IMG/VR virus record: IMGVR_UViG_3300042453_005404
Coordinates: 186,001 to 250,000 of that record
Strand: one strand, 5' to 3'
Length of the DNA stretch: 64,000 nt
Shown: positions 1-64,000 of the stretch, piece after piece
How positions within the stretch are numbered: position 1 is the stretch's first letter
Layout of the letters: each line of letters opens with the position of its first letter
Notes under the pieces: generated by a model
Databases searched by the model: none
Seen by the model: the letters and a program-made list of their open reading frames with translations, nothing else
Told to the model about the DNA's origin: nothing
Position numbers and translations under genes: made by a program

Positions 1-193
1 CTTCAAGATCCATATCATTTAATATCATTTTCTTGGTACTGCGATGCCGTTTAGACAATCCTACAGACTTACGATGCTGCCCCGGTATTGCTTGCAGTAT
101 TATTCTTTTCAAACGAAACCAATCAGTTTCGTTGCCTTGCACGTAAGATGCTACATACTCTACTCGCTCTTTAATGTAATCTGGCAATGGCAT
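1..193 (-). CDS. hypothetical protein, 3'-truncated by the window edge (MPLPDYIKERVEYVASYVQGNETDWFRLKRIIL...)
   Basis: Manual translation: open from ATG at 193 to position 1; ATATTTAT motif on the minus strand at 198-205. Confidence 0.65.
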   Translation of the reverse strand, partial: MPLPDYIKERVEYVASYVQGNETDWFRLKRIILQAIPGQHRKSVGLSKRHRSTKKMILNDMDLE

Positions 194-294
194 ATCGATA
201 AATATAATAGAACGTAACGTTGACATTTTTCATTTTGAACTAGAATACTTAATCTTTGTTATCTTTTTCTAGAAAAGACACTCAAGGTTAAGCA

Positions 295-2319
295 ATGGCT
301 AAAAAAGAAAAGAGCTTCTATCAGCGGCTAACACGATTGTTTCGCAGCGGTCCTGCGATTCGTAGAAAAGTTCGTGGTCAAGACTACAAAAACTTCTATG
401 ACAACCAAGTAGTTCAAAACAATCTTGGCTACTACGGTGCTGCTGGATTCAAGCGTGAAGCATCTCCGTTTTCTGTAATGGGAGCCTATGGCATCCTTGA
501 TCGTATGTCCAGATATGCAGAGTTTGCCGAAATGGAAAATACGGCAGATATAGCTACAGCATTAAACGTTTATGCTGATGAATCTTGTGCTTCAGATGAA
601 AACGGTAGAACGTTTCACATCTATAGCGATGTTCCACAAATCCAACGTGCATTAGAAGAACTCTTTTATGACGTAGTGAATATTGAGTTTAATGCTCGTC
701 GTATGGTTCGTAACCTTGTTAAAAACGGTGACTACTTCATGTATGTTGAAGTTGTTCCTGATTATGGTGTTATCAACGTAGAACCTCTTCCAGTAAACGA
801 AGTTGAACGTGAAGAAGGTTTTGATAAGCATGACCCTTACGCTGTTAGATTTAGACTTATAACAAGAGGCGGCAAGTATCTTGAAAACTGGCAGATGCTA
901 CACTTCCGTATTCTTGGTAACGATCTATTCCTTCCATATGGTACAAGCTTCCTAGAGTCAGCCAGAAGACCTTGGAGACAGTTAACCATGATGGAAGACT
1001 CCATGTTGGTATATCGTCTTGTAAGATCTCCAGAACGCAGAGTGTTTTACGTAGACGTAAGTGCCGTTCATCCAAATGATATTCCAAGTTATATGGAAGC
1101 TGTTAAAGAATCCATGCGTGGAGCAAGCGTTATCGAGCAACAAACGGGACGCCAAGACTTCCGTTATAATCCTCTTGCTATCGATGAAGACTACTTCCTG
1201 CCAACCAGACCAAACAATCAAACCAAGATTGAATCATTGGCTGGTGGACAAAACGCAACAGCTATCGAAGATGTTGAATATATTCACAAGAAGCTTATTG
1301 CAGCACTCATGGTACCAAAAGCTTATCTGACTTATGATGAAGCTATTAGTTCCAAAGCAACTCTTGCGCAAGAAGACATTCGTTTTTCCAGAACAGTTGG
1401 TCAGTTGCAAAAGATTTTGATTGCAGAGCTTAACAAGCTTGCAATGATTCATCTTTATGCGCTCGGTTTTTCTGGAGATGATTTGTTGAACTTTGATATC
1501 AAGTTTTCAAATCCATCAACTGTTGCCGTGCAGCAAAAGCTTGCTCTTATTTCAAGCAAACTTGAGATTGCAGCAAAAGCTTTGGAGTTAGGCAAAGAAA
1601 CCGGTTTGTTAAGCTTCAACTACATTCAACGAGAAATTCTTGGCTTGCGCCCAGAACAAATAAACATAATCAAACAAGAAGCTCGTCAAGATCAAGTTAC
1701 AATGGCCGAGCTTAAGAAAATCGCAGAGAATCCTCCGTTTGATAAAAGCATCGATTCAAACGTTGATATATTCGACAAAAGCAACTATGAAGTTCCTACT
1801 TCACCATATGCCCCAGACAAAAAAGAACTTCGCAAAGTTGAGATTCAAAATCAAGAAGAAGAGCAAGAGTATCAAGCCAAGCGAGCAAAAGAGCGTGAAG
1901 AAAAATCTGGAAATAACAGTGGTGCTCCTATTAGATTCAGTCCAACACCAAATCTTGATAAAAGCTTTAGAAAGTCTAGAAGAAGCAAAGCGTTTACAGG
2001 TGATCGAGCTCTTGTGATGCCAGACTTTAAAAAGATGTTGGATATCACCAACAATCGTTATGCAAAAGATCCATACGACATGGCATCAATACGTAAGTTT
2101 ATGTTAGAAGAATCTGAGATGGAGAAAGACTTGTTTGATAGAACTCACGGTTTACCGTTTGGCTTGACAAAAGAAATGCAAGCTTCGCTTAGAAAACTAA
2201 ATGAAACTTTGAATGCACATAAAACTGTACAATCAGTAGAACTAGTTAACGAAAAAACAAATTCGATCAATACCAATGATGAACTATTCCTTATAGAAAA
2301 AGAGTTGAAATCGGAATAA
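295..2319 (+). CDS. gp20: portal protein, T4 gp20-like, with long C-terminal extension
   Basis: Motifs DIATALNVYADES, MEDSMLVYRLVRSPERRVFYVDV, EDYFLP, IESLAGGQN, EDVEYIHKKL, LAQEDIRFSRTV; first gene of the head cluster. Confidence 0.93.
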   Translation: MAKKEKSFYQRLTRLFRSGPAIRRKVRGQDYKNFYDNQVVQNNLGYYGAAGFKREASPFSVMGAYGILDRMSRYAEFAEMENTADIATALNVYADESCASDENGRTFHIYSDVPQIQRALEELFYDVVNIEFNARRMVRNLVKNGDYFMYVEVVPDYGVINVEPLPVNEVEREEGFDKHDPYAVRFRLITRGGKYLENWQMLHFRILGNDLFLPYGTSFLESARRPWRQLTMMEDSMLVYRLVRSPERRVFYVDVSAVHPNDIPSYMEAVKESMRGASVIEQQTGRQDFRYNPLAIDEDYFLPTRPNNQTKIESLAGGQNATAIEDVEYIHKKLIAALMVPKAYLTYDEAISSKATLAQEDIRFSRTVGQLQKILIAELNKLAMIHLYALGFSGDDLLNFDIKFSNPSTVAVQQKLALISSKLEIAAKALELGKETGLLSFNYIQREILGLRPEQINIIKQEARQDQVTMAELKKIAENPPFDKSIDSNVDIFDKSNYEVPTSPYAPDKKELRKVEIQNQEEEQEYQAKRAKEREEKSGNNSGAPIRFSPTPNLDKSFRKSRRSKAFTGDRALVMPDFKKMLDITNNRYAKDPYDMASIRKFMLEESEMEKDLFDRTHGLPFGLTKEMQASLRKLNETLNAHKTVQSVELVNEKTNSINTNDELFLIEKELKSE

Positions 2320-2385
2320 ACATTCTACTTATCAAACAGCTAGCCGCAAGCAGCTATCTAATATATCTGTAAGCAAGGTAAAAAA

Positions 2386-3258
2386 ATGCAAAAGCTAAAA
2401 CACAACAAAAAACGAAACACTGGATTGCTGTACGAGTTCTTTACACGTTACATTGGAAAAGCTATTTTAGAAAACAAAGACAACGATATCGGTAAAGCAA
2501 AAACGTTGTTAAAGAAACACTTCAACAAAGGAACAGACACTTACAAAGAACTAAAGCTTTTTAAAGCTTTATCTGAAAGTACCGTTTCTAGTCGTGAACA
2601 AGCATTGCATCTAATCAACAGAATTCGTGAAACAGTTAAACTGCAAAGTCAAGCTCGTTTGGATTTAGAAAAAACAAGCTTGATTCATGAAGTTAATGCA
2701 AACCTAAACGCAGATCTTTTTTTCGAAGAAACAATCCCAGATTATAAAAAACTTGCAACCATTCAAGTGTTGTTAAACACTTGGAGAGATGAAACTCTTA
2801 AAGAATCTGTAAGCGAAACAATTCAACTTGAAGAACGTCTTGTTGAGTTTATGCTGGAGAAACGAAACACAGCCGAACAAGCTACAGAAGCCGCTAGCAT
2901 GACAACCGAAGATGTTGATCGTCTTGTTGTTAATATAATGACAGAAAAAGTTAATAACCGTTATAACAGTCTTAATACAGAACAAAAAGATATCATTCGT
3001 TTGTTTGTGTTTAGCAAAGATAATGAAACATCAAAAAAACAACTTTCTGAGAGTTTAGAAAAACTTAAGCGTCGTTTTCTTGGAACTGTTGCCGCTCACT
3101 CTCATGAGTTTTCGACCGACACAGTTCTAATGAACAAACTCAATGAAATCCGCACTACACTACAAAAAGATTATGACGACACTTCAGTTATTACTGAAGA
3201 ACTTGTAACCTTCTATCTTGGCTTATCAAAACTAGAAGGAGAGGTTAAGGCAAAATGA
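2386..3258 (+). CDS. conserved hypothetical head-cluster protein
   Basis: 290-aa ORF between portal and protease, 4-nt overlap with the protease start; N-terminus KLKHNKKRNTGLLYE resembles proteins I recall at this position in large T4-like phages. Confidence 0.75.
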   Translation: MQKLKHNKKRNTGLLYEFFTRYIGKAILENKDNDIGKAKTLLKKHFNKGTDTYKELKLFKALSESTVSSREQALHLINRIRETVKLQSQARLDLEKTSLIHEVNANLNADLFFEETIPDYKKLATIQVLLNTWRDETLKESVSETIQLEERLVEFMLEKRNTAEQATEAASMTTEDVDRLVVNIMTEKVNNRYNSLNTEQKDIIRLFVFSKDNETSKKQLSESLEKLKRRFLGTVAAHSHEFSTDTVLMNKLNEIRTTLQKDYDDTSVITEELVTFYLGLSKLEGEVKAK

Positions 3259-3866
3259 ACGACAAAAAGTTTCTTCTCAAAGAGTTTACCGCCTTTGAGT
3301 ACAACGATTTAGATCTAGATAAAAGAGAAGAAGGAAAGCCACTTGTTCTTAATGGCATTCTTCAAAAAGCTAACACATTAAACCAAAACGGTCGTGTGTA
3401 TCCTCGTCATATCCTTGAACGTGAAATCCGTAACTACGAAAAACTTATTCGTGAAAACCGTGCATTCGGTGAACTAGACCATGCTAATGAACCAATCGTC
3501 AACATGAAAAACATTTCTCACGTTATTCGTGAGATTTGGATGGAAGGTGACGTAGTGTATGGTAAGGTAGAAATACTTGATACACCATGCGGTAAGATTA
3601 TCGAATCAATCATCAAGGCAAAGTGCAAGCCCGGTATCTCCAGCAGAGCTCTTGGTTCTCTTCAAAGAGAAAACAATGTAAACGTTGTTCAAGATGACTT
3701 GCAGATTATTTGCTGGGACTTTGTGAGCGAGCCATCAACTCCCAATGCTTTTATGACATTATCAGAAGCAAAGATCATCGACGGTGAAACTGCTAGAAAA
3801 GCCTTTAAAAAGAGCGATTTTGTTGAAAGAGCAGCCAACGAAATCCTATCCCTCAAAACAAAATAA
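3255..3866 (+). CDS. gp21: prohead core protease, T4 gp21-like
   Basis: GILQKANTLNQNGRVYP, GELDH (catalytic His), GISSRALGS (catalytic Ser), WDFVSEPSTPNAF. Confidence 0.93.
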   Translation: MNDKKFLLKEFTAFEYNDLDLDKREEGKPLVLNGILQKANTLNQNGRVYPRHILEREIRNYEKLIRENRAFGELDHANEPIVNMKNISHVIREIWMEGDVVYGKVEILDTPCGKIIESIIKAKCKPGISSRALGSLQRENNVNVVQDDLQIICWDFVSEPSTPNAFMTLSEAKIIDGETARKAFKKSDFVERAANEILSLKTK

Positions 3867-3947
3867 CAACCATACCTGATACTTATTTCTAACCATACCA
3901 AGACCATACCGAAATATATTCTTGGTGGGTTAGAAAGAGAACGTTCT

Positions 3948-4316
3948 ATGTTGTTTTTTTATCAAGGTTATTCATCTTAGATGAATAAGCCAGACGTAAA
4001 AGAAAATCTACGGCAACAGCTTACGGGTAAGACGAGCGTTGAAAGGTACGGAGAAGCAAAAGCTGCGGAAGTGAAAAGAAAGCAAAGTTTATCTCGTAAG
4101 GGAAAATATACAGGCCAAGAAAGTTCAAGGTACAAAATTTTGAAAGATATACAGTTATGTTCTCCAGACGGAATGATTTATACTAATATTGAAGGAATCA
4201 AAGAATTTGCCGAGAAGCATGGTTTATCAAAAAATCATCTTTCTGAACTTTTATCTGGAAAAAGAAAAACACACCATGGATGGCACCTAGTTAATACAAA
4301 AGGTGATAATTTATGA
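3948..4316 (+). pseudogene. internally deleted GIY-YIG-family homing endonuclease: 10-codon N-terminus, TAG, then the DNA-binding part (ORF 3981..4316)
   Basis: MLFFYQGYSS* (3948-3980) resembles MEYKYEGHSL at the start of 15417; C-terminal SPDG...FAEKHGL...LLSGK...HGW module aligns without gaps to that of 15417; no catalytic motif present. Confidence 0.65.
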
Positions 4317-4426
4317 TGGCAGAAGCTAAACAATACGTTGCAAACATTGTTAAGACTGTGTTTACCAAAAGCGATCTTGTTGATCGTGCTGCAAACGAAA
4401 TATTAGCTCTTCGCAAAAAATCTTGA
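4313..4426 (+). pseudogene. orphan second copy of the protease C-terminus (37 aa, MMAEAKQYVANIVKTVFTKSDLVDRAANEILALRKKS)
   Basis: Aligns to protease 3753-3866 (MTLSEAKIIDGETARKAFKKSDFVERAANEILSLKTK); shared EAK, KSD, RAANEIL. Confidence 0.8.
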
Positions 4427-4465
4427 AACAATTTATCGCTAGTAAACAATAAGAAGTAACATACC

Positions 4466-4990
4466 ATGAAAATCCAAAAAACAGAGTTTAAAACGATTGT
4501 TAAAGAGTGCCTTAAGGAACTTGTTGCCGAGGGCGCATTAGATCATATGGTTAGTGGAATGCTTGCTGAACGCTCAAACGTTTTACAACAACAAGCTGTT
4601 ATGCAAGATCCAAGAATCAAAATGGCTGCAAATGGCAATCCAGTAATGCAACAAATATTTGCCGATACAGCTGTTACTTCGCTTCCAATGCAACAACAAG
4701 GTATTATGCCAAATGGAATGACTCTTCCCGCTGGAGTTAATCTTGCTATGCTTGGAGAAAATCTATCTTCGCCTTCTTCTTTTGGTTATGTTCCACAAGC
4801 ACGTAATCCATTACCTCCAAGAGATCCAAATGCTGTTGCTGCACTTCAACAAATGGCTCAACCACAGCAAACCCCTGCATCTACATGGGCTCGTTTAGCT
4901 TTTAACTCACCCATTTCAAACCGTCCCGGTGGACCAAGAGGCACCGGAGAAAATCATCTTCCCGGTTCTAAAAAAGGTACTTTCGAATAA
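4466..4990 (+). CDS. hypothetical protein, probable internal head protein
   Basis: ORF track; N-terminus KTEFKTIVKECLKE plus MLAE and MLGE sites; head-cluster location. Confidence 0.7.
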   Translation: MKIQKTEFKTIVKECLKELVAEGALDHMVSGMLAERSNVLQQQAVMQDPRIKMAANGNPVMQQIFADTAVTSLPMQQQGIMPNGMTLPAGVNLAMLGENLSSPSSFGYVPQARNPLPPRDPNAVAALQQMAQPQQTPASTWARLAFNSPISNRPGGPRGTGENHLPGSKKGTFE

Positions 4991-5054
4991 CGTTGTTTAT
5001 TTTTGGTTGTGATCTATAGTTATTCTTGTAGAAACAACTACAGGAGAATAGGTC

Positions 5055-5675
5055 ATGGCAACAAGAGTTAACTACGAATCAACAGAAGCACCCCCGGTAA
5101 TGGAAACAATTGCTGCGGGAAGTCTTGGAAAAAGAAATGAAGCTGGCCTCGCAGCGGCTTTTGATGGCCCTAGTGAGGGTACCAGACATGGTGCTCCTAG
5201 AAATACCAATGACAATCGACTTCAACTTATAAGTATTGCAAGAGAAAAAATGGCAGAATATGATGGTGGAAACCAAATGTTCCCACAATATAGGAGAAAC
5301 TTTGTTCCAGCACCTGATGGCCCCGAATACGTAGCAGTAAGAGACAAAAACACTGTTTCTGTTGGTGTTGGTACAGGTCTTGGTTCAGCATACTCCCCAA
5401 CCATTGCTTCTCCCGGCGCACAAAACGGAATCAATCCAACCACCCTAGCAAGTATTTCTAGCTCTATCAATGGTGCAGTTATCGATGTACTCGATAACCC
5501 AAGCATTGCAGTTCACCAAAACGTTGGTGATGCAATTACTGGCAGAACTGGTGAAAGGGTCGGAGAAACTGGTCAAGTTCGCAGATTTAGGCTTGCTGTT
5601 GGATCTGGTGGTGCAGCCCCTACTAATAATTCCATAGCTACCTCGGTTGGGCAGTTTCCTCGTCCATTAACATGA
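5055..5675 (+). CDS. hypothetical protein
   Basis: ORF track; AGGAG RBS; ATAGTTAT motif at 5016. Confidence 0.75.
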   Translation: MATRVNYESTEAPPVMETIAAGSLGKRNEAGLAAAFDGPSEGTRHGAPRNTNDNRLQLISIAREKMAEYDGGNQMFPQYRRNFVPAPDGPEYVAVRDKNTVSVGVGTGLGSAYSPTIASPGAQNGINPTTLASISSSINGAVIDVLDNPSIAVHQNVGDAITGRTGERVGETGQVRRFRLAVGSGGAAPTNNSIATSVGQFPRPLT

Positions 5676-5731
5676 TATTTAGTAAAACAAGCATATATAA
5701 GATTAAGTGAGTTTTTTAGGAGTTTAAACAC

Positions 5732-7990
5732 ATGTCAACACCCTTGTACCAAGAAGCCTTGATTGAAGCAAAAAAGCTTCGTGATGCAGCAGCAGCCGAA
5801 GCAAAAAATGCAGTTCTAGAAGCTGTGTCTCCATTGATCAAACAAATGATCGATAAAGAAATTTCTGGAATCATCTTGGAAGAAGGGGAACCACCTCCCG
5901 CACCAGAAGCTTCAGCCGATGTACCTCCACCTTCTCCACCAGCGCCTTCACCAGATGCAGGCTCAACAGGTCCAATCGGTGCTGCGCCTGCTGCCGGTGC
6001 GGAGGCCAAACCAACAATGCCGGGAATGACACCAGCAGTTGCTGCTGCTGCTCCTCCAATCAAATCTCCCGGCAGTGAAGTTATTGGCAAAATCGGTGTT
6101 GGACCAAATGGAGAACAACAACTCGTTGTCGATGTTGATTCTCTTTTTGAAAAAGAACCATTGCCAGCAACAACAGCAACAACAGCCATAACCCCCCCAG
6201 CAGAGGCAACACCCTCTACAGAAACAGCAGGATCAGAAGCTATGCCTCCAAATCCATCTTCACCAGAAGGTGAACAAACACCACAATCTCTTGAAGAAAT
6301 TTATCGTGCTGTACGTCGTTTCCTAAGTGAAGCAGATGCTCCTGCTCCTCCTGCTCCTCCTGCTGCTCCAGCAGCTCCTCCTGCTGCTCCTCCTGCTGTT
6401 CCTGATCCTGCTGCTCCTCCTGCTGTTCCTCCTGCTGTTCCTCCTGCTGTTCCTCCTGCTGCTCCTCCTGCTGCTCCTGATCCTGCTGCTCCTCCTGCTG
6501 TTCCTCCTGCTGTTCCTCCTGCTGTTCCTCCTGCTGCTCTTGATCCACTCAATCAAGCTGCGGGAGCAGCTCCAGTTCCACCACCAGTTCCACCACCGGG
6601 AGCAGCTCCAGTTCCAGATGCAAGTGCTCCACCTCCACCTGTAACTCCTGCTCCAGCAGCAGCGGGTGCTCCTGCTCCACCAATGCAAACTGAATACAAA
6701 ATCTTTAAACAAAACCTTGAACGTGCAGAAGGTTTGGTTAAAGCATTGCGTAGCAAGCAAGAAAATGGAAACATGTTGTTTTTGAAAGAAGCTTATGAAA
6801 AGCAACTTTTTTCACTTTATAACAACTTGCTTGGTTTAAAGGCAAAAAATGCAATATCCCCTAGACTATTTTCTTTCAATGAAGACAGATTGGGATTGCT
6901 ATATGAAAATCTGAACGTAATCACTAGTTATAAGCAAAATCCATTAACAAAGGGTAATATCATGGCAAAGAATAATTCATTGAAAGATTTAGTTAAATCA
7001 CTTTTTGAAGGTGCCGAAGGTTTTGAAGTAAAGGCACCAAATAAAATTGATCCCGCTGGAGATTCAACAGGTATCGACGACGAGCACCCTAAAAGTCATT
7101 CTGGTAATCCAAAAGGTATCAGAGTAGAAGCTGAAGATGCTCCATTCAGAACTAAGGAAAAGAAAGATTGGCCCGGTAAGCCATCACCAGAATCTCTTCT
7201 AGAACAACTAGAAGAAGAAATCGGTGAGCTTATGGCCGAAATGGAAAGGGATGGAACGAGCGACGATAGCAATCCATCAGACGAAGTTGTTCTTGAGCTT
7301 TCAGACAATGAAGTAATGTCTGAAGCTCGTAAGGCTCGCTCTCGTCTTAAGGCTCTTCGTGAACAAGCAGAAGACAGCCTTTCACTCACCATCGATCTAA
7401 AGGGTGTATCTGGTAAAGAAGTAGAAAATGTCAACGTATCGATTGATGGTGAAGAACTTGACGTTGATATGGAAGGCGGCGAGGAAGGTGAATTTGAAAT
7501 CGGCATGGAAGACGTTGAAGAGCCAGAAGACGACGTTAAAGAGCCAGAAGAATCAGAGGAAGACGACGTTGAAGAGCCAGAAGAAGAATCAGATTCGGAA
7601 GAAGAATCAGATTCGGAAGAAGAACTTCAAGAATCTCGTAGAATTGTTCGCAGAGCTATTAATGAAACCAAAACTCTTCGTGGACAGCTTCACGAGACAC
7701 AACTATTAACAGCTCGTTCATTGTATGTAAATAAGCTTTTCGTGAGGGACGAATTGACCGGGACACAAAAACGCAAAATCGTTGAGTATCTCGACAGTGC
7801 CAACACATTGGGAGAAGCAAAGGAAATCTACAATCGTATTGTACGTGTACTGGATGCTGGAAAGAAAAATGGGGAACTGATGAACGAATCAGCAGACCGT
7901 CCAGCACGAATGCTAGTAGAATCTGTAGAGCCAAGCTTCGACACTGCCCGCTGGCAAATTCTTGCTGGTGTGCGGAGAAACACAAAGTAG
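5732..7990 (+). CDS. prohead scaffold/core protein with Pro/Ala-rich and acidic regions
   Basis: Directly upstream of the major capsid gene; N-term YQEALIEAKKLRDAA, C-term LTARSLYVNKLF...ARWQILAGV; many LxE/MxE candidate protease sites. Confidence 0.75.
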   Translation: MSTPLYQEALIEAKKLRDAAAAEAKNAVLEAVSPLIKQMIDKEISGIILEEGEPPPAPEASADVPPPSPPAPSPDAGSTGPIGAAPAAGAEAKPTMPGMTPAVAAAAPPIKSPGSEVIGKIGVGPNGEQQLVVDVDSLFEKEPLPATTATTAITPPAEATPSTETAGSEAMPPNPSSPEGEQTPQSLEEIYRAVRRFLSEADAPAPPAPPAAPAAPPAAPPAVPDPAAPPAVPPAVPPAVPPAAPPAAPDPAAPPAVPPAVPPAVPPAALDPLNQAAGAAPVPPPVPPPGAAPVPDASAPPPPVTPAPAAAGAPAPPMQTEYKIFKQNLERAEGLVKALRSKQENGNMLFLKEAYEKQLFSLYNNLLGLKAKNAISPRLFSFNEDRLGLLYENLNVITSYKQNPLTKGNIMAKNNSLKDLVKSLFEGAEGFEVKAPNKIDPAGDSTGIDDEHPKSHSGNPKGIRVEAEDAPFRTKEKKDWPGKPSPESLLEQLEEEIGELMAEMERDGTSDDSNPSDEVVLELSDNEVMSEARKARSRLKALREQAEDSLSLTIDLKGVSGKEVENVNVSIDGEELDVDMEGGEEGEFEIGMEDVEEPEDDVKEPEESEEDDVEEPEEESDSEEESDSEEELQESRRIVRRAINETKTLRGQLHETQLLTARSLYVNKLFVRDELTGTQKRKIVEYLDSANTLGEAKEIYNRIVRVLDAGKKNGELMNESADRPARMLVESVEPSFDTARWQILAGVRRNTK
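6340..6540 (+). repeat. Pro/Ala coding repeat (CCTCCTGCTG(C/T)T units) with an exact 63-bp duplication at 6401-6463 and 6476-6538
   Basis: Read directly; 75-nt period. Confidence 0.9.
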
Positions 7991-8052
7991 CACATAGTTA
8001 GAGATAAGATACCATATTAGGTACTAGAAAACAACGAATAAGGAGATTTTAA

Positions 8053-10005
8053 ATGTCAAAGTTTACATATGCACAACTAATGGAAGGTGTTCAACGCACC
8101 GTAGCAACAGCCGCTGACGACCGTATGGTTAGTAAGTGGTCCCGCACCGGTCTTCTTGAAGGTCTTTCAACCGCAGGCAAGCAAAAAATGGCTCGCCTTC
8201 TCGAAAACCAAGCAGTAGAAGTTCTCAAGGGTGGTTCGTCAATGCTTAATGAAAACCTTTCACTTTCAACCGGTGGTGCATCACTTGCATCATCTGGTCA
8301 AGTGGCAGGTTTCACAAACGTAGCATTCCCAATCGTTCGCCGTGTATTCGCTGGCCTCGTTGCCAACGAAATCGTATCGGTACAACCAATGTCGCTCCCA
8401 AGCGGCCTCTTGTTCTACCTTGATTACACCTACGGTTCATATGTTGGTGGTGATGCAGGCACATCTGGCAACCAATACGCAGTTGGTTCAGACCCCGGTG
8501 CAGCAACTTACGCCCGTGGCCAATCAATATACACCAACCCATCCGGTTCAGTAATCCGCACAAGCGGTTCACTCGCCGCTGGTGGTCAATATAACCTCAT
8601 TGGCTCAGGCTACTCAAAGGTTCACGTACAAGGCCAACTCCCAACAGGAGTGATTGCTCTCGGTCAATGGAACGATGGATCAACATGGGTAACTCAATCG
8701 GCAGTTACATCCGGCGCAGCTTTCGTTGGTTACAACGCACGCTTTGTGGATTATGATCCAACACTTTCAACAGACGTTGAAGCAGCACAACTTGATTATA
8801 CCTTCATGGTAGTAACAGCTTCTGCTCTTACAACAGCAATCAATGGTGCAGATCTCACCTCGGTCGAACAAATCGCAGTAACCGGTCTTGGTACTGCAAC
8901 CGCAACCTTTACGGCACCTCCACAAAAATACCAACAAGGTGAAGCAGTTCTTAACTTCCGTCGCTTTACCAAGCGTGGAAACTGGACCTCTGCTGGTGCG
9001 AGCTCAACCTTTACACCAGATCCATTCAACGGCTCACACCTTCTCTTTGTGCTGGGCCTTGCGAACGCACAATCTGTTGCCGCAGTATCTCTTGGTAACG
9101 TAGCAACGCAAATAACAGCTTCGTCTCCAATCGCTGATCAACTTTCAGTAAATGCAGACGGTTCAGCTCTCACCATTCCAAGCTTCGAATCTAACTTCGC
9201 TGTAGATGCATCACCACGCATCCCAGACGTAGATATCAAGATCGATTCAGTGGCAGTGACAGCAACAACCCGTAAGCTCCGTGCTCGCTGGTCACCAGAA
9301 ATGGCTCAAGACCTCACAGCATTCTACTCAATCGACGTAGAAGCAGAGCTCACAAACATTCTCTCCGAGATGATCACCCTCGATATCGACCGTGAAATTC
9401 TCAACGACCTACTCACACAAGCTCAAGCAGCTAACTACTTCTGGAGCCGTGCCCCCGGTCGCTTCGTCAACAAGTACACTGGTACCGAAGTTGCTCGTAC
9501 AAACACCGTTTATCCCGGTCCACAGTTCACAGGCACCGTCCGTGAATGGTACGAAACACTTATCGAAACCATCACAGACGCAGCAAACGTCATCCACAAG
9601 AAGACCCTTCGTGGCTCTGGCAACTTCATCGTGTGCTCACCAGAAGTGGGTACAATCCTTGAAGCAACAGTTGCTTACCGTGCCAACTACAAAATCGACG
9701 GTGACGGCCAAGTTCGTGACAACATGAGCATCGGCGCAGAAGCAGTCGGTACCGTAAACGGTCGCTACTCAGTGTTCGTTGACCCATACTTCCCAGTAAA
9801 CAAGATCCTTCTTGGTCTTAAGGGTTCAACCTTCCTTGAAAGCGGTTATATCTACGCTCCATACGTGCCACTAATCCTCACCCCCGTTATCTACGGCCAA
9901 GAGGACTTCACCCCACGTAAGGGCATCATGACCCGTTACGGCAAGAAGATGGTTCGTGCGGACTTCTATGCAACCGTAACCTGTCTCGATATGAGCATCA
10001 TCTGA
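8053..10005 (+). CDS. gp23: major capsid protein, T4 gp23-like, with a large insertion
   Basis: FPIVRRVF, SVQPMSLPSGLLFYLD, TRKLRARWSPEMAQDL, EITLDIDREI, YAPYVPL, GIMTRYG. Confidence 0.95.
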   Translation: MSKFTYAQLMEGVQRTVATAADDRMVSKWSRTGLLEGLSTAGKQKMARLLENQAVEVLKGGSSMLNENLSLSTGGASLASSGQVAGFTNVAFPIVRRVFAGLVANEIVSVQPMSLPSGLLFYLDYTYGSYVGGDAGTSGNQYAVGSDPGAATYARGQSIYTNPSGSVIRTSGSLAAGGQYNLIGSGYSKVHVQGQLPTGVIALGQWNDGSTWVTQSAVTSGAAFVGYNARFVDYDPTLSTDVEAAQLDYTFMVVTASALTTAINGADLTSVEQIAVTGLGTATATFTAPPQKYQQGEAVLNFRRFTKRGNWTSAGASSTFTPDPFNGSHLLFVLGLANAQSVAAVSLGNVATQITASSPIADQLSVNADGSALTIPSFESNFAVDASPRIPDVDIKIDSVAVTATTRKLRARWSPEMAQDLTAFYSIDVEAELTNILSEMITLDIDREILNDLLTQAQAANYFWSRAPGRFVNKYTGTEVARTNTVYPGPQFTGTVREWYETLIETITDAANVIHKKTLRGSGNFIVCSPEVGTILEATVAYRANYKIDGDGQVRDNMSIGAEAVGTVNGRYSVFVDPYFPVNKILLGLKGSTFLESGYIYAPYVPLILTPVIYGQEDFTPRKGIMTRYGKKMVRADFYATVTCLDMSII

Positions 10006-10031
10006 TTTGCCCTAGAAAACTAGGATAATAA

Positions 10032-10063
10032 AGAAGGAGCGGGTTTTTTAACCCGCTCCTTCT
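10032..10063. terminator. 14-bp stem hairpin between the capsid gene and the convergent ORF; probable bidirectional terminator
   Basis: AGAAGGAGCGGGTT-tttt-AACCCGCTCCTTCT. Confidence 0.85.
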
Positions 10064-10088
10064 GCATTTTAGAGATCAGAAAATTTTT

Positions 10089-10409
10089 TTAAGGGCTGAT
10101 TTTTTTCTTTTGAGTTGGAGGCCGTGCTGACTCTGCAACAACTACTGGTGCAGTTTCTGTTTGCGAAACTGCCGGGGCAGCTTGTTCCGTTTTAAAATTT
10201 TCTAAAGCAACCGCAAGTTCCTTTACAGAAGCTTGTAGGTTTTGTGCTTGTAAGACTTGTATTTGTTTTTGCAAATCAAGTACAACTTCTTCTAGGGTCT
10301 TGATTTTGCCTTCTATTGATTCCAAAGACTCTGTTGTGAGATCCCCAATAATTTTGATATGTTGTTTACCACCTGAGCCTGCGTATGTACCTTCTAGTGT
10401 TGCTTTCAT
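10089..10409 (-). CDS. hypothetical coiled-coil protein
   Basis: ORF track; AAAGGA RBS. Confidence 0.65.
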   Translation of the reverse strand: MKATLEGTYAGSGGKQHIKIIGDLTTESLESIEGKIKTLEEVVLDLQKQIQVLQAQNLQASVKELAVALENFKTEQAAPAVSQTETAPVVVAESARPPTQKKKISP

Positions 10410-10487
10410 TTAATAAAATCCTTTCTTCTTGCTATCTTATATATAAGAAAACAAATTGTTCATATTTAACATTTAGAGAGAAATATA

Positions 10488-13112
10488 ATGATAAATTTCT
10501 TAAAAGAAGGCGGAAATGTTTTCAAGGATAAGAAAACAGGTAAAGAACTTACGCAAAGAATTAATCAACAAGATGTGCTACCAACAGTTCAATGGTTAGA
10601 ACAGCAAACAGGTTTAAATCTTGTTGATAACATGCTTGGAACAACGGGCAAGAAAGCCACCAGTGGAGACTTAGATCTTGGTGTTGATGAAAATCAAATC
10701 TCTAAAGATGAACTCGTTACAAAACTTCTTATAATTAAAGGTATTGGTAAAGATGATGTTAAGAAAGGTGGAAATAATGTCCACTTAAAAACACCTATTG
10801 CTGGAGATCCTTCTAATGGATTCGTTCAAACAGACTTTATGTTTGGAGATCCAGAATGGATGAAGTTCTCTATGCAGGGTGGAGGGCACAACTCACCTTA
10901 TCGTGGAACACACAAACATATTCTTCTTGCAAGTATTGCCAAGGCAACAAAATCAAAAGAACATCCAGAAGGTATGAAATGGTCATATCTAAATGGTCTT
11001 ATGGATAGAGCAACAGATAAAACTATTTCAAAAGATCCAGATACTATAGCAGAGATACTTCTTGGTTCCGGTCATTCTGGTCTAGATCTTTCTAACGTTG
11101 AAACAATTGTTAATGCGATTAAGGATCGCCCAGAGTTTGATGAACTTGTTGCGGAAGCAAATGAAACTTTTGCAAAAGATAAGTCACATCCTGTTCCTCC
11201 TGTAACAAGAATGTTGCAAGAAGGTTTGGAAAATCGTATACAGCATCCAGAAGACATGATTTACTGGGAAGGTTCAAGAGGGGCACAGAAGGCTATAAAC
11301 GGCTTATTAGAGCTCGCAGAGAATGCAACCAGTACAACTACTGTTAAATGGGATGGATCGCCTGCAATCGTTTTTGGTATTGATAAAGACGATAAATTTA
11401 TTTTAACTGACAAAGGTGGTTTTACAGTTAAGAGTTACAAGGGCAGAGCAGAATCTCAAGAAGAACTTGAAAGTATGATTAAAGCCCGTGGAGAAAAAGC
11501 GGGTAAAGATTATTCTGAATTTGCTTCTAGTTTGTCTGGTATATTTGAGCCTTTTAAAACAGCTTTAAAACAAATAGACAAAGAATCAGGACAAGGAGTA
11601 TTTTTTAAAGGCGATCTTCTTTACATGAGAAAGCCAACCTTGGTTGATGGTCAATTTGAATTCAAACCAAACGTTGTAACATATAGAGTTCCTGCCGAAT
11701 CAGAATTAGGTAAAAAGATTGCAAATAGTACAATAGGAGTTGTGCTACATGGAATTATAAAGGAAGAAGCAGATGGTAGCACAACAGAAGAATCTTTGGA
11801 AGATATAACAAGTTATTTCCATGGGGATTTATCTTCTGGTGGATTGTCTGCTGGACCTGTATTGATTTTTGCCCCAGTTTTTGTAAACGATGTTCCAAAG
11901 TTCGAATTGGAAATGGTAAAAAAAGCAGAGGATTTGCAAGAAAAGATTGAAAGTTCTTCAGCAAGCATTGATTCTGTTTTGGACGATTCAGAACTAACCG
12001 CAAAAAAAATGAAAGATTTGCCTGATGTCTTATATTCGTATACAAACTCAAAAGCAGATAATTTTTCAACTGTTTCTTCTAACGATTTTAAGTCTTTTAT
12101 AGAAAACAATCAAAAACTTTCCAAGTCAAAAATAACCAGCATTCTTGCTTACATCGAAAGCAAGCAAAATGGTTTCAGAATTCTTTTTCAAATTGTTAAA
12201 GAAATAGAACAACTCAAAAATGAGCTTGTGTCACAGTTTGACAGGCAAAGCACAGCCGTAAAAGCTTTTATCGGATCAACTCCCGGCGGCGAAGGTTATG
12301 TTGTCAAAGGATCATCTGGGCTTATTAAATTGGTTAATCGGGGTGGATTTACTGCCGCTAACCGTGCTTTGATACGTGAAGAAAAAACAGACAGGTTAAA
12401 AGCTATGAAAAAAATTGGATATTATCCCGGTTCATTTAAACCTTTTCATCGTGGACATTATGAAAGTATTTTAGATGCTAAAAACAAGGTTGATGAACTA
12501 AATGTGATTGCATCAGCTAGCGACAGAGTTCGTCCCGGTGAATTTCCTCTAAGTGGTCAAGTTTCAAAAGATTATCTGGAAAAATATATCAAACCAGCAC
12601 TTAAAGAAGAAGGTATAAATCTTATCATTTCTACCGGCTCTCCAGTTACAGATGTTTTTGAATTGATTGAAGAGCAATCTACTCAAGATATTTTTGTTTA
12701 CTTGTTTGCTGGTCCAGATGATTTAGATAGATTTAGGCCAGACTCCATAAAAAGAACTTTCCCAAAACTATCTAAAAAGCAAAGAATAAAGGTTGAACCA
12801 ACCAAAGTTATTATGGGTGGAGATGGAGAAGAGCGTATTTCTGGAACAGCTACAAGACAAGCATTAGAAGACAATGATCTTAGCGGTTTCAAGGCAATGC
12901 TTCCAAACATTCCTTCTGTTCAGAAAGATGCAAAAAAGATTATGAATGCTTTTAAGACAGCAGGCAAAAAAATTGCCGAAGAAGAAGCAGAAAAAGCAGC
13001 AGCAAAAGCAGCAGCAAAAAAAACCAAAAGCAAAACTATAAAAAAAGAATCTGTATTGTTTGAATTTATTGTGTTGCTATTAAAAGAGCAAATAATTTTG
13101 AACAAAAAATGA
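10488..13112 (+). CDS. multidomain nucleotidyltransferase: Pol-beta-like NTase + ligase-like KxDG domain + HIGH-motif adenylyl/cytidylyltransferase
   Basis: LGTTGKKATSGDLDLGVD; TTVKWDGSPAIVFG; YYPGSFKPFHRGH and ISGTATR. Confidence 0.7.
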   Translation: MINFLKEGGNVFKDKKTGKELTQRINQQDVLPTVQWLEQQTGLNLVDNMLGTTGKKATSGDLDLGVDENQISKDELVTKLLIIKGIGKDDVKKGGNNVHLKTPIAGDPSNGFVQTDFMFGDPEWMKFSMQGGGHNSPYRGTHKHILLASIAKATKSKEHPEGMKWSYLNGLMDRATDKTISKDPDTIAEILLGSGHSGLDLSNVETIVNAIKDRPEFDELVAEANETFAKDKSHPVPPVTRMLQEGLENRIQHPEDMIYWEGSRGAQKAINGLLELAENATSTTTVKWDGSPAIVFGIDKDDKFILTDKGGFTVKSYKGRAESQEELESMIKARGEKAGKDYSEFASSLSGIFEPFKTALKQIDKESGQGVFFKGDLLYMRKPTLVDGQFEFKPNVVTYRVPAESELGKKIANSTIGVVLHGIIKEEADGSTTEESLEDITSYFHGDLSSGGLSAGPVLIFAPVFVNDVPKFELEMVKKAEDLQEKIESSSASIDSVLDDSELTAKKMKDLPDVLYSYTNSKADNFSTVSSNDFKSFIENNQKLSKSKITSILAYIESKQNGFRILFQIVKEIEQLKNELVSQFDRQSTAVKAFIGSTPGGEGYVVKGSSGLIKLVNRGGFTAANRALIREEKTDRLKAMKKIGYYPGSFKPFHRGHYESILDAKNKVDELNVIASASDRVRPGEFPLSGQVSKDYLEKYIKPALKEEGINLIISTGSPVTDVFELIEEQSTQDIFVYLFAGPDDLDRFRPDSIKRTFPKLSKKQRIKVEPTKVIMGGDGEERISGTATRQALEDNDLSGFKAMLPNIPSVQKDAKKIMNAFKTAGKKIAEEEAEKAAAKAAAKKTKSKTIKKESVLFEFIVLLLKEQIILNKK

Positions 13113-13170
13113 AAGTTTCTAAATCACGTATTACTTATATGCATGGCTGGATGCCAAAGGAGAATTTAAA

Positions 13171-13374
13171 ATGAAAGTTACTGTAGGACAACTCAAGACA
13201 TTGATTCGGGAAGCAGCAGCAGAAGCTATGGAAGAAATGGGTGATCGCCATGATCCTTCTTTGGAAGAAGACGTTATGGAAGAAGACACACTTCATGAAG
13301 CAGTTACCCGTGCATTCCGTGCTGGTTATCAACGTGGAGTCAAAGCTGCAACAGCCCGTTACCGCCGCCGCTGA
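13171..13374 (+). CDS. small probable internal head protein
   Basis: MKVTVGQLKTLIREAA with further AME, SLE, VME, LHE sites; GGAG RBS; TTACTTAT motif at 13131. Confidence 0.7.
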   Translation: MKVTVGQLKTLIREAAAEAMEEMGDRHDPSLEEDVMEEDTLHEAVTRAFRAGYQRGVKAATARYRRR

Positions 13375-13390
13375 ACAACAATCAATAATA

Positions 13391-13425
13391 AAAGACTTGC
13401 ATGATGTAACAATCTGCAAGTCTTT
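13391..13425. terminator. hairpin between convergent genes
   Basis: AAAGACTTGCA...TGCAAGTCTTT followed by a T-rich tract. Confidence 0.7.
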
Positions 13426-13432
13426 TTCTTTT

Positions 13433-14080
13433 TCAGTGTGCTTTAATCAAACGTGAACTGATTTTTAGATGTTTCCCAAATTTTCTGTTCAAATCTGGGT
13501 CAAATTTTAAACTTTTTACAGCCTCAACATTTAGACGACTGTCATCAAAAAACTCAATGTGTGGAATGTTTTCAGACAACATGGCTTGTTTGATCCATTC
13601 ACTTTTTAGTTCTGGTTTTGATCCAGACAAAGTTATAACAGGAATATCAATACCAAGCGATTTAAGAAACGCTTTAATGTTTTCGTTTGCGTCATGGCCT
13701 CTTGCTGTAAGAATAACAGCAGGAAAAGATGATTCTTTTCTTAGCTTGCTCACAACTTTACGTAAGATTTCAAAAGTAAAATCAATGATTTTTGGATCTC
13801 TTACTTCGGCAAACTCTCGATAATCATATTTGTATTCTTTTTCTGGATGTTTTTCAAACACAGCATATTCAGCTGGAGTGATTGCATATTCTTCGCCTAG
13901 TTGTTCTCCAGTTTCTTTATCGTATTCACTTACCCAAACTTTTGAGTTCGTTTTGGCTAGAGTATCGTCAAAGTCAAACACACGTAGCGTTTTTAAACCA
14001 GTACGTCCAGACACAACACCTAAATTTTCTAACTCCTCTAAGATCAATATTTTAATAGCGTTATATACTTCACGTTTCAT
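13433..14080 (-). CDS. HAD-superfamily phosphatase
   Basis: DxDxT motif VFDFDDTLAKT, ILTARG, K, FFDDS. Confidence 0.8.
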   Translation of the reverse strand: MKREVYNAIKILILEELENLGVVSGRTGLKTLRVFDFDDTLAKTNSKVWVSEYDKETGEQLGEEYAITPAEYAVFEKHPEKEYKYDYREFAEVRDPKIIDFTFEILRKVVSKLRKESSFPAVILTARGHDANENIKAFLKSLGIDIPVITLSGSKPELKSEWIKQAMLSENIPHIEFFDDSRLNVEAVKSLKFDPDLNRKFGKHLKISSRLIKAH

Positions 14081-14091
14081 ATCAAGCCCTG

Positions 14092-14107
14092 TACTTATAC
14101 ATAAGTA
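14092..14107. promoter_or_regulatory. palindromic pair of late-promoter-like motifs between divergent genes
   Basis: TACTTAT-AC-ATAAGTA between the ATG at 14080 (-) and the ATG at 14109 (+). Confidence 0.55.
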
Positions 14108-14108
14108 T

Positions 14109-15365
14109 ATGAGTACATTTAATACAACTCTAAAACCTACGTCATTTGGTTTTTACGACAAGTACCAACTGTTCCAGCAAGATGCTGATAATATGGTTAC
14201 GTTCGTTCTTAGGTTTCTTGGAGAAGACGTTTTATCTGTTGAACTAACCAAGCGTCAAATCTGGGATAACTTCGAACAAGCTACCCGTGAGTTCAATGGT
14301 AAAATGATTGAATACCAAAACGTATCCAATCTTTCAAATCTTCTTGGTTCTCCAACAGGTAGTATCGATGTTAATGGCAACCCTTCCATTAACGTTACCG
14401 ACATGTACGTTCAGCCAAACTTAGAATATTTGTTAACTCTTGCTGCTCCATATGCAGGTGTTGTAGGCTACGCCCAAGATGAGCAAACGTATCTTGGTTA
14501 TATTACCATGGTTAACACCAAACAAGAATACGATTTATATACCGATCTTGTTGATAAAAATGGTACACCGGTATGGAATCTACAACCAAGTGGTTCTGTT
14601 GGAAGTATGCAAGTTGTTGAAGTATTTCATAATGCACCTGTTCAATATGTCTTCAACTCAAACCTTGCAAGTAACTTCGTAGCAACAGGTCTTCCTGTAG
14701 AGTCGTACATCCCAGACACACGCTTTTATGTTCTTCCATTGTTTGAAGACGTGTTGAGAGCAGGAATGTTAGAAGCCGCACAAAGAGTTCGCAGATCACA
14801 TTACAGCTACAAGATTTCTGGACGTAGCATTAGAATATATCCAACACCAAACAGTCTTGTTCCCGGTTACAACAACCGTGTTTGGATTCGTGTTAGATTT
14901 ACCAGACAACCTTTTCCAACACTTGCTAATAGTATTGTTAACAGTGGTTCTGCTTATTCACCAGTTGGCTCTGGTTCTGCTGGATCATATGAGCAAGATA
15001 AGATTTACGGCGTCAACGGTCCATTTACAGCGCCGTTTGGGCCATTGAACTATAACAGTTTAAATATGTGGTGCAGAAACTGGATTGCGCAAATGACTTT
15101 AGCTCTTTGCACCATCCAGCTTGGACGTATTCGTAGTAAGTTCAAGAGTATGCCTATTCCCGGCGCTGATCTTACTCTCAACGGCGATGATCTTATCTCT
15201 CAAGGTAAAGAAGACAAAGAAAAACTTATGACAACGCTCAAAGAAACTTTGGATAACTTGACTTACGACAAAATCGCTGAACGTGAAGCAGCAAAAGCAG
15301 AAAATGCTGTAAAACAACTAGCATTTATACCTATGCCACCAAAATATGCGATTGGTATATTTTAG
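14109..15365 (+). CDS. neck/head-completion protein, T4 gp13-like (true start 14109, not 13830)
   Basis: FLGEDVLSVELTKRQIWDNF N-terminal motif; LTLNGDDLISQG; the upstream in-frame extension overlaps the HAD gene antisense. Confidence 0.7.
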   Translation: MSTFNTTLKPTSFGFYDKYQLFQQDADNMVTFVLRFLGEDVLSVELTKRQIWDNFEQATREFNGKMIEYQNVSNLSNLLGSPTGSIDVNGNPSINVTDMYVQPNLEYLLTLAAPYAGVVGYAQDEQTYLGYITMVNTKQEYDLYTDLVDKNGTPVWNLQPSGSVGSMQVVEVFHNAPVQYVFNSNLASNFVATGLPVESYIPDTRFYVLPLFEDVLRAGMLEAAQRVRRSHYSYKISGRSIRIYPTPNSLVPGYNNRVWIRVRFTRQPFPTLANSIVNSGSAYSPVGSGSAGSYEQDKIYGVNGPFTAPFGPLNYNSLNMWCRNWIAQMTLALCTIQLGRIRSKFKSMPIPGADLTLNGDDLISQGKEDKEKLMTTLKETLDNLTYDKIAEREAAKAENAVKQLAFIPMPPKYAIGIF

Positions 15366-15379
15366 CCTGTAAAACCTGC

Positions 15380-15407
15380 CCTCTCCCCTATATACTAGTA
15401 GGAGAGG
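15380..15407 (+). promoter_or_regulatory. hairpin sequestering the RBS of the GIY-YIG gene, with a promoter-like loop
   Basis: CCTCTCC(cc)TA-tatactag-TAGGAGAGG, ATG at 15417. Confidence 0.6.
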
Positions 15408-15416
15408 TAACGTTTT

Positions 15417-16382
15417 ATGGAATACAAATACGAAGGTCATTCACTTAAATCCGGTATCTACAAAATCACAAACAAACTAAACGGAAGAATCTATATTGGT
15501 TCTGCTAAACGTTTCAAGGAACGGTGGCAATCTCACGTTTACTCTCTGAGAAATCAAAAACACAACAATAGTTTTCTTCAAGCGGATTTTAACAAATGCG
15601 GAGAAGAAGCATTTGTGTTCGAAGTATTGGAAGTTACAGAAGGCAAAACTAAAGAAGAACGTTTGTTGATTGAAGAAGTTTATATCGGGCAATATTACGA
15701 CAAAGGTAACAGCTGCTATAATCTGTGTAGCCGAGCGATATCTAGAGAAAACACAAAAAGCAAAAACCCAGAAGAAACAAAACGCAAGATATCGGCTGCC
15801 ACAAAAAAGATGTGGCAAGACCCAGAAAAAGCGGCTAGTATACGCAGCTCTATGAAAAGTGCGCTATCAGATCCAGAGACAGCCAAGCGTCATCAAGAGG
15901 GTCGCATTCGTTCGTGGGAAAACAATCAAGAACGTCGTGCCGCTGCTTCGCAACGTATGTCAGAACGTATGACAAACAATACGGAAGAAACAGAGAAAGT
16001 TGTAGAGATTCTAAAAGCATCACAACCTAAAGGCAGAGACACTTTTAGGAAACGAATGAAAGAAGATACAGAGCTTCGACAAACTTATGTTGATATTGCA
16101 AAAAAGAAAGCTGAAAATCTAAACGAGAGATACAAGAATGATGCTGAGTATAAAGCGATGATGGATAGAAAATCTATAGAGAACATCAAAGCGTATAACG
16201 AAAAACAAGCACAAAGCATACCAGTCAAAGCTCCTTTGGTATCACCAGATGGAATAGTTTATTCAGATGTTCGCAGTTTGAATGCATTTGCCAAAGAACA
16301 TGGTTTAGATTCAAGTTCTCTTTACAAGCTTTATTCTGGCAAGCTGAACGAAGTAAAAGGTTGGAAGCTATTTATAGAATAG
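15417..16382 (+). mobile_element. free-standing GIY-YIG homing endonuclease
   Basis: SGIYKITNKLNGRIYIGSAKRFKERW, FEVLE, E, YNL; helical linker; C-terminal NUMOD1/HTH-like module. Confidence 0.9.
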
Positions 16383-16418
16383 TGTAAAATGCCCCCTCTT
16401 CACTACACAGGATAAATC

Positions 16419-17138
16419 ATGGCAAGACTATTCATTGGTTTAAGAGAAGTTCAGTTCATCAACGATTTGACGAAGGAGTTCATAAAAGATGTTGCTGGGC
16501 AAGTGATTCACTATTTTCCTGTGTCGGCCATTAAAAGCTCTGTGCATAAGATTTACAACGAGTCGCTGCAAAAGATTTTTGAGAATCCTATTTCTATTCC
16601 TGCTCTTGTAGGAATGCCAGAGTATTCAAGCAAAACAACAAACTTTGGTCCAGACATTGAAGCCAAGATTGAAGTACTTGTACAGTTCAAAGATTTGCAA
16701 GACAAAAAGATTGTTGTAAGCGAAGGTGATTTCTTTTCGTATGACGATATGTTTTATGAAGTGCTTACCGTTGTCAACGTTGGCAAAAATATTTTTGGTT
16801 TAGCTGAATATAACACAGCATGGAAGATTACAGCACGTTCTGCAAGACTTAATCAAATGGATGTACCCAACCTTCCCGATCCTAGACTTGCTCCAGAAGA
16901 TATTCAAGTTACGTTTCAGCAGCAACGTGGTTTGCCATTAATGAATGATGGAAAAGAAACTGGAGACGTTCGTGAAATGAGAGAACGTCTCGGACAAGAT
17001 ATGGCTCCTATTGCTCTTGGAACAGGCCAACGTTCTGTTGAACCAAACGTAGGCGAAGAAGGTAACTTTATTGAAGGAGAAACTCCAAGCTTTAACAACG
17101 ATCCGCTGCCTCCCAAAAAAGGAATATATGATGAATGA
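16419..17138 (+). CDS. head-closure/neck protein, T4 gp14-like
   Basis: EFIKDVAGQVIHYFP, IYNES, EGDFF pattern; synteny between gp13-like and gp15-like genes. Confidence 0.6.
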   Translation: MARLFIGLREVQFINDLTKEFIKDVAGQVIHYFPVSAIKSSVHKIYNESLQKIFENPISIPALVGMPEYSSKTTNFGPDIEAKIEVLVQFKDLQDKKIVVSEGDFFSYDDMFYEVLTVVNVGKNIFGLAEYNTAWKITARSARLNQMDVPNLPDPRLAPEDIQVTFQQQRGLPLMNDGKETGDVREMRERLGQDMAPIALGTGQRSVEPNVGEEGNFIEGETPSFNNDPLPPKKGIYDE

Positions 17139-17157
17139 TGTTGTCTAGTTATATTGC

Positions 17158-18366
17158 ATGACAACACGTTACAACATTCCATATCAAGAAGGTAAAGCTC
17201 AGTTAGATACTGGCTATGATCTTCAAAACAACGATCCTTCAACATTTTACATACCTTCATGTGGCATTGAAGACGTTGATGCAGCTATGCACGCTTTGTT
17301 CGACAAAGATATACCGTTTAAAACGTATCAAGCAAACACAACCTATGAAAAAGAAATCAACTTAAAAAAACCATTTGTTGTGTTGGCAACAGGTGAAAGA
17401 TTTGCTCTTGCAAAGCGTTTAAAGCCTTTTAGAGATCGAGCGGGTGTATTACTACTTCCAGCTATATCAATCCGCAGAACAACTATTGAACAAGCTTCTG
17501 GTGACACATTTGTTGGAGAGCTTACAATCAAACGTAGATTAGATGCATCTGATAAAGATTACCAATCACTTATCAATCGCTTGCTTTTAAAAAACGTTCC
17601 CAATCCTCCTGATACAACAAGAGGCAATAAAGGTGAAAACCAAAATGATCCTTCTATTCGTGAAGGAATGCTTTTAGACAACAAAACAAATCGTTTAAGA
17701 GCCGATCACATCTATGAGATTATCGCAATACCTTTTCCACAGTTTTTTACGGTGACTTATGAGATTGTGTTTTGGACCAACTACACGCAACATATGAACT
17801 ATTTGCTGGAAACAATGCTTGCAAGTCAGATTGTTCCCGGCAAAGGTTTTTATCTTAAAAGCGACAAAGGTTATTGGTTTTCTGCAACAGTTGACAGCGG
17901 TCTTACTGCTCAAGATAACTTTGACGATATTACCGATCAAGAAAGATTAATCAAGTACAGCTTTAACGTAACCGTTAGAGGTTATTTGTTGGCTCCGTCT
18001 GGCCCCGGACAAAAAGTTCCATTTAAACGTTATCTTTCGAACGTCAACATATCTTTTGAAACATATATCGCAGATGGAAATGTGTTAGAACAACCAGCTA
18101 TCAATCAATATAATGAAACCAAAAATGATTTCACAAAAGAAAATCCTTATGTGTTAACTGATATTGAGCAAGACCCAACAACCAAGCAAAAACCAACCGA
18201 ACAAGAAAAGCTGATATTTGAACGAGTATATCGTGATCCAACAAATCAAAACGTTAAGCAAACAAAGTACGTGAAACAAATGTCTAACAATCAAAAACAA
18301 GGCGAAACAGTTTATACAGCTTCTGACCAACAAGCTTTGTTTGATTTCTTTGTTGATAACGAGTGA
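17158..18366 (+). CDS. tail terminator/sheath stabiliser, T4 gp15-like
   Basis: IEDVDAAM, LLLPAISIRR, TVTYEIVFWTNY; immediately upstream of the sheath genes. Confidence 0.55.
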   Translation: MTTRYNIPYQEGKAQLDTGYDLQNNDPSTFYIPSCGIEDVDAAMHALFDKDIPFKTYQANTTYEKEINLKKPFVVLATGERFALAKRLKPFRDRAGVLLLPAISIRRTTIEQASGDTFVGELTIKRRLDASDKDYQSLINRLLLKNVPNPPDTTRGNKGENQNDPSIREGMLLDNKTNRLRADHIYEIIAIPFPQFFTVTYEIVFWTNYTQHMNYLLETMLASQIVPGKGFYLKSDKGYWFSATVDSGLTAQDNFDDITDQERLIKYSFNVTVRGYLLAPSGPGQKVPFKRYLSNVNISFETYIADGNVLEQPAINQYNETKNDFTKENPYVLTDIEQDPTTKQKPTEQEKLIFERVYRDPTNQNVKQTKYVKQMSNNQKQGETVYTASDQQALFDFFVDNE

Positions 18367-18445
18367 AACGGTGTCCTCGCAGGTAAACAGGTTTTCGGTA
18401 TCTATTTATGCCGTAGAACTTTAACCATAAAGTGAGGACAACATT

Positions 18446-21400
18446 ATGCCAGAAACAGTTTTAAAAGCCCCAAATTACTTTGATCGTGAGTTTGACTTAA
18501 CTGAACGAACGATTCCTGTGGGTGGAACTCCTGCAACCGTTATTGGTGGAGCAGAAAGAGGCCCAGCATTCGTACCAGTAACACTTGGTAGCTACACAGA
18601 TTTTGTTAATAAGTTTGGTGATGTAAATCCAAAATTTGTTGGCTCATATGGAGCCAAAGCATTTTTGGATGCAAAAGGAAGTGAACTTGCATCTGTCAAC
18701 TATATACGTATTCTTGGATGTGGTGCAAACAATACCTCGGTAGATATATCAACAACAGAAGCAGAAGGCACTGTTACAAATGCTGGTATGCAAGTTGTTG
18801 GAAACGGTACCGTGTTCGCTTCTGGGGCTCTTCAAGGACGTGTACAGTTTCTTGTTGGCAAACACGCAGTACAAACAAACGAAGTGTTTGGTATGCCAGA
18901 CTTTACCAACAACTCCAGCTATAACGTAAGTGGTTTCGGTGTAGACAATGACACCGTAAATCTTGTTCGTGCAGTTTTGTTCACAACCCCGGATTCACGC
19001 TTTCTTGTGTTGAGTGGTGCAGTTGATGCTGGTGGTGTATTCAACCCAACAGCTTATTTGTCTGCATTAGGCACCAATGAAGCGGCTCAAGTTGGTACCG
19101 AAGGACCAATGTCAGGTTTGTTTAAACTAGTTTTATCATGCTCTGCTGGTTCAAGCTTTGCTTCTGATGATGGTGTGGCTGGCCTTAAGATCTTTTCAGC
19201 TTCGCTCGATCCAACTTCAACACAATATGTTGGCAAGCTTTTAAACACAAACCCAGAAGATTTTGCATCAAAAAAACACTTGCTGTATTTGGATTACGCA
19301 GTTGATGCCGAGGTAGCCGCATTGTCGGCAAGTAACTCGGTTGCAACAGTTGCAGTGTTGTCGGGTTCCAGTAACACAAACAGTTTCGGCCACACATTTG
19401 GTAGAGCATTTGGTTTTTTCAACACACGTTTTAAAACACCAAAAACTTCATACTTTATCTCGCAACCATTTGGTGGAATTGAATATGATTTGTTTTATGT
19501 TGAAAGTCGTGACGATGGTGCGTTTGCCAACAGCAAATACAAAATCAGCATATCAAATATTCAAGCTTCAACAAATCCATCAACCAAATATGGATCGTTC
19601 ACTTTGTCTGTGAGAGCATTCAATGACACAGACGCAGAACCTCAAATCCTTGAACAGTTCAACAATCTTTCTCTTGATCCAGCCAGTGCCAATTACGTGG
19701 CAAGAGCAATTGGTGACAAGCGTACTCAATTCAACTTCGATGCAGTCGATTCAGATGATCGTGGAGTTGTCGTTCTTGGCAAATATGGCAACCGCAGCAG
19801 ATTTATTCGTGTTGTTCCAAGCTCACAACTTGAGAACGAGGAAGTACCAGAACTAGCTCTTCCATTCGGTTTCCGTGGTCATCAAATGCTTCTTACGAAC
19901 GTAGCACTGACTGACCAAACTGGTTCAGTGCCACTGAACCAAACCCGTATTTCTGGTGTTTCTGGAAGCCTTGCAGGTGGAGGTTGTGATTTGTCTGGGT
20001 CGATTGTTCCACCGGTTCCATATCGCTTTACAATCACCCGCAACCCACTTGCAAACACAGGAACAACATTTGGGGCTCCCGGCACACAAACAGTCCTAGA
20101 TGGTCGTCTTTACTGGGGTGTTAAGTTCGAACGCAATAACAACAATGTGCTAAACACGAACGTAAATGCAGAAATCAATCCAATTGTTGCGAACTTTTCC
20201 AAGTTCGCAGGCATCGAAAAACAAGAAGTATTGACTACTGGGTCTGCAAGCGATCTTTTGAACGATAATAAGTTCTCACTTGCGAGAGTTGCATTGAACG
20301 TAACTACGATGACGGCTGTGGCTTCAACAGACGTGCCAACATTGATGAAGTCTGCTGCATATCTTCGCAATGCAGAAATCGACCCAACCACGTATGCTGC
20401 AACAAACTTTAGCAACCGTTTGACCTTTGCATCGCTACTAAACAGTGGCAGTGCTGTGCAATATAACAACTTCTCAAATTATGCTAAGTTCACAACCTTT
20501 ATGCAAGGTGGATGGGATGGAGTTAACATCTTTGACAAGCAAGCAGCTAGATTCACCGATCAATCAACTTCTACCGAATCAGGAGCGGGTGGTGTATATG
20601 GTCTTGCAAATGCAAGCTATGTTTCTCCCGGTGCCCCAACAGCAACAAACTATACTGGTGTAGACTCTGCAAACCAAAACGTTGTTGCATATCGCACAGC
20701 ACTAGACATTGCAACCAACTCAAGCATTGCCAACAACAATATTCTTGCAACACCGGGACAACGTGATCCGCTTGTAACCAACTATGCTCTAGAGAAAAAC
20801 ACAAGCTACGGTTTGAGCTTTTATCTTCTAGACATTCAACCATATGACAAAGATAGCGTTCGTATCTTTGATGGTGAAGCAGGCCGATATGTGTCTATTG
20901 GCAAAACAACAAATTTGTTTTTAAATCGTGCTTTGGATAACAATGCCGCTGCTGCTTATTTCCCAAACATTGTTGTTGATGACACTGTTAACACTCGCCG
21001 TGTAACTCTCCCAGCTTCTATTGCAGCAATCTCTGCACTAAGCTACAACGACCGTGTTAAGTTCCCATGGTTTGCTCCAGCAGGATTTGATCGTGGTTCT
21101 CTAAACTTTGTTCTTCAAACATCTATCAGAGTTAACCAAACAGATCGTAACACACTTTATGATGCAAACATTAACCCAATTGTGAAGTTTCCCGGTGCAA
21201 ACTATGTGTTCTTCTCACAAAACACTCTACAACAAGCTGAAAGTGCTTTGGAAAGCATTAACGTTAAACGTATGATACTGGAAGTCAAACGTCAGATTGT
21301 TGCTATCGGCAATCGTTTGATCTTTGAACAAAACACTCCAGCACTACGCACACGTTTTGTTAGCGAAGCATCTTTGGTTCTTGCAACAGTCAAACTTCAA

Positions 21401-21562
21401 CAAGGCATCGAACAGTTCGCAGTTATCTGTGATGAACGGAACAACAGCGCAGAAGACGTTAACAGCAACCGTATGAATGCACAAATCAGAGTGCTTCCAA
21501 CAAGAGCAATCGAATACGTTGTAATGGATTTCGTTGTGTTGCCATCGGGAGTTGCATTGTAG
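18446..21562 (+). CDS. gp18: tail sheath protein 1
   Basis: GGAERGPAFVPV, FGDV, PWFAPAGFDRG, LYDANINPIVKFP, INVKRMILEV, PTRAIEYV. Confidence 0.92.
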   Translation: MPETVLKAPNYFDREFDLTERTIPVGGTPATVIGGAERGPAFVPVTLGSYTDFVNKFGDVNPKFVGSYGAKAFLDAKGSELASVNYIRILGCGANNTSVDISTTEAEGTVTNAGMQVVGNGTVFASGALQGRVQFLVGKHAVQTNEVFGMPDFTNNSSYNVSGFGVDNDTVNLVRAVLFTTPDSRFLVLSGAVDAGGVFNPTAYLSALGTNEAAQVGTEGPMSGLFKLVLSCSAGSSFASDDGVAGLKIFSASLDPTSTQYVGKLLNTNPEDFASKKHLLYLDYAVDAEVAALSASNSVATVAVLSGSSNTNSFGHTFGRAFGFFNTRFKTPKTSYFISQPFGGIEYDLFYVESRDDGAFANSKYKISISNIQASTNPSTKYGSFTLSVRAFNDTDAEPQILEQFNNLSLDPASANYVARAIGDKRTQFNFDAVDSDDRGVVVLGKYGNRSRFIRVVPSSQLENEEVPELALPFGFRGHQMLLTNVALTDQTGSVPLNQTRISGVSGSLAGGGCDLSGSIVPPVPYRFTITRNPLANTGTTFGAPGTQTVLDGRLYWGVKFERNNNNVLNTNVNAEINPIVANFSKFAGIEKQEVLTTGSASDLLNDNKFSLARVALNVTTMTAVASTDVPTLMKSAAYLRNAEIDPTTYAATNFSNRLTFASLLNSGSAVQYNNFSNYAKFTTFMQGGWDGVNIFDKQAARFTDQSTSTESGAGGVYGLANASYVSPGAPTATNYTGVDSANQNVVAYRTALDIATNSSIANNNILATPGQRDPLVTNYALEKNTSYGLSFYLLDIQPYDKDSVRIFDGEAGRYVSIGKTTNLFLNRALDNNAAAAYFPNIVVDDTVNTRRVTLPASIAAISALSYNDRVKFPWFAPAGFDRGSLNFVLQTSIRVNQTDRNTLYDANINPIVKFPGANYVFFSQNTLQQAESALESINVKRMILEVKRQIVAIGNRLIFEQNTPALRTRFVSEASLVLATVKLQQGIEQFAVICDERNNSAEDVNSNRMNAQIRVLPTRAIEYVVMDFVVLPSGVAL

Positions 21563-21600
21563 TTTGTAAAACCTGTTATATTGCAGTTAATCATGAAAGA

Positions 21601-21634
21601 AAAAACTGCTGCTGAAAGGCAGCAGTTTTTTTTT
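21601..21634 (+). terminator. intrinsic terminator between the two sheath genes
   Basis: AAAAACTGCTGC-t-GAAA-g-GCAGCAGTTTTTTTTT. Confidence 0.85.
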
Positions 21635-21677
21635 ATTCTTCTATTTATCGTTAACGTTTGATATACGGAGATAAAAC

Positions 21678-24600
21678 ATGGCATTATTAAGCCCCGGCGT
21701 ACTAGCAAGAGAATTTGACATCAGTCAGCCAAGAACAACAACACCTTCTGGTGTTCCTGCTTTGGTTATTTCTACAACAACCAAAGGCCCAGCGTTTGTT
21801 CCAACCATGGTTACAACATTGTCACAATACGTATCAGTGTTTGGAGGAGTGAATGCTAACACACCATTAGGCTATCTTTCTGCAAGAGAATGGTTTGGGA
21901 ACACAGGCGTTCCTCTTATGCAGCTTAGAGTGCTTGGAGCTGGCCAAGGCTTGGCACGTAACGCAAATGGTACTGTGACTGACGCAGGCTTTATTGTTGG
22001 TGCTCAACAGCCAAGCGGATCTGGCGGGGCTCTGGGAGATAACGTGTTTGCAAACGCTACAGGTGTAACCGGGTCTGTATATATGCTTGGTTGCTTTATG
22101 AGCGAATCATTAGATTCAACATATCTTTCTGATGCAGGATTGCAAAACGATACAACGGCGGTACCAATCATTCGTGGTGTGTTGTTTGCTCCATCTGGTG
22201 TTGTTCTTCGTTTGTCTTCCGCAGCGCAGCCATCAAATGCACCCGCTTCAAACTTTGTTGCGACTGAAACTAGCTTTTCTGGTGGATTCACTGGGTCTGT
22301 TTCTTTAAGCGCCGGTCAACAAAACTTTGTAATGATTCTTAACGGCCATAAAGGAACAGATCTACGCTATCCAAATGCAATCACTGCCAGCTTTGACCCA
22401 CAAGCCGTCAACTATTTTCCAAGTGTATTCAATACCGATCCTCTTAAAACTCAAGAAGCTGGCCACTTGTTATATGCAAGCTTTGATGTTTATTCTGCAA
22501 TAGCAGTACCAACTGGTTCTGGTATAATCGAAGCAGCTAGCGGATCAGCTTTTGGAACCTTGCAAAATATTGCATTTATTGTTCCTTCTTCTGGTTCTGC
22601 TGCAACACACACATCGAATGTAGGTTCTAGCATTACACCAAACTTTGAAGGATTTGAAGATCGTTACGGTCACGCTTTTTCTCCTTGGGTGATATCGCAA
22701 GGATTTGGTGGAGTTCCACAAAATCTTTTCCGTTTTCATCATCTTTCGGCTGGTGAATCAGGAAACGGCGATGTAAAGATATCAATCACGAATATTCAAC
22801 CGGGAACGGCAACAAGTCCATATGGTGTGTTTACAGTGCTTGTCAAATCGATGACCGGATTGGATGGAGATGGAGCCTTGGAAACGTTTACCAATTGCTC
22901 GCTTGATCCAAGTTCACCAAACTATATCGCTCGTAAGATTGGTACCATTAACACGTTTTTTAACTTTGATACCGATGTTGCTTCACAAAAAGTAACAACA
23001 GATGGATCATATCCAAACAAATCAAATTATGTTCGTGTTGAAGTTGCTGATGCTGTTGATGCTGGTGAAATCGATCCTTCGGCTATGCCGTTTGGTTTCC
23101 GAGGCCCTCAACACCTTGTCACGCAAGGTTCGAGCTCTCTTTACAACATTAAACAAGGAGACTTGACAAATCCAGCTTTCCCATACTTCTCAAATCTTGC
23201 TGGTGGTTCTGGAGGCGGTGTGCCTCTATACAAAGCATCTCAACCACCAGTTCCAATGCGCCTAAACCTTAAGAAGCTTGCTGCTTCTTCTGGTGTTGAT
23301 ACAGGACTTTATTGGGGCGTGCAGTTCGAAAACGTAACAAGTCTTTCTGATCCAAACGGCAGCAATATATTCAATCCAAGCTTGCTTGGATATAGCAGAT
23401 ACTTTCCAAATCTTGTAGGATCAACAAACGTACAACCAGCGGTATTTGACAACAACGGTTCTGCTACAACTACCGCAAATGGAATCGTTGATTCCGATCT
23501 CTTTAACAATAACCTTTTCTCTCTAGAAAAGGTTAAGATTGTTACAGGTTCGGGTGATCGTCCAAACACCACCACCGCTGCTCTTCTAAGCTGGAGTTAC
23601 GTTCGTGCGGGTGGTATTGCCGCAGATGAAGCTACAAAAACAAGAGCGTTGTCTGTAAATGATCTTGTGGAAAACGCAGCGGTACAAACACTTGCCAAAT
23701 TTAGCTTTTATCTTGAACGTGGTTTTGACGGCGTAAGAATCTTTAACCCAGACACACGTTATCTTAAGAACGCTGCGGTGGCTCAAGAAATCACACAAAC
23801 AACTCGTGGTTTAACAAATGGTCCAACGGTTAGAAGCTATTTGAAGAGCATTGACATTATCTCAGATGTAAACGATGTTAACATTCAACTTCTTACAATA
23901 CCCGGCATACGTGATCGTTATGTCACCGACACAGCAATCGCCGCTGTAGAAAATGATCGATTTGATTGTTTCTATATCATGGACCCAGAACAATACGATG
24001 TAAACGGAACGTCAATCACAGGTTCATATGAAACTGTAAACGTTTCACAAACAGCAGCAGCGTTTGTTGCCCGTGGAGTTAACTCAAGTTTCGTTGCAAC
24101 TTACTTCCCAGATGTAAACATTGTTGGACCAACTGGTACAGTTTATGAAAAGGTACCACCATCTGTTGCAGTTCTTGGTGCGTTTGCTAAGAACGATACA
24201 GTTGGTCAACCATTCAATGCACCAGCAGGCTTTACAAGAGGCACGCTAACTAACGTAACAGATTTTGCTGTATCACTCAACCAAGCCAACTCTGATATCC
24301 TTTACGTGGCAAGATTGAATCTTCTTCTTTCCAAATCAGGCGTTGGTCCAGTTGTTTGGGGTCAAAAAACTCTACTCAACAAAGACAGCTTGCTTAACAG
24401 AGTTAACGTAAGAAGACTTTTGATCGCAATTCGTCGTGATGTGCGTGCGGTTGCAACACGCTTCTTGTTCGAACCAGCACAGTCTTCAACGCTTGCAGCA
24501 TTTAATGCAGCAGTTCAACCAATCATGGCACGTTACCAATCTGCTGGTGGTGTAGAAAAATACAAAGTTGTTATTGACACAACAACTACAACACAAGCCG

Positions 24601-24710
24601 ATTTGGACAACAAAACTCTGCGTGGAAAGATTTTCCTAATCCCAACCACATCTCTAGAGTTCTTCACAATCGACTTCTTTGTTACAAATCGTGACAGCTT
24701 CGTTGGTTAA
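21678..24710 (+). CDS. gp18: tail sheath protein 2
   Basis: LLSPGVLAREFD, TTKGPAFVPT, APAGFTRG, VVWGQKTL, RVNVRRLL, PTTSLEFF. Confidence 0.92.
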   Translation: MALLSPGVLAREFDISQPRTTTPSGVPALVISTTTKGPAFVPTMVTTLSQYVSVFGGVNANTPLGYLSAREWFGNTGVPLMQLRVLGAGQGLARNANGTVTDAGFIVGAQQPSGSGGALGDNVFANATGVTGSVYMLGCFMSESLDSTYLSDAGLQNDTTAVPIIRGVLFAPSGVVLRLSSAAQPSNAPASNFVATETSFSGGFTGSVSLSAGQQNFVMILNGHKGTDLRYPNAITASFDPQAVNYFPSVFNTDPLKTQEAGHLLYASFDVYSAIAVPTGSGIIEAASGSAFGTLQNIAFIVPSSGSAATHTSNVGSSITPNFEGFEDRYGHAFSPWVISQGFGGVPQNLFRFHHLSAGESGNGDVKISITNIQPGTATSPYGVFTVLVKSMTGLDGDGALETFTNCSLDPSSPNYIARKIGTINTFFNFDTDVASQKVTTDGSYPNKSNYVRVEVADAVDAGEIDPSAMPFGFRGPQHLVTQGSSSLYNIKQGDLTNPAFPYFSNLAGGSGGGVPLYKASQPPVPMRLNLKKLAASSGVDTGLYWGVQFENVTSLSDPNGSNIFNPSLLGYSRYFPNLVGSTNVQPAVFDNNGSATTTANGIVDSDLFNNNLFSLEKVKIVTGSGDRPNTTTAALLSWSYVRAGGIAADEATKTRALSVNDLVENAAVQTLAKFSFYLERGFDGVRIFNPDTRYLKNAAVAQEITQTTRGLTNGPTVRSYLKSIDIISDVNDVNIQLLTIPGIRDRYVTDTAIAAVENDRFDCFYIMDPEQYDVNGTSITGSYETVNVSQTAAAFVARGVNSSFVATYFPDVNIVGPTGTVYEKVPPSVAVLGAFAKNDTVGQPFNAPAGFTRGTLTNVTDFAVSLNQANSDILYVARLNLLLSKSGVGPVVWGQKTLLNKDSLLNRVNVRRLLIAIRRDVRAVATRFLFEPAQSSTLAAFNAAVQPIMARYQSAGGVEKYKVVIDTTTTTQADLDNKTLRGKIFLIPTTSLEFFTIDFFVTNRDSFVG

Positions 24711-24761
24711 AACGTAGTAAATAATACTAGTTAATAGATAGAAAAATAGGAGTTAACTAAA

Positions 24762-25253
24762 ATGGCACAAACACTATCAGTAACAGAAATGCTTCCAGCT
24801 AAGTTTACACCAATGATGAAACGTCAGTTTGTCTTCGCTATTGAAGGCATTGACGCATTCTTGGTGAAAACAGCAGCAAGACCAGAAATCACCACCGAAG
24901 AAGTACCAATCAACTGGATCAACAGCACACGTTATGTTGCCGGTAAAACAACCTTTGGTACGCTTGCTGTAACCCTTCACGATCCAATCGCTCCTTCCGG
25001 TGCTCAACAAGTCATGGAATGGGTACGCCTTTGCTTTGAATCTGTGTCAGGCCGTGCAGGCTACCCAGACTTCTACAAACGTGACATTCAACTCAAGATG
25101 CTGGACCCAGTGGGTACAGTTATCCAACTTTGGGATATCAAAGGAGCCTTCTGCACAACAGCAGGCTTTGGTGATCTTTCATACGACTCCACCTCAGATA
25201 TGGCCGAAATCTCGCTAACAATCCGCTTCGACAACTGCGTAATGCAATACTGA
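24762..25253 (+). CDS. gp19: tail tube protein, T4 gp19-like
   Basis: RYVAGKTTFGTLAVTLHDPIAPSGAQQVMEWVR, YKRDIQLKMLDPVG, WDIKGAF, ISLTIRFD. Confidence 0.93.
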   Translation: MAQTLSVTEMLPAKFTPMMKRQFVFAIEGIDAFLVKTAARPEITTEEVPINWINSTRYVAGKTTFGTLAVTLHDPIAPSGAQQVMEWVRLCFESVSGRAGYPDFYKRDIQLKMLDPVGTVIQLWDIKGAFCTTAGFGDLSYDSTSDMAEISLTIRFDNCVMQY

Positions 25254-25297
25254 TATCAATCAGTTTATATTCTAAAAAATATATGTCATAATAAGGT

Positions 25298-25648
25298 ATG
25301 ACAAACACTGATTTGGTTATTTCCAACTATTTTTCTTGGAAGACATTTTCAACTCTAGAAGTTCTTCGCTATAAATTTCAAACATTTTTGCTTGAAATAC
25401 TTTGCAGATATATTGACTGTCATTGTTGGAGTATAGAGTATTCTAATTGGGAACTTTCGGAAATTAAAACAATCGAAAGCTTTAAAAAACACAACGTCAG
25501 AATGTTAAAATGCGATTTTTGTATGATCAAAAAAACATATACCGAAGTTGAAGACTCTTTAACAGCAAGTGAAATCAGTATTTACAATCATCAAGTTAAA
25601 AAAAGTTTTAAAAACCACCAACTTGAATACTTATCGAAAGAGGTTTAG
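25298..25648 (+). CDS. hypothetical protein
   Basis: ORF track only; AAGG RBS. Confidence 0.5.
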   Translation: MTNTDLVISNYFSWKTFSTLEVLRYKFQTFLLEILCRYIDCHCWSIEYSNWELSEIKTIESFKKHNVRMLKCDFCMIKKTYTEVEDSLTASEISIYNHQVKKSFKNHQLEYLSKEV

Positions 25649-25649
25649 T

Positions 25650-26747
25650 ATGAATTATTCCAAATACGTTAATCAGCGAAAGCAAAATGAGCTAAATAAG
25701 ATAAAAGTTATTTTGCAAAGAGCAAAAAAAGACTCGTTGTTTATAACTGAAAGCTCAGATTTGAGAAAAATTAAGAAGAAAATTCTACCGAAAGTAAATC
25801 AATCTATCAAAAGATACTATGCTCTCTCTCTCATGGAAAGAGAATTCAAAACTCTTCGTTCTCTGAAAGAAGGTTTAAATTATCTTGGAGACGAAGAAAA
25901 AAAAGCTTTGACAATTGTGGACGCTTTAGAAAAATTGCAAAAAGTAACTAAAGGTACAGAGATTGGCAACTTCATCAAAAATTATTTTGCGGACTTGATT
26001 TCTAGTTTTGATAAGCTGAGAAATGTGGAAGACTTTTCTGCTAAACCAGTCGATAGCAAATTTGCACGCAATCGTGGTGGAACTGCTGGTTATGGAGGTG
26101 GTATGTCCCTTGGTACCGCTGGGATAATGAGAGAAGTTTTCGGCTCGCCTCCTTCCGCTAGCCGCCGCACCGCACGGCTGCCAATACCTCAAGGTGGCAC
26201 TAATCGAGGTGTAGGGCCTACTCCGGCACCTGCACAAAACAAACCCATGTTTAAGGCAACCCCCGAAGACCTTGAGTACGAACGTCAGCAAAATATATCT
26301 CAAGATTTAGACCGTGCAATGCAAACATTTGAAAAAAAGCTTCCAATAGCTGAAAAATTTATATCTAAAATTTATGAATTATTCACAGACGAAGCAAAGG
26401 TTAAAACACTGTCAGCAAAAGCAGGATTTTTTAAGAGTCTCGTTCAAAACAAGAAAAGTATATTAACAAACACATTTGGAGAATTTGCCAAACTTGATCC
26501 AGAAAATCTTAATTTAGGTATTCTTGTTAATGAATTCGAAGAGAATCCAAATCTTGCACTTAATATTCGACGAACAGTAAGTTCGATGGAACAATTGATT
26601 GGAGACATACAATCTATTAAAAATATCACAACGCAAAAGATTGTACCGGGAATTAGAGACTATATAAAAAACTTGTGGTCTGCACCAACAACCCAAGATG
26701 TTAACCTATCTGGTGGTGGCATGATGACTAGACCAGCAAATAGATAA
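25650..26747 (+). CDS. hypothetical protein (start probably 25650)
   Basis: GAGG RBS and ATACTTAT motif at 25627; ITE, LME, LKE, MRE candidate cleavage sites. Confidence 0.7.
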   Translation: MNYSKYVNQRKQNELNKIKVILQRAKKDSLFITESSDLRKIKKKILPKVNQSIKRYYALSLMEREFKTLRSLKEGLNYLGDEEKKALTIVDALEKLQKVTKGTEIGNFIKNYFADLISSFDKLRNVEDFSAKPVDSKFARNRGGTAGYGGGMSLGTAGIMREVFGSPPSASRRTARLPIPQGGTNRGVGPTPAPAQNKPMFKATPEDLEYERQQNISQDLDRAMQTFEKKLPIAEKFISKIYELFTDEAKVKTLSAKAGFFKSLVQNKKSILTNTFGEFAKLDPENLNLGILVNEFEENPNLALNIRRTVSSMEQLIGDIQSIKNITTQKIVPGIRDYIKNLWSAPTTQDVNLSGGGMMTRPANR

Positions 26748-26801
26748 ATATTTTTATTTTCTTTCAAAAATAATGTATACTGAGTATGAAAGGAACTCAA
26801 T

Positions 26802-27659
26802 ATGCGTACTTTGAAAGTTTTTTATTCTCCTAGTCAATCGGTAATCAACAACAATTCTTTTTCTCCTTCGGCAGAAAAGCCAGAACACGTTGTAAATCAA
26901 TTCCTAAAGTCTGGCCGTGTGGATGTTATTTCTGAATGGAATCCTCTAAGTCGAACCGACATTTCCATTGCTCATAATCCTCAGTTTGTTGACGACATTC
27001 TAAATCTACGTCGTCCGAATGGATTTGGAAACAAACTGGCTTCTGTGGCAGCTAGCCTGCCTTATACAGCAGGAAGCTTTTTTCATGCGGCAAAGTATGC
27101 AGTAGAAAATAACACAGTCGCAATGAGCCCTACAAGCGGTTTTCATCATAGTTGTTATAATGCTTGTGGTGGATTCTGTACGTTTAATGGTCTTATGATT
27201 GCAGCTTTACTTCTTTGGAGAGATCACGGTGTCAACAAAGTTGGCATCATTGATTTTGATGCTCACTATGGAAATGGAACTGCGGACATTATTGACGAAA
27301 TTGAAGGTGCTAATGATCTTGTTGAGCATCTTACTTTTGGTGCCTTTGCCCACCCCCACAATGATTTCGATATTTGGCTAAACAGGTTGGAAACTGAGTT
27401 GATTGAACAATTCAACGAATGCGAGATTCTTTTCTATCAAGCTGGTGCTGATCCTCACATTGAAGATCCGCTTGGTGGCTATCTTACCACCAAGCAAATG
27501 AAGCGCCGTGACGAAATCGTTTTCAAGGTTGCCAAGAAGCTTAACAAGCCTATTGTGTGGAACCTAGCGGGCGGTTATCAGACTCCTCTTCAAAAGGTTT
27601 TGGATATTCACAACAACACCCTGCAAGCTTGTTTGGAATACTACGTCGATGCAACGTAA
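26802..27659 (+). CDS. histone-deacetylase-family (Zn-dependent amidohydrolase) protein
   Basis: SGFHHS, GGFCTFNGL, IIDFDAHYGNGT, YQAGADPH, LAGGY. Confidence 0.92.
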   Translation: MRTLKVFYSPSQSVINNNSFSPSAEKPEHVVNQFLKSGRVDVISEWNPLSRTDISIAHNPQFVDDILNLRRPNGFGNKLASVAASLPYTAGSFFHAAKYAVENNTVAMSPTSGFHHSCYNACGGFCTFNGLMIAALLLWRDHGVNKVGIIDFDAHYGNGTADIIDEIEGANDLVEHLTFGAFAHPHNDFDIWLNRLETELIEQFNECEILFYQAGADPHIEDPLGGYLTTKQMKRRDEIVFKVAKKLNKPIVWNLAGGYQTPLQKVLDIHNNTLQACLEYYVDAT

Positions 27660-27969
27660 GAAGCGTACTGGGGAAACCTTGAAAAAGGTTTCTTGTGAAA
27701 TTTGCTCGTTCAACAATCCTGCCGCTCTTCATATTCATCACATAATCCCACGCTGCGATGTTAGGTGTACCAACAACCTAACTAACTTGGCAGTATTGTG
27801 CCCGACATGCCATAACCTTGTACATACGGGAGATATCACCATTGTTGGTGTTTATAGCAGCACAAAAGGCCGACAATTAATGTTCTTTCGTAAAGGTCAA
27901 GAGCCTCCAATGGAGCGTAAGTTTTGGAAAATATTGCCCGAGGATAATCCACACGTTTTACGCAAGTAG
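27649..27969 (+). CDS. HNH endonuclease
   Basis: CEIC...LHIHHIIP...NLAVLCPTCHNLVH. Confidence 0.88.
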   Translation: MQRKKRTGETLKKVSCEICSFNNPAALHIHHIIPRCDVRCTNNLTNLAVLCPTCHNLVHTGDITIVGVYSSTKGRQLMFFRKGQEPPMERKFWKILPEDNPHVLRK

Positions 27970-27973
27970 CTAC

Positions 27974-28002
27974 TACTTATGAGCAAAGGTGTAAACGCAT
28001 GA
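27974..28002 (+). repeat. 29-bp 5' leader repeated at 37627-37655 (one mismatch)
   Basis: TACTTATGAGCAAAGGTGTAA(A/G)CGCATGA, each copy ending at a start codon. Confidence 0.9.
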
Positions 28003-28307
28003 ACAACAAAACACGCAAGCAACTAAAAGCAGCAATCAAAGAAGCTCTAGATGTTGATTCAATTCTTCTCTCTGGTGGAGAAGGTGGTTTGTCAGAGTAC
28101 AACAAAAAGGTAGAAAAGTTTCTTAATGAAACTTTTGCTTCTGCCGATGAACTGGCAGAAGAAGGTGAAACACTTCTTCGTGAAAACTATTTTCACAACA
28201 CAGCGGCAACAGAACGTCGCAGAGTTATTCTAAGTCTTGTGGGTTATTTGAGAGAAACACGCAACGGAATCGGAAACATTCTACGTTTGCGTTACTTGAT
28301 CGGTTAG
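27999..28307 (+). CDS. hypothetical protein, probable internal head protein
   Basis: RKQLKAAIKEALD N-terminus; FLNE and LLRE sites. Confidence 0.7.
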   Translation: MNNKTRKQLKAAIKEALDVDSILLSGGEGGLSEYNKKVEKFLNETFASADELAEEGETLLRENYFHNTAATERRRVILSLVGYLRETRNGIGNILRLRYLIG

Positions 28308-28663
28308 TTCAAATCTGAACGTTCAACTTTTTCGTTTTGCTTCTTCGAGAAAAAAGAAACAAACTTGTCGAGCTTTTTTGCAGTTTCTTGTAGATCTTCA
28401 ACAAGAATACTGATGGTACGCTCCACTTCTGCCATATATCCAGCAGAAACAACTCTGGCAACAATATAAAGCATTGTAAGCCACGTAAAGGCGTGCATGA
28501 AACCTATTTGTGGTATCTTGTTTGGAAACAACGATGCTAAACCTAAGTTCCATGCCATTTTAAACACAAGACTTGCACTTCCAAACACTAGTATACCAAA
28601 CAAAAACCTTGCTGTTGTTTTTGTGTCTTTTTGCTTTTCTTCTTCAGTTTTTTCTTGTGACAT
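28304..28663 (-). CDS. membrane protein (2 TM)
   Basis: Two hydrophobic segments; GGAG RBS. Confidence 0.7.
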   Translation of the reverse strand: MSQEKTEEEKQKDTKTTARFLFGILVFGSASLVFKMAWNLGLASLFPNKIPQIGFMHAFTWLTMLYIVARVVSAGYMAEVERTISILVEDLQETAKKLDKFVSFFSKKQNEKVERSDLN

Positions 28664-28824
28664 GTTAAACTCCTGTTACATCATAACAACACAAGAATCG
28701 AATATATAACCTTGTGTTAACAAAAGAGTTGTGTATGATACCGGTATACATGAATATTCTCGTTTTGATCATATCCGTTTTGTTGTTTGTGTTAACTTTG
28801 TTTTTAAAGCAAGACAAATAGTTA

Positions 28825-30135
28825 TTGGTTATGGACAACGATGATTTAGATTTTCTTCTTGAAGGCGAAAACGCCCCAACCAACCCAGAACTTTGGTCAA
28901 GAGCCAAATCTCTTGCTCGCAGCAAGTTTGATAAGTACCCGTGTGTGAGCATGGATTCTTTAGCATTATCTAAAGAAGGCTGGAAATCATACGGCGAATT
29001 AAAGCTGGGAGATATGATCTGTACGTACAACATATCAACTGGTTTTTTGGAATGGAAGCCGATTGTCAATCTTCATTATTTTGAAGATGCTCCAACAGTT
29101 AGAGTTTGTACTCCGCAAACGAATTTTAATTTTGTTTGCACACCAAACCATAAATGGATTTTAAAAAAGAATTGGAAAGAAGGAAAACGGTCAAGAAAAG
29201 CTTATTGGAAGCAAGATTGCTTAATCGAAACAAAAGATATCAATCAACATATGGAGATTGTAACCAGCGCAAGGTTAAATCCATTGTTAAACCAAACCAA
29301 TCTGGAACTTATTTCGTTTTCAAAAAATGAAAACTCTTGGGTTGAAAGAGTAATCAATATGTCTTCTGCACAAAGAGAAGCATTTTTTGCTGCGGCTATT
29401 GTGTATGATGGTTGCGAAAAGAAACTAAAAGGAAAGCACAAAAACCGAGAAATGCGTTTTGGTTTTTCACAAAAAAACAAAGATCATGGCGAAGCTTTGG
29501 AAATATGTGCGGTTTTACTAGGCTACAGAGTTTCATATAGAGTAAAATCACACAATAAAACGATGACAGATTGGACACTATCAAACAGAAACATTCAATC
29601 AACACAAAACCTAGATGTATTCGTTGAATCCAATCAATCTGTATGGTGTCCAGAAACAGAAAATCATACATGGGTTATGAAGCAAAATGGAATGGTTACA
29701 ATAACAGGTAACTCGGCCTACGCTAATGGCTGGGCTGCTAAGTGGTATAAAAAACATGGCGGCGGGTGGAGAAAGAAAAAGAAAAAAACCAACGAAGCAA
29801 CAGAAATCCTTGAAGCTCTTAAAGAAATCATCATGGAAGATTTGAATCAGTGGTTTTCTAAGGAAAGAAAAGGAAACTGGGTACGTCTTGATACTTCTGG
29901 AAACATTGCTGGAGAATGCGGCACAAGTAAAAACAAAAAGAATCCAGATCGTTGCCTTCCAGCCGCAAAAGCTCGTAGTTTAACACGGGCAGAGCGTGCT
30001 GCTACAGCGAGAAAAAAGAAGAGTAAATCTCATGGTGGACGCAAGCAATTTGTACCAAACACCAAAAAAGCCAAGGTTAAGACAGAAGAAGAAAGCTATT
30101 TAGAAGAAGATACTGATGACACCCTTTATGAATGA
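28825..30135 (+). CDS. basic hypothetical protein interrupted by an intein
   Basis: Exteins join as NPELWSRAKSLARSKFDKYP|SAYANGWAAKWYKKHGGGW; second domain LNQWF...ECG...RCLPAAKA. Confidence 0.8.
   Translation: MVMDNDDLDFLLEGENAPTNPELWSRAKSLARSKFDKYPCVSMDSLALSKEGWKSYGELKLGDMICTYNISTGFLEWKPIVNLHYFEDAPTVRVCTPQTNFNFVCTPNHKWILKKNWKEGKRSRKAYWKQDCLIETKDINQHMEIVTSARLNPLLNQTNLELISFSKNENSWVERVINMSSAQREAFFAAAIVYDGCEKKLKGKHKNREMRFGFSQKNKDHGEALEICAVLLGYRVSYRVKSHNKTMTDWTLSNRNIQSTQNLDVFVESNQSVWCPETENHTWVMKQNGMVTITGNSAYANGWAAKWYKKHGGGWRKKKKKTNEATEILEALKEIIMEDLNQWFSKERKGNWVRLDTSGNIAGECGTSKNKKNPDRCLPAAKARSLTRAERAATARKKKSKSHGGRKQFVPNTKKAKVKTEEESYLEEDTDDTLYE
28942..29712 (+). mobile_element. intein (257 aa) with a degenerate LAGLIDADG-like region
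   Basis: Block A CVSMDSLALSKEGWK, block B FVCTPNHKW, block F VWCPETENHTWV, end TGN followed by Ser+1; AFFAAAIVYDG. Confidence 0.88.
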
Positions 30136-30195
30136 GGGGAATCATCAATCGACTAGTTTAGTCGATAAGAATATCTAAACCGGAGAAAAGTTACA

Positions 30196-30495
30196 ATGAG
30201 ATATGCATATCCACTTCAAAGTGAGTTTCACGAACCAACACAAACACAAACTTCTAATGGTTCTTCCAAAGGAAGAAACATGTATATGAAACGTTATCCA
30301 AACTTCTTTAAACGAGAAGATGTACGTCGTGATTTTGTTGCCGTACAACAAGAACTACGTACAGCACTTCCGTTGGCTAAAGTAATCAAAGAAGATATTG
30401 ACACTTCTTTTGCCCATGTACAGTTTGATGTAGCTACAGCAGACGAAGTGCTGCTAGAACGTCTTCTTGGAAAGCGTGGATTTGTAAAAGTCTAA
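30196..30495 (+). CDS. hypothetical protein
   Basis: ORF track; GGAG RBS. Confidence 0.65.
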   Translation: MRYAYPLQSEFHEPTQTQTSNGSSKGRNMYMKRYPNFFKREDVRRDFVAVQQELRTALPLAKVIKEDIDTSFAHVQFDVATADEVLLERLLGKRGFVKV

Positions 30496-30542
30496 CCTTT
30501 TTCAATCCTCCATTCATAATATAACCTCGGAGGAGTAGTTCA

Positions 30543-31355
30543 ATGTCCAATAACAGATCTGATGATGGTAGTCAAGCATGGTTCGATGCACAACTTCGTA
30601 TGCGTGCTCAACACCGTCACAACAACAATCGTTCACAAAATCCACTTGATCGTCGTGTAACTGTTCAAGATCCAGCAGCAAAGCAAGCAGAAATTAACGA
30701 TCCATATATTCGTGAGCTTATTGCCAAGCGTGCTCAACAACCTCACTACAGTCCTATACCTTTAGACAAAGAAGTAAAAACCAGCGTTGATTTTGAAGCG
30801 ATTGCTCGTCAACAACAAGCATTGCAACAAACAAGTGGCATCAATCCTCTTGGTGATGCAGACCTAGATATGATATTCAATAAAGGTAGACAAGCTGTAA
30901 CACATCCTCTTCCCGGTCAACATAACCAACAACAATATCAACAACCACAACAAGTTGTTCTTCGGGAAGGTTACCCAGTATACCGTGCAATCCAACAAAC
31001 TTTTGGTAACACGTTTATTCTTGCAAGAGAAGTTGGAGTGGTAAATCAACAACTAGCCAATCAATCTTTTCTTTTAAAAGGTTTGATTCAAGTTTATGTT
31101 ATTCCTCAACATCAACAACAAGTAAACATACAAGAAATTCAACGCAACCCACATCTACTCTCACCATTAGTAGAAGTTCATGCCCCACCAATGGCATCGC
31201 TTGGTCCTTTGCTTGTGCCGAGAGAAGCCGTTGTTGCTCCCGGCCAATATAGCGGTGGCCGACAAATGATCACAGACGCCCGCCAACACCATGCTTCTCA
31301 ACAACCACAGCACTATTATCCAAATCATAATGGTCGAGGAATTTTGAAGGGCTAA
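30543..31355 (+). CDS. Gln-rich hypothetical protein
   Basis: ORF track; GGAGGAG RBS. Confidence 0.7.
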   Translation: MSNNRSDDGSQAWFDAQLRMRAQHRHNNNRSQNPLDRRVTVQDPAAKQAEINDPYIRELIAKRAQQPHYSPIPLDKEVKTSVDFEAIARQQQALQQTSGINPLGDADLDMIFNKGRQAVTHPLPGQHNQQQYQQPQQVVLREGYPVYRAIQQTFGNTFILAREVGVVNQQLANQSFLLKGLIQVYVIPQHQQQVNIQEIQRNPHLLSPLVEVHAPPMASLGPLLVPREAVVAPGQYSGGRQMITDARQHHASQQPQHYYPNHNGRGILKG

Positions 31356-31356
31356 A

Positions 31357-32007
31357 ATGGAGCCAGAAGTTCTAACAATCAAACCTAACGAAACAACAAG
31401 CTTGCCTTTGTCTGAAGCTTACCAAAACAGTTTGGCTAATCTTATGGATGTAGAAGACAAAGATAGTCTGGTGTTTCATTGTCGTGTTATTATTCAAGAT
31501 GAAAATGAGTTTGGTATCGTGCTTCCAGCAGAGTTAGAAGAAACAAAAGCAATCAACTTTTCTTTACCAGAACAACTCTGTATTTTCAATCCAAACAAAT
31601 CGTATATCATTAAAGCCGAAATGGTTTTCGAAGATCAACTGCTGACACCATTCTTAAGTCAATGCCAAATCGATTTAAATGACTTAACAGAGCCCGAAGA
31701 TGATGTGGATGAAGAAGAGGACGAAAAACAATCACAAGCCTCAGAAGAGCCGTTAGAAGACGATCTGGACGATGTATTAAACGTTATTGCTCCAATGCCC
31801 ATCACCGAACAAAAAAAGACGAAGTTGGAAGACATTGCAAAAACTTTAGACGGTGAGTTTGTCAAACAAGTATTGTTTAAACCACCACAAAAGCAAGAAG
31901 CTCCAGCACCCGTTAAGGTACCAGAGCTTCCTGTTGTTGAGCTTACGCCCGAAAAGCTAGCCTTGAAGCAACGAGTAAAATCGTTGCTCAAGGATATGTT
32001 GGATTAA
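31357..32007 (+). CDS. acidic hypothetical protein
   Basis: ORF track; translationally adjacent to the previous gene. Confidence 0.7.
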   Translation: MEPEVLTIKPNETTSLPLSEAYQNSLANLMDVEDKDSLVFHCRVIIQDENEFGIVLPAELEETKAINFSLPEQLCIFNPNKSYIIKAEMVFEDQLLTPFLSQCQIDLNDLTEPEDDVDEEEDEKQSQASEEPLEDDLDDVLNVIAPMPITEQKKTKLEDIAKTLDGEFVKQVLFKPPQKQEAPAPVKVPELPVVELTPEKLALKQRVKSLLKDMLD

Positions 32008-32685
32008 TCATCCATTTGCAACCTCGATAACCTGCGCATCACGAACCTCGCCGCCGTGAACGATTGAGTCAAACTCGAAAACTCGATCAGGATTGTCGAT
32101 ATCAACAAGGTGCATCTGAAGGTTGTTATCGGCATACGTAAACGACGCAACCTTCCACTCACCATTAAGTGTACTGGTACGATTGCTGGAAACAAGCTTG
32201 AAGTTGGTTGCAGGGTTTTCAGTGAGAATATCACCGAGAGCCTTGGCAACACGCTGCCCCTGCGCAGCATCGCTGCTAACACGGGCACGCTTGTTGCTTG
32301 CACGCTGCCGAGCCGTTACAGGAGCAGCAGTCTGACCATCAGTCCCAGTGTTACGAGGCCGACGAACACCAGACTTGCGGGAAGTCTCAATCGGATCTTC
32401 CATGCCAAAGGTCTTGCCGTCCACAACAATCGTGTTGATGTACTCCGATGTACCAGTGCCAAGAGCCTTTTCCTTGCCGTCAATCTCCAGCGCACCGAAC
32501 GCATCATCAGGGTTGCCCACAGGAGCAATCTCAATCACACGGGAGCCGCCTCGTCCACGACCAACCTTGCTTGCGAGTACAGTGTAATCGCCGGAAAGAT
32601 CCGTGAAAGGCTCGTTGAAGTTAATGGTAACAGTGCTGTTGATGGTGAGAGTCTCAAGAACCGAGTGAAGAATGTGCTTATCCAT
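32008..32685 (-). CDS. hypothetical early protein
   Basis: ORF track; AGGTAGG RBS; GC-richer codon usage. Confidence 0.75.
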   Translation of the reverse strand: MDKHILHSVLETLTINSTVTINFNEPFTDLSGDYTVLASKVGRGRGGSRVIEIAPVGNPDDAFGALEIDGKEKALGTGTSEYINTIVVDGKTFGMEDPIETSRKSGVRRPRNTGTDGQTAAPVTARQRASNKRARVSSDAAQGQRVAKALGDILTENPATNFKLVSSNRTSTLNGEWKVASFTYADNNLQMHLVDIDNPDRVFEFDSIVHGGEVRDAQVIEVANG

Positions 32686-32754
32686 GTTGTACCTACCTTT
32701 TACCTTTTGAACCGTTGTTGTTGAAAAACGTTGTTGTTTGTTAGAGGTTGACTG

Positions 32755-33018
32755 TTAAAGAACCGAACGGTAAGTTCGCTTCTGGCCCATCTTGACGTTG
32801 ATATCTGTGACTTCCTTAGCCGTTACCCACACCTTTGTTCCATGCACCTTGTAAAATGCCTCACCAAACGGAGAGAGCATTGCCTTGCCTACCTTGATTG
32901 GTACACCCGCAAGAAACTTATCACCAAACACACTGCACTGATAATCGTGCTTGAAGGTTACAGTGCCTAGATCCTTGTCAGGATCATGCGCAATCTTGTA
33001 TCGAATCACCCTTGCCAT
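32755..33018 (-). CDS. hypothetical early protein, probably leaderless
   Basis: ATG 6 nt downstream of the -10 box. Confidence 0.7.
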   Translation of the reverse strand: MARVIRYKIAHDPDKDLGTVTFKHDYQCSVFGDKFLAGVPIKVGKAMLSPFGEAFYKVHGTKVWVTAKEVTDINVKMGQKRTYRSVL

Positions 33019-33024
33019 ATTATT

Positions 33025-33053
33025 AGAGTACCATCCTTGTTCTTTTTTCTAAA
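33025..33053 (-). promoter_or_regulatory. sigma70-type early promoter
   Basis: TTTAGA-N14-TGG-TACTCT with an A-rich upstream tract. Confidence 0.7.
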
Positions 33054-33165
33054 GATTATTTTCAGATTAACTGCTACGTACCTCAAGAACCAAGAGAAGC
33101 ACACACCATCCAAGAACCATTACCGTGATTGCGTCCAGCACTGTTTTTCCTTACCTTCTGATATC

Positions 33166-33194
33166 AGTATACCAGTTTAAGGAGATATTCTAAA
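33166..33194 (-). promoter_or_regulatory. sigma70-type early promoter
   Basis: TTTAGA-N14-TGG-TATACT with an A-rich upstream tract. Confidence 0.7.
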
Positions 33195-33227
33195 GGTTAT
33201 TCTTTTTTTATTCAAAACGCTGGAAAT

Positions 33228-33449
33228 TTAGGGGTTTTCGAGATGGAAGCTTTCAACTTTTTCTTCTGTGAAGATTTCACTGACAACATCGAGAAGCTGA
33301 TATGAGCTCATGCCTTGATTGGTATGATCGACGTAATGTAGCAAATCAGCGATTAAGTCTCGGATGTGGGAGATATCACTGCCAGTACCGCCGTTTAGTT
33401 CACGGTATACGGCAAGAACCGGTTCAACTCGATTAACGAGATTATTCAC
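33228..33449 (-). CDS. hypothetical protein
   Basis: ORF track; 4-nt overlap with the upstream gene. Confidence 0.65.
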   Translation of the reverse strand: MNNLVNRVEPVLAVYRELNGGTGSDISHIRDLIADLLHYVDHTNQGMSSYQLLDVVSEIFTEEKVESFHLENP

Positions 33450-33856
33450 AGGTAAATAGATTCCTCCAGATAACGTGACACCACGCCAGCCGAATGACTG
33501 TAATAACCGTTATGTTGATTGTAAGCAACAAACTGCAACGTTCCACGATTGGTATTGATATTCACAAACATGATATCACCACCGTCCAGATCGAGCTTAC
33601 CTTCTTTCGTTACACACCAGAATTGTTCAACCTGAGAAACCTTGAGAGCGGTATTCACACGCTCTACGGACAATACTTCTGCACCAATGAAATCGTTGAA
33701 ATCATCCTCAGACATGAAGTAACCGGGATGCTCACAACAATCCTGTTCCATGCCAATCCAAAGCTTGATTACCTCACCGTCGTTTAGACGGACAAGAAAA
33801 CCACCTTCGCTGTTTTCTTCATCATTGAGTTCTTCAATGCAAACAATCGTAGCCAT
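33446..33856 (-). CDS. hypothetical protein (MEQDCCE motif; start probably 33856)
   Basis: AAGGA RBS before MATIVCIEE. Confidence 0.7.
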   Translation of the reverse strand: MATIVCIEELNDEENSEGGFLVRLNDGEVIKLWIGMEQDCCEHPGYFMSEDDFNDFIGAEVLSVERVNTALKVSQVEQFWCVTKEGKLDLDGGDIMFVNINTNRGTLQFVAYNQHNGYYSHSAGVVSRYLEESIYL

Positions 33857-33879
33857 TGTGTTTTCCTTTGCTTTTTGAT

Positions 33880-34095
33880 TTACGTGATATTTGCGTATTT
33901 GGTACAAAGCACAAGCACATCATTATATGACTTTGCGCTAAACGCTTTGTAGCTAAACTCTTTGGCTTCTGCAACAAAACCTTGTCGATTCATTTCAGCT
34001 ACCATTCTAGCAATAATAGCAAATACGTTGCCGTCATGTCCAGTAAGTTGAACTGTTGGCTTTTTCATGTTTAGATCCAGCCATTTATCCATCAT
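33880..34095 (-). CDS. small hypothetical early protein
   Basis: VQLTGHDGNVFAII motif typical of small phage early proteins; AGGGA RBS. Confidence 0.65.
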   Translation of the reverse strand: MMDKWLDLNMKKPTVQLTGHDGNVFAIIARMVAEMNRQGFVAEAKEFSYKAFSAKSYNDVLVLCTKYANIT

Positions 34096-34120
34096 GATTT
34101 GTCCCTGTCTTTCTAGGAAC

Positions 34121-34149
34121 AGAATACCAAACAATACGGAATATCTAAA
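34121..34149 (-). promoter_or_regulatory. sigma70-type early promoter
   Basis: AAAATACC-TTTAGA-N14-TGG-TATTCT; 18 bp identical to 62643-62660 in reverse complement. Confidence 0.75.
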
Positions 34150-34159
34150 GGTATTTTTG

Positions 34160-35131
34160 CTAGATATCTAGGTTTTTTAGATCAGCTTCGTACATCATCA
34201 CGGCCAAGTCTTTGAAATTGACTTTTGGTTGCCATCCAAAAGCTTTTCTGGCTTTGTATGCGTTACCGAGAAGCAAAGGAACTTCATGCGGCCTAAACAG
34301 TCTTGAATCGATTTCTAGATGCTTGGAAACGTTTAAACCAGCGTGTTCGAACACAACTTCCAAAAACTCTTTAACGGTATGTGTTTCACCTGTGGCAACA
34401 ACAAAATCATCTGGTGTTTTATGTTGCAGCATCATCCACATAGCTGCAACATAATCTCCAGCAAAACCCCAATCACGTTTAGCATCAAGGTTTCCTAGTT
34501 TGATTTTATCTTGTTTACCTAGTTTAATGTTTGCCGCAGCAAGAGTTATTTTACGAGTGACAAACGTTTCACCACGAAGAGGTGATTCATGGTTGAACAA
34601 AATACCGCAAGAGATTGGTAGTTGATAAGCTTCACGATAGTTTCTGCAAAGAGTATGAGCATACAGTTTTGCGCAAGCATATGGTGAAGCTGGCGTCATG
34701 CGGGTGTGTTCGTTTTGTGGAACTTCTACGTTGTCTCCGTACATTTCTGATGATGAAGCTTGATAGAATCTAGCTGTTGGACAAATATGCCTATAAGCTT
34801 CAAGCAGCTTAAGAGTGCCACTGCCAACAACATCTAATGTTTCTTCTGGGACTTCAAAAGAAACACGAACATGACTTTGTGCTGCAAGATTATAGATTTC
34901 GTTGGGCTGATGTGTTGCAAGCAGTCTATACAAAGAACTGCTATCCATCATGTTTCCATAAACAAGCTTAAAGTTGGGATGTTTGAAAATATCTTCACCG
35001 TCAATACGCAAAGTATTGATTAGTGATGTGCGACGTTTCATTCCGATAACAGAGTAACCTTTAGCTAAAAGGAGCCTTGCTAGATATGCACCGTCTTGAC
35101 CGGTGATTCCTGTAATGAATGCTTTTTTCAT
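34160..35131 (-). CDS. gmd: GDP-mannose 4,6-dehydratase
   Basis: AFITGITGQDGAYL, YNLAAQSHVRVSFE, YQASSSEMYG, SPYACAK, GILFNHESPLRG, RDWGFAGDYV. Confidence 0.96.
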   Translation of the reverse strand: MKKAFITGITGQDGAYLARLLLAKGYSVIGMKRRTSLINTLRIDGEDIFKHPNFKLVYGNMMDSSSLYRLLATHQPNEIYNLAAQSHVRVSFEVPEETLDVVGSGTLKLLEAYRHICPTARFYQASSSEMYGDNVEVPQNEHTRMTPASPYACAKLYAHTLCRNYREAYQLPISCGILFNHESPLRGETFVTRKITLAAANIKLGKQDKIKLGNLDAKRDWGFAGDYVAAMWMMLQHKTPDDFVVATGETHTVKEFLEVVFEHAGLNVSKHLEIDSRLFRPHEVPLLLGNAYKARKAFGWQPKVNFKDLAVMMYEADLKNLDI

Positions 35132-35391
35132 GTAAACTCGATTGTGTTGGGATCAGTAGCTTCGATGATAACTTGATGCTTAACAATATCAAATCTTAGA
35201 GTTAAAGGAACGTGCCAAGCAGGATGCGTTTCCCTTCGTTTGGCTTCATTAACAGCATTATCAAATGCGATCTTAATGAAGTGTTGAGTAAATGGTGTTA
35301 ATGGTTGATGCAAAAACTTTTCATTTAGAATATTGTGATAGTGATCGATGATTTTATACCAATAGTTTCGTTGCACTTCAACCTTGCTCAT
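35128..35391 (-). CDS. hypothetical protein
   Basis: ORF track; 4-nt overlaps on both sides. Confidence 0.65.
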   Translation of the reverse strand: MSKVEVQRNYWYKIIDHYHNILNEKFLHQPLTPFTQHFIKIAFDNAVNEAKRRETHPAWHVPLTLRFDIVKHQVIIEATDPNTIEFT

Positions 35392-36494
35392 AGAATAATC
35401 ATATCCTCTCTTTCTGGAGAAGTAGAAATATGAGAAACTTTCACCTTGAGATTTTTTGCAATCATGTCAATATAGTTCAAAGCATTTTCTGGCAGTTTGC
35501 TTTTATCACGCATATGTTTTGTTGCAGCTTTCCATCCAGCGGCTTTATAAAGTACGGAAGGCGCAACGTAAGCTGGGATTACGTCAAAGCTATCCAGTAC
35601 ATCTAGCTTGGTGACAACCACTTCATCAACACCGTTAATGTTACATGCATAGCGTAGATCAACAAGATCAATCCAACCACAACGACGTTTCCTTCCTGTG
35701 GTTGTTCCATATTCTTCACCAATCTCCCTAAGTCTATCTCCAAGCTCGTTAGTTTGTTCAGTTGGAAATGGTCCCGCACCAACTCTTGTTGTGTACGCTT
35801 TTGCTACGCCAATAACCTTACGAATAGCTTTGTGTGTTAATCCTGTTCCTGTAAGAGCTCCACCAATAGTACAGTTGGAGCTTGTTACGTAAGGATATGT
35901 TCCGTGGTCAATATCCAACATTGTGCCTTGTGCGCCCTCCAGAAGAATATTAGCACCGCTTGCATGAGCATTACGCAGCAATGCGTGTGTGTCACAAACA
36001 AATGGCCTAATAAGGCTTGTAATGTCTTTGCTAAATACATCATCAAGACTACCTTTTTCTAGATCTTCCATACGCATACCTGTACGGTGCATTTTAGATG
36101 CGTAGGTTGGACCGATACCCCTTCCAGTAGTTCCCACAATGTATCCTGTTGCACGATCTTCTGCAACAGTTGTAGGAGTGATAACATGAGCAGCATGAGA
36201 AATAAACAAACGACCTTTTAGTGATGTTGGTCCACCATGTTCTTCGATTTCTTTTGCAATTTGCAATGGATCAATAACACAACCATTTGCAATAACGTTG
36301 TTAACGTGTGGATGAAGAACACCAGAAGGAAGAGCATGAACAGCAGTACGATGACCATTCACAACAAGTGTATGTCCAGCATTGTTTCCTCCATGAAAAC
36401 GTACAACATAATCATAGTGATTGGCAAGATAATCAACAACTTTACCTTTACCTTCATCCCCGTAGGATAGCCCAAGGACCACATCAGCAGGCAT
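35388..36494 (-). CDS. purA: adenylosuccinate synthetase (compact, 368 aa)
   Basis: YGDEGKGK, GGNNAGHT, GTTGRGIGPTY, LEGAQG, GTYPYVTSS, YTTRVGAGPFPTE, GTTTGRKRRCGW. Confidence 0.95.
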   Translation of the reverse strand: MPADVVLGLSYGDEGKGKVVDYLANHYDYVVRFHGGNNAGHTLVVNGHRTAVHALPSGVLHPHVNNVIANGCVIDPLQIAKEIEEHGGPTSLKGRLFISHAAHVITPTTVAEDRATGYIVGTTGRGIGPTYASKMHRTGMRMEDLEKGSLDDVFSKDITSLIRPFVCDTHALLRNAHASGANILLEGAQGTMLDIDHGTYPYVTSSNCTIGGALTGTGLTHKAIRKVIGVAKAYTTRVGAGPFPTEQTNELGDRLREIGEEYGTTTGRKRRCGWIDLVDLRYACNINGVDEVVVTKLDVLDSFDVIPAYVAPSVLYKAAGWKAATKHMRDKSKLPENALNYIDMIAKNLKVKVSHISTSPEREDMIIL

Positions 36495-36614
36495 ATAACG
36501 TTCCTTTTTTAACCTTTCTATATTATCTTAACAATCGATAACCAAAACATAAAAGGATTATAGGTTAGTGGAACACAACCAAGAGAAGGGAGGGGAGGGA
36601 TGTATTTACTGATT

Positions 36615-37391
36615 ATGATCAAATTGTTAAATATATTGTTTGAGGTTGACAGTTGGGATGATTATGATATCGATATCAGAACGGGTAAGCTTATTCCAAA
36701 AGCTTCTGCTCCAGTAAAACCGAAACAAGAACCAGACGAACCCGAAGGTGGTGTGCTTGGCAAATATGTTTTTGGAGATATTAGAAAAAATCTTGGGCAA
36801 AACATTGAGCAAGAAGCCGACACTCAGTTAGAAAAAGATATCTATAACGCACTTGTTTTCTATACATCGTTCAACACCAAAACGAACTTAAATCGAGTTG
36901 CCTTGAAAATGAAAGAGATAAGCGATTCTGGAAAGTATCGTGAGTATTTTTCTGTTCCTTCTGCAACGGCGTGGCGGGTTTTGATTGACATATCGAAGTC
37001 AAATCTTGAGAATATTCTTGGTAAGGAAACTAACAAAGATCTTGGTGTAGAAAGCAGTGGGATTATAGCTCCAAGAAGCGATTCAAGTTTCACTGGTTGG
37101 ACACTTGATCCTAAAGCTACGATTAAAATTTATAGTCAAGCAAGATTCGAATCTGTTTCCAAAGAAAGTTCTGATGGTTATATAGTTCTCGCAAAGTGCG
37201 AGACAACCTCGAACGATTTCTTTTTCAACGTTGACGCTGCGATGAAATATATTTCTGTAGGTGGTTCACCTTATGATTATCAAAAAGAAGTGTTAGCTTA
37301 TGGGACTGTTAATGCATCCGGCGTTGCTTACATGAAAAAGAAAGATATAAAACACAATCCAGTTCAAGAGCTACTAAAGCTACTTATGTGA
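36615..37391 (+). CDS. putative ADP-ribosyltransferase-fold protein
   Basis: Ordered AWR, FTGWTLDP and YQKEVL segments resembling the R-S-E ART motifs; N-terminal LLNILFE tag. Confidence 0.5.
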   Translation: MIKLLNILFEVDSWDDYDIDIRTGKLIPKASAPVKPKQEPDEPEGGVLGKYVFGDIRKNLGQNIEQEADTQLEKDIYNALVFYTSFNTKTNLNRVALKMKEISDSGKYREYFSVPSATAWRVLIDISKSNLENILGKETNKDLGVESSGIIAPRSDSSFTGWTLDPKATIKIYSQARFESVSKESSDGYIVLAKCETTSNDFFFNVDAAMKYISVGGSPYDYQKEVLAYGTVNASGVAYMKKKDIKHNPVQELLKLLM

Positions 37392-37392
37392 C

Positions 37393-37569
37393 ATGACCAA
37401 ACTATATAATATACTTTTCGAAACAGGTCCATCTGCTCAAAGTGCTATTCCAACTCTGGGAGATGATCCAAGAAGAGTTTCTAGAACAGGCGTTGCTGCA
37501 CAAGATGCTGGGTTTTTAGACATAGTTGACACAATGGGCTTGGACATGGACAGTCCAGAAGATGATTAG
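37393..37569 (+). CDS. small acidic protein (58 aa, MTKLYNILFETGPSAQS...)
   Basis: Manual translation; CTACTTAT motif 5 nt upstream; same ILFE tag as the preceding gene. Confidence 0.6.
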   Translation: MTKLYNILFETGPSAQSAIPTLGDDPRRVSRTGVAAQDAGFLDIVDTMGLDMDSPEDD

Positions 37570-37651
37570 GATTTTACGTTTCCAGAAGAAGATCAAATGA
37601 GAACCAAGATAACCCGGTAAGTTCTATACTTATGAGCAAAGGTGTAAGCGC

Positions 37652-38497
37652 ATGACCACAAAAATGTTAGACAAAGAACGTTTGCAAAAAGTTATTCAAG
37701 AAGCTGTTGGTAATGTACTCAGCAATAGCGGAGTCTTGGAAAAACCTGTTATAAAGCAGGTTGTTGATGCTGGTAAAAAGCTTTTGAAAGAAGCTGTGAT
37801 TATCATGCCACGATCTTTTGTGATGAAAGGTGAAGTTCAATCACCAACCACAAAAGAAAATCATGAAAAGCTTTACAAGAGTTATGTTGACAGTTTCAAC
37901 AAGATATCCAGCAAGCTTGACACTGTACCAAAAACAGACGCTGACAACAATAACGACTCAGAGTTTCGCAGATTAAAGCAAGATGAAGTTCACAACATGA
38001 ATGGTGTAAAGCTTCATGAGTTATACTTCACAAACTCTGGAGACGTGAATAGCGAGATACGTGCTGACTCTGTACCCTTTATGCGTCTTGGCCGTGATTG
38101 GGGTACATTCGATCAATGGCAGCTAGATTTCAGAGCTTGCGGTATGTCTGCAAGAGAAGGTTGGGTTATTTGTTACTTTGATCCATTCAAGCAACAATAT
38201 TTTAACTGCTTTATTGAAGGTCACACAATCAATCTTCCTTTGATGTGTATTCCAGTGCTTGTGATAGACACATGGCATCATGCATGGTTTTATGATTATC
38301 CCGGCGAAAAGATGGATTATCTCAACAAGTCAATGCGTGAGATTAATTGGAACGTTGTGGAGATGAGAATGCTTGCAGCAGAAATGGCAAAATTGAATCA
38401 GTTGTATGCAATTCAACCGGTTATTTCTAATGAGAAAGAACGTGGAGTAACTCTTCCAGAAGTAATGCCACCTGTAGAAGTTCTAGGGAGCCGCTAA
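37652..38497 (+). CDS. Fe/Mn superoxide-dismutase-like protein with an N-terminal extension
   Basis: ENHEKLY, KLHELYF, WGTFDQW, EGWV, PVLVIDTWHHAWFYDY (canonical DxWEHAYY), INWNVV. Confidence 0.8.
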   Translation: MTTKMLDKERLQKVIQEAVGNVLSNSGVLEKPVIKQVVDAGKKLLKEAVIIMPRSFVMKGEVQSPTTKENHEKLYKSYVDSFNKISSKLDTVPKTDADNNNDSEFRRLKQDEVHNMNGVKLHELYFTNSGDVNSEIRADSVPFMRLGRDWGTFDQWQLDFRACGMSAREGWVICYFDPFKQQYFNCFIEGHTINLPLMCIPVLVIDTWHHAWFYDYPGEKMDYLNKSMREINWNVVEMRMLAAEMAKLNQLYAIQPVISNEKERGVTLPEVMPPVEVLGSR

Positions 38498-39216
38498 TGC
38501 TATATCATAAACGTCAAAGGCTTAATGAGTTTCGTATTCTTCGTGAGCAAGAGGAAGAAAGCAAGGGACCACCATACATTCCCCCAGAGGAACGTATGCT
38601 GGGATTAACAGATGCTTCAGATTCCATGATAGAAAAAAATGCATCAGTCGATCAAAAGATTGATAGCTATCTCATGCAATATGAAAAAGAAGCTGTGCCT
38701 TTAGACCAAGACGACAAAGACAAAATCAGCCCAGAAGTAAGACAGCGAGCAGCAGAACAACCTGTTCCTTTGTCTGAACGCAAAGATCGTTGGTTTTATA
38801 AATATTTGTTTGAACAAGAGGCTCCCCCGGCTGCTCCATCAGACACAGGTGGAGCCGATGAGGATACGACGGGTGCAAGTGAGGGAGGGGATACACCAGA
38901 ACCGGGAGCAGAAGCACCTGTGGCACCCGTACCGAATATTCGACTTAACAAGTTTGCTCAAGGCGTTGCACGCTTGGCAAACAACTATCAAACATTGATT
39001 GATCCAAAATCAATCATTTTAAACCGTGCAATGTATTATATAGCTAAGAACTATTCCCCACGGCTAGCAAAAGAGTTTATGAGTATTCTTGAACGTGAAT
39101 TTAATCTCACACCAAAAACACAGTCTCAAAGAGACATGCAATATCCTCCAGCTCCAAGACAAGCAAATGCAGGTCCAGATAGTGGTGGCGGAGTGCCATC
39201 TGGGGGAGGTGATTGA
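38497..39216 (+). CDS. hypothetical protein with LNE/LRE/LFE sites
   Basis: ORF track; TAATG overlap. Confidence 0.7.
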   Translation: MLYHKRQRLNEFRILREQEEESKGPPYIPPEERMLGLTDASDSMIEKNASVDQKIDSYLMQYEKEAVPLDQDDKDKISPEVRQRAAEQPVPLSERKDRWFYKYLFEQEAPPAAPSDTGGADEDTTGASEGGDTPEPGAEAPVAPVPNIRLNKFAQGVARLANNYQTLIDPKSIILNRAMYYIAKNYSPRLAKEFMSILEREFNLTPKTQSQRDMQYPPAPRQANAGPDSGGGVPSGGGD

Positions 39217-39219
39217 CGT

Positions 39220-39510
39220 TTGCTATCAGAATTTGAAGAACGCACAAGAATCGGTCTTTGGCTGGCTTTGCCGAAAGCATCTTTGATTGCCTGCCGTAAA
39301 ATGTTATTTGAAAACGGAGTTTCTCTACAAGAACTGTTTTCACAAATTATTGTAATGATGGAAAATAAAGATCCAAGAATTAAAAGTATTCTTGAGTCGG
39401 CCAAGGTAGATAAGTTTGCGAACAAAAAAAAGCAGTTGGTTTTTACAAATTCAAAAGCTGTATACGCTGCATTGGGACAGGTAGATCCACTCAAAAACAA
39501 AAAGGAATAG
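39220..39510 (+). CDS. hypothetical protein
   Basis: ORF track; GGAGGTG RBS, TTG start. Confidence 0.6.
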   Translation: MLSEFEERTRIGLWLALPKASLIACRKMLFENGVSLQELFSQIIVMMENKDPRIKSILESAKVDKFANKKKQLVFTNSKAVYAALGQVDPLKNKKE

Positions 39511-39514
39511 CAAA

Positions 39515-39850
39515 ATGCCAAAAAGAAAAAAAGCAATTGAGACTAATTCTGAAGAGTCGAATATTATAGCCAGTTCTGAGGTTAACGTAAACGAGTTGTT
39601 TGTAAAATTGAAAGAATTCGAAAACAAAGCTTTGATAGATAAGTTAAAGATTTTAGAGCGCAAACTAGATTTGCTACAAAAAGCTTACGTGCTAGATCGA
39701 ACAATGCTAAAAGAAATCAAACAACACGTAAGCTACCTAAGCCTTGCACATGAAGAACTTTTAAATAATCTTTACAGTGAAGCTCCTTATCATAACGAGG
39801 ATACCCAAGTATCCAACACAACAGAAAAAAGTGAAAAAAAATGGAACTAG
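39515..39850 (+). CDS. hypothetical coiled-coil protein
   Basis: ORF track. Confidence 0.65.
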   Translation: MPKRKKAIETNSEESNIIASSEVNVNELFVKLKEFENKALIDKLKILERKLDLLQKAYVLDRTMLKEIKQHVSYLSLAHEELLNNLYSEAPYHNEDTQVSNTTEKSEKKWN

Positions 39851-40290
39851 CAATAAAACTTAAAACGTATTTTGCAAAATTGTGGTATTACGTAAAGCTT
39901 TATTGGAAAGAAATTGGCTTTGCTGTTGCATTTATATACTTGTTGTTTTTTGTCAAGCAAAAAACAAACTTGATTGAAGAGTTGCTTCAAGAAAGAGAAA
40001 AAGCACACAAAGAGCATAAAGAAAATATTGACAAGCTTAACCAACAAATACAAAACGAAATAGCAACACGAAGAAAAATTGAATCAGACTTTCGAATATT
40101 GATTGATCGTATAAACAAACAACACGCTGATGAAATCAAAAGAATTGCTTTGGTGCGAGAAGAAGAAATAAAAGAACTCATTCGGCGGCATCATAACAAT
40201 CCAACAATAATGGCACAAACAATAAACGATTTGTTTGGTATACCAGTTATGACTGTTGCACCTGATAGACAAACATGGGAACCTCAATAA
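39841..40290 (+). CDS. N-terminal TM + coiled-coil protein, i-spanin-like
   Basis: IGFAVAFIYLLFFV followed by a long charged heptad region; lies in the lysis cluster. Confidence 0.5.
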   Translation: MELAIKLKTYFAKLWYYVKLYWKEIGFAVAFIYLLFFVKQKTNLIEELLQEREKAHKEHKENIDKLNQQIQNEIATRRKIESDFRILIDRINKQHADEIKRIALVREEEIKELIRRHHNNPTIMAQTINDLFGIPVMTVAPDRQTWEPQ

Positions 40291-40883
40291 TGAAAACCAA
40301 GTTAATATCTGGCTTACTTGTTGCTTTAATAGCTTGCAAAAAACCTGCAATCAACATACGCTCACAGCCAACTGTTTCAGAGCTAACAAACATTAACATG
40401 TCTGTGTATAACGTTCAACGCTCGCCCGAACCAACTGCGTTGTCTGTTAGATCTATTCTTGGTAATGAAACAGCAAGAAACATGGGAGCACAATCAATCT
40501 ACATCTATAATGCAAACACACCCAACCCAGTTAGACCTTATGTTCTAGGGCCATGGAACGGATTGTGTATCAACGAATCGTCTGTTAATCACATTGCTGC
40601 TTCATTTACTCAAGTTGTTCGAAGCGTACAAAATGATGAATTCTTGAGACTGCAAACTCTTAGCGGTCATGCTCAACGAGATATTGCATTGCTGCAATCT
40701 GATTTTCGTTCAGTTAGAAATGGTTATATCGCACAAATAAACGAGCGTGATATATCGCTGAGAGAATCTCAGCGAACTATCGATACCTTAAGACGTAACA
40801 ACGTATGGACAAGTGTTGGAGTAGGAGTTGGTGGGATTCTTTTAGGACTTGGTATTTCTGGTATCTTCCTACTTACAAGATAG
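40290..40883 (+). CDS. lipoprotein with a C-terminal TM, spanin-like (start 40290)
   Basis: MKTKLISGLLVALIAC lipobox; C-terminal VGVGVGGILLGLGISGIFLL. Confidence 0.55.
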   Translation: MKTKLISGLLVALIACKKPAINIRSQPTVSELTNINMSVYNVQRSPEPTALSVRSILGNETARNMGAQSIYIYNANTPNPVRPYVLGPWNGLCINESSVNHIAASFTQVVRSVQNDEFLRLQTLSGHAQRDIALLQSDFRSVRNGYIAQINERDISLRESQRTIDTLRRNNVWTSVGVGVGGILLGLGISGIFLLTR

Positions 40884-40895
40884 GAGAATACATAT

Positions 40896-41126
40896 ATGTC
40901 TTTGTTATTAAAAAACAGCGATGGCAAACCTAGTTTAAGCTACACCATGGTATATACTTCTTTTGTTGTGTCTTTGATTTGGTTTGCATTGTCGGTATTC
41001 AAGATTCCTCATGTTAAAGATTTCGACGTTACCACGGTAACTGGGTTCTTAACTCCACTCATGGCTCTGTACTTTGGTCGTCGTTGGAATGAAAAAACCA
41101 ACTCAAGCGAAGAGCCAACATCGTAA
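40896..41126 (+). CDS. small 2-TM protein, holin-like
   Basis: Two hydrophobic helices, basic C-terminus GRRW; between the spanin-like genes and the endolysin. Confidence 0.55.
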   Translation: MSLLLKNSDGKPSLSYTMVYTSFVVSLIWFALSVFKIPHVKDFDVTTVTGFLTPLMALYFGRRWNEKTNSSEEPTS

Positions 41127-41205
41127 ACTATCTAAAAACAAAGGGGTTTTGAAAAATCGAAACCTATTTATATTCAGATGCGTTAATATTTGCATCTGAA
41201 AGGAA

Positions 41206-41505
41206 TTGATCATGCTAACAGGTAAAGAGTATCTGGATAGTATTCAAAGTGCTATTCAAGAAGAAATCGATACCGAGTTACAACGTTTGCAATATTTTCT
41301 CAAAGCTAATGCTCGTATTCACAACACACGATTTCCATTTTTGTTTCCTGTGAGAAGCTGTCGTTTGGAAGTAATCGAAGCGTTGGCCAATCATCTTACG
41401 GAATCTGGCTGGAATGTAGAAAAAGGTAAAGAATACTTGCAGATTATGCCTGTTTCAACAAAAACGCCTACCGCTCCTGCGCCTCCAATGTTTCCTCGCA
41501 AGTAA
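41206..41505 (+). CDS. hypothetical protein
   Basis: ORF track; AAGGA RBS; CTATTTAT at 41164. Confidence 0.65.
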   Translation: MIMLTGKEYLDSIQSAIQEEIDTELQRLQYFLKANARIHNTRFPFLFPVRSCRLEVIEALANHLTESGWNVEKGKEYLQIMPVSTKTPTAPAPPMFPRK

Positions 41506-41541
41506 ATCAAATCAGCTTCTTACTTATAAGTCGGAGGTTTT

Positions 41542-41709
41542 ATGAACAAGTTTTTAAAAGATACTGAAGGTCTTTCAACAGTTGAATATGTGATCATTCT
41601 TATGTTGATTGCCGTTGTTGGCATTGTGGCTTGGAGAACGTTTGGTAACACTGTTGTAAGCAAAGTAAATGCTGGCAACAGTCAAATAAGCGGTCTTGGT
41701 GGAACCTAA
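41542..41709 (+). CDS. flp: Flp/Fap (type IVc, Tad) prepilin, 55 aa, absent from the ORF track
   Basis: MNKFLKDTEG|LSTVEYVIILMLIAVVGIVAWRTFGNTVVSKVNAGNSQISGLGGT; Gly cleavage site, E+5, Y+6, hydrophobic helix; GGAGG RBS. Confidence 0.85.
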   Translation: MNKFLKDTEGLSTVEYVIILMLIAVVGIVAWRTFGNTVVSKVNAGNSQISGLGGT

Positions 41710-41774
41710 TCATTTTTTTCTCAGGCAATGTATATTTATTCACAAACCTAAAGAAAAGGTAGGAGGATTTAAAT

Positions 41775-42242
41775 ATGTCAGTTTCAACAACAATCGACTC
41801 AACACTAGGCGTAGTTTCAACAGTAGATCCAGCTGGCGCTTCGAGCCCCGGTGCAGTAAATATTAACACCGGAGGAACAGTAACTGTTGCTGGTTTGCAA
41901 GCCCCAGTTATTTCTCTTACAACAGCAGCAACACTTTCAGCAGCACAAGCTGGTGTATTCACCTTTGGTACAGGTGGTGCTCCCGTAACATATGTGATGC
42001 CACTTGCTTCAAGCTGCCCCGGCGCAGTATTTACATTCCGTTCAGTAACAGCACAAGCCAATGCCCTTACTTGCTCACAAGAAGCGGCTGGTACAAAAGC
42101 TTTCACTGACGGAACATCAGCAGGTCAAGGCTCAAAAGTTGCTGTTGCTAACGTTATTGGAAGCTCTGTGTCACTTCTTTCCGATGGTAAGAACTTCCTA
42201 GTAATCGGCAACAGCGGTTCCCTAACTTTCTCCGGTACCTGA
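41775..42242 (+). CDS. probable virion structural/decoration protein
   Basis: Ala/Gly/Thr-rich beta-type sequence; AGGAGG RBS; ATATTTAT at 41732. Confidence 0.6.
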   Translation: MSVSTTIDSTLGVVSTVDPAGASSPGAVNINTGGTVTVAGLQAPVISLTTAATLSAAQAGVFTFGTGGAPVTYVMPLASSCPGAVFTFRSVTAQANALTCSQEAAGTKAFTDGTSAGQGSKVAVANVIGSSVSLLSDGKNFLVIGNSGSLTFSGT

Positions 42243-42270
42243 TTCTTAGCGTTTAGCTAAATCAAAACAA

Positions 42271-42300
42271 AGCCTCCTGCTAGTTATCTAGCAGGAGGTT
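42271..42300 (+). promoter_or_regulatory. hairpin sequestering the endolysin RBS, with the late motif across the loop
   Basis: CCTCCTGCTAG-TTAT-CTAGCAGGAGG (11-bp perfect stem); CTAGTTAT at 42280; ATG at 42306. Confidence 0.8.
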
Positions 42301-42305
42301 TTCTT

Positions 42306-43121
42306 ATGTCTATAATCCTAAATGAAGTTAAACTTGAAATACCAAATGTTAAAACAACAAGTTGGTTAGATGAAGAAGCAGCAGCTAAAAAGATCAAGCA
42401 AGTAACTGATAAAACAGTAAGATCGACGTGGATACGCTCGATTGTGTGTCACACTGTACATGGCAAGCTTGGCAGTCTTTTGCCGGGAGTAGGTCCAGAA
42501 GGTGATGCGGCAGAAAGATATGCACAATATCAAACCAACACAAAACGTAGCGTTAGCTGGGATTTTACTTGTGATTTGGATGGAAGTTGGATAATCCAAA
42601 ACGATCCATTGAAATTTTATACATGGCAAGCATCAAGTGTTAACGGTTACACATGCGGTTTTGAATTAGTTCAGTTAAACAATGGAGATTTATACGAGGG
42701 ACAGATAGCCAAGGCTGTCGAGTTTATTGATTTTCTAACAGCCAAACTTGGCATACAACGTCAAATCCCATGGGATATGAAAAACAACTGTCCTCCAAAG
42801 GGTATCGTTAGTCGTATTGCTGGATCTAATAATGGCAGAGACGTTATTGGTGTTTATTGTCACTATCATCAAACTACAAATCGTGGGCAAGGTGATCCCG
42901 GTCCATATCTTCAACAAGCTTTAAAGGCCGCTGGATATGAGACTTATGCATTTGATGGAGATGACGATAAAGCGGTCTGGAAGGTCCGTCAGAAGGCTTT
43001 AGGTTTTGCTGATAAAGATTGTGATGGAGTTCCCGGTCCTGCCACTGTAAGGGCTTTAAAAGCGTCTGGCAAGGCACATGGTATTTGGGTTAAACGTCCT
43101 ATCGATGATTTAATCAAGTGA
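42306..43121 (+). CDS. endolysin, N-acetylmuramoyl-L-alanine amidase with a C-terminal peptidoglycan-binding motif
   Basis: SIVCHTVHG, SVSWDFTCDLDG, NGYTCGFELV, YCHYH...GDPG, DGVPGPATVRAL. Confidence 0.82.
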   Translation: MSIILNEVKLEIPNVKTTSWLDEEAAAKKIKQVTDKTVRSTWIRSIVCHTVHGKLGSLLPGVGPEGDAAERYAQYQTNTKRSVSWDFTCDLDGSWIIQNDPLKFYTWQASSVNGYTCGFELVQLNNGDLYEGQIAKAVEFIDFLTAKLGIQRQIPWDMKNNCPPKGIVSRIAGSNNGRDVIGVYCHYHQTTNRGQGDPGPYLQQALKAAGYETYAFDGDDDKAVWKVRQKALGFADKDCDGVPGPATVRALKASGKAHGIWVKRPIDDLIK

Positions 43122-44178
43122 TTGGTTCGTAGCCACCTTGAGCGAGCCAACCAAGATCAAGGTTATCTGGAGTATATACTTCGGTACCATCTTCCAAAGG
43201 TTCATCTGATGGTACCATGCTAACGATTGTTACGTCGTTTGAGTTTGTAGGTTCAGCGTTTTCTTTTTGAAGATACGCTCGTCTTGCTGGGGAAGCTTCC
43301 ATATATGCATCACTTAGTCTTCTAGCTCCAGCCGGAGTATCCAAAGTGTACGGCGAATAATCTTTTGGTATTGGAGTGGTTACGATTAATCTTCCTTGAC
43401 AGCGTATACGAAGATAAAGATAAGTTCCGCTTCCTCCGGGTGTTGATCTCATCTCAATGATGAACTTGTTTTTCGAAGCAAGGCTAGACAACCTTGGAAC
43501 TCCTATTGCAGCTAAGTTAGCTGGGTCATGGCCAAGAATATACAACCCACGGTGATCGTTTTCTTTACCACCTATTTGTGCATAATACGTAGCTTTTTGA
43601 CTATAAAGAGTTGTCATGAACTTTGAGTGAGCTTGCACGTTATAGTTAAACAACAAACCATTTGCTTGTGCAGCAGCCCATGCAAGACGAGTGCATTGTA
43701 ATCCTTCACCAGCAAGGTTGTAAGCTTCACCTTCTTTGGTTTCTAAAAACGTTTTTCCGTTAATTTCATGTCGCCCAGCTTTAAAGTTTTTTAAAAACCT
43801 ACGCAATCTTTTAAGGGCACCACCAGTGCCCAAAGCTTGTTCAAGTACTTCTTTCATTTCATCATGCACTTTAATCATGGCTTGACTTGTTCCCAAATCA
43901 GAAAGAAAACGTATATCTCTTGGATTGCTTATATCCCAACTGCTGCCACCAAGTTGAGCTTTAAAATCTTTTTTGATTTCGAGTTTAAATGGGCCGACTG
44001 TATTGCCTTTGTTATCTTGTAGTGTAAAGGTTGCGTCCTCACTATAACGGTTTGAGCCAGCTCCTGTAGCCGTTCGCAATGTCATACCGGCTGCAAAAAG
44101 AGAATTGTTAACCAGTGCTTCATATCCAAAACCTTCTGTTTCAAATTCTTCAAAAAGTAGCTCTTCTAGAAATATCAT
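43114..44178 (-). CDS. putative PD-(D/E)XK nuclease
   Basis: GYEALV...SEDATF...KLEIKKDFKAQLG; N-terminal IFLEELLFE tag. Confidence 0.55.
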   Translation of the reverse strand: MIFLEELLFEEFETEGFGYEALVNNSLFAAGMTLRTATGAGSNRYSEDATFTLQDNKGNTVGPFKLEIKKDFKAQLGGSSWDISNPRDIRFLSDLGTSQAMIKVHDEMKEVLEQALGTGGALKRLRRFLKNFKAGRHEINGKTFLETKEGEAYNLAGEGLQCTRLAWAAAQANGLLFNYNVQAHSKFMTTLYSQKATYYAQIGGKENDHRGLYILGHDPANLAAIGVPRLSSLASKNKFIIEMRSTPGGSGTYLYLRIRCQGRLIVTTPIPKDYSPYTLDTPAGARRLSDAYMEASPARRAYLQKENAEPTNSNDVTIVSMVPSDEPLEDGTEVYTPDNLDLGWLAQGGYEPIT

Positions 44179-44250
44179 GAGTGATTAAGCTCCATTGACA
44201 AAATACTATACATTATACATAGTAACTTGTAATCAACAGGAGTTGCGTAT

Positions 44251-44487
44251 ATGAAAATATGGCCAAGCATTGAAAAAAGTTATCACAAAAGAAAAGATGG
44301 ATACTACCAAGAAGTTGTAAGTCATTTTGTACACTTTAAAGATCAGAACGGCAACACACAAACAAAGCTAGACAAGCAAACGCTTGGAGGTGTGTACACC
44401 GAAAACTATACACACAATTCATTTAGTGGTGTAGTTATGATTAATGAAAACGGACAAGAAAAACGTCTTGTTGCGGTAGAAAAATAA
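44251..44487 (+). CDS. hypothetical protein
   Basis: ORF track; AGGAG RBS. Confidence 0.65.
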   Translation: MKIWPSIEKSYHKRKDGYYQEVVSHFVHFKDQNGNTQTKLDKQTLGGVYTENYTHNSFSGVVMINENGQEKRLVAVEK

Positions 44488-44489
44488 GC

Positions 44490-44819
44490 TTAACCTAAAA
44501 GCAGTTTTTTCGAAGAACTTTGTTCGGTACCAACAACGATTTTGCTATCTTCAATTGTGTCTTTGCATTCACCAACAACTTTGGTGATTTTTAGCATCGA
44601 ATCACGATTTTCAAGTTCTAAAGCTAGCAGATAAATCAAATACAGTTTCATACGCTGTGATATGCCGTACTCGTTGATTGTTTTGACGATGCCACGACAT
44701 TCCATGCGTTTTTCTTTCGAAAGCTTGGTTTCGATATAGTTTGGAACTACGTAAACCTCACCTTCTTTTGTTGCATTCTCGTCTGTAAGCATACCGTCAA
44801 AGTTGCCTTTGATGCTCAT
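44490..44819 (-). CDS. hypothetical protein
   Basis: ORF track; GGAGG RBS; operon with its neighbours. Confidence 0.7.
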   Translation of the reverse strand: MSIKGNFDGMLTDENATKEGEVYVVPNYIETKLSKEKRMECRGIVKTINEYGISQRMKLYLIYLLALELENRDSMLKITKVVGECKDTIEDSKIVVGTEQSSSKKLLLG

Positions 44820-45274
44820 ATATCCTCCGTTGAAAAGCTTTCAATTCTCCAAAGTGTTTTGCCAGCCATGAGCAAATATTTACCTTGAAGATCTTCGCCA
44901 TAGCTTTCTTTGTGTAAAACAACCGGTCGATCCCATTTTTCATTTTCGTAGTTGAATTTAATTTGTTGCCATGTAGCTGTATCCAAATCATATCTTGACA
45001 ATAATCCAACTAGTTTTTCTGGCAAGCTAGCTTTGATTTCTTCTATATCAGGAACTAACGGACTATCTTCTTTTTTGATTCGTTGTGACGTGTTAACTTC
45101 TATTACTTTGTGAATTGCTCCACAATTATTACACTTGGCATATGAAGGTTTGATACTACCATCTGGATTGATAACAGAAAATGTTACAAACTTATGAAAA
45201 ACTGGTGGTTCTATATCTTCATATTGACGAAGAATGCAATTGCAAGTTACGAGGTGTTTAATCGACTCAAACAT
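44816..45274 (-). CDS. hypothetical Zn-binding protein
   Basis: CNC and CNNC motifs. Confidence 0.65.
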   Translation of the reverse strand: MFESIKHLVTCNCILRQYEDIEPPVFHKFVTFSVINPDGSIKPSYAKCNNCGAIHKVIEVNTSQRIKKEDSPLVPDIEEIKASLPEKLVGLLSRYDLDTATWQQIKFNYENEKWDRPVVLHKESYGEDLQGKYLLMAGKTLWRIESFSTEDI

Positions 45275-45316
45275 ACCGATAGCAAATTGTTAAAAGCAGC
45301 AGCATTACGGTTGCAA

Positions 45317-45631
45317 TTATACCGACGTTACGGCTGCTGCTTTTTTCTTTTTTGGGTCAATAACTGAGCTTGTTGTTAGTTCGTCACCAACATAATCATC
45401 TAGATTACGTTTGATGTTGCTATGAAATTTGTCAATGTTTTTTAGCTCATGCTCGCTAATAACGATTTGAACTGTTTTAAGAATGTGAGTAAGTACTTCT
45501 GGGTCAACAGGTAGATTATTTCTGCGTGCATAAAGTTGCACCCCATCATATACACCTTCAGAAATCGATTTGATCAAACGATGAACTTCACGTTCGATTG
45601 CGGTATCAAGTTGTTGTCGTTGTGTACTCAT
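45317..45631 (-). CDS. hypothetical protein
   Basis: ORF track; GGAG RBS. Confidence 0.65.
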   Translation of the reverse strand: MSTQRQQLDTAIEREVHRLIKSISEGVYDGVQLYARRNNLPVDPEVLTHILKTVQIVISEHELKNIDKFHSNIKRNLDDYVGDELTTSSVIDPKKKKAAAVTSV

Positions 45632-45679
45632 ATTGTCTCCGTTGGTATATTGTTTTTCATTATCTTCAACAATGTATTA

Positions 45680-46165
45680 TCATTTGCTATGTTTATTTGC
45701 GATGCCGGAAGCTACAAAGCTCCATGGCTTCAATTCAGCTTCGAAGCCGGATGCGGCAACATAACCTTTTAACTGATCAGAAAACATTGAAGTTAACTCT
45801 CCAGCATTAGCTGGAGATGCATCTAAATGCACAACCGGGGATATACCTGTTTTTTCTTGTATCTCGGTTGCCATTTCAATGGCCAAGCTTGTTTCATGAA
45901 ACATGCGAGCTTTAACTCTTACAGGATACGTTCCCTTAAACTCTTTACGATGTTGTTCAGAGTTGTGGTAGTAGTAAAATCCTCCTCTACCTTTTCGATA
46001 CAAACAAACAACAGTAATAAATCGGTACGCAACACCATGCAAGTGTGAATCAACACCTACGATTAGTTCGCATTCTCCTTCCAGTTTGTTTTTTGAAGAT
46101 TTAACCCAGTTGTAAAACTCATCATCATTTGCAACGTTTCCGTCAGCATCTTTCCATGTTCTCAT
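45680..46165 (-). CDS. YkuK-like RNase H-fold protein
   Basis: LIVGVDSH, FITVVCLYRKGRGG, RMFHETSLAI, VHLDAS, KPWSFVASGIANKH. Confidence 0.78.
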   Translation of the reverse strand: MRTWKDADGNVANDDEFYNWVKSSKNKLEGECELIVGVDSHLHGVAYRFITVVCLYRKGRGGFYYYHNSEQHRKEFKGTYPVRVKARMFHETSLAIEMATEIQEKTGISPVVHLDASPANAGELTSMFSDQLKGYVAASGFEAELKPWSFVASGIANKHSK

Positions 46166-46887
46166 CTCAGTTTTCTCCAGCGATTTGGGTGTTCTTTGGT
46201 TTTAACAAGAAAGTTTGATACAATATATTGGCACAGATATGTGCGACACATATCGGGTCTTACTTCATAAATCTGACACTTGTACGTTGTTGGATTCATA
46301 AACTTGCAAATATACCTTGGACCAATAACTTGAAACCTTAAAAACGGATATGCTTTTCGATCTTTGAATACTTGGTTGTTTGGTGCATCTTTGAATAGCG
46401 TATCACCGATCACAACACCTTCTTCATAATCAACAACAATATCTTGTCTAGAAAAGTTTAATCCCTTTTTTCGAAACCATTTAATGATATCTTTGATCCA
46501 ATCTTCATCAACAGGCCCAAGAACATGTTCCAAGTCATACGGATCTAAATGACAACATCCACCTTTTAAGCCCGGTACACCGCAACAGTTACCAAGGCAC
46601 GTAGCCATAGCAACTTCATCAGTAAAATGCTTGCGTTGATCTACTGGTTTAGTTTGCCATTCTTGTGCTTGGTTAATGTTTAACACAGGCAAATAATACT
46701 TGTCACGATAATCTTTTTCGTTGTTTGGATCTTGTTCTTTTTCTTTGAGAGTTTTTTCTCTGTTAGGGGTTTTGGCTAGTTCAGCTTTTTCTTCTATTTG
46801 ACGTTGTTTGTCAAACTCAACAAGCTCTTCAAATGATATAGACTTTTTCTGCTTTATTTGCACGGCTGTTATCAGTATACTACACAT
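46162..46887 (-). CDS. YkgJ-like cysteine-cluster protein (GTG start at 46863 possible)
   Basis: CLGNCC...GCC and CKFM...CQIYEVRPDMCRTYLC. Confidence 0.78.
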   Translation of the reverse strand: MCSILITAVQIKQKKSISFEELVEFDKQRQIEEKAELAKTPNREKTLKEKEQDPNNEKDYRDKYYLPVLNINQAQEWQTKPVDQRKHFTDEVAMATCLGNCCGVPGLKGGCCHLDPYDLEHVLGPVDEDWIKDIIKWFRKKGLNFSRQDIVVDYEEGVVIGDTLFKDAPNNQVFKDRKAYPFLRFQVIGPRYICKFMNPTTYKCQIYEVRPDMCRTYLCQYIVSNFLVKTKEHPNRWRKLR

Positions 46888-46948
46888 TTAATATTTTCAA
46901 ATGGTTTTGTTTAAAAGTTGCTACTTATACCTAAACTCTGGAGTTAAC

Positions 46949-47545
46949 ATGTCTACATTCAAACAAGCTTTTATCGAACATGAATCTGACCGTCTTATGG
47001 AGGCAAGGGTAAGTCTTTTGCAAAAAGGCGTATATCCTTTTGATATTTTTCTCAAGGAAAGTTCTGAAGCAGTCCATGCAGCAGAAAAAATTGAACAATT
47101 GGAAGAAGTTGCCTGTGCTTTCAAAACACAAGTTCCAACCTTGTATATGCTTGTGCAGCAAAACTCAACAATTCTTTTGGAAGGTCGATCAAAACCAGCA
47201 GCAATCAAAGCAGCAATGATTAACTATACTTTTGTTTGTGAGTCGTTAAACAAGTGTGTTAACGAAGCTACAAAGCTTTTGATAAACAAAATACCAGAAA
47301 ACAAGTCTTTATATTCAAAATACAACAAAGATGCAATTCAACTTTTAGAATTTTGCATTAAGAAATCACAAGCTTATAAACTTGTAGAAGGCAATGTTGA
47401 TCCCGTAGTTAAAACTCTTTCAACAGAACTAGCAAAACTGTCGCTTAAAGACTTGCAAACTCTTTGTGAAAGCGTTCCTGCAATGCGTTTATATGTTTCA
47501 AATGAAACGTATAACCAACTAACGCAAACTGTTTTAGGCAGTTGA
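46949..47545 (+). CDS. hypothetical protein (start probably 46949)
   Basis: CTACTTAT at 46921, GGAG RBS; FIE, LME, LKE sites. Confidence 0.65.
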   Translation: MSTFKQAFIEHESDRLMEARVSLLQKGVYPFDIFLKESSEAVHAAEKIEQLEEVACAFKTQVPTLYMLVQQNSTILLEGRSKPAAIKAAMINYTFVCESLNKCVNEATKLLINKIPENKSLYSKYNKDAIQLLEFCIKKSQAYKLVEGNVDPVVKTLSTELAKLSLKDLQTLCESVPAMRLYVSNETYNQLTQTVLGS

Positions 47546-48904
47546 AATTATCGCACCAGATGCAGTAAAATAGCTTCCTGCCAAATTAGCTCCATACACC
47601 GCCGCTAAATATAAACCAATACTTGATACAGGTTTGTTGCTTTTAACCATATGGTTGTGAGCATTTTGCCAGCCCTTCGCTATGCCGCTTAAATCGATTT
47701 CTAATGGCTTGCAAAAGCCGTAGGTGTAGGCAGTCCTACAAGCTCTGATTGCGTTGTCTACAGAGGCTTTAAATCGATTTGCAAAGCTCTTGGGAATATT
47801 GATCTTAACAATGTGAGCAAGCAAGTTTTGAATACGTTTGGTTGTTAAATCGGCCAAGTCTGTAATGTTTGCGTCTTCTGTTTGCTCTTTTCGCCGTGTG
47901 TTAAGATAGTTTAAGTGTGCAACAACATTTCCTCTTGTTTTGTTGTTGTGAATTGTAAGTACTTTGTCGGTAAGAGATACTTTGTCCACAACTGGAAGAT
48001 TGTCGTAATTGACGTAAGTTAAAATCTCACCTTTGAGCGTAGACACAACATCACATCCAGATACCACGGCAATGTCGTTCAACATGTTCAATGCGTCCAG
48101 CGATTGCTCTAAACGTATAGGCATGATATCAAATCCGCCTCTGCTGTTGTTTGCATAAATGGTTGCAATAACTTCTTCAGAAAATCCTTGCGCAATAAAC
48201 ACTAACGGAATCTTTGTTTCGAAACTCTTCGACAACAACTTGTCAAGCTCTGAAACTTTTTCAACCATGCCATCAACAAGCAACATCTTTACATCATTTC
48301 TCAACCATGTACCAAACTGAGGAATAAAGACTTTGAATGGAAACACCTTGAAGTTATAACCGAACTGTAGCTCTACAAGAGTATTAGGTTGATCGTGCTC
48401 ATCTAATACGATATTACCTTCGATGCCAGCCAACTTAACTGCTTCTTTAACAGCTGTGGCCATATACGTATCGTCAGTAACTTGATCAATGATATCGGAA
48501 ACTTGCTTTGAATTAGCTGGATAACAACAACGTAATATTCTTTGAAGATACTTGGCTGCTTCTTCTTGGTTGTGTTCCACAACTTCTTTATGAGTTACGT
48601 TTTCACTTTTGATGTGTTGATATGCATGAGAGATAAACGAACGTAGAAATAAATTGCTGGTGTTATGGCATTTAAGTTCCAGCTGAAAACATGTTTGGAT
48701 TAACTCTTGGTACAGCATACGTTCCCAAGAGTTTTCTGGAGTTAGTAGTTTCGCAATAAGTTGATAAGAATCTTTTTGAAGATACGTTTGGTTTTGCGTA
48801 GAAATTGCCAAGTCAATTTTATCCAAGTTGGATTGCAGTTTTTCTAGGCACGAAACAAGGTTTTTTTGCGTAGTATTTTTGTCAACAAAAGTATTGCAGT
48901 TCAT
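47534..48904 (-). CDS. divergent GroEL-like chaperonin lacking a recognisable ATP-binding motif
   Basis: AVKEAVKLAGIEGNIVLDE, PLVFIAQGFSEEVIATIYAN, DIAVVSGCDVVS, VDKVSLTDKVLTI, AIRACRTA resemble GroEL intermediate/apical segments; no GDGTTT. Confidence 0.75.
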   Translation of the reverse strand: MNCNTFVDKNTTQKNLVSCLEKLQSNLDKIDLAISTQNQTYLQKDSYQLIAKLLTPENSWERMLYQELIQTCFQLELKCHNTSNLFLRSFISHAYQHIKSENVTHKEVVEHNQEEAAKYLQRILRCCYPANSKQVSDIIDQVTDDTYMATAVKEAVKLAGIEGNIVLDEHDQPNTLVELQFGYNFKVFPFKVFIPQFGTWLRNDVKMLLVDGMVEKVSELDKLLSKSFETKIPLVFIAQGFSEEVIATIYANNSRGGFDIMPIRLEQSLDALNMLNDIAVVSGCDVVSTLKGEILTYVNYDNLPVVDKVSLTDKVLTIHNNKTRGNVVAHLNYLNTRRKEQTEDANITDLADLTTKRIQNLLAHIVKINIPKSFANRFKASVDNAIRACRTAYTYGFCKPLEIDLSGIAKGWQNAHNHMVKSNKPVSSIGLYLAAVYGANLAGSYFTASGAIISTA

Positions 48905-48951
48905 CAATTTTCCTTTTTTTATAAGACTATTTATATCGAAGAGGTGACACA

Positions 48952-49407
48952 ATGGCTACAAACTCTGACAGAGAACTTTTAGAAATACTAGTCAAAAAAA
49001 TAAATGACAGCTCTGCTCTCAACGGAGGGTTTGACAAGCTATGTGTCATGATCGAGCACATCCAAGATGAGCAAGCAAAAAGTGGTAAAAAGCTTGATCG
49101 AGTATCAGATGCTTTATACGATCCAAATGTAGGTTTGTTTTCTCGGGTTCAAGCGATTGAAAGCAAGCTTGATAATAACATAAAAGACTTGGGTAAAAAG
49201 TGCGACGAACTTCCAACTGTAAAGGAAGAGGTTCAAGACCTAAAAAAATTCCAAGCGGCGATAGAAAGTATCGCCGGAAAACAACTTGAAGAACTAACAG
49301 CCCTTGTTAATCTACGCAAACGTCTTGCTAATATCTACTGGGCACTTGCATTATCGATTCTTGGCTTTGTTGGCAATCTGTTGTTTCAGCTAGCTAAACG
49401 TAACTGA
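48952..49407 (+). CDS. coiled-coil protein with a C-terminal TM
   Basis: ORF track; IYWALALSILGFVGNLLF; GAGGTG RBS; CTATTTAT at 48927. Confidence 0.7.
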   Translation: MATNSDRELLEILVKKINDSSALNGGFDKLCVMIEHIQDEQAKSGKKLDRVSDALYDPNVGLFSRVQAIESKLDNNIKDLGKKCDELPTVKEEVQDLKKFQAAIESIAGKQLEELTALVNLRKRLANIYWALALSILGFVGNLLFQLAKRN

Positions 49408-49479
49408 TTCGGGCTGGCAGCTATACAACCGTCATTTCTGCATTCACTCTATGTATAAACCCTTTCAAGGAGAAATACT

Positions 49480-49704
49480 ATGAGTGAATCACGTTTGGTA
49501 CTAGATGTATGGTCAGAGTTTAAAGTGCTTGTTGAACAAGTTGAAGAAGACGTTCACAAGAACGCAACAAAGGGCAATCTCTCTGCTGGTGTTCGTGTTC
49601 GTAAGGGAGTGCGCAAGCTTCGCACTCTTGGTGCAGAACTAATCAAGGCAACTCTTGCTGGAGACGAAGCACGCAAGGCAGAAAAGCCCGCAAAAACAGA
49701 ATGA
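49480..49704 (+). CDS. bacterial histone-H1-like small DNA-binding protein
   Basis: KGNLSAGVRVRKGVRKLR resembles the KGNKAAGxRARK core of bacterial proteins annotated as histone H1 (recalled, not searched). Confidence 0.6.
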   Translation: MSESRLVLDVWSEFKVLVEQVEEDVHKNATKGNLSAGVRVRKGVRKLRTLGAELIKATLAGDEARKAEKPAKTE

Positions 49705-49734
49705 TTATTCTTTCTCGTTCAAAACAGCGATAAT

Positions 49735-49763
49735 AAAAAGGGCAGCAATAAGCTGCCCTTTTT
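49735..49763 (+). terminator. intrinsic terminator
   Basis: AAAAAGGGCAGC-aataa-GCTGCCCTTTTT. Confidence 0.85.
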
Positions 49764-49789
49764 TGTTTATAAACTACTTAGGACTAAGC

Positions 49790-52420
49790 ATGAAAAAAAC
49801 ATACATTCTCGACACAAACGTACTGCTCTCTGATTCGAATAGTTTGTTTGGATTCGAAGAACATGACCTTGTTCTTCCTCTGATCGTTCTTGAAGAACTT
49901 GATCGTCACAAAGATCGTCAAGATGAAGTAGGACGTAATGCCCGTGAGGTGGTGCGCAAACTCGCAGATCTTACCAAAGTAAACAAAGACTTTAAAACAG
50001 GCATCCCACTTGGAAAGAATCTAGGAACTCTAAAGATACTCTCCATCGAAGATATCTTCCCAGATCACGTTCCGCATAAACTTCCAATGGAAATGGAAAC
50101 CAAAAAGAGCGGCGATAATACCATCGCTCAGTTTTGTGTAAACTACATCGAAAAACACACAGAAGCACAAGTTGTTCTTGTTACCCGTGACACAATCCTT
50201 CGCCTAAAAGCTCAAGCTCTTGGTATCGCTTGCGAAGATTACCGCAAGTTCAATGTTGCCACATCAGTTAACTCTCTTTACTCTGGTGTAAGAACCATTG
50301 AACGTGAAGATGTAGTAGTTGCTGACTTCTACAAAAATGACGAACAGTTTTTCCTACCAGCAGACATTCAAGAAGAACTTTACCCAAACCAGTTTGTTGT
50401 ACTGAAAAATGGTCAACAATCTGCAATGGCAAGATTCTATGCCAAAGATGAACCGGTTATTCCTATCGGAGAAATCAAAAGCAAACTTCAACCAAGAAAC
50501 AAAGAACAAGAGTTTGCCCGTGAGCTACTTTTCGACGAAAATGTTAAACTTGTAACTCTTGCTGGTAAATCGGGGTGTGGGAAAGCTCAACCTTTAAATG
50601 CAAAAATATTGACTCCACACGGATGGACAACAATGGGAAAAATCCAAAAAGGAGACTATGTTGTTGGTAAAAACGGTAAACCCACAAAAGTAACTGGCGT
50701 GTTTCCTCAAGGTGTAAAACCAATATACGAGGTGGTTTTTTCTGATGGTTCAAGCACACAATGCTGCGACGATCACTTGTGGTTTACACAAACTGTTTCA
50801 AACCGCACAGCAAAAAATGTTGGAACAGTTAAATCCCTAAAAGAGATACGAAATGATCTCAAACTAAAAGATGGTCGCAATAAGCATTACATTCCAATGG
50901 TTGAATCTGTAGAATTTGAATCAAAAGAAGTTCCACTCGATCCTTATTTGCTCGGATTGTTGATCGGAGATGGAGGGTTTAGTAATCATACAGTTACCTT
51001 TACAAGTTCCGATGAACAACTTGTCAACGAAATGACTGCCAGACTACCAGAAACCTGCACTGTTTCCAAAAAAACACATAGAACATATGACTATTTGATT
51101 CACGACAAACGAAACTTGCTCGAAAAATACAATGATTCCAAACGATACGTTTTACGTTCTCCGTCAGGAGAAAAAGTTATGCTGGGATCTACGGTGTTGT
51201 TTTGTCAAAAACACAACATATCCCCTAGCGGATTAGCAAAGCTTTTAAATGGCACATTCAAACAAATAAAAGGCTGGACCGTTATAACTGGTTTAAAAAC
51301 CAAAACCGAACTAAAAAACAAAGTAGTTCTTGGTTTGGAAAGCTTGGGATTGCAAGGACATAAATCCTACGATAAATTTATCCCAGATGTTTACAAGTAT
51401 AACAACTCCAAAATACGTTTGGAAGTTTTGCAAGGGTTAATGGACACAGATGGCACTGTTTCAAAAAATGGATATGGAGTCAGCTTTTCCAGCAGCTCAG
51501 AAACTCTAGCCAAAGACGTACAAGAACTTGTTTGGTCTTTTGGTGGCAAAGCAGTCATCTCAGAAAAACAAACATCGTACACTTATAAAGGTGTTAAAAA
51601 GCAAGGCCGCCCATCATTCGTAGTGCAAATCTCAGTGCCACCAAACGTTCAACTGTTTAAACTAAACAGAAAAATTGAACGGCAAAAAGTACGTTCAAAA
51701 TATATTCCAACAAGATCTATCGAATCTATAAACCCAATAAACTTGCAAGAAGCTCAGTGTATATCTGTGGAAGACCAAGAGCATCTGTATGTCACAGATG
51801 ATTATATCGTAACACACAACACTCTTCTTGCTATCGATGCTGGGTTGGAACAAGTGCTTAATGCTCGCCGTTATCGCTCACTTGTTATTTGTCGTCCAGT
51901 AATGCCAGTAGGAAAAGATATTGGATTCCTTCCCGGCGATTTAAACGAAAAACTAGAGCCTTGGTTGGCACCTATCAAAGATAACCTACGCTTTCTTTTA
52001 GGAGCCTCAGAACCACCCAAAGAATCGTCGGGAGGCTCACGTAAAAAGAAGATCGCAGAACCAACAGCAAAGTTCGATGAACAAGTTCTGCAAAGCTATT
52101 TCGATGAAGGTATCATTGAAGTTCAAGCAATGACCTTTATTCGTGGTCGTTCTATTGCCAATGCTTACATCATTGTTGATGAAGCACAAAACACTAACCT
52201 TCATGAAATTAAGACCATTCTTACCCGTGTTGGTGAAAACACCAAGATCGTTCTTACTGGAGATCTTGAGCAAATTGATAGCACATACGTTGACTCAGTG
52301 AGCAACGGTCTTTCTATTGCCATTGAAAGATTTAAGAGCCAAAAGATCTCTGGACACGTAACCTTCCTTAAAGGGGAAAGATCGTTACTCGCTACCATCG
52401 CTTCTGAGATTTTGATCTAG
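49790..52420 (+). CDS. phoH: PIN-PhoH (PhoH2/YlaK-type) ATPase with an intein in the P-loop (start 49790)
   Basis: YILDTNVLL PIN motif; LAGKSGCGK|TLLA Walker A after splicing; IGFLPG, FIRGRS, IIVDEAQN, TRVGENTKIVLTGD. Confidence 0.92.
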   Translation: MKKTYILDTNVLLSDSNSLFGFEEHDLVLPLIVLEELDRHKDRQDEVGRNAREVVRKLADLTKVNKDFKTGIPLGKNLGTLKILSIEDIFPDHVPHKLPMEMETKKSGDNTIAQFCVNYIEKHTEAQVVLVTRDTILRLKAQALGIACEDYRKFNVATSVNSLYSGVRTIEREDVVVADFYKNDEQFFLPADIQEELYPNQFVVLKNGQQSAMARFYAKDEPVIPIGEIKSKLQPRNKEQEFARELLFDENVKLVTLAGKSGCGKAQPLNAKILTPHGWTTMGKIQKGDYVVGKNGKPTKVTGVFPQGVKPIYEVVFSDGSSTQCCDDHLWFTQTVSNRTAKNVGTVKSLKEIRNDLKLKDGRNKHYIPMVESVEFESKEVPLDPYLLGLLIGDGGFSNHTVTFTSSDEQLVNEMTARLPETCTVSKKTHRTYDYLIHDKRNLLEKYNDSKRYVLRSPSGEKVMLGSTVLFCQKHNISPSGLAKLLNGTFKQIKGWTVITGLKTKTELKNKVVLGLESLGLQGHKSYDKFIPDVYKYNNSKIRLEVLQGLMDTDGTVSKNGYGVSFSSSSETLAKDVQELVWSFGGKAVISEKQTSYTYKGVKKQGRPSFVVQISVPPNVQLFKLNRKIERQKVRSKYIPTRSIESINPINLQEAQCISVEDQEHLYVTDDYIVTHNTLLAIDAGLEQVLNARRYRSLVICRPVMPVGKDIGFLPGDLNEKLEPWLAPIKDNLRFLLGASEPPKESSGGSRKKKIAEPTAKFDEQVLQSYFDEGIIEVQAMTFIRGRSIANAYIIVDEAQNTNLHEIKTILTRVGENTKIVLTGDLEQIDSTYVDSVSNGLSIAIERFKSQKISGHVTFLKGERSLLATIASEILI
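50585..51820 (+). mobile_element. Ala-1 class-3-type intein (412 aa) with LAGLIDADG endonuclease and an extra HTH-like insert
   Basis: Starts AQPLNAKILTPHGW; DHLW (Trp), AQCISV (Cys), VTHN (Thr) then Thr+1; LGLLIGDG and LQGLMDTDG. Confidence 0.9.
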
Positions 52421-52466
52421 AAAATAGCGTTTTTCGAACTATATATTTCTTAGAGAGGTACTGTTT

Positions 52467-52553
52467 ATGGAATATAGGTTTGAAGGAAACGCTAATAAAA
52501 GTGGTGGTCCCCCTCTTCTACAAACAACACGCTCTTCACTAAACCCAGCTTGA
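52467..52553 (+). pseudogene. 28-codon remnant of the GIY-YIG family
   Basis: MEYRFEGNANKSG vs MEYKYEGHSLKSG (15417); leader CTATATA...GAGAGGTA..GTTT(T)ATGGAATA conserved at DNA level. Confidence 0.7.
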
Positions 52554-52575
52554 TCTATACTTAACTGTATAGATC

Positions 52576-53286
52576 ATGGCTGGTTTTAACCCTAACAGAA
52601 AAAAGAAAACTTATTCACTTAATCGTTCGCAGCCATCAAAGGTTATTGCAACGATTGTTGATGGAAAAGTTGAATACTTTGACGAAACGCTGGTCACGGT
52701 TGATAACCCATACTATCAACTTCAAACAGCAACAAGTCAGGGTTTACCTCCACCTCCTCCACCTCCCCCCCCAGCCGAATACGATGAAGATGTTATAGAG
52801 TTCGATTGGACAGATACCGAGGTAGCAACCTTTAACATAACGTTTTCACAAAATCCTTATCTTACACTGGAAATACTTCCAGCAGAAGGATTTGAGAACA
52901 TAGCATTTTTTGCTAACAACTTATCAACAACAGGATTTATTGCACACGTTTCTGCTCCGTTTAGTGGACAGATTGTTTATCGTGCTATTGTGTCTCCAGT
53001 ATTCCCTGTTGTTATTGAACGTGTTGTTGTTAGTAGTTCATTTTACTACACAGCTTCTGCTGGAAAGATACCAGAAAGTTCGAACTCAGAGTTTGTTGCA
53101 ACATACAATCAACTGTTTCCAGCAACATATCCAACAAACTTATTCTTTACACCAATAGATGATAACAACAATGGAGATGCTGGTGTTGCGATTGTTGCAA
53201 CTGGTTCGTTTGGTTTAACAAGTACAGAAGTAACCTATTCTGCACCAGTATATAACTCTATACACTATCTTGCAGTGAAACCTTGA
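52576..53286 (+). CDS. probable structural protein
   Basis: ORF track; poly-Pro linker; ATACTTAA motif at 52556. Confidence 0.65.
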   Translation: MAGFNPNRKKKTYSLNRSQPSKVIATIVDGKVEYFDETLVTVDNPYYQLQTATSQGLPPPPPPPPPAEYDEDVIEFDWTDTEVATFNITFSQNPYLTLEILPAEGFENIAFFANNLSTTGFIAHVSAPFSGQIVYRAIVSPVFPVVIERVVVSSSFYYTASAGKIPESSNSEFVATYNQLFPATYPTNLFFTPIDDNNNGDAGVAIVATGSFGLTSTEVTYSAPVYNSIHYLAVKP

Positions 53287-53305
53287 GAGTTGGAGAGATG
53301 TAATA

Positions 53306-54994
53306 ATGGCATACGATTTTAGAGCAAATCAAGTACGATTAAACCGAATCATCTCTTCTGGTTCTATCCCAATCTTAATTTATCCATCTAGTAGCGCAGC
53401 AGATTTTGCTGGCAACCTTGATCCCAGCTTTTCTACAACTTCTATTGGATCAGACGTATTTTTTTATGTTTCTGGAAGTTCAACCGCAAAAACAGTTTTT
53501 GGTGGAGACGTATTATCCTCTGGTTCACTAAGCTCTCTTAAAGGAATAACTGGTTCTATACAGTTCACAAACGCTGCTAGCACACCTTTCATTCTCGGCG
53601 GCTCAGATATAACTGTTAATTACAACTCTTTTGGACAGTGGGAAATATCTGGATCAGAATCCAACTTCTTTACATCTCCAAACAACAACGTTGTACAAAC
53701 AACCGGTTCGCTGCTTGCTGTTGGGTTGTCTTCTTCGAATGGAGCACAAATAACAGGCAGTTTGCAAGTTCTTGGTGGAATAACAGGTTCTCTTAGCGGT
53801 ACTATTGCTGGCAATCCTTTTATTGTTGGTGGCGCAAACATCATAGCCAACTACAACTCTCTTGGTCAATGGGAGATTACAGGATCTGGTGGTGGCTCAA
53901 ACGTTTGGACCGAGCTTAATGCTACCACAATATACACAACCAGTTCTATTCGTGTTGCACAAGTATCAGCTTCGCTTGGAGCTATTATTACTGGTAGCGT
54001 TGTTCAAGGAGTAGGTTGCACGGCAGTCAATAACTCACACGCCGAAGGTTATCAGTCAGATGTTTCGGCAGGAAACTACGGTCACGCAGAGGGCTATCAG
54101 ACAGATGTAGGGGGCGAAGCTGCACACGCTGAAGGTAACAGTACAACTGCTGCTGGTGATTATTCACACGCAGAAGGTATTAATACCGATGCCAATGGCA
54201 ACTATGCTCACAGTGAAGGCAACGGAACAACGGCTGCGGGTGAAGGCTCACATGCTGAAGGCAGAGACACTCAAGCAAACGGAGATTATTCTCATGCTGC
54301 TGGATATCAAACCATTGCAGCTGGTGATTATTCTTTTGCTGGTGGTAACAACACAGAAGCTTTTGCGAACTATCAAACAGCTATTGGTAAGTTCAACATA
54401 ACAAGCAACTCAGATTCTTTATTCGTTGTTGGTGACGGCTTAAACACTGGCAATCGTCATGACGTTTTAAGAGTTAACAGTGGTTCAGTTCAAGTGACAG
54501 GTTCATTGTTTGTTACACAAACAATGTCCGCAAGTATTGTAAGTGCTTCATATGTTCGTGCTAATGGAATAAATATCACTCCAGTTGTTGCTCAACTCAC
54601 AATAGGTGGTGATAACACAAACCGTGCCAGTGGATCTATTTCTGGATTGTTCGAATCTGGTTCTCTTATGGTTCCGGGTACCATTGGCAAGTTCGACGTA
54701 GAAGTTCTTGCAATGGATTATAACTTTGAAACAGGAGCAAGTTGGAAATATACCGTTACCGCTCTTTGGCCTTATTCTGGAAACTTTTCTTTTCTTGCTT
54801 CTACGGAAATAGCAGTCGAATATGGGCCAACAGCAGGTTCGTATAACCCAACAAACGATTGGGATGTAAACTTCAACAGTCTTGGACAAATAGAGCTTAC
54901 AGGATCTGCTCCAGCATTTCCTAGTGGTGGAACAAGTTTTTATGTACAAGTAACCAAGAAAATGATTGGTGGCTACGGAACGATTATTGCGTAA
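53306..54994 (+). CDS. fibre/adhesin-like virion protein with YadA-head-type 14-aa repeats
   Basis: About 8 xSHAEGxxTxAxG repeats (~54030-54370); modules shared with 55073 and 58697. Confidence 0.7.
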   Translation: MAYDFRANQVRLNRIISSGSIPILIYPSSSAADFAGNLDPSFSTTSIGSDVFFYVSGSSTAKTVFGGDVLSSGSLSSLKGITGSIQFTNAASTPFILGGSDITVNYNSFGQWEISGSESNFFTSPNNNVVQTTGSLLAVGLSSSNGAQITGSLQVLGGITGSLSGTIAGNPFIVGGANIIANYNSLGQWEITGSGGGSNVWTELNATTIYTTSSIRVAQVSASLGAIITGSVVQGVGCTAVNNSHAEGYQSDVSAGNYGHAEGYQTDVGGEAAHAEGNSTTAAGDYSHAEGINTDANGNYAHSEGNGTTAAGEGSHAEGRDTQANGDYSHAAGYQTIAAGDYSFAGGNNTEAFANYQTAIGKFNITSNSDSLFVVGDGLNTGNRHDVLRVNSGSVQVTGSLFVTQTMSASIVSASYVRANGINITPVVAQLTIGGDNTNRASGSISGLFESGSLMVPGTIGKFDVEVLAMDYNFETGASWKYTVTALWPYSGNFSFLASTEIAVEYGPTAGSYNPTNDWDVNFNSLGQIELTGSAPAFPSGGTSFYVQVTKKMIGGYGTIIA

Positions 54995-55072
54995 ATAAAG
55001 ATAAGTTTATTCTTCTATTTATAGTGTGTCCATGAATTTGTTAAGTGGACCACAAAGAGGAGTAAGAACATC

Positions 55073-56551
55073 ATGGCTATTAAACGTAAAACTCATTTGA
55101 ATCTAAGTGGTTCCCACCATACCTTAGATTCAGACAATGCTTTTGTTGGTGGAACGTTATACATCACAGGAACTCTTTCTGCTTCTGCTGGTATCACCGG
55201 TTCTATTCATTACGTTGATGCAGTTGGATCAGTTCCATTTCTTGTTAATGGAACAAACATTACCACAAACTACAACTCATTAGGTCAATGGGAAATCACC
55301 GGGTCGGGTGGTGGTGGATCTGTTACAGGATCAAACACACAAGTTCAATTTAACGATGATGGTGCATTTGGTGCAAGCTCGCTTCTAACTTTTAACACAG
55401 CAAGCGTTGGAAATGTTGGAGTTGGAACTCTAACTTATCTCACTGGTGCTGTAGGTTATCTTTCTGGTTCAAACATCGACAACCAAGCCTACACACTTGT
55501 AATGTCTGGTGTGGCCGACGTAGAGCTCGCCACTCCGGGTTTCTTTGATCCCGCTCTCGTTGTTAAAACTCCTGTTTTGATGACTCAAAGCTTGATGCTT
55601 TTTGATGGAATACACGATCCGTTTAATTTAGGAGTAGATACGAGCCTTCCCGGTGGTGGAATCGCACTTGCGAATGGCTCTAGATTTACACTTCATTCTG
55701 GCTCATGGACACCTTTGCCATCTGACTCTGGAGGTAAAGATCCAGTTGTAACTGTTGAAGTTGACACAAACGGTTCTGGTTCAGTACAAGTCGTGGGGTC
55801 ACTACTAGTACAAAGCGCAAGCTTAGACCAATATAATGTTTTCAGCGTAGTACCCTCGACCACTGCTAACCAACTACGCATGACACATGTCGGAGAAGCA
55901 AGCTTTATTTCCGGCGCAGTCAACTTGTCGCACAATGCTTCGATCCTATTTAGATCAGGCAGCAGCAATGACCACGGATTCGAAGTTAGCCCTTCTAATG
56001 CATCTGGTGGTGCTAGATTAAGAGTTAACAGCGGTAGTATTGAGTTTAACTCAAGTAGCCAAGATGCACAAGTTGGAAATACTTCGTTCCTTATTCGAGC
56101 TTCTACAGATGCACATAAAGCAGATGTTATCTTCGATAAAGGTTTAGACGATGTTTCATTTGTAGGTATCAACGTTCGTCCGCTATATGTCACAATGTCT
56201 ACAACAACTGCAACAGGAACTGAACTAAGCGGCAGTTTGTTGGCAAGTTTACTTAAAGAAGGATCTGTTGGTAAACTTGATTTCAACGTTGTTGCAGCAG
56301 CATCAGCAACAGACGATTATGCAAGCTGGACATTCTCAACCACCGTAAGAAGAAATCAAGCTGGCACAACTTTGGTTCTTGCCGCAACAGAACTAGATTC
56401 GATTACTGAAGGTACAAATGCTTCAGCTTGGGACGTTAACGTTAACAGCGATGGCACTATTCAATGCACTGGTTCTGCCGGAACAGTTAACTGGTATGCT
56501 CAAGTAACCAAGAAAATGATTCTTTCTGGATCTGGCATGATTGTTTACTAG
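55073..56551 (+). CDS. fibre-like virion protein, paralogue module of 53306
   Basis: NYNSLGQWEITGSGGG; C-terminal WDVNVNSDG...YAQVTKKMI domain. Confidence 0.65.
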   Translation: MAIKRKTHLNLSGSHHTLDSDNAFVGGTLYITGTLSASAGITGSIHYVDAVGSVPFLVNGTNITTNYNSLGQWEITGSGGGGSVTGSNTQVQFNDDGAFGASSLLTFNTASVGNVGVGTLTYLTGAVGYLSGSNIDNQAYTLVMSGVADVELATPGFFDPALVVKTPVLMTQSLMLFDGIHDPFNLGVDTSLPGGGIALANGSRFTLHSGSWTPLPSDSGGKDPVVTVEVDTNGSGSVQVVGSLLVQSASLDQYNVFSVVPSTTANQLRMTHVGEASFISGAVNLSHNASILFRSGSSNDHGFEVSPSNASGGARLRVNSGSIEFNSSSQDAQVGNTSFLIRASTDAHKADVIFDKGLDDVSFVGINVRPLYVTMSTTTATGTELSGSLLASLLKEGSVGKLDFNVVAAASATDDYASWTFSTTVRRNQAGTTLVLAATELDSITEGTNASAWDVNVNSDGTIQCTGSAGTVNWYAQVTKKMILSGSGMIVY

Positions 56552-56560
56552 AACCATTTT

Positions 56561-56604
56561 ATTAGCCCCTCTGTTATACTTAAGGTAGAAACAGAGGGGC
56601 TAAT
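56561..56604 (+). promoter_or_regulatory. 15-bp perfect hairpin covering the RBS and start of 56603, with the late motif in the loop
   Basis: ATTAGCCCCTCTGTT-atacttaaggtaga-AACAGAGGGGCTAAT(G). Confidence 0.8.
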
Positions 56605-58672
56605 GGCAACAGAACGTAAACCTTTATATATCACCATTCCAAGCGTACATCAGTTTGAGCTTCCAACAACAGCAAGTGCTGGTGGTGTAGATCTTAATAC
56701 AGGCAGAAACCTTTACTACAACACCAGTTCACTTGCATGGGTTCCTCAAGAAACTTTTTCTGGTAGTAGCGCAACTCTTGGAGATATTACAGGCTCTAAT
56801 CTTCGTCTAACTGGTAATCCCGGCACTATAGTAAACGAAGTTGGACCACTCACAATTAGTAGCTCTGTGGGCATCACAACAACTGGTTCTATCATCTTTT
56901 CTGGTTCACGTTCAGACAGTGGAACAGAACAAAGCTCTGTTCTTGTTGATGGTGATATATTTGTTTCTGGTGGCATCGGAACAAACGATTATATCCAGCT
57001 AAAGCCCGTTAGCCTTCTTCGTATTCCTACAAATACAACATCTTCTTACATTTATACGTCTGGAAGTACGAACGACCTTTATTTTACTCAATACAGTGGT
57101 TCGTTTACCAACACAACACGTTTGCGTTGGTTGGAAGGAGCTTTGACAACAGGTCTTTTAAATGGTGGACTTCTTACAACAACAAATGGAACAACAACAT
57201 TCAATATAAGTGCTGGAGATGGTATCGTAGTACAGTTTAATGCTTCTACTACGTCTGATCCATATCCAACCGTAAGAAAAGTTGCATGGCCGTTATCTAG
57301 CAGCATACCATTGTATTACAGCGGTTCAGCACAAATCACATATGTTGGAATTGATATCAATGGTCAAGTAGTTCAGCGCACATCACCTTTTGCTGGAACA
57401 GATTATCAAGATTATATTTCTATTGGCAGGGTTTTGCATCAAGCAAATGCAGTTACTAATGGTACGATTACTTCTCCAGTTGTAGCTTATGGTCAAAATA
57501 CGTGGACAGGAGATTTCCAACGTGCATTTGGTCCTTTAAAGATTTCGGGTCATACACTTGCTGCTTCTGGTTCTGGAACAACGCTAGCCATAACAAAGAG
57601 TGCAGGTGACTCTTTTGTAGAGGGGAAAAACTATGATAGCGATCCAGACAGCCCAAACCTTGTTCTTGGTTCTATTGAAGGTGCTCAGTTAACTTCTAAG
57701 ATATTTCGTATATACAGCAATACTTCTGGCACTCCAACAATCTTAACCAACGGTGGTTCTGGTTTTACAGATATTGATCCCGGTAATTATAATCCCGGTA
57801 ACTTAGGGGTAACAAGTTCTGTTGGTTCTGGTAAATTTACGATTCAAAGAGTTTATTGGTTTCCAAATTCTGTAACCAAAGCTTTTTTTGTTTATTATGG
57901 AACAACAGAATATGCAACTATAGACGTAGCGCAGTCTAGCATTCCAACAGATTTCTTTGTTGAAGGCCAAAATACTGCTGGTGCAGCTATTCTTGTTGCA
58001 TATTTGATTGTTGCTTATAACGCAACAAACTTAAACAACACTGCACAAGCTCGTATTGTTCAAGCTGGATTATTTCGAAACAATGGTATCGGCGGCGGGG
58101 GTGGAGGAGCAACAACTCCCGGTGGTAATGACACATATGTTCAGTTCAACAATAGCGGAACATTTGGTGGTGATGCAGACTTTACTTTTAGCACGGCCAC
58201 AAATACTCTTGCTGTAAGCAACATACAAGTTTCTGGGATTGTTGGGGCGAGCGGAAGTATGACGTTAGGGGATGCGCCATCTGATTTGATTGCTGTTTCT
58301 GGTAACTTAGTATTTGGTGAATATGGAGAACGTATAACCTTGGCTACTGGGATTGTTGGGGGAACAACCAACTTTGATTTTTCTGGGGCAACAATATTCT
58401 ATGTTTCGGGAGCAACAAGTGATGGAACTTGGAACATCACGAACGTTCCAACTACAGATAAGATTGCTAGCAAAATCAAATTTGTGATCGATCAAGCCAG
58501 CACACCTTATAGTGCTTCTGCATATCAAATCAACAGTTCTCCTGTTGCGGTAAAATGGCTAAATACAACAATTCCAACAGGCACAGCAAACCATACTGAT
58601 GTTATTCAGCTAGATGCATATCGTAGTGGTTCCGGTTGGAATATATTAGGTTCTTTAACAACTTTTAGTTAA
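56603..58672 (+). CDS. fibre/baseplate-like virion protein
   Basis: Gly/Ser/Thr-rich; GNDTYVQFNNSGTFGG motif also in 55073 (GSNTQVQFNDDGAFG); C-terminal VKWLNTTIPTGTANHTDVI. Confidence 0.65.
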   Translation: MATERKPLYITIPSVHQFELPTTASAGGVDLNTGRNLYYNTSSLAWVPQETFSGSSATLGDITGSNLRLTGNPGTIVNEVGPLTISSSVGITTTGSIIFSGSRSDSGTEQSSVLVDGDIFVSGGIGTNDYIQLKPVSLLRIPTNTTSSYIYTSGSTNDLYFTQYSGSFTNTTRLRWLEGALTTGLLNGGLLTTTNGTTTFNISAGDGIVVQFNASTTSDPYPTVRKVAWPLSSSIPLYYSGSAQITYVGIDINGQVVQRTSPFAGTDYQDYISIGRVLHQANAVTNGTITSPVVAYGQNTWTGDFQRAFGPLKISGHTLAASGSGTTLAITKSAGDSFVEGKNYDSDPDSPNLVLGSIEGAQLTSKIFRIYSNTSGTPTILTNGGSGFTDIDPGNYNPGNLGVTSSVGSGKFTIQRVYWFPNSVTKAFFVYYGTTEYATIDVAQSSIPTDFFVEGQNTAGAAILVAYLIVAYNATNLNNTAQARIVQAGLFRNNGIGGGGGGATTPGGNDTYVQFNNSGTFGGDADFTFSTATNTLAVSNIQVSGIVGASGSMTLGDAPSDLIAVSGNLVFGEYGERITLATGIVGGTTNFDFSGATIFYVSGATSDGTWNITNVPTTDKIASKIKFVIDQASTPYSASAYQINSSPVAVKWLNTTIPTGTANHTDVIQLDAYRSGSGWNILGSLTTFS

Positions 58673-58696
58673 CTATATATCTTGTAAAGGTAACAC

Positions 58697-60142
58697 ATGG
58701 CAAACTCTATTGATTTTCGTGCAGATCAAGTTCAAACAAGCAAAATCATTGTCACTGGTAGCACACCACAAAAAACGCTTTTGATTTACGGTATCGATGC
58801 TCAATATACACCATTAAATCAAGGCAACATCGATCCAGCTAAGTTTGACACAACAGTTGTTGGCACAGATGTATTTTTGTTTGTTTCTGGTGGTATTGGT
58901 GCCCGAGGAGGAACAGATCCTTGGATAACTGCTATTGGTGGTGACCTTCATATATCTGGCAACTTGACAGTTGACGGAACTAGTCCCGGTGGATCAGGTG
59001 GCAACAACTTCTTTTTTTCAAACACTTTGGATGTTATAGAAACTTCTGGGTCAATTAAGCTTTCTGGTTCTTTGCCTTTGCAAACGACATATTTGTCGGC
59101 TTCTGTTGGAGTTGAAATAACAGGATCATTTGTGCAAGGTACAGCTACAACAGCTTCTGGTGATTATTCTCACGCACAAGGAAACGGCACTACTGCTTCT
59201 GGCACTAACGCTCATGCAGAAGGAGATGGTTCTACTGCATCTGGCCCTAATTCTCACGCCGAAGGCTATCAAACAACTGCTTCTGCTGATCAAACTCACG
59301 CCGAGGGTTATCAAACAACTGCTTCTTCTCCAAATTCTCATGCAGAAGGAGCTGGCACTACTGCTTCTGGTAAAAAAGCACACGCAGAAGGCGAAGGATC
59401 AGTAGCTTCTGGTGATGTAAGCCATGCAGAAGGATATTACTCAACTGCGTCTGGTTATTCTTCTCATGCTGAAGGTTCTGGATCTATAGCTGCTGGGGAT
59501 TATTCTCATGCAAAAGGATATGGTTCTGAAGCATTTGGAACCGGTTCGCTTGCTGTTGGTTTATATACTGTAGCTTCTGGTGCTGTTGATGGGGCATCTC
59601 CACCAACAACAACGCAAGCTGCTTTTGGGAAATATAACTTAAGAGATAATGTTGATTCTTTGTTTGTTGTTGGTGACGGTTTAGATGATTTAAATCGTCA
59701 CGATGTATTGCGAGTTAACTCTGGATCAGTTCAAATAACTGGTAGCTTGTTTGTTAACGGAACACAAATAACCAGTTCGATCCAAAAAATCAATATCGCT
59801 GGATATAACAGAACAAACTATACATCTCCAACCGTAATCGGTCTGGCTTACTTTGATCCAAGCGAATACACAACGTTTCCCAACATAGCTTTCACAGCAG
59901 TTGGTATGAACATGGCTGGTGTTTCTGGTGGGTTAGATCTATACAATCAAAACACTTCAACCCTTGTTGCACAACTAACATGGAGCGGAAATGGCAGTAT
60001 AACCACAGGAAGCTTTCAAACAATAACGTTTTCAAAACCAGCTTCTGCAACAAGCTATGAGCTTCATTTCAGTCAAAGTGGTGGAGCAAATGGTGGTACT
60101 GATTATTCCACAGTTGGTTTCGTTAATTTTGTTTTGTCTTGA
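58697..60142 (+). CDS. fibre/adhesin-like virion protein with YadA-head-type repeats
   Basis: About 10 xSHAEGxxTxASG repeats (59162-59581); N-terminus DFRADQV paralogous to 53306. Confidence 0.7.
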   Translation: MANSIDFRADQVQTSKIIVTGSTPQKTLLIYGIDAQYTPLNQGNIDPAKFDTTVVGTDVFLFVSGGIGARGGTDPWITAIGGDLHISGNLTVDGTSPGGSGGNNFFFSNTLDVIETSGSIKLSGSLPLQTTYLSASVGVEITGSFVQGTATTASGDYSHAQGNGTTASGTNAHAEGDGSTASGPNSHAEGYQTTASADQTHAEGYQTTASSPNSHAEGAGTTASGKKAHAEGEGSVASGDVSHAEGYYSTASGYSSHAEGSGSIAAGDYSHAKGYGSEAFGTGSLAVGLYTVASGAVDGASPPTTTQAAFGKYNLRDNVDSLFVVGDGLDDLNRHDVLRVNSGSVQITGSLFVNGTQITSSIQKINIAGYNRTNYTSPTVIGLAYFDPSEYTTFPNIAFTAVGMNMAGVSGGLDLYNQNTSTLVAQLTWSGNGSITTGSFQTITFSKPASATSYELHFSQSGGANGGTDYSTVGFVNFVLS

Positions 60143-60179
60143 TCGAACTAGTTAAATACAACCGGTAAAAGGTAACAAA

Positions 60180-61166
60180 ATGGCATACACAGTAGACGCA
60201 TATGCATATCAAATAGTTAGCGGCAGCGAAGCAATGTTTAATCTTAAACAAGCTTTGTCTACTAGCGGTTGGAAAATCTCTGGTTCATCAGATGCAACAA
60301 GTTATGATGCTGATGGAGACATACTAACAAATGGAGCAATGCTTGAAGCAACAGATGCTTGGTTCACAGTAGTTGCGCCCGACGATACCCGACAATGGTC
60401 ATTCCAAAGAGGTTCAGCAAACACAACTTGGACAATCAAACGTAGCAAAGCAGGAATGTCTGGAGCGGTAAATGCTACAACACCTCCTGCTGATGGTAAT
60501 GCTGCAACCTTGGTTAACAACGAAGTTTTTTTCACAACTAACATTGGCAACTGGCTTGTGTCAGTTGTTTCAAGTTCTGTTAACGTTAGTTCTTCATTCT
60601 ATGCTTTCAATGTTCCTCTTGGTGGAGGAAACGTTTACTCGATAATCTATGATGAACCAATGCTTTCTGGTAGCTATAACCCACTAGATCAAGATCCACA
60701 TATTTCATATGCAAACTATTATAGCACAGGATATGCAATTGGTGGAGGAAAGAACTTCGATAGCCAATCAAGCTTGGCATCTTTAGGTGAAGATGGTCGC
60801 CACGTTAAGCGTGTTAGACACAATATGTCTTCTCCAGTAAATCAACCTAGTTTTGCAAACTTTCACAGCGAGCCAATATCAGCCTTCAGTAGTGTGACAT
60901 GGGCTCCCCCCTCAGACAACGGAAACAATACTTTAAATTTAAGTCCATATGATAGCAAGGAAGCAACAATATTGGTACCTTATGGCCGAAGCGCCTATGG
61001 TCCACCTACATATTCCGGCTTTTGGGGATATGGAACACACGTTCGTTACGGTACAACGTTGAAATCTACCCGATCAAATGGTCAAACCATGGATGCAACT
61101 TCTAGATATTACATTTTTGCTGCTGGTTGGTGGTTTCCTTGGGATTCATCAACTCCAGCCATATGA
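60180..61166 (+). CDS. probable structural protein
   Basis: ORF track; CTAGTTAA at 60148; AAAGG RBS. Confidence 0.65.
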   Translation: MAYTVDAYAYQIVSGSEAMFNLKQALSTSGWKISGSSDATSYDADGDILTNGAMLEATDAWFTVVAPDDTRQWSFQRGSANTTWTIKRSKAGMSGAVNATTPPADGNAATLVNNEVFFTTNIGNWLVSVVSSSVNVSSSFYAFNVPLGGGNVYSIIYDEPMLSGSYNPLDQDPHISYANYYSTGYAIGGGKNFDSQSSLASLGEDGRHVKRVRHNMSSPVNQPSFANFHSEPISAFSSVTWAPPSDNGNNTLNLSPYDSKEATILVPYGRSAYGPPTYSGFWGYGTHVRYGTTLKSTRSNGQTMDATSRYYIFAAGWWFPWDSSTPAI

Positions 61167-61174
61167 GATGAAAC

Positions 61175-61399
61175 ATGGCTATAGCTTCTGGATCAGTAAT
61201 AATACCTGTATTTGATTTAGCTGTAGGATCTTCTAAAAGAAACTCCTCTGGCAGAACATTTACATTCGAACAAGCAGCGGGTGGAGCTGCTGTTACAACT
61301 TATTTCTATAGAGTTCTTGCAACAGGCGTAAGAGGTACCACAACTAGCTTAGGTAGTGTTCCTGCCGGTGCTGTAATCGAAGGTACGTCCACAACTTAA
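61175..61399 (+). CDS. small probable structural protein
   Basis: ORF track. Confidence 0.6.
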   Translation: MAIASGSVIIPVFDLAVGSSKRNSSGRTFTFEQAAGGAAVTTYFYRVLATGVRGTTTSLGSVPAGAVIEGTSTT

Positions 61400-61410
61400 T
61401 CCAAAGTATT

Positions 61411-62631
61411 TTGTTGATGAATATCGTGGACTATACTAACTCCATGCATCAGCAAAACTTGCAAACCATCTCAGATATCATTCTAAAAAATGAGTTGTAT
61501 ATTCTTCCTCTTTATTCAATCAGAGAAGGAATGTGTTCTTGTGGCAAAGCAGATTGTTCTGCTCCCGGCAAGCATCCTTTGTTCCGTTACAACTGGAAAG
61601 TTATTGCTTCAAACAAAGCAGAAAAAGTATTGGATTGGTTTGAGTCATACAACAAAATGAACTTTGGCCTTGCTACAGGAAGACTGTCAAAAGCAACCAA
61701 CAAATATCTTGTTGTTATTGATGTTGATGCAGCAGAACATCCTTTTATCAAAACACTTCCAAATACCTTTTCTTATCGTACAGGAAGTGGTGGTTGGCAT
61801 TTCTGGTTTTGGAGTAAATACCCTATCAAAAACTCTGTATCTCTTCTTGCAGATAAAGTAGATGTAAGAGGAACAGATGGCTATGTGGTTATCCCTCCCA
61901 GCAAACACAAAAAGGGAACTTATAACACCATTAACAACGTAAATATCGCAGATCTACCGCAACCTATTGTTTCTCTCCTACTTGCTAAACCTCAACCAAA
62001 GGTTGCAACAAAGAAGACGAAAACAAAATCAGCCACGCTAACTATCCAGTATAATCTTTGGGTTACACAGTCTGTTCCAACCATTAGAAACATGATGCAA
62101 ACAACTCTTGTTCCAGAAGGTGTAAGAAACGTTGTAATGCATCGCTTGCTATCTTCTGATCGTGCCAAAGGTTGTCTTAAACCTGATTTAGAAATCAACG
62201 CTAGAACCTATCTTAAACGATTTGAAAAACCACAAACGTTTAGAAACGAACTAACTGCTATCATTAACTCGGTAATGACTTATCCAGCTTACAACAACAA
62301 TCATGACAAAATCAATGAGCAATATGTTGCTTGGCTAAAGAAAAACTGTAAAGGTAAAATCCCACCAAAGGATTTGCTCAACACACTAACCAACCTCGAC
62401 AACGAGTTCTTTGGCTTATTAACGGCTTTACCAAGATCAACCAAGGGTTGCTCGCTGGAACAAATCCTTGACGCTAGAAAGGCGTATATGAGCTCTAAAG
62501 GGCATACAGATTTTGTGTCGAACTACAAACCTCAGTTGCTTGCCAAGAAACTTATAAGTCTTGGCTTCACTCGCACACGAACAGCAAAACGTAACATTTG
62601 GAACGTGTTTTTACCGCAGAAAACAAGCTAA
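61411..62631 (+). CDS. bifunctional primase-polymerase (prim-pol) domain protein
   Basis: CSCGKADCSAPGKHP, NFGLATG, LVVIDVD, RTGSGGWHFWF, VDVRGTDGYVVIPPSKH. Confidence 0.85.
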   Translation: MLMNIVDYTNSMHQQNLQTISDIILKNELYILPLYSIREGMCSCGKADCSAPGKHPLFRYNWKVIASNKAEKVLDWFESYNKMNFGLATGRLSKATNKYLVVIDVDAAEHPFIKTLPNTFSYRTGSGGWHFWFWSKYPIKNSVSLLADKVDVRGTDGYVVIPPSKHKKGTYNTINNVNIADLPQPIVSLLLAKPQPKVATKKTKTKSATLTIQYNLWVTQSVPTIRNMMQTTLVPEGVRNVVMHRLLSSDRAKGCLKPDLEINARTYLKRFEKPQTFRNELTAIINSVMTYPAYNNNHDKINEQYVAWLKKNCKGKIPPKDLLNTLTNLDNEFFGLLTALPRSTKGCSLEQILDARKAYMSSKGHTDFVSNYKPQLLAKKLISLGFTRTRTAKRNIWNVFLPQKTS

Positions 62632-62650
62632 AAATAAAAAAGAAAATACC

Positions 62651-62679
62651 TTTAGATATTAGTGGGCGTATGCTATTCT
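62651..62679 (+). promoter_or_regulatory. sigma70-type early promoter, probably leaderless
   Basis: TTTAGA-N14-TGC-TATTCT, ATG 6 nt later at 62686; A-rich upstream tract. Confidence 0.75.
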
Positions 62680-62685
62680 AATAGC

Positions 62686-63798
62686 ATGAAGACGAAGAAC
62701 ACCAAGTCCACTCCGGTCAACTCCAACAAGCTCACGAAGCTTATCGCTTCTCTGGGCGGGATTACCCGTTCGTGCAACGATGTGCGTCATTGCAGCCGTT
62801 GCAATCTTCCTCTCACCGATCCTGCTTCGTGGGAGCGGGGTATTGGCCCGGTTTGCGCAAAGAAGGATACTCATCTTTTCGCAAAGACCATTCCTGCGAA
62901 CTTCTCGCTTGCAACCATTCACGCTATGGGCGTCAAGCGTGATATGCTTCCTGCCAGCCTTCAACCTGTTTGGACGGCTCTTTATGATTTCCTCTTTGAG
63001 AAGAGTGAAGCGGCTATGAATGCCAATGCCAACGCTGGTACGTTCACCTTTCATTTCTCTGGAGAGGATTGCAGGCAGATTGCCAAGGTGATCGACTTCA
63101 TGTTGTCGTTTTCGATGGATCGTGACAACAAGAATCATCTGATTCAGATTGTTAAGAACCTTGGTTTCATCGGTCTGGCCGGTGTGCTTGCTGGTCAGAG
63201 CTCTACTGGTGAAGCCGAGCTCAAGTTTGTTGATGGCAAGCTGTTTCTCACGGGTTCTAGCAATCGTGCGGGTTTCGATGTGATGCGCAAGATTCCCGGT
63301 ATCGTGATTCCTCGCAAGCGTGGTGGTGGAGCATATGAGGCTCCTGCTGCGCAGTATGAGAAGTTTATCGCTGCCACGATGGAGTTTTGGCCTTGCTTTG
63401 ATGGCAAGGTTGACGAGATTGTTGAGCAGTGCAAGACTTGGATTGCTGCCAATCCTGTTGCGGTCGCTGCCCAGAAGAAGCTTACGGGTAAGCCTGTTGC
63501 CAACATCGTGAATCGTACTACTGATTTTACGATTGGTTTTGCTTGGGATAAGACGGTTACTCGTCGGCTTGTTGACGAGATTAAGAGCATTCCTGCCAAG
63601 GAGCGTTCTTACGATGCCGTTAGCAAGCTGTGGGCAATCAGCAACATTCACAAGGATAAGATTGTGAAGCTTTTTGGCGAACATTACGATATCGTTGAGG
63701 CTGTTGGTGGGCAGACTCCTGCTCCTGCCAAGAGCAGCACGTATAAGCCCCGCTATGGTGGACGGGGTTATGGTTTCAACTACTACTACAATCGGTGA
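62686..63798 (+). CDS. early protein with a DUF6011-like Zn finger
   Basis: CSRCNLPLTDPASWERGIGPVC; start adjusted to the ATG after the promoter. Confidence 0.75.
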   Translation: MKTKNTKSTPVNSNKLTKLIASLGGITRSCNDVRHCSRCNLPLTDPASWERGIGPVCAKKDTHLFAKTIPANFSLATIHAMGVKRDMLPASLQPVWTALYDFLFEKSEAAMNANANAGTFTFHFSGEDCRQIAKVIDFMLSFSMDRDNKNHLIQIVKNLGFIGLAGVLAGQSSTGEAELKFVDGKLFLTGSSNRAGFDVMRKIPGIVIPRKRGGGAYEAPAAQYEKFIAATMEFWPCFDGKVDEIVEQCKTWIAANPVAVAAQKKLTGKPVANIVNRTTDFTIGFAWDKTVTRRLVDEIKSIPAKERSYDAVSKLWAISNIHKDKIVKLFGEHYDIVEAVGGQTPAPAKSSTYKPRYGGRGYGFNYYYNR

Positions 63799-63810
63799 AA
63801 GGTAATATAT

Positions 63811-63903
63811 ATGTTGCAAGATATAGCAATCGTTGGAATGATTCCGTTTGGGATTGTGTTGGGTGTTCTAATGCATTTTTTTGATAAGGGGATTCAAGAA
63901 TGA
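63811..63903 (+). CDS. 30-aa membrane peptide (MLQDIAIVGMIPFGIVLGVLMHFFDKGIQE)
   Basis: Manual translation; AAAGGT RBS; ATGA overlap with the next ORF. Confidence 0.5.
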   Translation: MLQDIAIVGMIPFGIVLGVLMHFFDKGIQE

Positions 63904-64000
63904 ATGAACTACAAACCGTATTGAACAACTTAGAAAATCGGGCTCGTTATGCAGTGTTGACTAGCAGTATATTTGGTGCTGTTGTTTTTTTTCTTAGCTC
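63900..64000 (+). CDS. membrane protein, truncated by the window end (MNELQTVLNNLENRARYAVLTSSIFGAVVFFLA...)
   Basis: Manual translation; AAGGGG RBS. Confidence 0.5.
   Translation, partial: MNELQTVLNNLENRARYAVLTSSIFGAVVFFLS

Follow-up and report, generated by a model that had tools for sequence, protein, structure and literature searches.

The sequence analysed here (the window) is a stretch of 64,000 nucleotides, positions 186,001 to 250,000 of IMGVR_UViG_3300042453_005404, a 260-kb contig of an uncultured T4-like phage. Its head module reads portal (295-2319, Portal_T4), a 290-aa ORF and a prohead (head-maturation) protease gene (3255-3866). The 203-aa protease scores 98.8 bits against Peptidase_S77 (PF03420, cut-off 27), and is further matched by PHROG 207 (head maturation protease, E=7.5e-49) and by the structure of T4 gp21 (5JBL, E=2.3e-17). 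H76, S129/S130 and D155, the putative catalytic residues, are invariant in 32 homologues. The protease ends in a 37-codon tail (tail A), and a second 37-codon tail (tail B) lies 446 bp downstream as an orphan ORF, with the remnant of a GIY-YIG homing endonuclease gene between the two. The locus is organized as follows:

3255-3866 (+): prohead protease gene, now a hybrid of a native core and an imported tail
3255-3743 (+): native part of the protease core (backbone DNA)
3744-3752 (+): left end of the cassette, codons Asn-Ala-Phe replacing the Gly-Ala-Phe of insert-free alleles
3753-3866 (+): tail A, imported replacement for the last 37 codons, plus stop
3867-3947 (+): 81-bp cassette spacer with three copies of ACCATACC; with its neighbours it is predicted to fold into a hairpin covering the translation start region of the endonuclease
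3948-3980 (+): 5' stub of the endonuclease gene, its first 10 codons followed by TAG, with the joint of a 441-bp deletion at 3977/3978
3981-4316 (+): endonuclease remnant, a 111-aa ORF holding only the C-terminal, putatively DNA-binding region (residues 159-269 of the intact enzyme)
4299-4316 (+): right junction, where the end of the endonuclease ORF, containing an AAGGTGA Shine-Dalgarno-like string, overlaps the ATG of the orphan (ATGA); TTTATGA here repeats 3750-3756
4313-4426 (+): tail B, the displaced native tail, left as an orphan 37-codon ORF
4466-4990 (+): next backbone gene (174 aa, no family assigned), marking the right edge of the locus

The sequence-only reading had noticed that the end of the protease occurs twice, on either side of a homing endonuclease remnant, and this observation is confirmed. 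Indeed, a BLASTP comparison of the two 37-aa tails gives 17/35 identities and 23/35 positives without gaps (E=1e-10 for the pair), and in an all-against-all search of every ORF segment of 25 aa or more in the window, this was the only match between a short ORF and the end of a neighbouring gene (E=2.8e-6). At the DNA level, only the 3' 61 nt of the tails align, at 70%. The same layout appears in independent assemblies from other samples (loci L088-L092, L163 and L165-L167; L numbers denote the corresponding loci on other viral contigs, and P numbers proteins), so that an assembly artefact is excluded.

Native and imported tails

A blastn search of cultured phages with 3255-4426 returned nothing, and the best protein relatives are only 46-49% identical, so that all comparisons rest on metagenomic contigs. 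A scan of viral contigs gave 79 related loci. The closest insert-free relative, L002, has a protease core 99% identical to that of the window at the amino acid level, neighbouring genes 93-94% identical, and a single B-type tail which is 97% (aa) and 90% (nt) identical to the orphan, a divergence equal to that of the backbone. Six further insert-free relatives (L003-L005, L007-L009) likewise fuse the same core directly to a B-type tail, and in these seven loci the next gene starts 39-69 bp after the protease stop (39 bp in L002). L006 also has a single tail, but of A type. Thus, the possibility that insert-free relatives also carry both tails, named beforehand as a ground for rejecting the sequence-only reading, was not borne out. 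The DNA alignment shows one clean 560-bp insertion in the window, bounded on both sides by TTTATGA and lying about 10 codons after the conserved WDFV motif and 37 codons before the native stop.

In a tree of tail DNA, the tails completing the protease gene in carriers form a supported clade (95/99) with those of L093 and L006, i.e. with tails of other lineages, whereas the orphan tails sit among the functional B tails of the closest backbones. Tail B is therefore the native end, and tail A came from elsewhere. Tail A is under purifying selection among carriers (dN/dS 0.06-0.22), which indirectly indicates that it is the translated end.

The nature of the intervening gene was established from intact relatives. 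L010 has a 287-aa ORF directly after the protease gene with a GIY-YIG domain (PF01541, 28.3 bits against a cut-off of 22.6), and a database search found 35 homologues; the intact versions in L010, L168 and L096 all pass this cut-off (27.2-29.1 bits), while PF01541 is a precomputed annotation of one homologue, P0131 (269 aa). The remnant in the window is 99% identical to residues 159-268 of P0131 (110 aa), and residues 1-10 of P0131 match 3948-3977 at 100%. The alignment to L091 displays a single 441-nt gap at 3977/3978 and a mismatch at 3978 which, together with Glu-158 of L091, implies an in-frame loss of codons 11-157, that is, the whole catalytic domain, and a Glu codon turned into TAG at codon 158. 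The copy in the window, which lacks the GIY-YIG domain, is thus a remnant that cannot cut DNA, although it may still yield a DNA-binding fragment, since an ATG directly follows the TAG. The remnant matches the Pfam model I-HmuI_NUMOD-like (PF22083) at 21.6 bits (E=1.6e-4), below its cut-off of 27, as well as PHROG 2081 (HNH endonuclease, E=5e-9) and PHROG 925 (HTH DNA-binding, E=3e-6). No close relative of the endonuclease was found among cultured phages (best 30% identity).

In the spacer, ACCATACC occurs at 3869, 3892 and 3903, with one further copy in the window. The segment 3864-3955 folds in silico at -26.1 kcal/mol (z=-5.2), and the spacer is 98% identical to that of L091.

Movement, decay and collapse of the cassette

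The intact form is found in L091 and L165, which carry the protease, tail A, the spacer, an intact 269-aa gene with the GIY-YIG domain PF01541, a 37-aa orphan and the next gene; L092 carries the same layout with a 289-aa variant. L165 belongs to the lineage of the window itself, with flanks differing by only 0.3-0.8%. By contrast, the window and L091 differ at 4 of 561 positions across 3744-4304 (0.7%) and at 192 of 2027 in the flanks (9.5%; Fisher p=1.6e-16). Mismatches are dense up to 3743, the native part of the core diverging at about 10% like the rest of the backbone, and again from 4305, and tail A shows 1/132 mismatches, whereas the orphan differs at 17%. Similarly, L088 and L163 differ by 11% in the junction and tail A, against 27-35% in the flanks (p=3e-6). 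Orphan tails diverge like their backbones. Accordingly, the cassette, which spans about 3744-4312, has a younger common ancestor than the genomes carrying it, and its edges coincide with those of the insert. It is present or absent at one locus among close relatives (L002-L009 are insert-free) and sits on at least four diverged backbones (window/L165, L091, L088-L090 and L163).

The same endonuclease family lies directly after the protease gene, with no orphan tail, in many lineages (L010/L097, L093, L094, L095 and L168-L173), of which L093 has an A-type tail. Moreover, a distant lineage, L096, whose core is only 55% identical to that of the window, has its own tail duplication around the same endonuclease family: direct repeats of the tail, identical over 123-125 nt, flank the gene, begin at the same Pro/Asn codon and include the stop region. 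This second event rests on a single contig, as a look-up for independent support retrieved only that contig.

The endonuclease gene has decayed at least four separate times: through the 441-bp deletion in the window, through a different internal deletion in L167, through loss of all but about 78 bp in L163, and through loss of all but 13 bp in L088-L090. Every carrier nevertheless keeps the right junction. L174, a close backbone relative of L163 (2.4-5.2% divergence in neighbouring genes), has no endonuclease gene and a chimeric tail, in which the first six codons equal tail A of L163 (18/18 nt) and the next ten equal its orphan (30/30 nt), with a crossover at the shared CAGAAGC. Either tail-by-tail recombination or short-patch repair would give this result, leaving a likely resistant, endonuclease-free allele.

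A further signature is seen at the presumed target. The motif EPSTPGAF is nearly invariant across the family, Gly being kept in 39 of 48 distant homologues. Among the 70 closest cluster representatives, however, which form the endonuclease-exposed clade, this position reads M21, G19, N14, S10, A3, Q2 and L1, and all 51 non-Gly alleles carry non-MMAE tails. All six carriers whose left junction was read (window, L165, L091, L092, L088/L090 and L163) have AAT where insert-free relatives have GGT, and the Met allele (P0028) is followed by an intact endonuclease gene in all six contexts retrieved. L095 is an exception, as it has the endonuclease gene together with an unchanged PGAF-MM protein motif. 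We read this pattern as selection for resistance to cleavage at that codon, although this remains an inference. An AGC-to-TCA change at 3735-3737 was also considered as part of the cassette, but was discarded because L163, a carrier, keeps AGC and L003, which is insert-free, has TCA.

Origin of the cassette and comparison with known systems

These results support the interpretation put forward in the sequence-only reading, namely that an intronless element inserted within the 3' end of the protease gene, supplied a replacement end that keeps the gene intact, and displaced the ancestral tail downstream. Some refinements are nonetheless required: the foreign tract starts three codons earlier than proposed (just after EPSTPNAF), at the Asn codon 3744-3746, and the endonuclease is a GIY-YIG enzyme whose catalytic domain is deleted here. 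The statements that the insertion destroys the cut site and that the gene is essential remain inferences.

In our preferred explanation (probability roughly 0.8), a free-standing GIY-YIG homing endonuclease gene that normally sits just after the protease gene has, in this lineage, become a cassette inserted inside it, at the boundary between the conserved catalytic core (...EPSTPGAF) and the C-terminal tail. The cassette would consist of the last three core codons, a complete replacement tail with its stop codon, a regulatory spacer and the endonuclease gene, so that the protease would still be made as one polypeptide with no splicing. The analysis itself establishes that tail B is native and tail A imported, that the cassette is shared nearly unchanged among backbones that have diverged from one another, that the endonuclease decays repeatedly, and that a chimeric tail exists of exactly the form that collapse of the two tails would give. 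What we infer beyond this is the site-specific activity of the enzyme and the biased inheritance of the cassette, for which the evidence is only indirect (a shared breakpoint codon in two events and hypervariability of that codon), the use of the hybrid C-terminus in the virion, and the following scheme: the intact enzyme would cut insert-free alleles at or near the Pro-Gly codons (CCN GGT); repair would copy the cassette from a carrier, using the core as left homology and the orphan tail of the carrier as right homology, the cut site and the insertion site coinciding as in intron homing; and the Gly-to-Asn change plus the insertion would make carriers resistant to cutting. The simplest history, also inferred, is that an intergenic endonuclease of an A-type lineage cut the protease gene of a B-type phage at the core/tail boundary, and that repair copied the tail of the donor and the endonuclease gene, then rejoined at the short TT(T/C)ATGA homology rather than in the next gene. 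Once formed, the orphan tail would offer homology right next to the endonuclease gene, removing the need for the long resection that limits inheritance of ordinary free-standing endonucleases (PMC2988022). On the other hand, very short co-conversion tracts on both sides are unusual for T4-type homing, and the unchanged motif of L095 indicates that the Gly codon is not always altered in carriers. The intact orphan tails with low dN/dS could be explained by recent invasion, but also by continued function.

Several other scenarios could be envisaged. Introns carrying endonuclease genes are common in T4-like phages (PMC2988022), both tails have the same length, and the orphan begins exactly where the native tail would, so that removal of 3753-4312 from the transcript might have been suspected. 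This is, however, very unlikely: no Rfam family matches 3400-4700 at E<=1, tail A is in frame, ends in a stop (leaving no continuous ORF for protein splicing) and is under purifying selection, and the L174 chimera uses the start of tail A as coding sequence. In addition, the intervening DNA is cut down to about 40 bp in L088-L090 and about 110 bp in L163 and exists in two unrelated spacer types, so that no ribozyme core is conserved. A local tandem duplication followed by divergence and independent arrival of the endonuclease gene is also improbable for the window, where tail A nests with functional tails of other lineages rather than with tail B and where the cassette is far less diverged between backbones than its flanks; no close relative with two B-type tails and no A-type tail was found among the loci examined. 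It could nevertheless fit L096, whose identical copies are what a fresh local duplication looks like.

Ordinary illegitimate recombination between co-infecting phages, with the endonuclease gene as a mere passenger, deserves more consideration, since phage genomes are mosaic, the role of the nuclease is inferred from sequence alone, the copy in the window is dead, and nuclease genes are reported to mark boundaries of genetic exchange between phages (PMC10448857). We still regard it as unlikely, because the same codon is the breakpoint in two independent events with the same endonuclease family, the near-identical tract ends within about 10 bp of the insert on both sides, and one codon is hypervariable only in the exposed clade. 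Finally, and compatibly with the main explanation, the orphan could be translated through coupling to the endonuclease ORF (the ATGA overlap and the AAGGTGA string) and kept by selection as a small peptide. The orphan ORF is indeed intact in all nine carrier sequences read, which include five distinct tail alleles, the four independent endonuclease deletions all spare the 13 nt before its ATG, its dN/dS (0.02-0.3) is similar to that of functional tails, and both differences between L088 and L090 are synonymous. However, at 114 bp it is about one-seventh the size of the endonuclease gene as a mutational target, so that zero hits is expected by chance, most of the divergence between orphans predates orphaning, and L174 shows that the orphan can be absorbed back into the gene. 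This possibility is thus considered doubtful.

The closest precedent is found in the mobile endonuclease ORFs with C-terminal duplication of fungal mitochondrial genes (Allomyces macrogynus atp6, and Glomus atp6/atp9/cox2/nad3; PMC3630166). The design is the same: an endonuclease ORF inside the 3' part of a conserved gene is preceded by an in-frame foreign C-terminus that completes the gene, the native C-terminus being displaced downstream. The native copy matches close relatives while the inserted one is divergent (63.5% nt between the two Glomus atp6 copies, against 70% over the alignable 61 nt here), and GIY-YIG enzymes occur in both. In the present case, the host is a structural-gene module of a double-stranded DNA phage rather than an organelle genome, the endonuclease ORF is separate, with its own start under a predicted hairpin, rather than fused in frame as in some fungal cases, and the full cycle is visible in population data (intergenic form, cassette, four decays and a collapsed chimera). 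Literature searches, which covered open-access text only, found no phage report of an endonuclease with a duplicated gene end, and the 2010 T4 review (PMC2988022) does not contain the word stem ‘duplicat’.

The free-standing Seg endonucleases of T4 (SegF, SegG and SegB), associated with ‘intronless homing’ or marker exclusion, share with the intact form of the present element a GIY-YIG catalytic domain followed by a C-terminal region that is putatively DNA-binding here, a position between essential genes of a T4-like phage, presence or absence among close relatives, and an RNA hairpin over the start region, predicted here, as described for segB, mobE and I-TevI (PMC2988022). Yet Seg genes are intergenic and cut at a distance inside a neighbouring gene, so that inheritance needs long resection and co-conversion, whereas here the gene lies inside the target gene with a duplicated tail, and the inferred cut site and the insertion site coincide. 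In the case of mobE in nrdA of Aeromonas phage Aeh1 and mobA in T4 gene 60 (‘genes in pieces’), a free-standing endonuclease gene is inserted within an essential phage gene without an intron or intein, but the host gene is split into two polypeptides that must reassemble (PMC2988022); here the gene stays whole because the element supplies the missing end. Intein- and intron-borne homing endonucleases also target the most conserved part of an essential gene, their insertion disrupting the target, but no splicing element was detected at the present locus at the RNA or protein level. A distant relative, L078, has a LAGLIDADG-type intein in this same protease gene, at the GELDH motif, and an Rfam search of L078 returned nothing.

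A mechanism known from fungal mitochondria since the 1990s is thus extended to phages, which suggests that the same solution has arisen more than once, and one set of natural sequences captures every stage of the life cycle of the element. The finding shows how a free-standing endonuclease gene can occupy the inside of a presumably essential phage gene with no splicing machinery. For annotation, short orphan ORFs after phage structural genes may be displaced gene ends, and gene-end phylogenies can be misleading. For phage evolution, endonuclease activity, itself inferred here, is linked to modular swapping of a protease tail and to a hypervariable codon, which may be a visible trace of an arms race over a cleavage site. 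A bolder reading, which we consider about as likely as not, is that phage homing endonucleases have a third way, besides introns and inteins, to live inside essential genes, namely a self-contained end-replacement cassette whose displaced native tail serves as the right-hand homology arm for homing. Its life cycle (intergenic gene, cassette, decay and tail-by-tail collapse) would continually produce chimeric protease tails and drive hypervariability of one codon in an otherwise invariant motif, and selfish-element conflict would then be the main source of diversity at the C-terminus of a core virion-assembly enzyme.

The predicted structure is consistent with tolerance of a tail swap. An AlphaFold model of the protease (mean pLDDT 76.5) gives a confident fold for residues 11-158, a low-confidence linker at 160-173 (pLDDT below 50) that holds the junction, and a helical tail at 177-202, while T4 gp21 (5JBL) aligns through residue 182. 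Glu171 is invariant in 32 homologues and lies in an L/M-x-E context resembling the T4 protease cleavage motif. The tail may therefore be a removable targeting peptide, which would explain why swapping it is tolerated, but this is speculative.

Two apparent leads were dismissed. In a protein search with the natural 46-aa end of the L002 protease, the one 44-aa hit whose contig was retrieved (P0162) lies at a contig end and not after an endonuclease gene, and the similar P0160 was treated in the same way. In S-RIM2, the two features under the protease match are just a small upstream ORF overlapping the protease start.

Other selfish elements in the portal–protease region and beyond

Beyond the endonuclease remnant that follows the prohead protease gene, the following loci of the window and of a relative were compared with regard to selfish elements:
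15417-16382 (+), window: a second free-standing GIY-YIG endonuclease gene
295-2319, window: the portal gene, 674 aa, with no intein
2717-4393, distant relative L078: the protease gene, a 558-aa ORF with a probable intein

The second GIY-YIG gene encodes 321 aa as an ATG-started ORF and matches PF01541 at 37.6 bits, as scored on the 323-aa stretch 15411-16379. Judged from its sequence, this gene looks intact, and its C-terminal region resembles the remnant at 3981-4316 (41% over 46 aa). No duplicated gene end lies next to it.

The portal–protease module is a hot spot for selfish elements. Whereas the window's portal is free from inteins, the portal gene of many close relatives (L088-L093, L169, L170, L172 and L174) is 1053-1452 aa long and displays intein domains (PF14890, with HNH_3 in some). 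In L078, the protease ORF contains an in-frame insert of approximately 355 aa at the GELDH motif. This insert starts with Cys, ends in Asn followed by Cys, and contains a LAGLIDADG-like motif, so that it is probably an intein, and no Rfam hit was obtained. This represents a different way of invading the same gene.

Spacer hairpins and mosaic structure of the endonuclease gene

Every spacer located before the endonuclease start folds into a stable predicted hairpin:
3864-3955, window: -26.1 kcal/mol, z -5.2
305-365, relative L092: -14.7 kcal/mol, z -3.1
3905-3965, relative L093: -17.0 kcal/mol, z -3.5

In L092 and L093, the hairpin pairs the AAGGAG/GAGGAG ribosome-binding site, as described for T4 I-TevI, segB and mobE. 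The window's spacer also holds three copies of ACCATACC.

The endonuclease gene is itself mosaic, as indicated by the comparison of L092 (360-1229) with the relatives L091 (4001-4810) and L093 (4001-4834). The enzyme of L092 combines an N-terminal catalytic domain like that of L093 with a C-terminal DNA-binding part 95-97% identical to the window's. The two cassette subtypes also have unrelated spacers.

The protease linker and other large ORFs

Residue E171 of the window's protease (codon 3765-3767), the Glu in ...L-S-E-A-K / M-A-E-A-K, is invariant in 32 homologues and lies within a linker predicted as disordered. By analogy with the motif of T4, this residue may be a self-processing site of the protease.

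Several large ORFs were also detected in the window:
5732-7990 (+): a 752-aa ORF with no family match
18431-21559 and 21675-24707: a first pair of paralogous large ORFs
53279-54991, 55025-56548 and 58694-60139: further paralogous large ORFs

The 752-aa ORF contains long Pro/Ala repeats (PAAPPAVPP-type) and an acidic Glu/Asp/Ser-rich stretch, and by position it may be a scaffold or core protein. Its low complexity creates long spurious ORFs on the opposite strand. The paralogous ORFs are adjacent or nearby, with 29% identity over 1084 aa for the first pair and 39-43% over 106-303 aa for the others.

What the first reader, a model, noticed from the sequence alone, without database searches (positions are those of the whole stretch)
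10488..44178. Enzymes carrying prohead-protease-type hydrophobic-x-E tags: a putative head-packaged, injected enzyme cargo
Seen: the scaffold and capsid are full of LxE/MxE/IxE sites. The same short N-terminal leaders precede unrelated domains: MINFLKE|GG (triple NTase), KILILEE (HAD), MIKLLNILFE|V (ART-like), MTKLYNILFE|T, RLQKVIQE|AV and LLKE|AV (SOD-like), MIFLEELLFE|E (nuclease-like), DFLLE|GE (intein host), QLKTLIRE|A and QLKAAIKE|A. Most follow the late motif. Established: T4 gp21 cleaves after Glu in such contexts and processes packaged proteins such as Alt and the internal proteins. Inference: this phage addresses a toolkit (NAD/nucleotide chemistry, ADP-ribosylation, superoxide removal, phosphatase, nuclease) to the head for delivery at infection.
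Basis: inference. Interest (0 to 1): 0.72.

Follow-up and report, generated by a model that had tools for sequence, protein, structure and literature searches.

The report
Capsid-targeting leader tags on phage enzymes
A 260-kb freshwater T4-like phage puts one of two short, conserved N-terminal tags ending in Leu/Ile-x-Glu on about 50 unrelated proteins, including several enzymes, and these tags most likely load the proteins into the phage head for injection, as the T4 capsid-targeting sequence does.

Summary
The quoted strings are all present.

Inside it are two very specific leaders. Class A is MKLYxILFE and class B is M[KR]ITVxQLKxLI[KR]E|A. They head about 50 of about 336 genes in this 260-kb uncultivated T4-like phage, in at least 36 unrelated sequence families. 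Eight are in the window.

- They sit at the exact N-terminus and are conserved at peptide level, not DNA level.
- They recur, several per contig, in related IMG/VR contigs.
- Class B is the N-terminus of the conserved prohead-core protein encoded next to the gp21-type protease.
- Cargo includes an ART-like family, a SOD-like protein, NUDIX, a DEDD exonuclease and a zeta-like kinase.

Best reading (about 0.7): these are T4-type capsid-targeting propeptides, cut after Glu by the prohead protease.

- The ART-like, SOD-like and two small-protein examples are well supported.
- The HAD-like, NTase and "nuclease-like" proteins are plausible.
- The intein host is unsupported.

Nothing shows packaging directly. 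I rate this a new variant of a known kind.

The parts
3255..3866 (+). gp21-type prohead protease (Peptidase_S77). Its own N-terminus is MNDKKFLLKE|F.
   Evidence: PHROG 207 E=7.5e-49. Pfam PF03420 E=3.8e-28. 32% identical to T4 gp21, with the ELxH and G[VI]SSRxLGS blocks aligned. T4 gp21 starts MNEPQLLIE|.
2386..3258 (+). Site-rich 290-aa protein between portal and protease, probably a prohead core or scaffold component.
   Evidence: 16 [LIVMF]xE sites, 5.5 per 100 aa against a proteome mean of 2.09. CTACTTAT lies 61 nt upstream. No family match.
4466..4990 (+). Prohead-core protein carrying the archetypal class-B leader, MKIQKTEFKTIVKE|CLKE|LVAE|G.
   Evidence: Its orthologues lie 14-1000 nt downstream of the protease gene in relatives whose protease is 49-91% identical. 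They start MK[LI]T[RK]xxLKx[LIV][IV]KEC[LI]VE.
5732..7990 (+). Scaffold-like Pro/Ala-rich and acidic protein, N-terminus MSTPLYQEALIE|A.
   Evidence: 3.72 sites per 100 aa. It sits between the core genes and the capsid gene, as T4 gp22 does. T4 gp22 starts MLKEQLIAE|A. No family match.
8053..10005 (+). gp23-type major capsid protein. The predicted propeptide is residues 1-66, ending ...SSMLNE|N.
   Evidence: Pfam Gp23 E=8.6e-77. The N-terminus aligns to T4 gp23 residues 2-133. There are 4 sites in residues 1-70 and 5 in residues 71-650. T4 gp23 has ...SFLTE|A.
10488..13112 (+). Multi-domain nucleotidyltransferase-like protein (DUF6267 plus a cytidylyltransferase-like domain) with the 7-residue start MINFLKE|GG. 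Possible cargo, outside both leader classes.
   Evidence: Pfam DUF6267 E=5.7e-38 and CTP_transf_like E=4.8e-4. PHROG cytidyltransferase E=8.3e-10. Homologues that carry the N-terminal domain keep a hydrophobic residue (mostly L or I)-x-E|[GS]G behind N-terminal extensions of 3-36 residues. TATTTA lies 25 nt upstream.
13171..13374 (+). 67-aa protein with a class-B leader, MKVTVGQLKTLIRE|AA.
   Evidence: PSSM score 15.1. TTACTTAT at 13131-13138. Orthologues with the same leader lie about 8 kb downstream of the protease in relatives.
13433..14080 (-). HAD-like phosphatase (FDFDDTL motif) with a weaker class-B-like leader, MKREVYNAIKILILE|E.
   Evidence: Pfam HAD is only marginal, E=6.5e-3. PHROG polynucleotide-kinase family E=4.7e-4. 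PSSM B score 8.4. ATACTTAT at 14101-14108 on the minus strand.
27999..28307 (+). 102-aa protein with a class-B leader, MNNKTRKQLKAAIKE|AL.
   Evidence: PSSM score 13.3. CTACTTAT at 27973-27980. Its 5' leader DNA is nearly identical to that of gene 37652.
28831..30135 (+). Basic protein interrupted by an intein (from about Cys38 to ...TITGN|S). Its start MDNDDLDFLLE|GE is in neither leader class.
   Evidence: Sequence read. No class A or B score and no late motif. No Pfam hit.
36600..37391 (+). ADP-ribosyltransferase-like protein with a class-A leader. The true start is probably 36615 (MIKLLNILFE|V).
   Evidence: PSSM A score 15.3. Ten orthologues keep the leader, with P3 Leu and P1 Glu invariant and a variable linker after it. 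R126, W167 and E230 are invariant. Foldseek's top hits are ADP-ribosyltransferase folds, though weak, E=3e-3 to 0.2. Paralogues elsewhere in the genome also carry class-A leaders.
37393..37569 (+). 58-aa protein with a class-A leader, MTKLYNILFE|T.
   Evidence: PSSM A score 17.9. CTACTTAT at 37380-37387.
37652..38497 (+). Fe/Mn-superoxide-dismutase-like protein with an extra N-terminal region of about 45-65 residues. It carries a class-B-like leader (..RLQKVIQE|AV) and a second site (KKLLKE|AV).
   Evidence: Pfam Sod_Fe_C E=3.4e-15. PDB 1coj E=9.4e-23, aligning residues 68-243 of the phage protein to 25-200 of the chain; the first metal-ligand His appears to be replaced. PSSM B score 9.4. ATACTTAT at 37626-37633.
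43114..44178 (-). 354-aa protein of unknown fold with a class-A-like leader, MIFLEELLFE|E.
   Evidence: The leader MI[LFY][LI][EQ]x[ILV]L[FY]E is kept in the 16 full-length homologues at 58-90% identity; the most distant one (56%) has a different N-terminus. It links to 6 class-A proteins in the motif-free clustering. D48, E67 and K69 are invariant. The model had pLDDT 52 and gave no fold match.
18402..18409 (+). Example of the promoter-like motif CTATTTAT, here upstream of a tail-sheath gene. It also occurs at 21641, 16368, 48927 and 55015.
   Evidence: In the genome there are 79 occurrences, and 37 lie 8-80 nt upstream of a same-strand start. In the window, 17 of 19 plus-strand matches precede plus-strand starts, although the total count equals chance.

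Best explanation
The window is part of a 260-kb uncultivated freshwater myovirus whose head module is of the T4 type (gp20 portal, gp21 protease, scaffold, gp23 capsid protein).

About 50 of its roughly 336 genes, eight of them in the window, begin with one of two conserved leaders ending in Leu/Ile-x-Glu.
- Class A: MKLYxILFE, 9-15 residues.
- Class B: M[KR]ITVxQLKxLI[KR]E|A, 12-19 residues.

Proposed mechanism, with its status:
1. The leader gives the protein affinity for the assembling scaffold core, so the protein is built into the prohead. This is inferred by analogy with the T4 CTS, and from class B being the N-terminus of the conserved core protein next to the protease.
2. The gp21-type protease cuts after the Glu, freeing the cargo, and the leader leaves the head. 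This is inferred.
3. The mature proteins stay with the DNA and enter the host at infection. This is inferred.

What is shown:
- The leaders are real.
- They are N-terminal and conserved at peptide level.
- Unrelated proteins share them.
- They are conserved across a phage lineage.

Cargo with a recognisable fold:
- an ART-like family of four
- a SOD-like protein
- a NUDIX hydrolase
- a DEDD exonuclease
- a zeta-toxin-like P-loop kinase
- an LRV/HEAT-repeat protein
- a HAD-like phosphatase
For: 1. T4-type head machinery is present.

2. The leaders are highly specific to N-termini.
- The top 20 class-A PSSM hits and the top 10 class-B hits all lie at residue 1.
- Regex enrichment has p = 1e-7 to 1e-13.
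- The motif-free test gave 180 pairs against 14-21 in controls, and components of 48 and 17 proteins against 4 or fewer.

3. The 46 leader proteins first listed fall into 36 BLAST families.

4. Selection acts on the peptide. All six Leu codons are used at Leu3.

5. In orthologues the leader is an island of conservation followed by a variable linker with indels.

6. Both leaders recur, several per contig, on different proteins in IMG/VR contigs. The reversed-pattern control scored 0 in the four contigs that carry several copies.

7. Class B equals the N-terminus of the core protein encoded just downstream of the protease, in relatives down to 49% protease identity.

8. There are T4 parallels, read from the T4 genome and from papers.
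- CTS MKTYQEFIAE and Alt MELITE|LFDE.
- gp21 ..LLIE|, gp22 ..LIAE|A and gp23 ..LTE|A.

9. Mature cargo regions are depleted of [LI]xE: observed/expected 0.81 against 1.20 for other proteins, p=0.007. The mature capsid protein shows the same depletion.

10. Leader genes are enriched behind the promoter-like motif that precedes the sheath genes: 12 of 37 motif genes against 34 of 298 others, odds ratio 3.7, p=0.0015.

11. Cytidylyltransferases and kinases have been detected in virion proteomes of T4-like cyanophages (PMC10665884).
Against: - There is no proteomic, structural or expression evidence for this phage, which is known only from metagenomes.
- The cargo is not basic (median pI about 6.3), unlike the T4 internal proteins.
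- Only about a quarter of the leader genes have the promoter-like motif directly upstream.
- That motif has not been shown to be late, and its count in the window equals chance.
- Most leader genes lie in islands far from the structural genes.
- The NTase has 22 internal candidate sites.
- A complete but distant relative (protease 42% identical) has no expanded leader family.
- The leader resembles the T4 CTS only in pattern, not as a homologue.
Confidence: 0.7

Rival explanations
1. The leaders mark substrates of the prohead protease that act only inside the prohead, as extra core or scaffold components or assembly factors. They would be degraded or expelled during maturation, so nothing is delivered to the host.
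For: Class B is shared with a core protein that carries three consecutive sites. Several leader proteins are small, acidic and without a recognisable fold. In T4, gp67, gp68 and gp22 are cut into fragments.
Against: Many cargo proteins are folded enzymes with no obvious assembly role (NUDIX, SOD-like, exonuclease, kinase, ART-like). Their mature parts are depleted of sites rather than enriched, which is the pattern of the retained capsid protein and not of the scaffold.
Confidence: 0.12
2. The leaders do something unrelated to the capsid. They could be an N-terminal regulatory, localisation or degradation peptide, a translation-initiation element, or a recombination handle for gene shuffling.
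For: Nothing ties class A directly to the head. Most class-A genes sit in islands away from the structural genes. Conserved 5' ends could promote cassette exchange.
Against: Conservation is at peptide level, not nucleotide level. The invariant positions are exactly P3 Leu/Ile and P1 Glu of the gp21-type site. The leader is too short and too charged to be a signal peptide. Class B is the N-terminus of a head-module protein. The closest precedents for this pattern that I know of are the T4 CTS and the Alt propeptide.
Confidence: 0.1
3. For the three examples outside the two classes (MINFLKE|GG in the NTase, DFLLE|GE in the intein host, and partly KILILEE in the HAD-like protein), the hydrophobic-x-E is coincidence or part of the folded domain, and these proteins are ordinary cytoplasmic enzymes.
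For: The base rate of the motif is 31-44% per 20 residues. EGGN[IV]FKD is a conserved domain motif in 1207 homologues. The intein host has no class score and no promoter motif. A cyanophage DUF6267 protein starts directly with the domain.
Against: In NTase homologues P3 is hydrophobic, mostly Leu or Ile, while P2 and the extension length vary. One homologue has ..RNILFE|GGN, and DUF6267-only homologues start with class-B-like M..IKSLIE|SC. The HAD-like protein scores 8.4 with the class-B PSSM and has the promoter motif. T4 Alt loses only six residues.
Confidence: 0.45
4. The shared N-termini are an artefact of recent gene duplication or of wrong start-codon calls.
For: Some leader genes are paralogues: five families holding 15 genes. 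My gene calls are home-made, and some starts are ambiguous (36600 versus 36615).
Against: There are 36 unrelated families. A true paralogue family in the same genome (MQLGKMYLVKE...) is homologous along its full length, unlike the leader sets. In relatives the leaders begin within a few codons of the preceding stop. Independent gene calls in public databases give the same N-termini.
Confidence: 0.02

Closest known systems
[quoted passage not shown]
   Same: - The head module is the same type (gp20, gp21, gp22-like, gp23).
- The propeptide is a short N-terminal stretch at residue 1 ending in Leu/Ile-x-Glu.
- Unrelated proteins share it.
- The pattern resembles MKTYQEFIAE and MELITELFDE.
- One cargo family is ART-like, as Alt is.
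- The cargo genes sit in variable clusters.
   Different: - The leader sequences are not homologous to the T4 CTS.
- There are two distinct leader classes.
- About 50 genes carry one (15% of the genome), against a handful in T4.
- The cargo is mostly neutral or acidic and includes several enzyme folds, rather than small basic DNA-binding proteins.
- Nothing has been tested experimentally.
Ejection and inner-body proteins of giant phiKZ-like phages (phiKZ, 201phi2-1, SPN3US), processed by a gp21-related protease
   Same: - Dozens of proteins are packaged in the head.
- A diverged T4-gp21-type protease cuts after Glu at a short motif.
- The phages are jumbo-sized.
   Different: - Their motif is Ser/Ala/Gly-x-Glu.
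- Their propeptides are mostly long, not 10-20 residues.
- They have no common short leader.
- Their lineage is unrelated (virion RNA polymerases; the portal is also processed).
- Here the head genes are plainly T4-like by Pfam.
Phage P1 Dar anti-restriction proteins (DarA, DarB, Hdf and others) packaged into the head
   Same: Defence-countering proteins are loaded into the capsid during assembly and injected with the DNA (papers listed).
   Different: P1 loading depends on an ordered protein-protein hierarchy, not on a common cleavable N-terminal tag. The head module is different. I did not test this comparison here.
Virion-associated enzymes of T4-like cyanophages (for example S-CREM2 cytidylyltransferase, kinase and SAM hydrolase)
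   Same: These are aquatic T4-like phages in which a cytidylyltransferase (NMNAT-like) and kinases were detected in purified virions (PMC10665884). The window's NTase has a cytidylyltransferase-like domain.
   Different: No targeting signal has been described for them. I did not establish homology to the specific S-CREM2 protein. The cyanophage DUF6267 protein I examined lacks a leader.

Membership tests
T4-type CTS / gp21-substrate propeptide system | The phage encodes a gp21-family (Peptidase S77) prohead protease within a gp20/gp22/gp23-type head module. | tested here: met
   Pfam finds Portal_T4, Peptidase_S77 and Gp23. The protease is 32% identical to T4 gp21.
T4-type CTS / gp21-substrate propeptide system | The tag is at the extreme N-terminus and about 10-20 residues long. 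| tested here: met
   P1 Glu lies at residues 9-19 in class A and class B. All top PSSM hits are N-terminal.
T4-type CTS / gp21-substrate propeptide system | The tag ends in the protease's cleavage motif, Leu/Ile at P3 and Glu at P1. | tested here: met
   Class A ends ..[IL]-L-[FY]-E and class B ends ..[LI]-I-[KR]-E. P3 Leu and P1 Glu are invariant in the orthologue alignments.
T4-type CTS / gp21-substrate propeptide system | The same tag is shared by otherwise unrelated proteins. | tested here: met
   There are 36 BLAST families among 46 leader proteins. The motif-free test agrees.
T4-type CTS / gp21-substrate propeptide system | The tag has sequence homology to the T4 CTS itself (MKTYQEFIAE). 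| tested here: inconclusive
   The resemblance is only in pattern (MK-x-Y..hydrophobic..E). Peptides this short cannot show homology.
T4-type CTS / gp21-substrate propeptide system | The tag is sufficient for incorporation into the prohead, and the protease removes it. | not testable with these tools
   The one complex prediction (protease plus the 58-aa class-A protein) gave no answer.
T4-type CTS / gp21-substrate propeptide system | The cargo is present in mature virions and is ejected into the host. | not testable with these tools
   The phage is known only from metagenomes, and no proteome is available.
ADP-ribosyltransferase (R-S-E type, Alt-like) for gene 36600-37391 | An ART fold with catalytic Arg, a Ser/Thr-x-Ser/Thr motif and a [QE]-x-E motif. 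| tested here: inconclusive
   The model has pLDDT 73.8. Nearly all of the top 46 Foldseek hits are ART folds, but weakly (E=3e-3 to 0.2, TM 0.24-0.44). R126, W167 (within [ST]-x-W-[ST]) and E230 are invariant. No Pfam or PHROG match.
Fe/Mn superoxide dismutase for gene 37652-38497 | Both SOD domains and the four metal ligands (His, His, Asp, His). | tested here: inconclusive
   Sod_Fe_C passes the Pfam cutoff but Sod_Fe_N falls below it. PDB 1coj matches at E=9.4e-23. The Asp, the last His and the second His align, but the first His aligns to Leu.
PD-(D/E)xK nuclease for gene 43114-44178 | The restriction-endonuclease-like fold with a D...(D/E)-x-K motif. | tested here: inconclusive
   Invariant D48, E67 and K69 fit the motif. 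The model is poor (pLDDT 52) and no fold or family match was found.

The most novel reading that the evidence does not exclude
The two leader classes are two separate addresses in a modular loading system. Class B copies the N-terminus of a prohead-core protein, and class A would be a second docking peptide. Together they would let this phage lineage pre-load about 15% of its proteome into the capsid as a ready-made takeover and anti-defence kit that acts before any phage gene is expressed. The kit would include ADP-ribosyltransferases, a NUDIX hydrolase, a nucleotide kinase, an exonuclease, a SOD-like protein and NAD/nucleotide enzymes. The system would evolve by simply fusing a 9-14-residue tag to new genes.
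Probability: 0.3. Interest if true: 0.85.

Novelty: new variant of a known kind. Interest (0 to 1): 0.7.

Why it matters
If the leaders work like the T4 CTS, this lineage shows how far the principle can be taken.
- A short fusable tag would turn any protein into injected cargo. Here that would apply to about 50 proteins, several with enzyme folds that fit counter-defence or host takeover (NAD and nucleotide chemistry, ADP-ribosylation, nucleic-acid processing).
- It would give a sequence-only way to predict packaged and ejected proteomes of uncultivated T4-like phages. Such predictions could nominate candidate anti-defence proteins.
- It would offer two new, compact targeting tags for protein delivery by phage capsids.
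- The link between class B and the core protein next to the protease suggests how such tags arise: by copying the N-terminus of a scaffold-core component.

Tried and rejected
- **Complex prediction.** Protease plus the 58-aa class-A protein returned "no answer" (score 0.00). It is no evidence either way.
- **Fold of the "nuclease-like" protein.** The model for 43114-44178 had pLDDT 52 and gave only noise in Foldseek.
- **Cultured relatives.**
  - Megablast of the head region against GenBank phages found nothing.
  - tblastn of the ART-like protein found nothing.
  - The closest cultured phages are only 33-49% identical in capsid protein or protease: Microcystis phage Mel-JY01, Flavobacterium phage immuto and RM378.
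- **Literature.** No paper holds the leader strings or Mel-JY01. No paper describes an expanded CTS repertoire in a T4-like jumbo phage.
- **A third leader class, rejected.** The MQLGKMYLVKE... N-termini belong to a family of 10 or more full-length paralogues.
- **A universal trait of distant T4-like phages, rejected.** A complete 190-kb relative with a 42% identical protease has no expanded leader family.
- **The promoter motif as an over-represented word, rejected.** Its count in the window equals the shuffle expectation. Only its position upstream of starts is non-random.
- **Gene calls.** They are my own (codon log-odds plus a Shine-Dalgarno score).

Full report
**What the window is.**
- The 64-kb window is bases 186001-250000 of a single 260,466-bp contig with 40% GC.
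- Near-identical sequence recurs in lake, aquaculture and wastewater metagenomes, and no cultured close relative exists.
- The head module is of the T4 type:
  - portal, 295-2319, Pfam Portal_T4, E=5e-66
  - prohead protease, 3255-3866, Peptidase_S77, E=4e-28, 32% identical to T4 gp21
  - a Pro/Ala-rich acidic scaffold-like protein, 5732-7990
  - a gp23-type major capsid protein, 8053-10005, E=9e-77
- Downstream lie a head-tail adaptor, two tail-sheath paralogues and a tail tube.
- No gene caller is installed, so I made my own calls (codon log-odds plus Shine-Dalgarno scoring), giving 335 genes. One region needed correcting by hand: the HAD-like gene is 13433-14080 on the minus strand, and the adaptor gene starts near 14109.

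**Checking the observation.**
- All ten quoted peptides are present.
- The motif as defined, a hydrophobic residue, any residue, then Glu near the N-terminus, does not discriminate. It occurs in the first 20 residues of 44% of all genes and in 31-35% of any later 20-residue window.
- The excess is concentrated at P1 positions 9-11 and 14, which pointed to specific leaders.
- Site density partly supports the statement about head proteins:
  - proteome mean 2.09 per 100 aa
  - scaffold-like protein 3.72
  - the protein between portal and protease (2386-3258) 5.52
  - protease 4.43
  - capsid protein, 4 sites in residues 1-70 but only 5 in residues 71-650
- The last site before the conserved core of the capsid protein is ..SSMLNE66|N. 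This matches in position T4 gp23 ..SFLTE65|A.

**Two specific leader classes, genome-wide.** Listing all N-termini showed two recurrent leaders.
- Class A, consensus MKLYxILFE, has variants such as MKLSEILFE, MKLYPIIYLNE and MIFLEELLFE.
- Class B, consensus M[KR]ITVxQLKxLI[KR]E|A, has looser variants ending ..L[IV]LE|A.
- Curated lists hold 29 class-A and 17 class-B genes. A motif-free clustering adds three class-A genes, and a six-frame rescan adds the HAD-like gene to class B. That makes about 50 of roughly 336 genes.
- Window members of class A are 36600/36615-37391, 37393-37569 and 43114-44178(-).
- Window members of class B are 4466-4990, 13171-13374, 13433-14080(-), 27999-28307 and 37652-38497.
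- The largest island, 16 consecutive leader genes, lies outside the window at genome 133.9-147 kb.

**Is it more than chance or paralogy?**
- The top 20 class-A PSSM hits and the top 10 class-B hits in the whole proteome all sit at the exact N-terminus.
- Simple regexes are 9- to 43-fold enriched in the first 20 residues, binomial p = 1e-7 to 1e-13.
- In a test with no motif assumption I took protein pairs with no BLAST similarity beyond residue 20.
  - 180 pairs share at least 6 identities in residues 2-16, against 14 and 21 pairs in two control windows.
  - 22 pairs share at least 8, against none in the controls.
  - Linked components hold 48 and 17 proteins, against at most 4. The 48-protein component holds both leader classes. 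The 17-protein component is the paralogue family described below.
- After removing the first 20 residues, the 46 proteins form 36 BLAST families.
- A genuine paralogue family in the same genome (MQLGKMYLVKE..., 10 or more genes) is homologous over its full length, which makes a useful contrast.
- Conservation is at peptide level. Leu3 of class A uses all six Leu codons, and the other positions vary synonymously.

**Conservation in other phages.**
- Back-translated class-A and class-B patterns found 16 and 19 IMG/VR loci. About one chance match was expected for class A.
- The leader typically begins within a few codons of the preceding stop, on different downstream proteins, often several per contig.
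- Whole-record pattern scans gave 7, 4 and 4 class-A starts in three related fragments, with zero hits for the reversed control. One of these fragments carries a protease 85% identical to the window's.
- Ten orthologues of the ART-like protein keep the leader, with P3 Leu and P1 Glu invariant. Directly after the Glu, conservation falls to 0.3-0.4 and indels appear.
- Sixteen of the 17 full-length homologues of 43114-44178 keep MI[LFY][LI][EQ]x[ILV]L[FY]E.
- A complete but distant relative (protease 42% identical) shows no expanded family, so the expansion is lineage-specific.

**The link to head assembly.**
- I fetched 79 loci around relatives of the protease.
- In relatives whose protease is only 49-55% identical, a gene of about 140 codons lies 14-1000 nt downstream of the protease. 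It starts MK[LI]T[RK]xxLKx[LIV][IV]KEC[LI]VE[IV]L[AS]EG.
- This is the orthologue of window gene 4466-4990 (MKIQKTEFKTIVKE|CLKE|LVAE|G), and its first 14 residues are the class-B consensus.
- Class-B cargo therefore carries a copy of the N-terminus of a conserved prohead-core protein. This is the strongest argument that the leader is a head-assembly signal.
- The protease's own start (MNDKKFLLKE|F) and the scaffold's start (MSTPLYQEALIE|A) parallel T4 gp21 (MNEPQLLIE|T) and gp22 (MLKEQLIAE|A).

**Comparison with what is established for T4.**
- T4 internal proteins carry 10-19-residue N-terminal capsid-targeting sequences. The first ten residues of IPIII (MKTYQEFIAE) suffice for loading. Residues 4 and 7 matter for targeting, and residues 8 and 10 for processing.
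- Foreign proteins fused to this sequence are packaged and injected (PMC9026906, PMC8442874, PMC3012670).
- Alt, the packaged ADP-ribosyltransferase, is cut at ITE-6 and LTE-619 (PMC5694885). Its N-terminus, read from the T4 genome, is MELITE|LFDE|.
- Class A shares with these the MK start, an aromatic residue at position 4, a hydrophobic run and the terminal Leu/Ile-x-Glu. Homology cannot be shown for peptides this short.

**Two indirect predictions that I tested.**
- Proteins that must survive inside a protease-filled prohead should avoid internal sites. Mature parts of leader proteins have an [LI]xE observed/expected ratio of 0.81, against 1.20 for all other proteins (Mann-Whitney p=0.007). 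The broader [LIVMF]xE motif gives 0.90 against 1.17 (p=0.002).
- Cargo should be made together with the structural proteins.
  - The most enriched upstream words form the motif nTAyTTAy.
  - 37 of its 79 genomic copies lie 8-80 nt upstream of a same-strand start, including both sheath genes.
  - 12 of those 37 genes are leader genes, against 34 of the other 298 (odds ratio 3.7, p=0.0015). The HAD-like gene adds one more.
  - Caveats: the motif's count in the window equals the shuffle expectation, its timing is unknown, and three quarters of the leader genes lack it directly upstream.

**What the cargo is.**

Supported by family or structure searches:
- An Fe/Mn-SOD-like protein, 37652-38497. 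Sod_Fe_C gives E=3e-15 and PDB 1coj gives E=9e-23. It has about 45-65 extra N-terminal residues, and the first metal-ligand His appears to be replaced.
- A NUDIX hydrolase whose domain starts right after the nine-residue leader.
- A zeta-toxin-like P-loop kinase, a DEDD (RNase T) exonuclease and an LRV/HEAT-repeat protein.

Partly supported:
- The ART-like family of four, including 36600-37391. Nearly all of the top 46 Foldseek hits of a pLDDT-74 model are ADP-ribosyltransferase folds, but at weak scores. An Arg, a Trp within [ST]-x-W-[ST], and the Glu of [QE]-x-E are invariant.
- The HAD-like phosphatase, on the FDFDDTL motif and marginal matches.
- The NTase 10488-13112, with DUF6267 and a cytidylyltransferase-like domain.

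Unresolved:
- The "nuclease-like" 43114-44178. D48, E67 and K69 are invariant but no fold was obtained.

The mature cargo is not basic, with a median pI near 6.3, unlike the T4 internal proteins.

**The three examples outside the classes.**
- *NTase.* MINFLKE|GG scores in neither class. Among 1207 homologues, those with the N-terminal domain all have a hydrophobic residue (mostly L or I)-x-E|[GS]GN[IV]FKD, while the preceding extension varies from 3 to 36 residues. One homologue reads ..RNILFE|GGN, and DUF6267-only homologues start with class-B-like M..IKSLIE|SC. T4 Alt loses only six residues, and cytidylyltransferases are reported in cyanophage virion proteomes. Packaging is therefore plausible but unproven. 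The conserved EGGN could equally be part of the fold.
- *HAD-like protein.* It is a weak class-B member with the upstream motif, and is plausible cargo.
- *Intein-containing protein 28831-30135.* It has neither a class score nor the motif. Its DFLLE|GE resembles the ..LLE|G sites in the capsid propeptides but is within the base rate.

**Verdict.**
- The leaders are certain as sequence features. Their function as T4-type capsid-targeting, protease-removed propeptides is the best explanation (about 0.7), but it rests on comparative evidence only.
- Relative to the known T4 system this is a new variant. It has two leader classes, one derived from a core protein, about 50 tagged genes, and enzyme-rich, non-basic cargo, in an uncultivated freshwater jumbo-phage lineage.
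- I found no description of it in the searchable literature.

Noticed in passing
Genome 133.9-147 kb (L008:7905-19261 and L009:1265-3061), outside the window: An island of 16 consecutive leader-bearing genes on both strands. It includes the NUDIX hydrolase, the zeta-toxin-like kinase, the DEDD exonuclease and the LRV/HEAT-repeat protein. It is the main concentration of putative cargo.
   Followed up: partly
window 18446-21562 and 21678-24710: Two adjacent tail-sheath paralogues of about 1000 aa each (PHROG 23). Each has its own CTATTTAT motif upstream.
   Followed up: partly
window 27973-27998 and 37626-37651: The roughly 26 nt upstream of the class-B gene 27999 and of the SOD-like gene 37652 are nearly identical (..ACTTATGAGCAAAGGTGTAA[AG]CGC-ATG). 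This is a shared promoter and ribosome-binding cassette in front of two unrelated leader genes.
   Followed up: no
window 28831-30135; 49790-52420; 15417-16382; 3981-4316; 27649-27969: Mobile elements are dense here.
- An intein sits in the basic protein 28831-30135.
- A LAGLIDADG insertion, probably an intein, sits in a PIN-PhoH protein.
- A GIY-YIG homing endonuclease lies between the structural genes.
- There are two HNH endonucleases, one of them between the protease and the core genes.
   Followed up: partly
window 38497-39216: The gene after the SOD-like gene has an internal class-A-like site (..RWFYKYLFE106|QEAPP, PSSM score 9.5) instead of an N-terminal one. It could be an internal processing site, or it could be chance.
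   Followed up: no
window 62926-63798 (+), overlapping an equally long ORF on the minus strand: An alternative start at 62944 gives MLPASLQPVWTALYDFLFE|K, a 19-residue class-A-like leader (PSSM score 10.9). Which strand codes is unresolved, and there is no family match.
   Followed up: no
Genome 49.5-52 kb, 110-122 kb and 130.9 kb, outside the window: A multigene family of 10 or more proteins of about 100 aa, starting MQLGKMYLVKELFWFLYPTKE. They are homologous over their full length. Function is unknown.
   Followed up: partly
window 26802-27659; 34160-35131(-); 35388-36494(-): Auxiliary metabolic genes: a histone-deacetylase-family protein, GDP-mannose 4,6-dehydratase and adenylosuccinate synthetase. 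None has a leader, and for the dehydratase the Pfam domain starts at residue 5.
   Followed up: yes
window 8053-10005: The major capsid protein is 650 aa against 521 in T4. About 230 residues (roughly 130-360) do not align to gp23, so it probably carries an insertion domain.
   Followed up: no
T4 genome, L031:4118-4927 compared with the IPIII CTS: The T4 CTS (..QEFIAE|A) resembles the N-terminus of the T4 scaffold protein gp22 (MLKEQLIAE|A). This parallels the finding here that class B copies a core protein's N-terminus. The window's scaffold start (..LYQEALIE|A) also resembles the T4 CTS (..TYQEFIAE|A).
   Followed up: no

What the first reader, a model, noticed from the sequence alone, without database searches (positions are those of the whole stretch)
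42271..42308. Endolysin RBS locked in an 11-bp hairpin with the late-promoter motif across the loop
Seen: CCTCCTGCTAG-TTAT-CTAGCAGGAGG, with GGAGG 7 nt before the ATG and CTAGTTAT spanning the loop. Established: T4 gene e and I-TevI are silenced on long read-through transcripts by RBS-occluding hairpins, and late transcripts starting inside the hairpin lack the 5' arm. Inference: the same timing switch prevents premature lysis, and it independently supports TA(C/T/G)TTA as the late promoter.
Basis: partly seen in the sequence, partly recalled or inferred. Interest (0 to 1): 0.6.

Follow-up and report, generated by a model that had tools for sequence, protein, structure and literature searches.

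The report
Endolysin start site locked in hairpin
Just upstream of a lake phage's cell-wall-cutting enzyme gene, one 34-base RNA hairpin looks like a transcription stop signal, hides the ribosome landing site and carries the gene's likely own promoter in its loop, a compact version of a trick known from phage T4.

Summary
CCTCCTGCTAG (42273-42283), loop TTAT, and CTAGCAGGAGG (42288-42298) form a perfect 11-bp stem, 15 bp with the flanking AAAG/UUUU. It folds at -24.7 kcal/mol (z -7). GGAGG lies 7 nt before the ATG at 42306 of an amidase-type endolysin.

The helix is conserved with covariation in 14 of 16 distinct relatives. The loop motif TAGTTA is invariant in those 14, while its pairing partners drift through G-U wobbles.

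The motif class [A/C]TA[C/G/T]TTA(T) is real:
- It is 5-8 fold enriched upstream of genes and biased to the sense orientation.
- It precedes all nine recognised structural genes in the window and none of six replication-type genes checked.
- In 11 genes, this one included, it sits exactly 6 nt before the Shine-Dalgarno sequence.

So the T4 gene e analogy holds in anatomy.
- The hairpin is also a textbook intrinsic terminator (A-tract, GC stem, UUUUCUU) placed 31 nt after a structural-looking gene.
- The upstream genes carry the same motif, so "early versus late timing" is not supported. Insulation of endolysin expression from upstream late transcripts fits better.

No transcript ends could be observed. 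I rate it a new member of a known kind, of moderate interest.

The parts
41775..42242 (+). Upstream co-oriented gene (155 aa). It is probably a virion fibre or decoration-type beta-sandwich protein. Its stop codon lies 31 nt before the hairpin's left arm.
   Evidence: ORF listed, with a strong SD and its own TATATTTAT motif. Atlas structure look-alikes are phage fibre and cement domains (leads only). Its C-terminus (…GT*) is conserved upstream of the hairpin in relatives.
42269..42272 (+). AAAG: the outer 5' extension of the helix (part of the A-tract AAAACAAAG, 42264-42272). It pairs with UUUU at 42299-42302.
   Evidence: The outer pairs co-vary in relatives (AU, UA, GC, GU).
42273..42283 (+). 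5' arm CCTCCTGCTAG. It contains the anti-Shine-Dalgarno CCTCC.
   Evidence: CTCCT is invariant in relatives.
42280..42287 (+). CTAGTTAT: an instance of the genome-wide upstream motif [A/C]TA[C/G/T]TTA(T), the presumed late promoter. It spans the end of the 5' arm and the whole loop.
   Evidence: Motif enrichment and orientation are. TAGTTA is invariant in 14 relatives while its partners vary. The 6-nt gap to the SD is the modal class.
42292..42294 (+). Predicted transcription start (A42293). This is inferred, not observed.
   Evidence: A is enriched 11-12 nt after the motif start across 66 sites. The geometry follows T4 late promoters (PMC3014915).
42288..42298 (+). 3' arm CTAGCAGGAGG. It contains the Shine-Dalgarno (A)GGAGG at 42293-42298.
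   Evidence: All 12 nucleotides of the SD window are paired in the MFE. This is the strongest fully SD-covering hairpin in the genome.
42299..42305 (+). UUUUCUU: the SD-to-AUG spacer, which is also a terminator-type U-tract.
   Evidence: The tail score is 4.11. It is kept (2.8 or more) in 10 of 14 relatives and lost (0.17) in 3.
42306..43121 (+). Endolysin gene (271 aa): an Amidase_2-type N-acetylmuramoyl-L-alanine amidase plus a PG_binding_1-like C-terminus. It has no signal or SAR segment.
   Evidence: (weak profile hit to XlyA amidase).

Best explanation
The 34-nt element at 42269-42302 works as + strand RNA. It insulates endolysin expression from transcription arriving from upstream, and it carries the gene's own promoter.

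Step 1 (inferred). Transcripts coming from the upstream late structural-type genes fold the 11-15 bp GC-rich hairpin followed by UUUUCUU. Most of them terminate just before the AUG.

Step 2 (shown thermodynamically, inferred biologically). Any RNA that reads through keeps AGGAGG buried in a -24.7 kcal/mol helix. The upstream stop codon is 31 nt away, too far for ribosomes to open the helix, so such RNA is not translated.

Step 3 (inferred from motif statistics, conservation and T4 precedent). RNA polymerase directed by a phage late factor recognises CTAGTTAT in the loop and 5' arm and starts at about A42293. That mRNA begins with AGGAGGUUUUCUUAUG and lacks the 5' arm. It can therefore form neither the terminator nor the RBS lock, and it is translated.

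The result is that endolysin dosage is set by its own promoter alone. This is the T4 gene e logic, used here mainly to insulate expression level and operon rather than to separate early from late. A terminator is superimposed on it.
For: Structure:
- The hairpin folds at -24.7 kcal/mol, z -7.0, whereas RNA starting at 42293 is unstructured (-2.9, centroid 0).
- Perfect hairpins of 11 bp or more occur at 12 loci against 0.4 expected.

Conservation:
- 26 related loci give 16 distinct upstream sequences, and 14 keep the anti-SD / TAGTTA / SD arrangement.
- On alignment A2, 87% of cells are paired against 42-57% when the partners are slid.
- Six pairs show changes on both sides, and 0 of 500 shuffles reach the observed score.
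- In-helix substitutions are almost all G-U wobbles on the + strand. That points to an RNA helix on this strand.
- TAGTTA never changes while its partners do.

Motif:
- TATTTA, TAGTTA and TACTTA occur upstream of 39, 26 and 22 genes against 5.8, 4.0 and 2.8 expected.
- There are 88 sense against 34 antisense copies within 80 nt of gene starts.
- There is no -35 element, and A is enriched 11-12 nt after the motif start.
- The motif precedes the portal, capsid, both sheath and fibre genes. It is absent before the RNR, DnaB-like, RecA-like, PolIII-alpha, SbcCD-like and GroEL-like genes.
- A fixed 6-nt motif-to-SD gap occurs in 11 genes, including this one.

Terminator:
- This is the best terminator-like hit in 12 kb.
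- It has the same A-tract / stem / T-tract style as the hairpins after the capsid and sheath genes.
- Its tail score is 4.11.

Same design elsewhere:
- Window 56560-56605, before a tail-fibre gene: -28.9, z -7.8.
- Window 52545-52585: -23.1, z -8.8.
- Relative L059: A-tract, stem, CTATTTAT loop, stem, U-tract, ATG; -27.3, z -5.8.

T4 precedent: PMC3014915, and the T4 e leader folded.
Against: - No 5' or 3' RNA ends were seen. The only RNA-labelled runs are assembled contigs that do not cover the hairpin, or are probably DNA.
- The motif's promoter nature and its 'late' class rest on association only.
- The late sigma factor is seen only as a weak hit: phrog_234 at E 3e-4, no Pfam family, and BLAST to T4 gp55 not significant.
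- Upstream:RBS pairing is not more frequent at motif sites than at control genes, so this is not a general rule of the phage.
- Three relatives (L023, L024, L029) have no U-tract, and L008 has only a 6-bp stem. Termination is therefore not conserved throughout the clade.
- Two more distant relatives with a different upstream gene have the motif but no hairpin. The lock is therefore dispensable for this endolysin family.
Confidence: 0.55

Rival explanations
1. The hairpin is only the intrinsic terminator of the upstream 155-aa gene. Its 3' arm happens to use the endolysin SD because the 63-nt spacer is tight. The TAGTTA in the loop is not an active promoter, and the endolysin is made at a low level from read-through RNA when the helix breathes.
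For: - The terminator anatomy is canonical.
- It is the same style as the hairpins after the capsid and sheath genes.
- The hairpin co-occurs with the 155-aa upstream gene and is absent where that gene is replaced.
- Hairpins are not enriched genome-wide at motif sites.
Against: - Three relatives keep the helix, and even extend it over the AUG region, with no U-tract at all (tail score 0.17).
- TAGTTA is invariant in 14 relatives although the loop and its pairing partners change.
- The motif sits at the modal 6-nt distance from the SD, as in 10 other genes.
- A -24.7 kcal/mol lock on the SD would leave almost no translation from read-through RNA. This is an inference from established RBS-structure thermodynamics.
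Confidence: 0.2
2. This is the reader's version: a pure T4-e-type temporal switch. Early or middle read-through transcripts carry the locked RBS. Late transcripts start inside the hairpin, and the purpose is to prevent premature lysis. Termination plays no role.
For: - The anatomy matches T4 e.
- The helix and motif are conserved.
- The helix is retained without a U-tract in L023, L024 and L029.
Against: - All four genes immediately upstream carry the same motif, so incoming RNA is expected to be of the same temporal class.
- No sigma-70-like promoter stands out on the + strand between 36.5 and 42.3 kb. The scan found 25 hits against 31.5 expected.
- The endolysin has no export signal, so early synthesis would not by itself cause lysis.
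- A strong U-tract is present in 10 of 14 variants.
Confidence: 0.15
3. The motif is an RNA processing (endonuclease) site rather than a promoter. Cleavage in the loop would separate the upstream mRNA from the endolysin mRNA.
For: An intergenic, sense-oriented, AU-rich motif is also what a cleavage signal would look like. Here it is displayed single-stranded in a loop.
Against: - After a cut in the loop, the two arms would still form an 11-15 bp duplex, so the SD would stay locked.
- The motif also occurs in helices or 5' arms rather than loops (L007 and window 52545-52585).
- The phage has T4-type morphogenesis genes, and single-element promoters without a -35 are the T4-type late pattern.
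Confidence: 0.05
4. The palindrome works at the DNA level or on the other strand. It could be a protein-binding site or cruciform. It could also be a bidirectional terminator that stops antisense transcription coming from the sigma-70-like promoter at 44205-44233 through gene 43114-44178.
For: - In this phage the repeat is a perfect palindrome flanked by A- and T-tracts, and it is called as a terminator on the - strand too.
- It is the first terminator-like structure downstream of the convergent gene.
Against: In relatives the in-helix changes are G-U wobbles on the + strand, which become A·C mismatches in DNA and in - strand RNA. The majority state of one pair is U-G. The - strand tail (CTTTGTTTTG) is weaker.
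Confidence: 0.05

Closest known systems
Phage T4 gene e (lysozyme) leader: an RBS-sequestering hairpin with late promoters in its 5' strand (McPheeters et al. 1986, as reviewed in PMC3014915)
   Same: - An anti-SD arm, then the late-promoter element in the 5' arm and loop, then GGAGG in the 3' arm a few nt before the AUG of the lysis enzyme.
- Transcripts that start after the promoter lack the 5' arm.
- Compare (T4 e leader, -14.9 kcal/mol, z -3.8).
   Different: - The promoter word differs: CTAGTTAT, of the class [A/C]TA[C/G/T]TTA(T), against TATAAATA.
- The enzyme is not homologous: an Amidase_2 amidase against a GH24 lysozyme.
- The stem here is much stronger (-24.7) and is followed by a U-tract with an A-tract before it, which is terminator anatomy the T4 e leader lacks.
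- The upstream genes here appear to be late, not early.
- The phage is only distantly T4-like. Its capsid protein is 33-43% identical to the nearest cultured phages.
T4 I-TevI, soc and gene 49, and Aeh1 mobE: RBS-occluding hairpins relieved by internal late promoters (PMC3014915)
   Same: They use the same occlusion-and-bypass principle at several genes of one phage. This phage also has further cases: the tail-fibre gene at 56603 and the gene at 52576.
   Different: The GIY-YIG homing endonuclease of this phage (15417-16382) has only a weak, non-significant SD hairpin (z -1.0). No case here has experimental support.
Canonical Rho-independent (intrinsic) terminators
   Same: An 11-bp stem with 7 G-C pairs, a 4-nt loop, an immediate UUUUCUU and an upstream A-tract. 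It lies 31 nt after the stop of a co-oriented gene.
   Different: The 3' arm is the SD of the next gene and the loop carries a promoter-like word. The U-tract is lost in some relatives while the helix is kept.

Membership tests
T4 gene e-type translational lock (RBS-occluding hairpin bypassed by an internal late promoter) | The SD and/or AUG is paired in a stable helix on transcripts that include the upstream arm. | tested here: met
   In silico only. All of AGGAGG is paired, at -24.7 kcal/mol and z -7.0. The helix is conserved with covariation.
T4 gene e-type translational lock (RBS-occluding hairpin bypassed by an internal late promoter) | A late promoter lies within or next to the 5' arm, so that the start site falls 3' of that arm. 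| tested here: inconclusive
   The motif is at 42280-42287, and its position, statistics and invariance fit. Promoter activity and the start site were not observed.
T4 gene e-type translational lock (RBS-occluding hairpin bypassed by an internal late promoter) | The short transcript has an open translation initiation region. | tested here: met
   RNA from 42293 folds at -2.9 kcal/mol, with an unpaired centroid and z +1.2.
T4 gene e-type translational lock (RBS-occluding hairpin bypassed by an internal late promoter) | Longer transcripts of an earlier temporal class read into the gene. | tested here: not met
   By sequence only. The four upstream genes carry the same motif, and no sigma-70-like promoter stands out on this strand. 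True timing is not testable here.
T4 gene e-type translational lock (RBS-occluding hairpin bypassed by an internal late promoter) | The phage encodes a gp55-type late sigma factor. | tested here: inconclusive
   - There is a weak phrog_234 hit (E 2e-5 to 3e-4) to a 245-aa ORF at genome 67924-68661.
- That ORF has no Pfam family.
- BLAST to T4 gp55 is not significant.
- The record is only about 70% complete.
Intrinsic (Rho-independent) terminator | A GC-rich stem of 5-14 bp with a loop of 3-8 nt. | tested here: met
   11 bp, 7 G-C pairs, loop of 4 nt.
Intrinsic (Rho-independent) terminator | A U-rich tract immediately 3' of the stem. | tested here: met
   UUUUCUU, tail score 4.11. The eight other terminator-like hairpins in the genome score 1.5-6.1.
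Intrinsic (Rho-independent) terminator | It lies shortly downstream of a co-oriented gene. | tested here: met
   The stop codon is at 42240-42242 and the stem starts at 42273.
Intrinsic (Rho-independent) terminator | The U-tract is conserved together with the stem in relatives. | tested here: inconclusive
   10 of 14 variants score 2.8 or more. L007 scores 2.4, L008 1.6, and L023, L024 and L029 score 0.17.
Intrinsic (Rho-independent) terminator | RNA 3' ends fall in the U-tract. | not testable with these tools
   Only assembled contigs of RNA-labelled runs were available, and none informs on ends.

The most novel reading that the evidence does not exclude
In this clade of uncultured T4-like freshwater jumbo phages, the minimal late promoter is short enough to sit inside the loop of an intrinsic terminator whose 3' arm is the next gene's Shine-Dalgarno sequence. 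One roughly 34-nt 'stop, restart, unlock' module would then end the upstream transcript, silence any read-through, and launch a leader-minimal mRNA that begins at the SD. The same design upstream of a tail-fibre gene in a relative (L059), and the fixed 6-nt promoter-to-SD spacing in 11 genes, would make it a reusable way to give each late gene its own dosage.
Probability: 0.4. Interest if true: 0.55.

Novelty: new member of a known kind. Interest (0 to 1): 0.4.

Why it matters
If confirmed, the T4 gene e strategy is not a peculiarity of T-even phages. In that strategy the ribosome site is locked on incoming RNA and then bypassed from an internal late promoter. Here it would recur, probably by convergence, in a very distant lineage that uses a different promoter word and a non-homologous lysis enzyme.

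The locus also gives a precise, testable anchor for the unknown late-promoter consensus of this clade: a start at about 42293 and an invariant TAGTTA. In addition it offers a compact natural part that combines terminator, promoter and RBS lock, which is relevant to annotating huge-phage transcription units and to synthetic insulators.

The practical gain is moderate, because the mechanism is known and the host is uncultured.

Tried and rejected
1. A blastn search of 41500-43200 against cultured phages found no match. Relatives came only from IMG/VR and metagenome contigs.

2. RNA evidence was uninformative.
- One run search and one lay of 5,501 letters were made.
- The two 'RNA-Seq' runs that hold the region are probably DNA.
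- The two true metatranscriptomes have only short contigs at 41191-41499 and 43179-43444, with none over the hairpin.
- All are assembled contigs, so no starts or ends are visible.

3. I tested genome-wide whether motif sites pair with their RBS more than control genes do. They do not. At p<=0.05 the counts are 6 of 66 against 22 of 282. At E<=-16 they are 4 of 66 against 31 of 282. Only p<=0.01 is marginal, at 4 against 4 (Fisher 0.045). I therefore dropped the idea that this is a general rule of the phage.

4. The hairpin before the holin-like gene (40850-40900) is not significant (z -0.2), and neither is the one before the GIY-YIG endonuclease gene (z -1.0). Neither is counted as a case.

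5. T4 gp55 and gp45 gave no tblastn hit, and phrog_12791 gave none. Only a weak phrog_234 hit remains.

6. The enriched word TTGGTTGG looked like a second promoter. It proved to be the conserved C-terminal coding block of a tandem paralog family.

7. Rfam gave no family in 41000-43500. PDB sequence searches gave nothing for the single protein and only weak XlyA hits for the profile.

8. A literature search for the motif words found nothing relevant.

9. The loci without a hairpin (L026, L027 and L028) might have served as a natural 'no read-through' control. They have a different co-oriented upstream gene, so they are not a clean control.

10. The costly large protein searches, structure prediction and complex prediction were not used. 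The claim does not depend on them. No alternative genetic code was used.

Full report
CONTEXT

The window is bases 186001-250000 of a 260,466-bp IMG/VR virus record that is estimated about 70% complete. It carries T4-type morphogenesis genes:
- gp20-like portal, 295-2319
- gp23-like capsid protein, 8053-10005
- two ~1000-aa sheath paralogs, 18446-21562 and 21678-24710

Its replication genes are of another type: PolIII-alpha, DnaB-like, RecA-like, RNR and SbcCD-like. The capsid protein is only 33-43% identical to the nearest deposited phages, which are Microcystis phage Mel-JY01, uncultured huge phages, Flavobacterium 'immuto' phages and Rhodothermus RM378. Near-identical DNA occurs in lake, reservoir and other freshwater metagenomes from many studies.

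THE OBSERVATION

The sequence is exactly as described:
- CCTCCTGCTAG at 42273-42283, loop TTAT at 42284-42287, CTAGCAGGAGG at 42288-42298
- TTTTCTT at 42299-42305
- ATG at 42306
- CTAGTTAT at 42280-42287

With AAAG (42269-42272) pairing to UUUU, the helix reaches 15 pairs. It folds at -24.7 kcal/mol against -7.3 +/- 2.5 for shuffles (z -7.0).

Perfect hairpins of 11 bp or more occur at 12 loci in the genome, against 0.4 expected from a first-order Markov model. Among all genes, this is the strongest local hairpin that covers the entire Shine-Dalgarno window.

The ORF at 42306-43121 is an Amidase_2-type endolysin with a PG_binding_1-like tail. Its N-terminus is conserved from this ATG in eight homologues. 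It has no hydrophobic N-terminal segment.

IS THE MOTIF REAL?

I made crude gene calls in the whole record: 348 genes covering 93% of the sequence. On these calls the motif holds up:
- TATTTA, TAGTTA and TACTTA are among the most enriched hexamers in the 80 nt upstream of starts. They occur before 39, 26 and 22 genes against 5.8, 4.0 and 2.8 expected.
- All 9 genomic copies of CTATTTAT lie upstream of genes.
- 88 copies are sense-oriented within 80 nt of a start, against 34 antisense.
- The consensus is [A/C]TA[C/G/T]TTA(T). There is no -35-like element, and A is enriched 11-12 nt after the motif start. This is the architecture of a T4-type late promoter (PMC3014915), although the word differs from TATAAATA.
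- The motif precedes the portal, capsid, both sheath, fibre and other structural genes.
- It is nearly absent from a 110-130 kb block of small genes.
- It is absent before six replication or nucleotide-metabolism genes.
- In 11 of 48 motif genes that have a recognisable SD, the SD starts exactly 6 nt after the hexamer. The endolysin is one of them. Such mRNAs would begin practically at the SD.

A late sigma factor is seen only as a weak hit.

COMPARATIVE EVIDENCE AT THIS LOCUS

The endolysin retrieved 7 viral and 19 metagenome loci at 71-100% protein identity. These give 16 distinct upstream sequences.

Fourteen of them keep the arrangement anti-SD (CTCCT), TAGTTA, SD (AGGAG). On alignment A2 with the 15-pair structure:
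- 87% of cells pair, against 42-57% when the partners are slid.
- Six pairs change on both sides.
- No shuffle out of 500 reaches the observed covariation.

The row-by-row view adds three points:
- The left-arm bases that belong to the motif never change.
- Their right-arm partners change A to G and C to T, giving U-G and G-U pairs. U-G is even the majority state of one pair.
- The L007 group has a true compensatory C-G to A-U change and a re-drawn inner stem.

These wobbles exist only in + strand RNA. This argues against a DNA cruciform or a conserved - strand function. It also shows that the motif bases are under a constraint beyond pairing.

The element is the best terminator-like hit on both strands in 36-48 kb. 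It has the same A-tract / GC stem / T-tract build as the hairpins after the capsid gene (window 10032-10063) and the first sheath gene (21600-21631), and as several others.

Its U-tract score is 4.11, within or above the range of those hairpins (1.5-6.1). It starts 31 nt after the stop codon of a co-oriented 155-aa gene. That gene has a strong SD and its own motif, and its predicted fold resembles phage fibre and cement beta-sandwich domains (a lead only).

Among the 14 variants, the U-tract scores break down as follows:
- 10 keep a good U-tract.
- L007 is borderline and L008 is weak.
- L023, L024 and L029 have none. Their spacer is CACAGTATT. They keep the helix and replace the outer A:U pairs by ATAATA:TATTAT, which reaches toward the AUG.

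Sequestration of the initiation region is therefore the feature common to the clade. Termination is an added property in most members, this phage included.

Two more distant loci (L026/L027 and L028) have a different upstream gene, the motif, and no hairpin.

TIMING VERSUS INSULATION

The genes at 40896, 41212, 41542 and 41775 each have the same motif. No sigma-70-like promoter stands out on this strand. The endolysin also has no export signal.

The sequence therefore does not indicate that early transcripts read into the gene, and early enzyme would not lyse the cell by itself. The better-supported purpose is to uncouple endolysin dosage from abundant upstream late transcripts.

OTHER INSTANCES

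Genome-wide, motif sites do not pair with their RBS more often than control genes do. Individual cases are nevertheless strong:
- 56560-56605 before a tail-fibre gene: ATACTTAA in the loop, with GAGGGG and part of the AUG in the 3' arm; -28.9, z -7.8.
- 52545-52585: the AUG in the 3' arm and the motif in the 5' arm and loop; -23.1, z -8.8. This one is partly conserved in relatives.
- The tail-fibre locus of relative L059: A-tract, 12-bp stem, CTATTTAT loop, stem, U-tract, ATG; -27.3, z -5.8.

The hairpins before the holin-like gene and before the GIY-YIG endonuclease gene are not significant.

COMPARISON WITH T4

The T4 gene e leader, fetched and folded here, has the same layout at -14.9 kcal/mol and no U-tract. 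Its behaviour is reviewed in PMC3014915: about 100-fold repression on long transcripts, with late transcripts lacking the 5' strand.

The present element is a new member of that kind. It sits in a distant lineage, with a different promoter word and a non-homologous enzyme, and it has terminator anatomy superimposed.

LIMITS

No RNA ends were observable. Promoter activity, termination and translational repression are inferred. Rfam has no family here.

Noticed in passing
window 39841-41126: A candidate lysis cassette lies upstream of the endolysin. It comprises 39841-40290 (an N-terminal TM segment), 40275/40290-40883 (lipobox LIAC near the N-terminus plus a C-terminal TM segment, a unimolecular-spanin-like layout) and 40896-41126 (76 aa, hydrophobic, holin-like). 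This rests on crude hydropathy and a lipobox scan only. PHROGs gave nothing useful.
   Followed up: partly
window 41542-41709: A 55-aa ORF resembles Flp/Fap pilin (Pfam E 1.6e-4, below the cutoff) and has one strong TM segment. It has its own motif and a GGAGG SD at the 6-nt spacing.
   Followed up: no
window 56560-56605 and 52545-52585: Two further highly significant hairpins place the upstream motif in the loop or 5' arm and the SD or AUG in the 3' arm. One precedes a tail-fibre gene and the other a 236-aa gene. The 52576 gene would have a leader of only about 6-7 nt if transcription starts after the motif.
   Followed up: partly
genome-wide (11 genes, e.g. window 27999, 37652, 40896, 41542, 42306): There is a fixed 6-nt gap between TA[C/G/T]TTA and the Shine-Dalgarno sequence. 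This implies mRNAs that begin essentially at the SD.
   Followed up: partly
window 15417-16382: A GIY-YIG homing endonuclease gene is inserted among structural genes. Its SD GGAGAGG can pair with an upstream CCTCTCC, but the fold is not significant.
   Followed up: partly
window 44195-44233 and 43114-43121: Back-to-back sigma-70-like promoters (TTGACA-17-CATAGT on +, ATTACA-17-TATAGT on -) lie in the divergent spacer. The - strand gene 43114-44178 converges on the endolysin gene and overlaps its 3' end by 8 nt with no terminator between them. Antisense transcription across the endolysin gene is therefore conceivable.
   Followed up: no
genome 110-131 kb (outside the window): A tandem family of about 100-aa paralogous genes shares a conserved C-terminal coding block (…ACATTGGTTGGAT…TTCGAACTTGTAAAGGAATAA). 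It first looked like a second promoter motif.
   Followed up: partly
window 18446-21562 and 21678-24710: Two adjacent tail-sheath paralogs of about 1000 aa are separated by a strong terminator-like hairpin (21600-31) and a TCTATTTAT motif.
   Followed up: no
genome 67924-68661 (L011:1429-2166): A 245-aa ORF has a weak match to the T4 gp55 late-sigma family (phrog_234, E about 3e-4). It is the only candidate late factor in the record.
   Followed up: partly
genome 104.5-105.1 kb (outside the window): A 12-bp inverted repeat TCCTTTTTGTAG…CTACAAAAAGGA lies between divergent genes. Each arm supplies the AAAGGA SD of one gene, with CTATAGTTAT between the arms.
   Followed up: no
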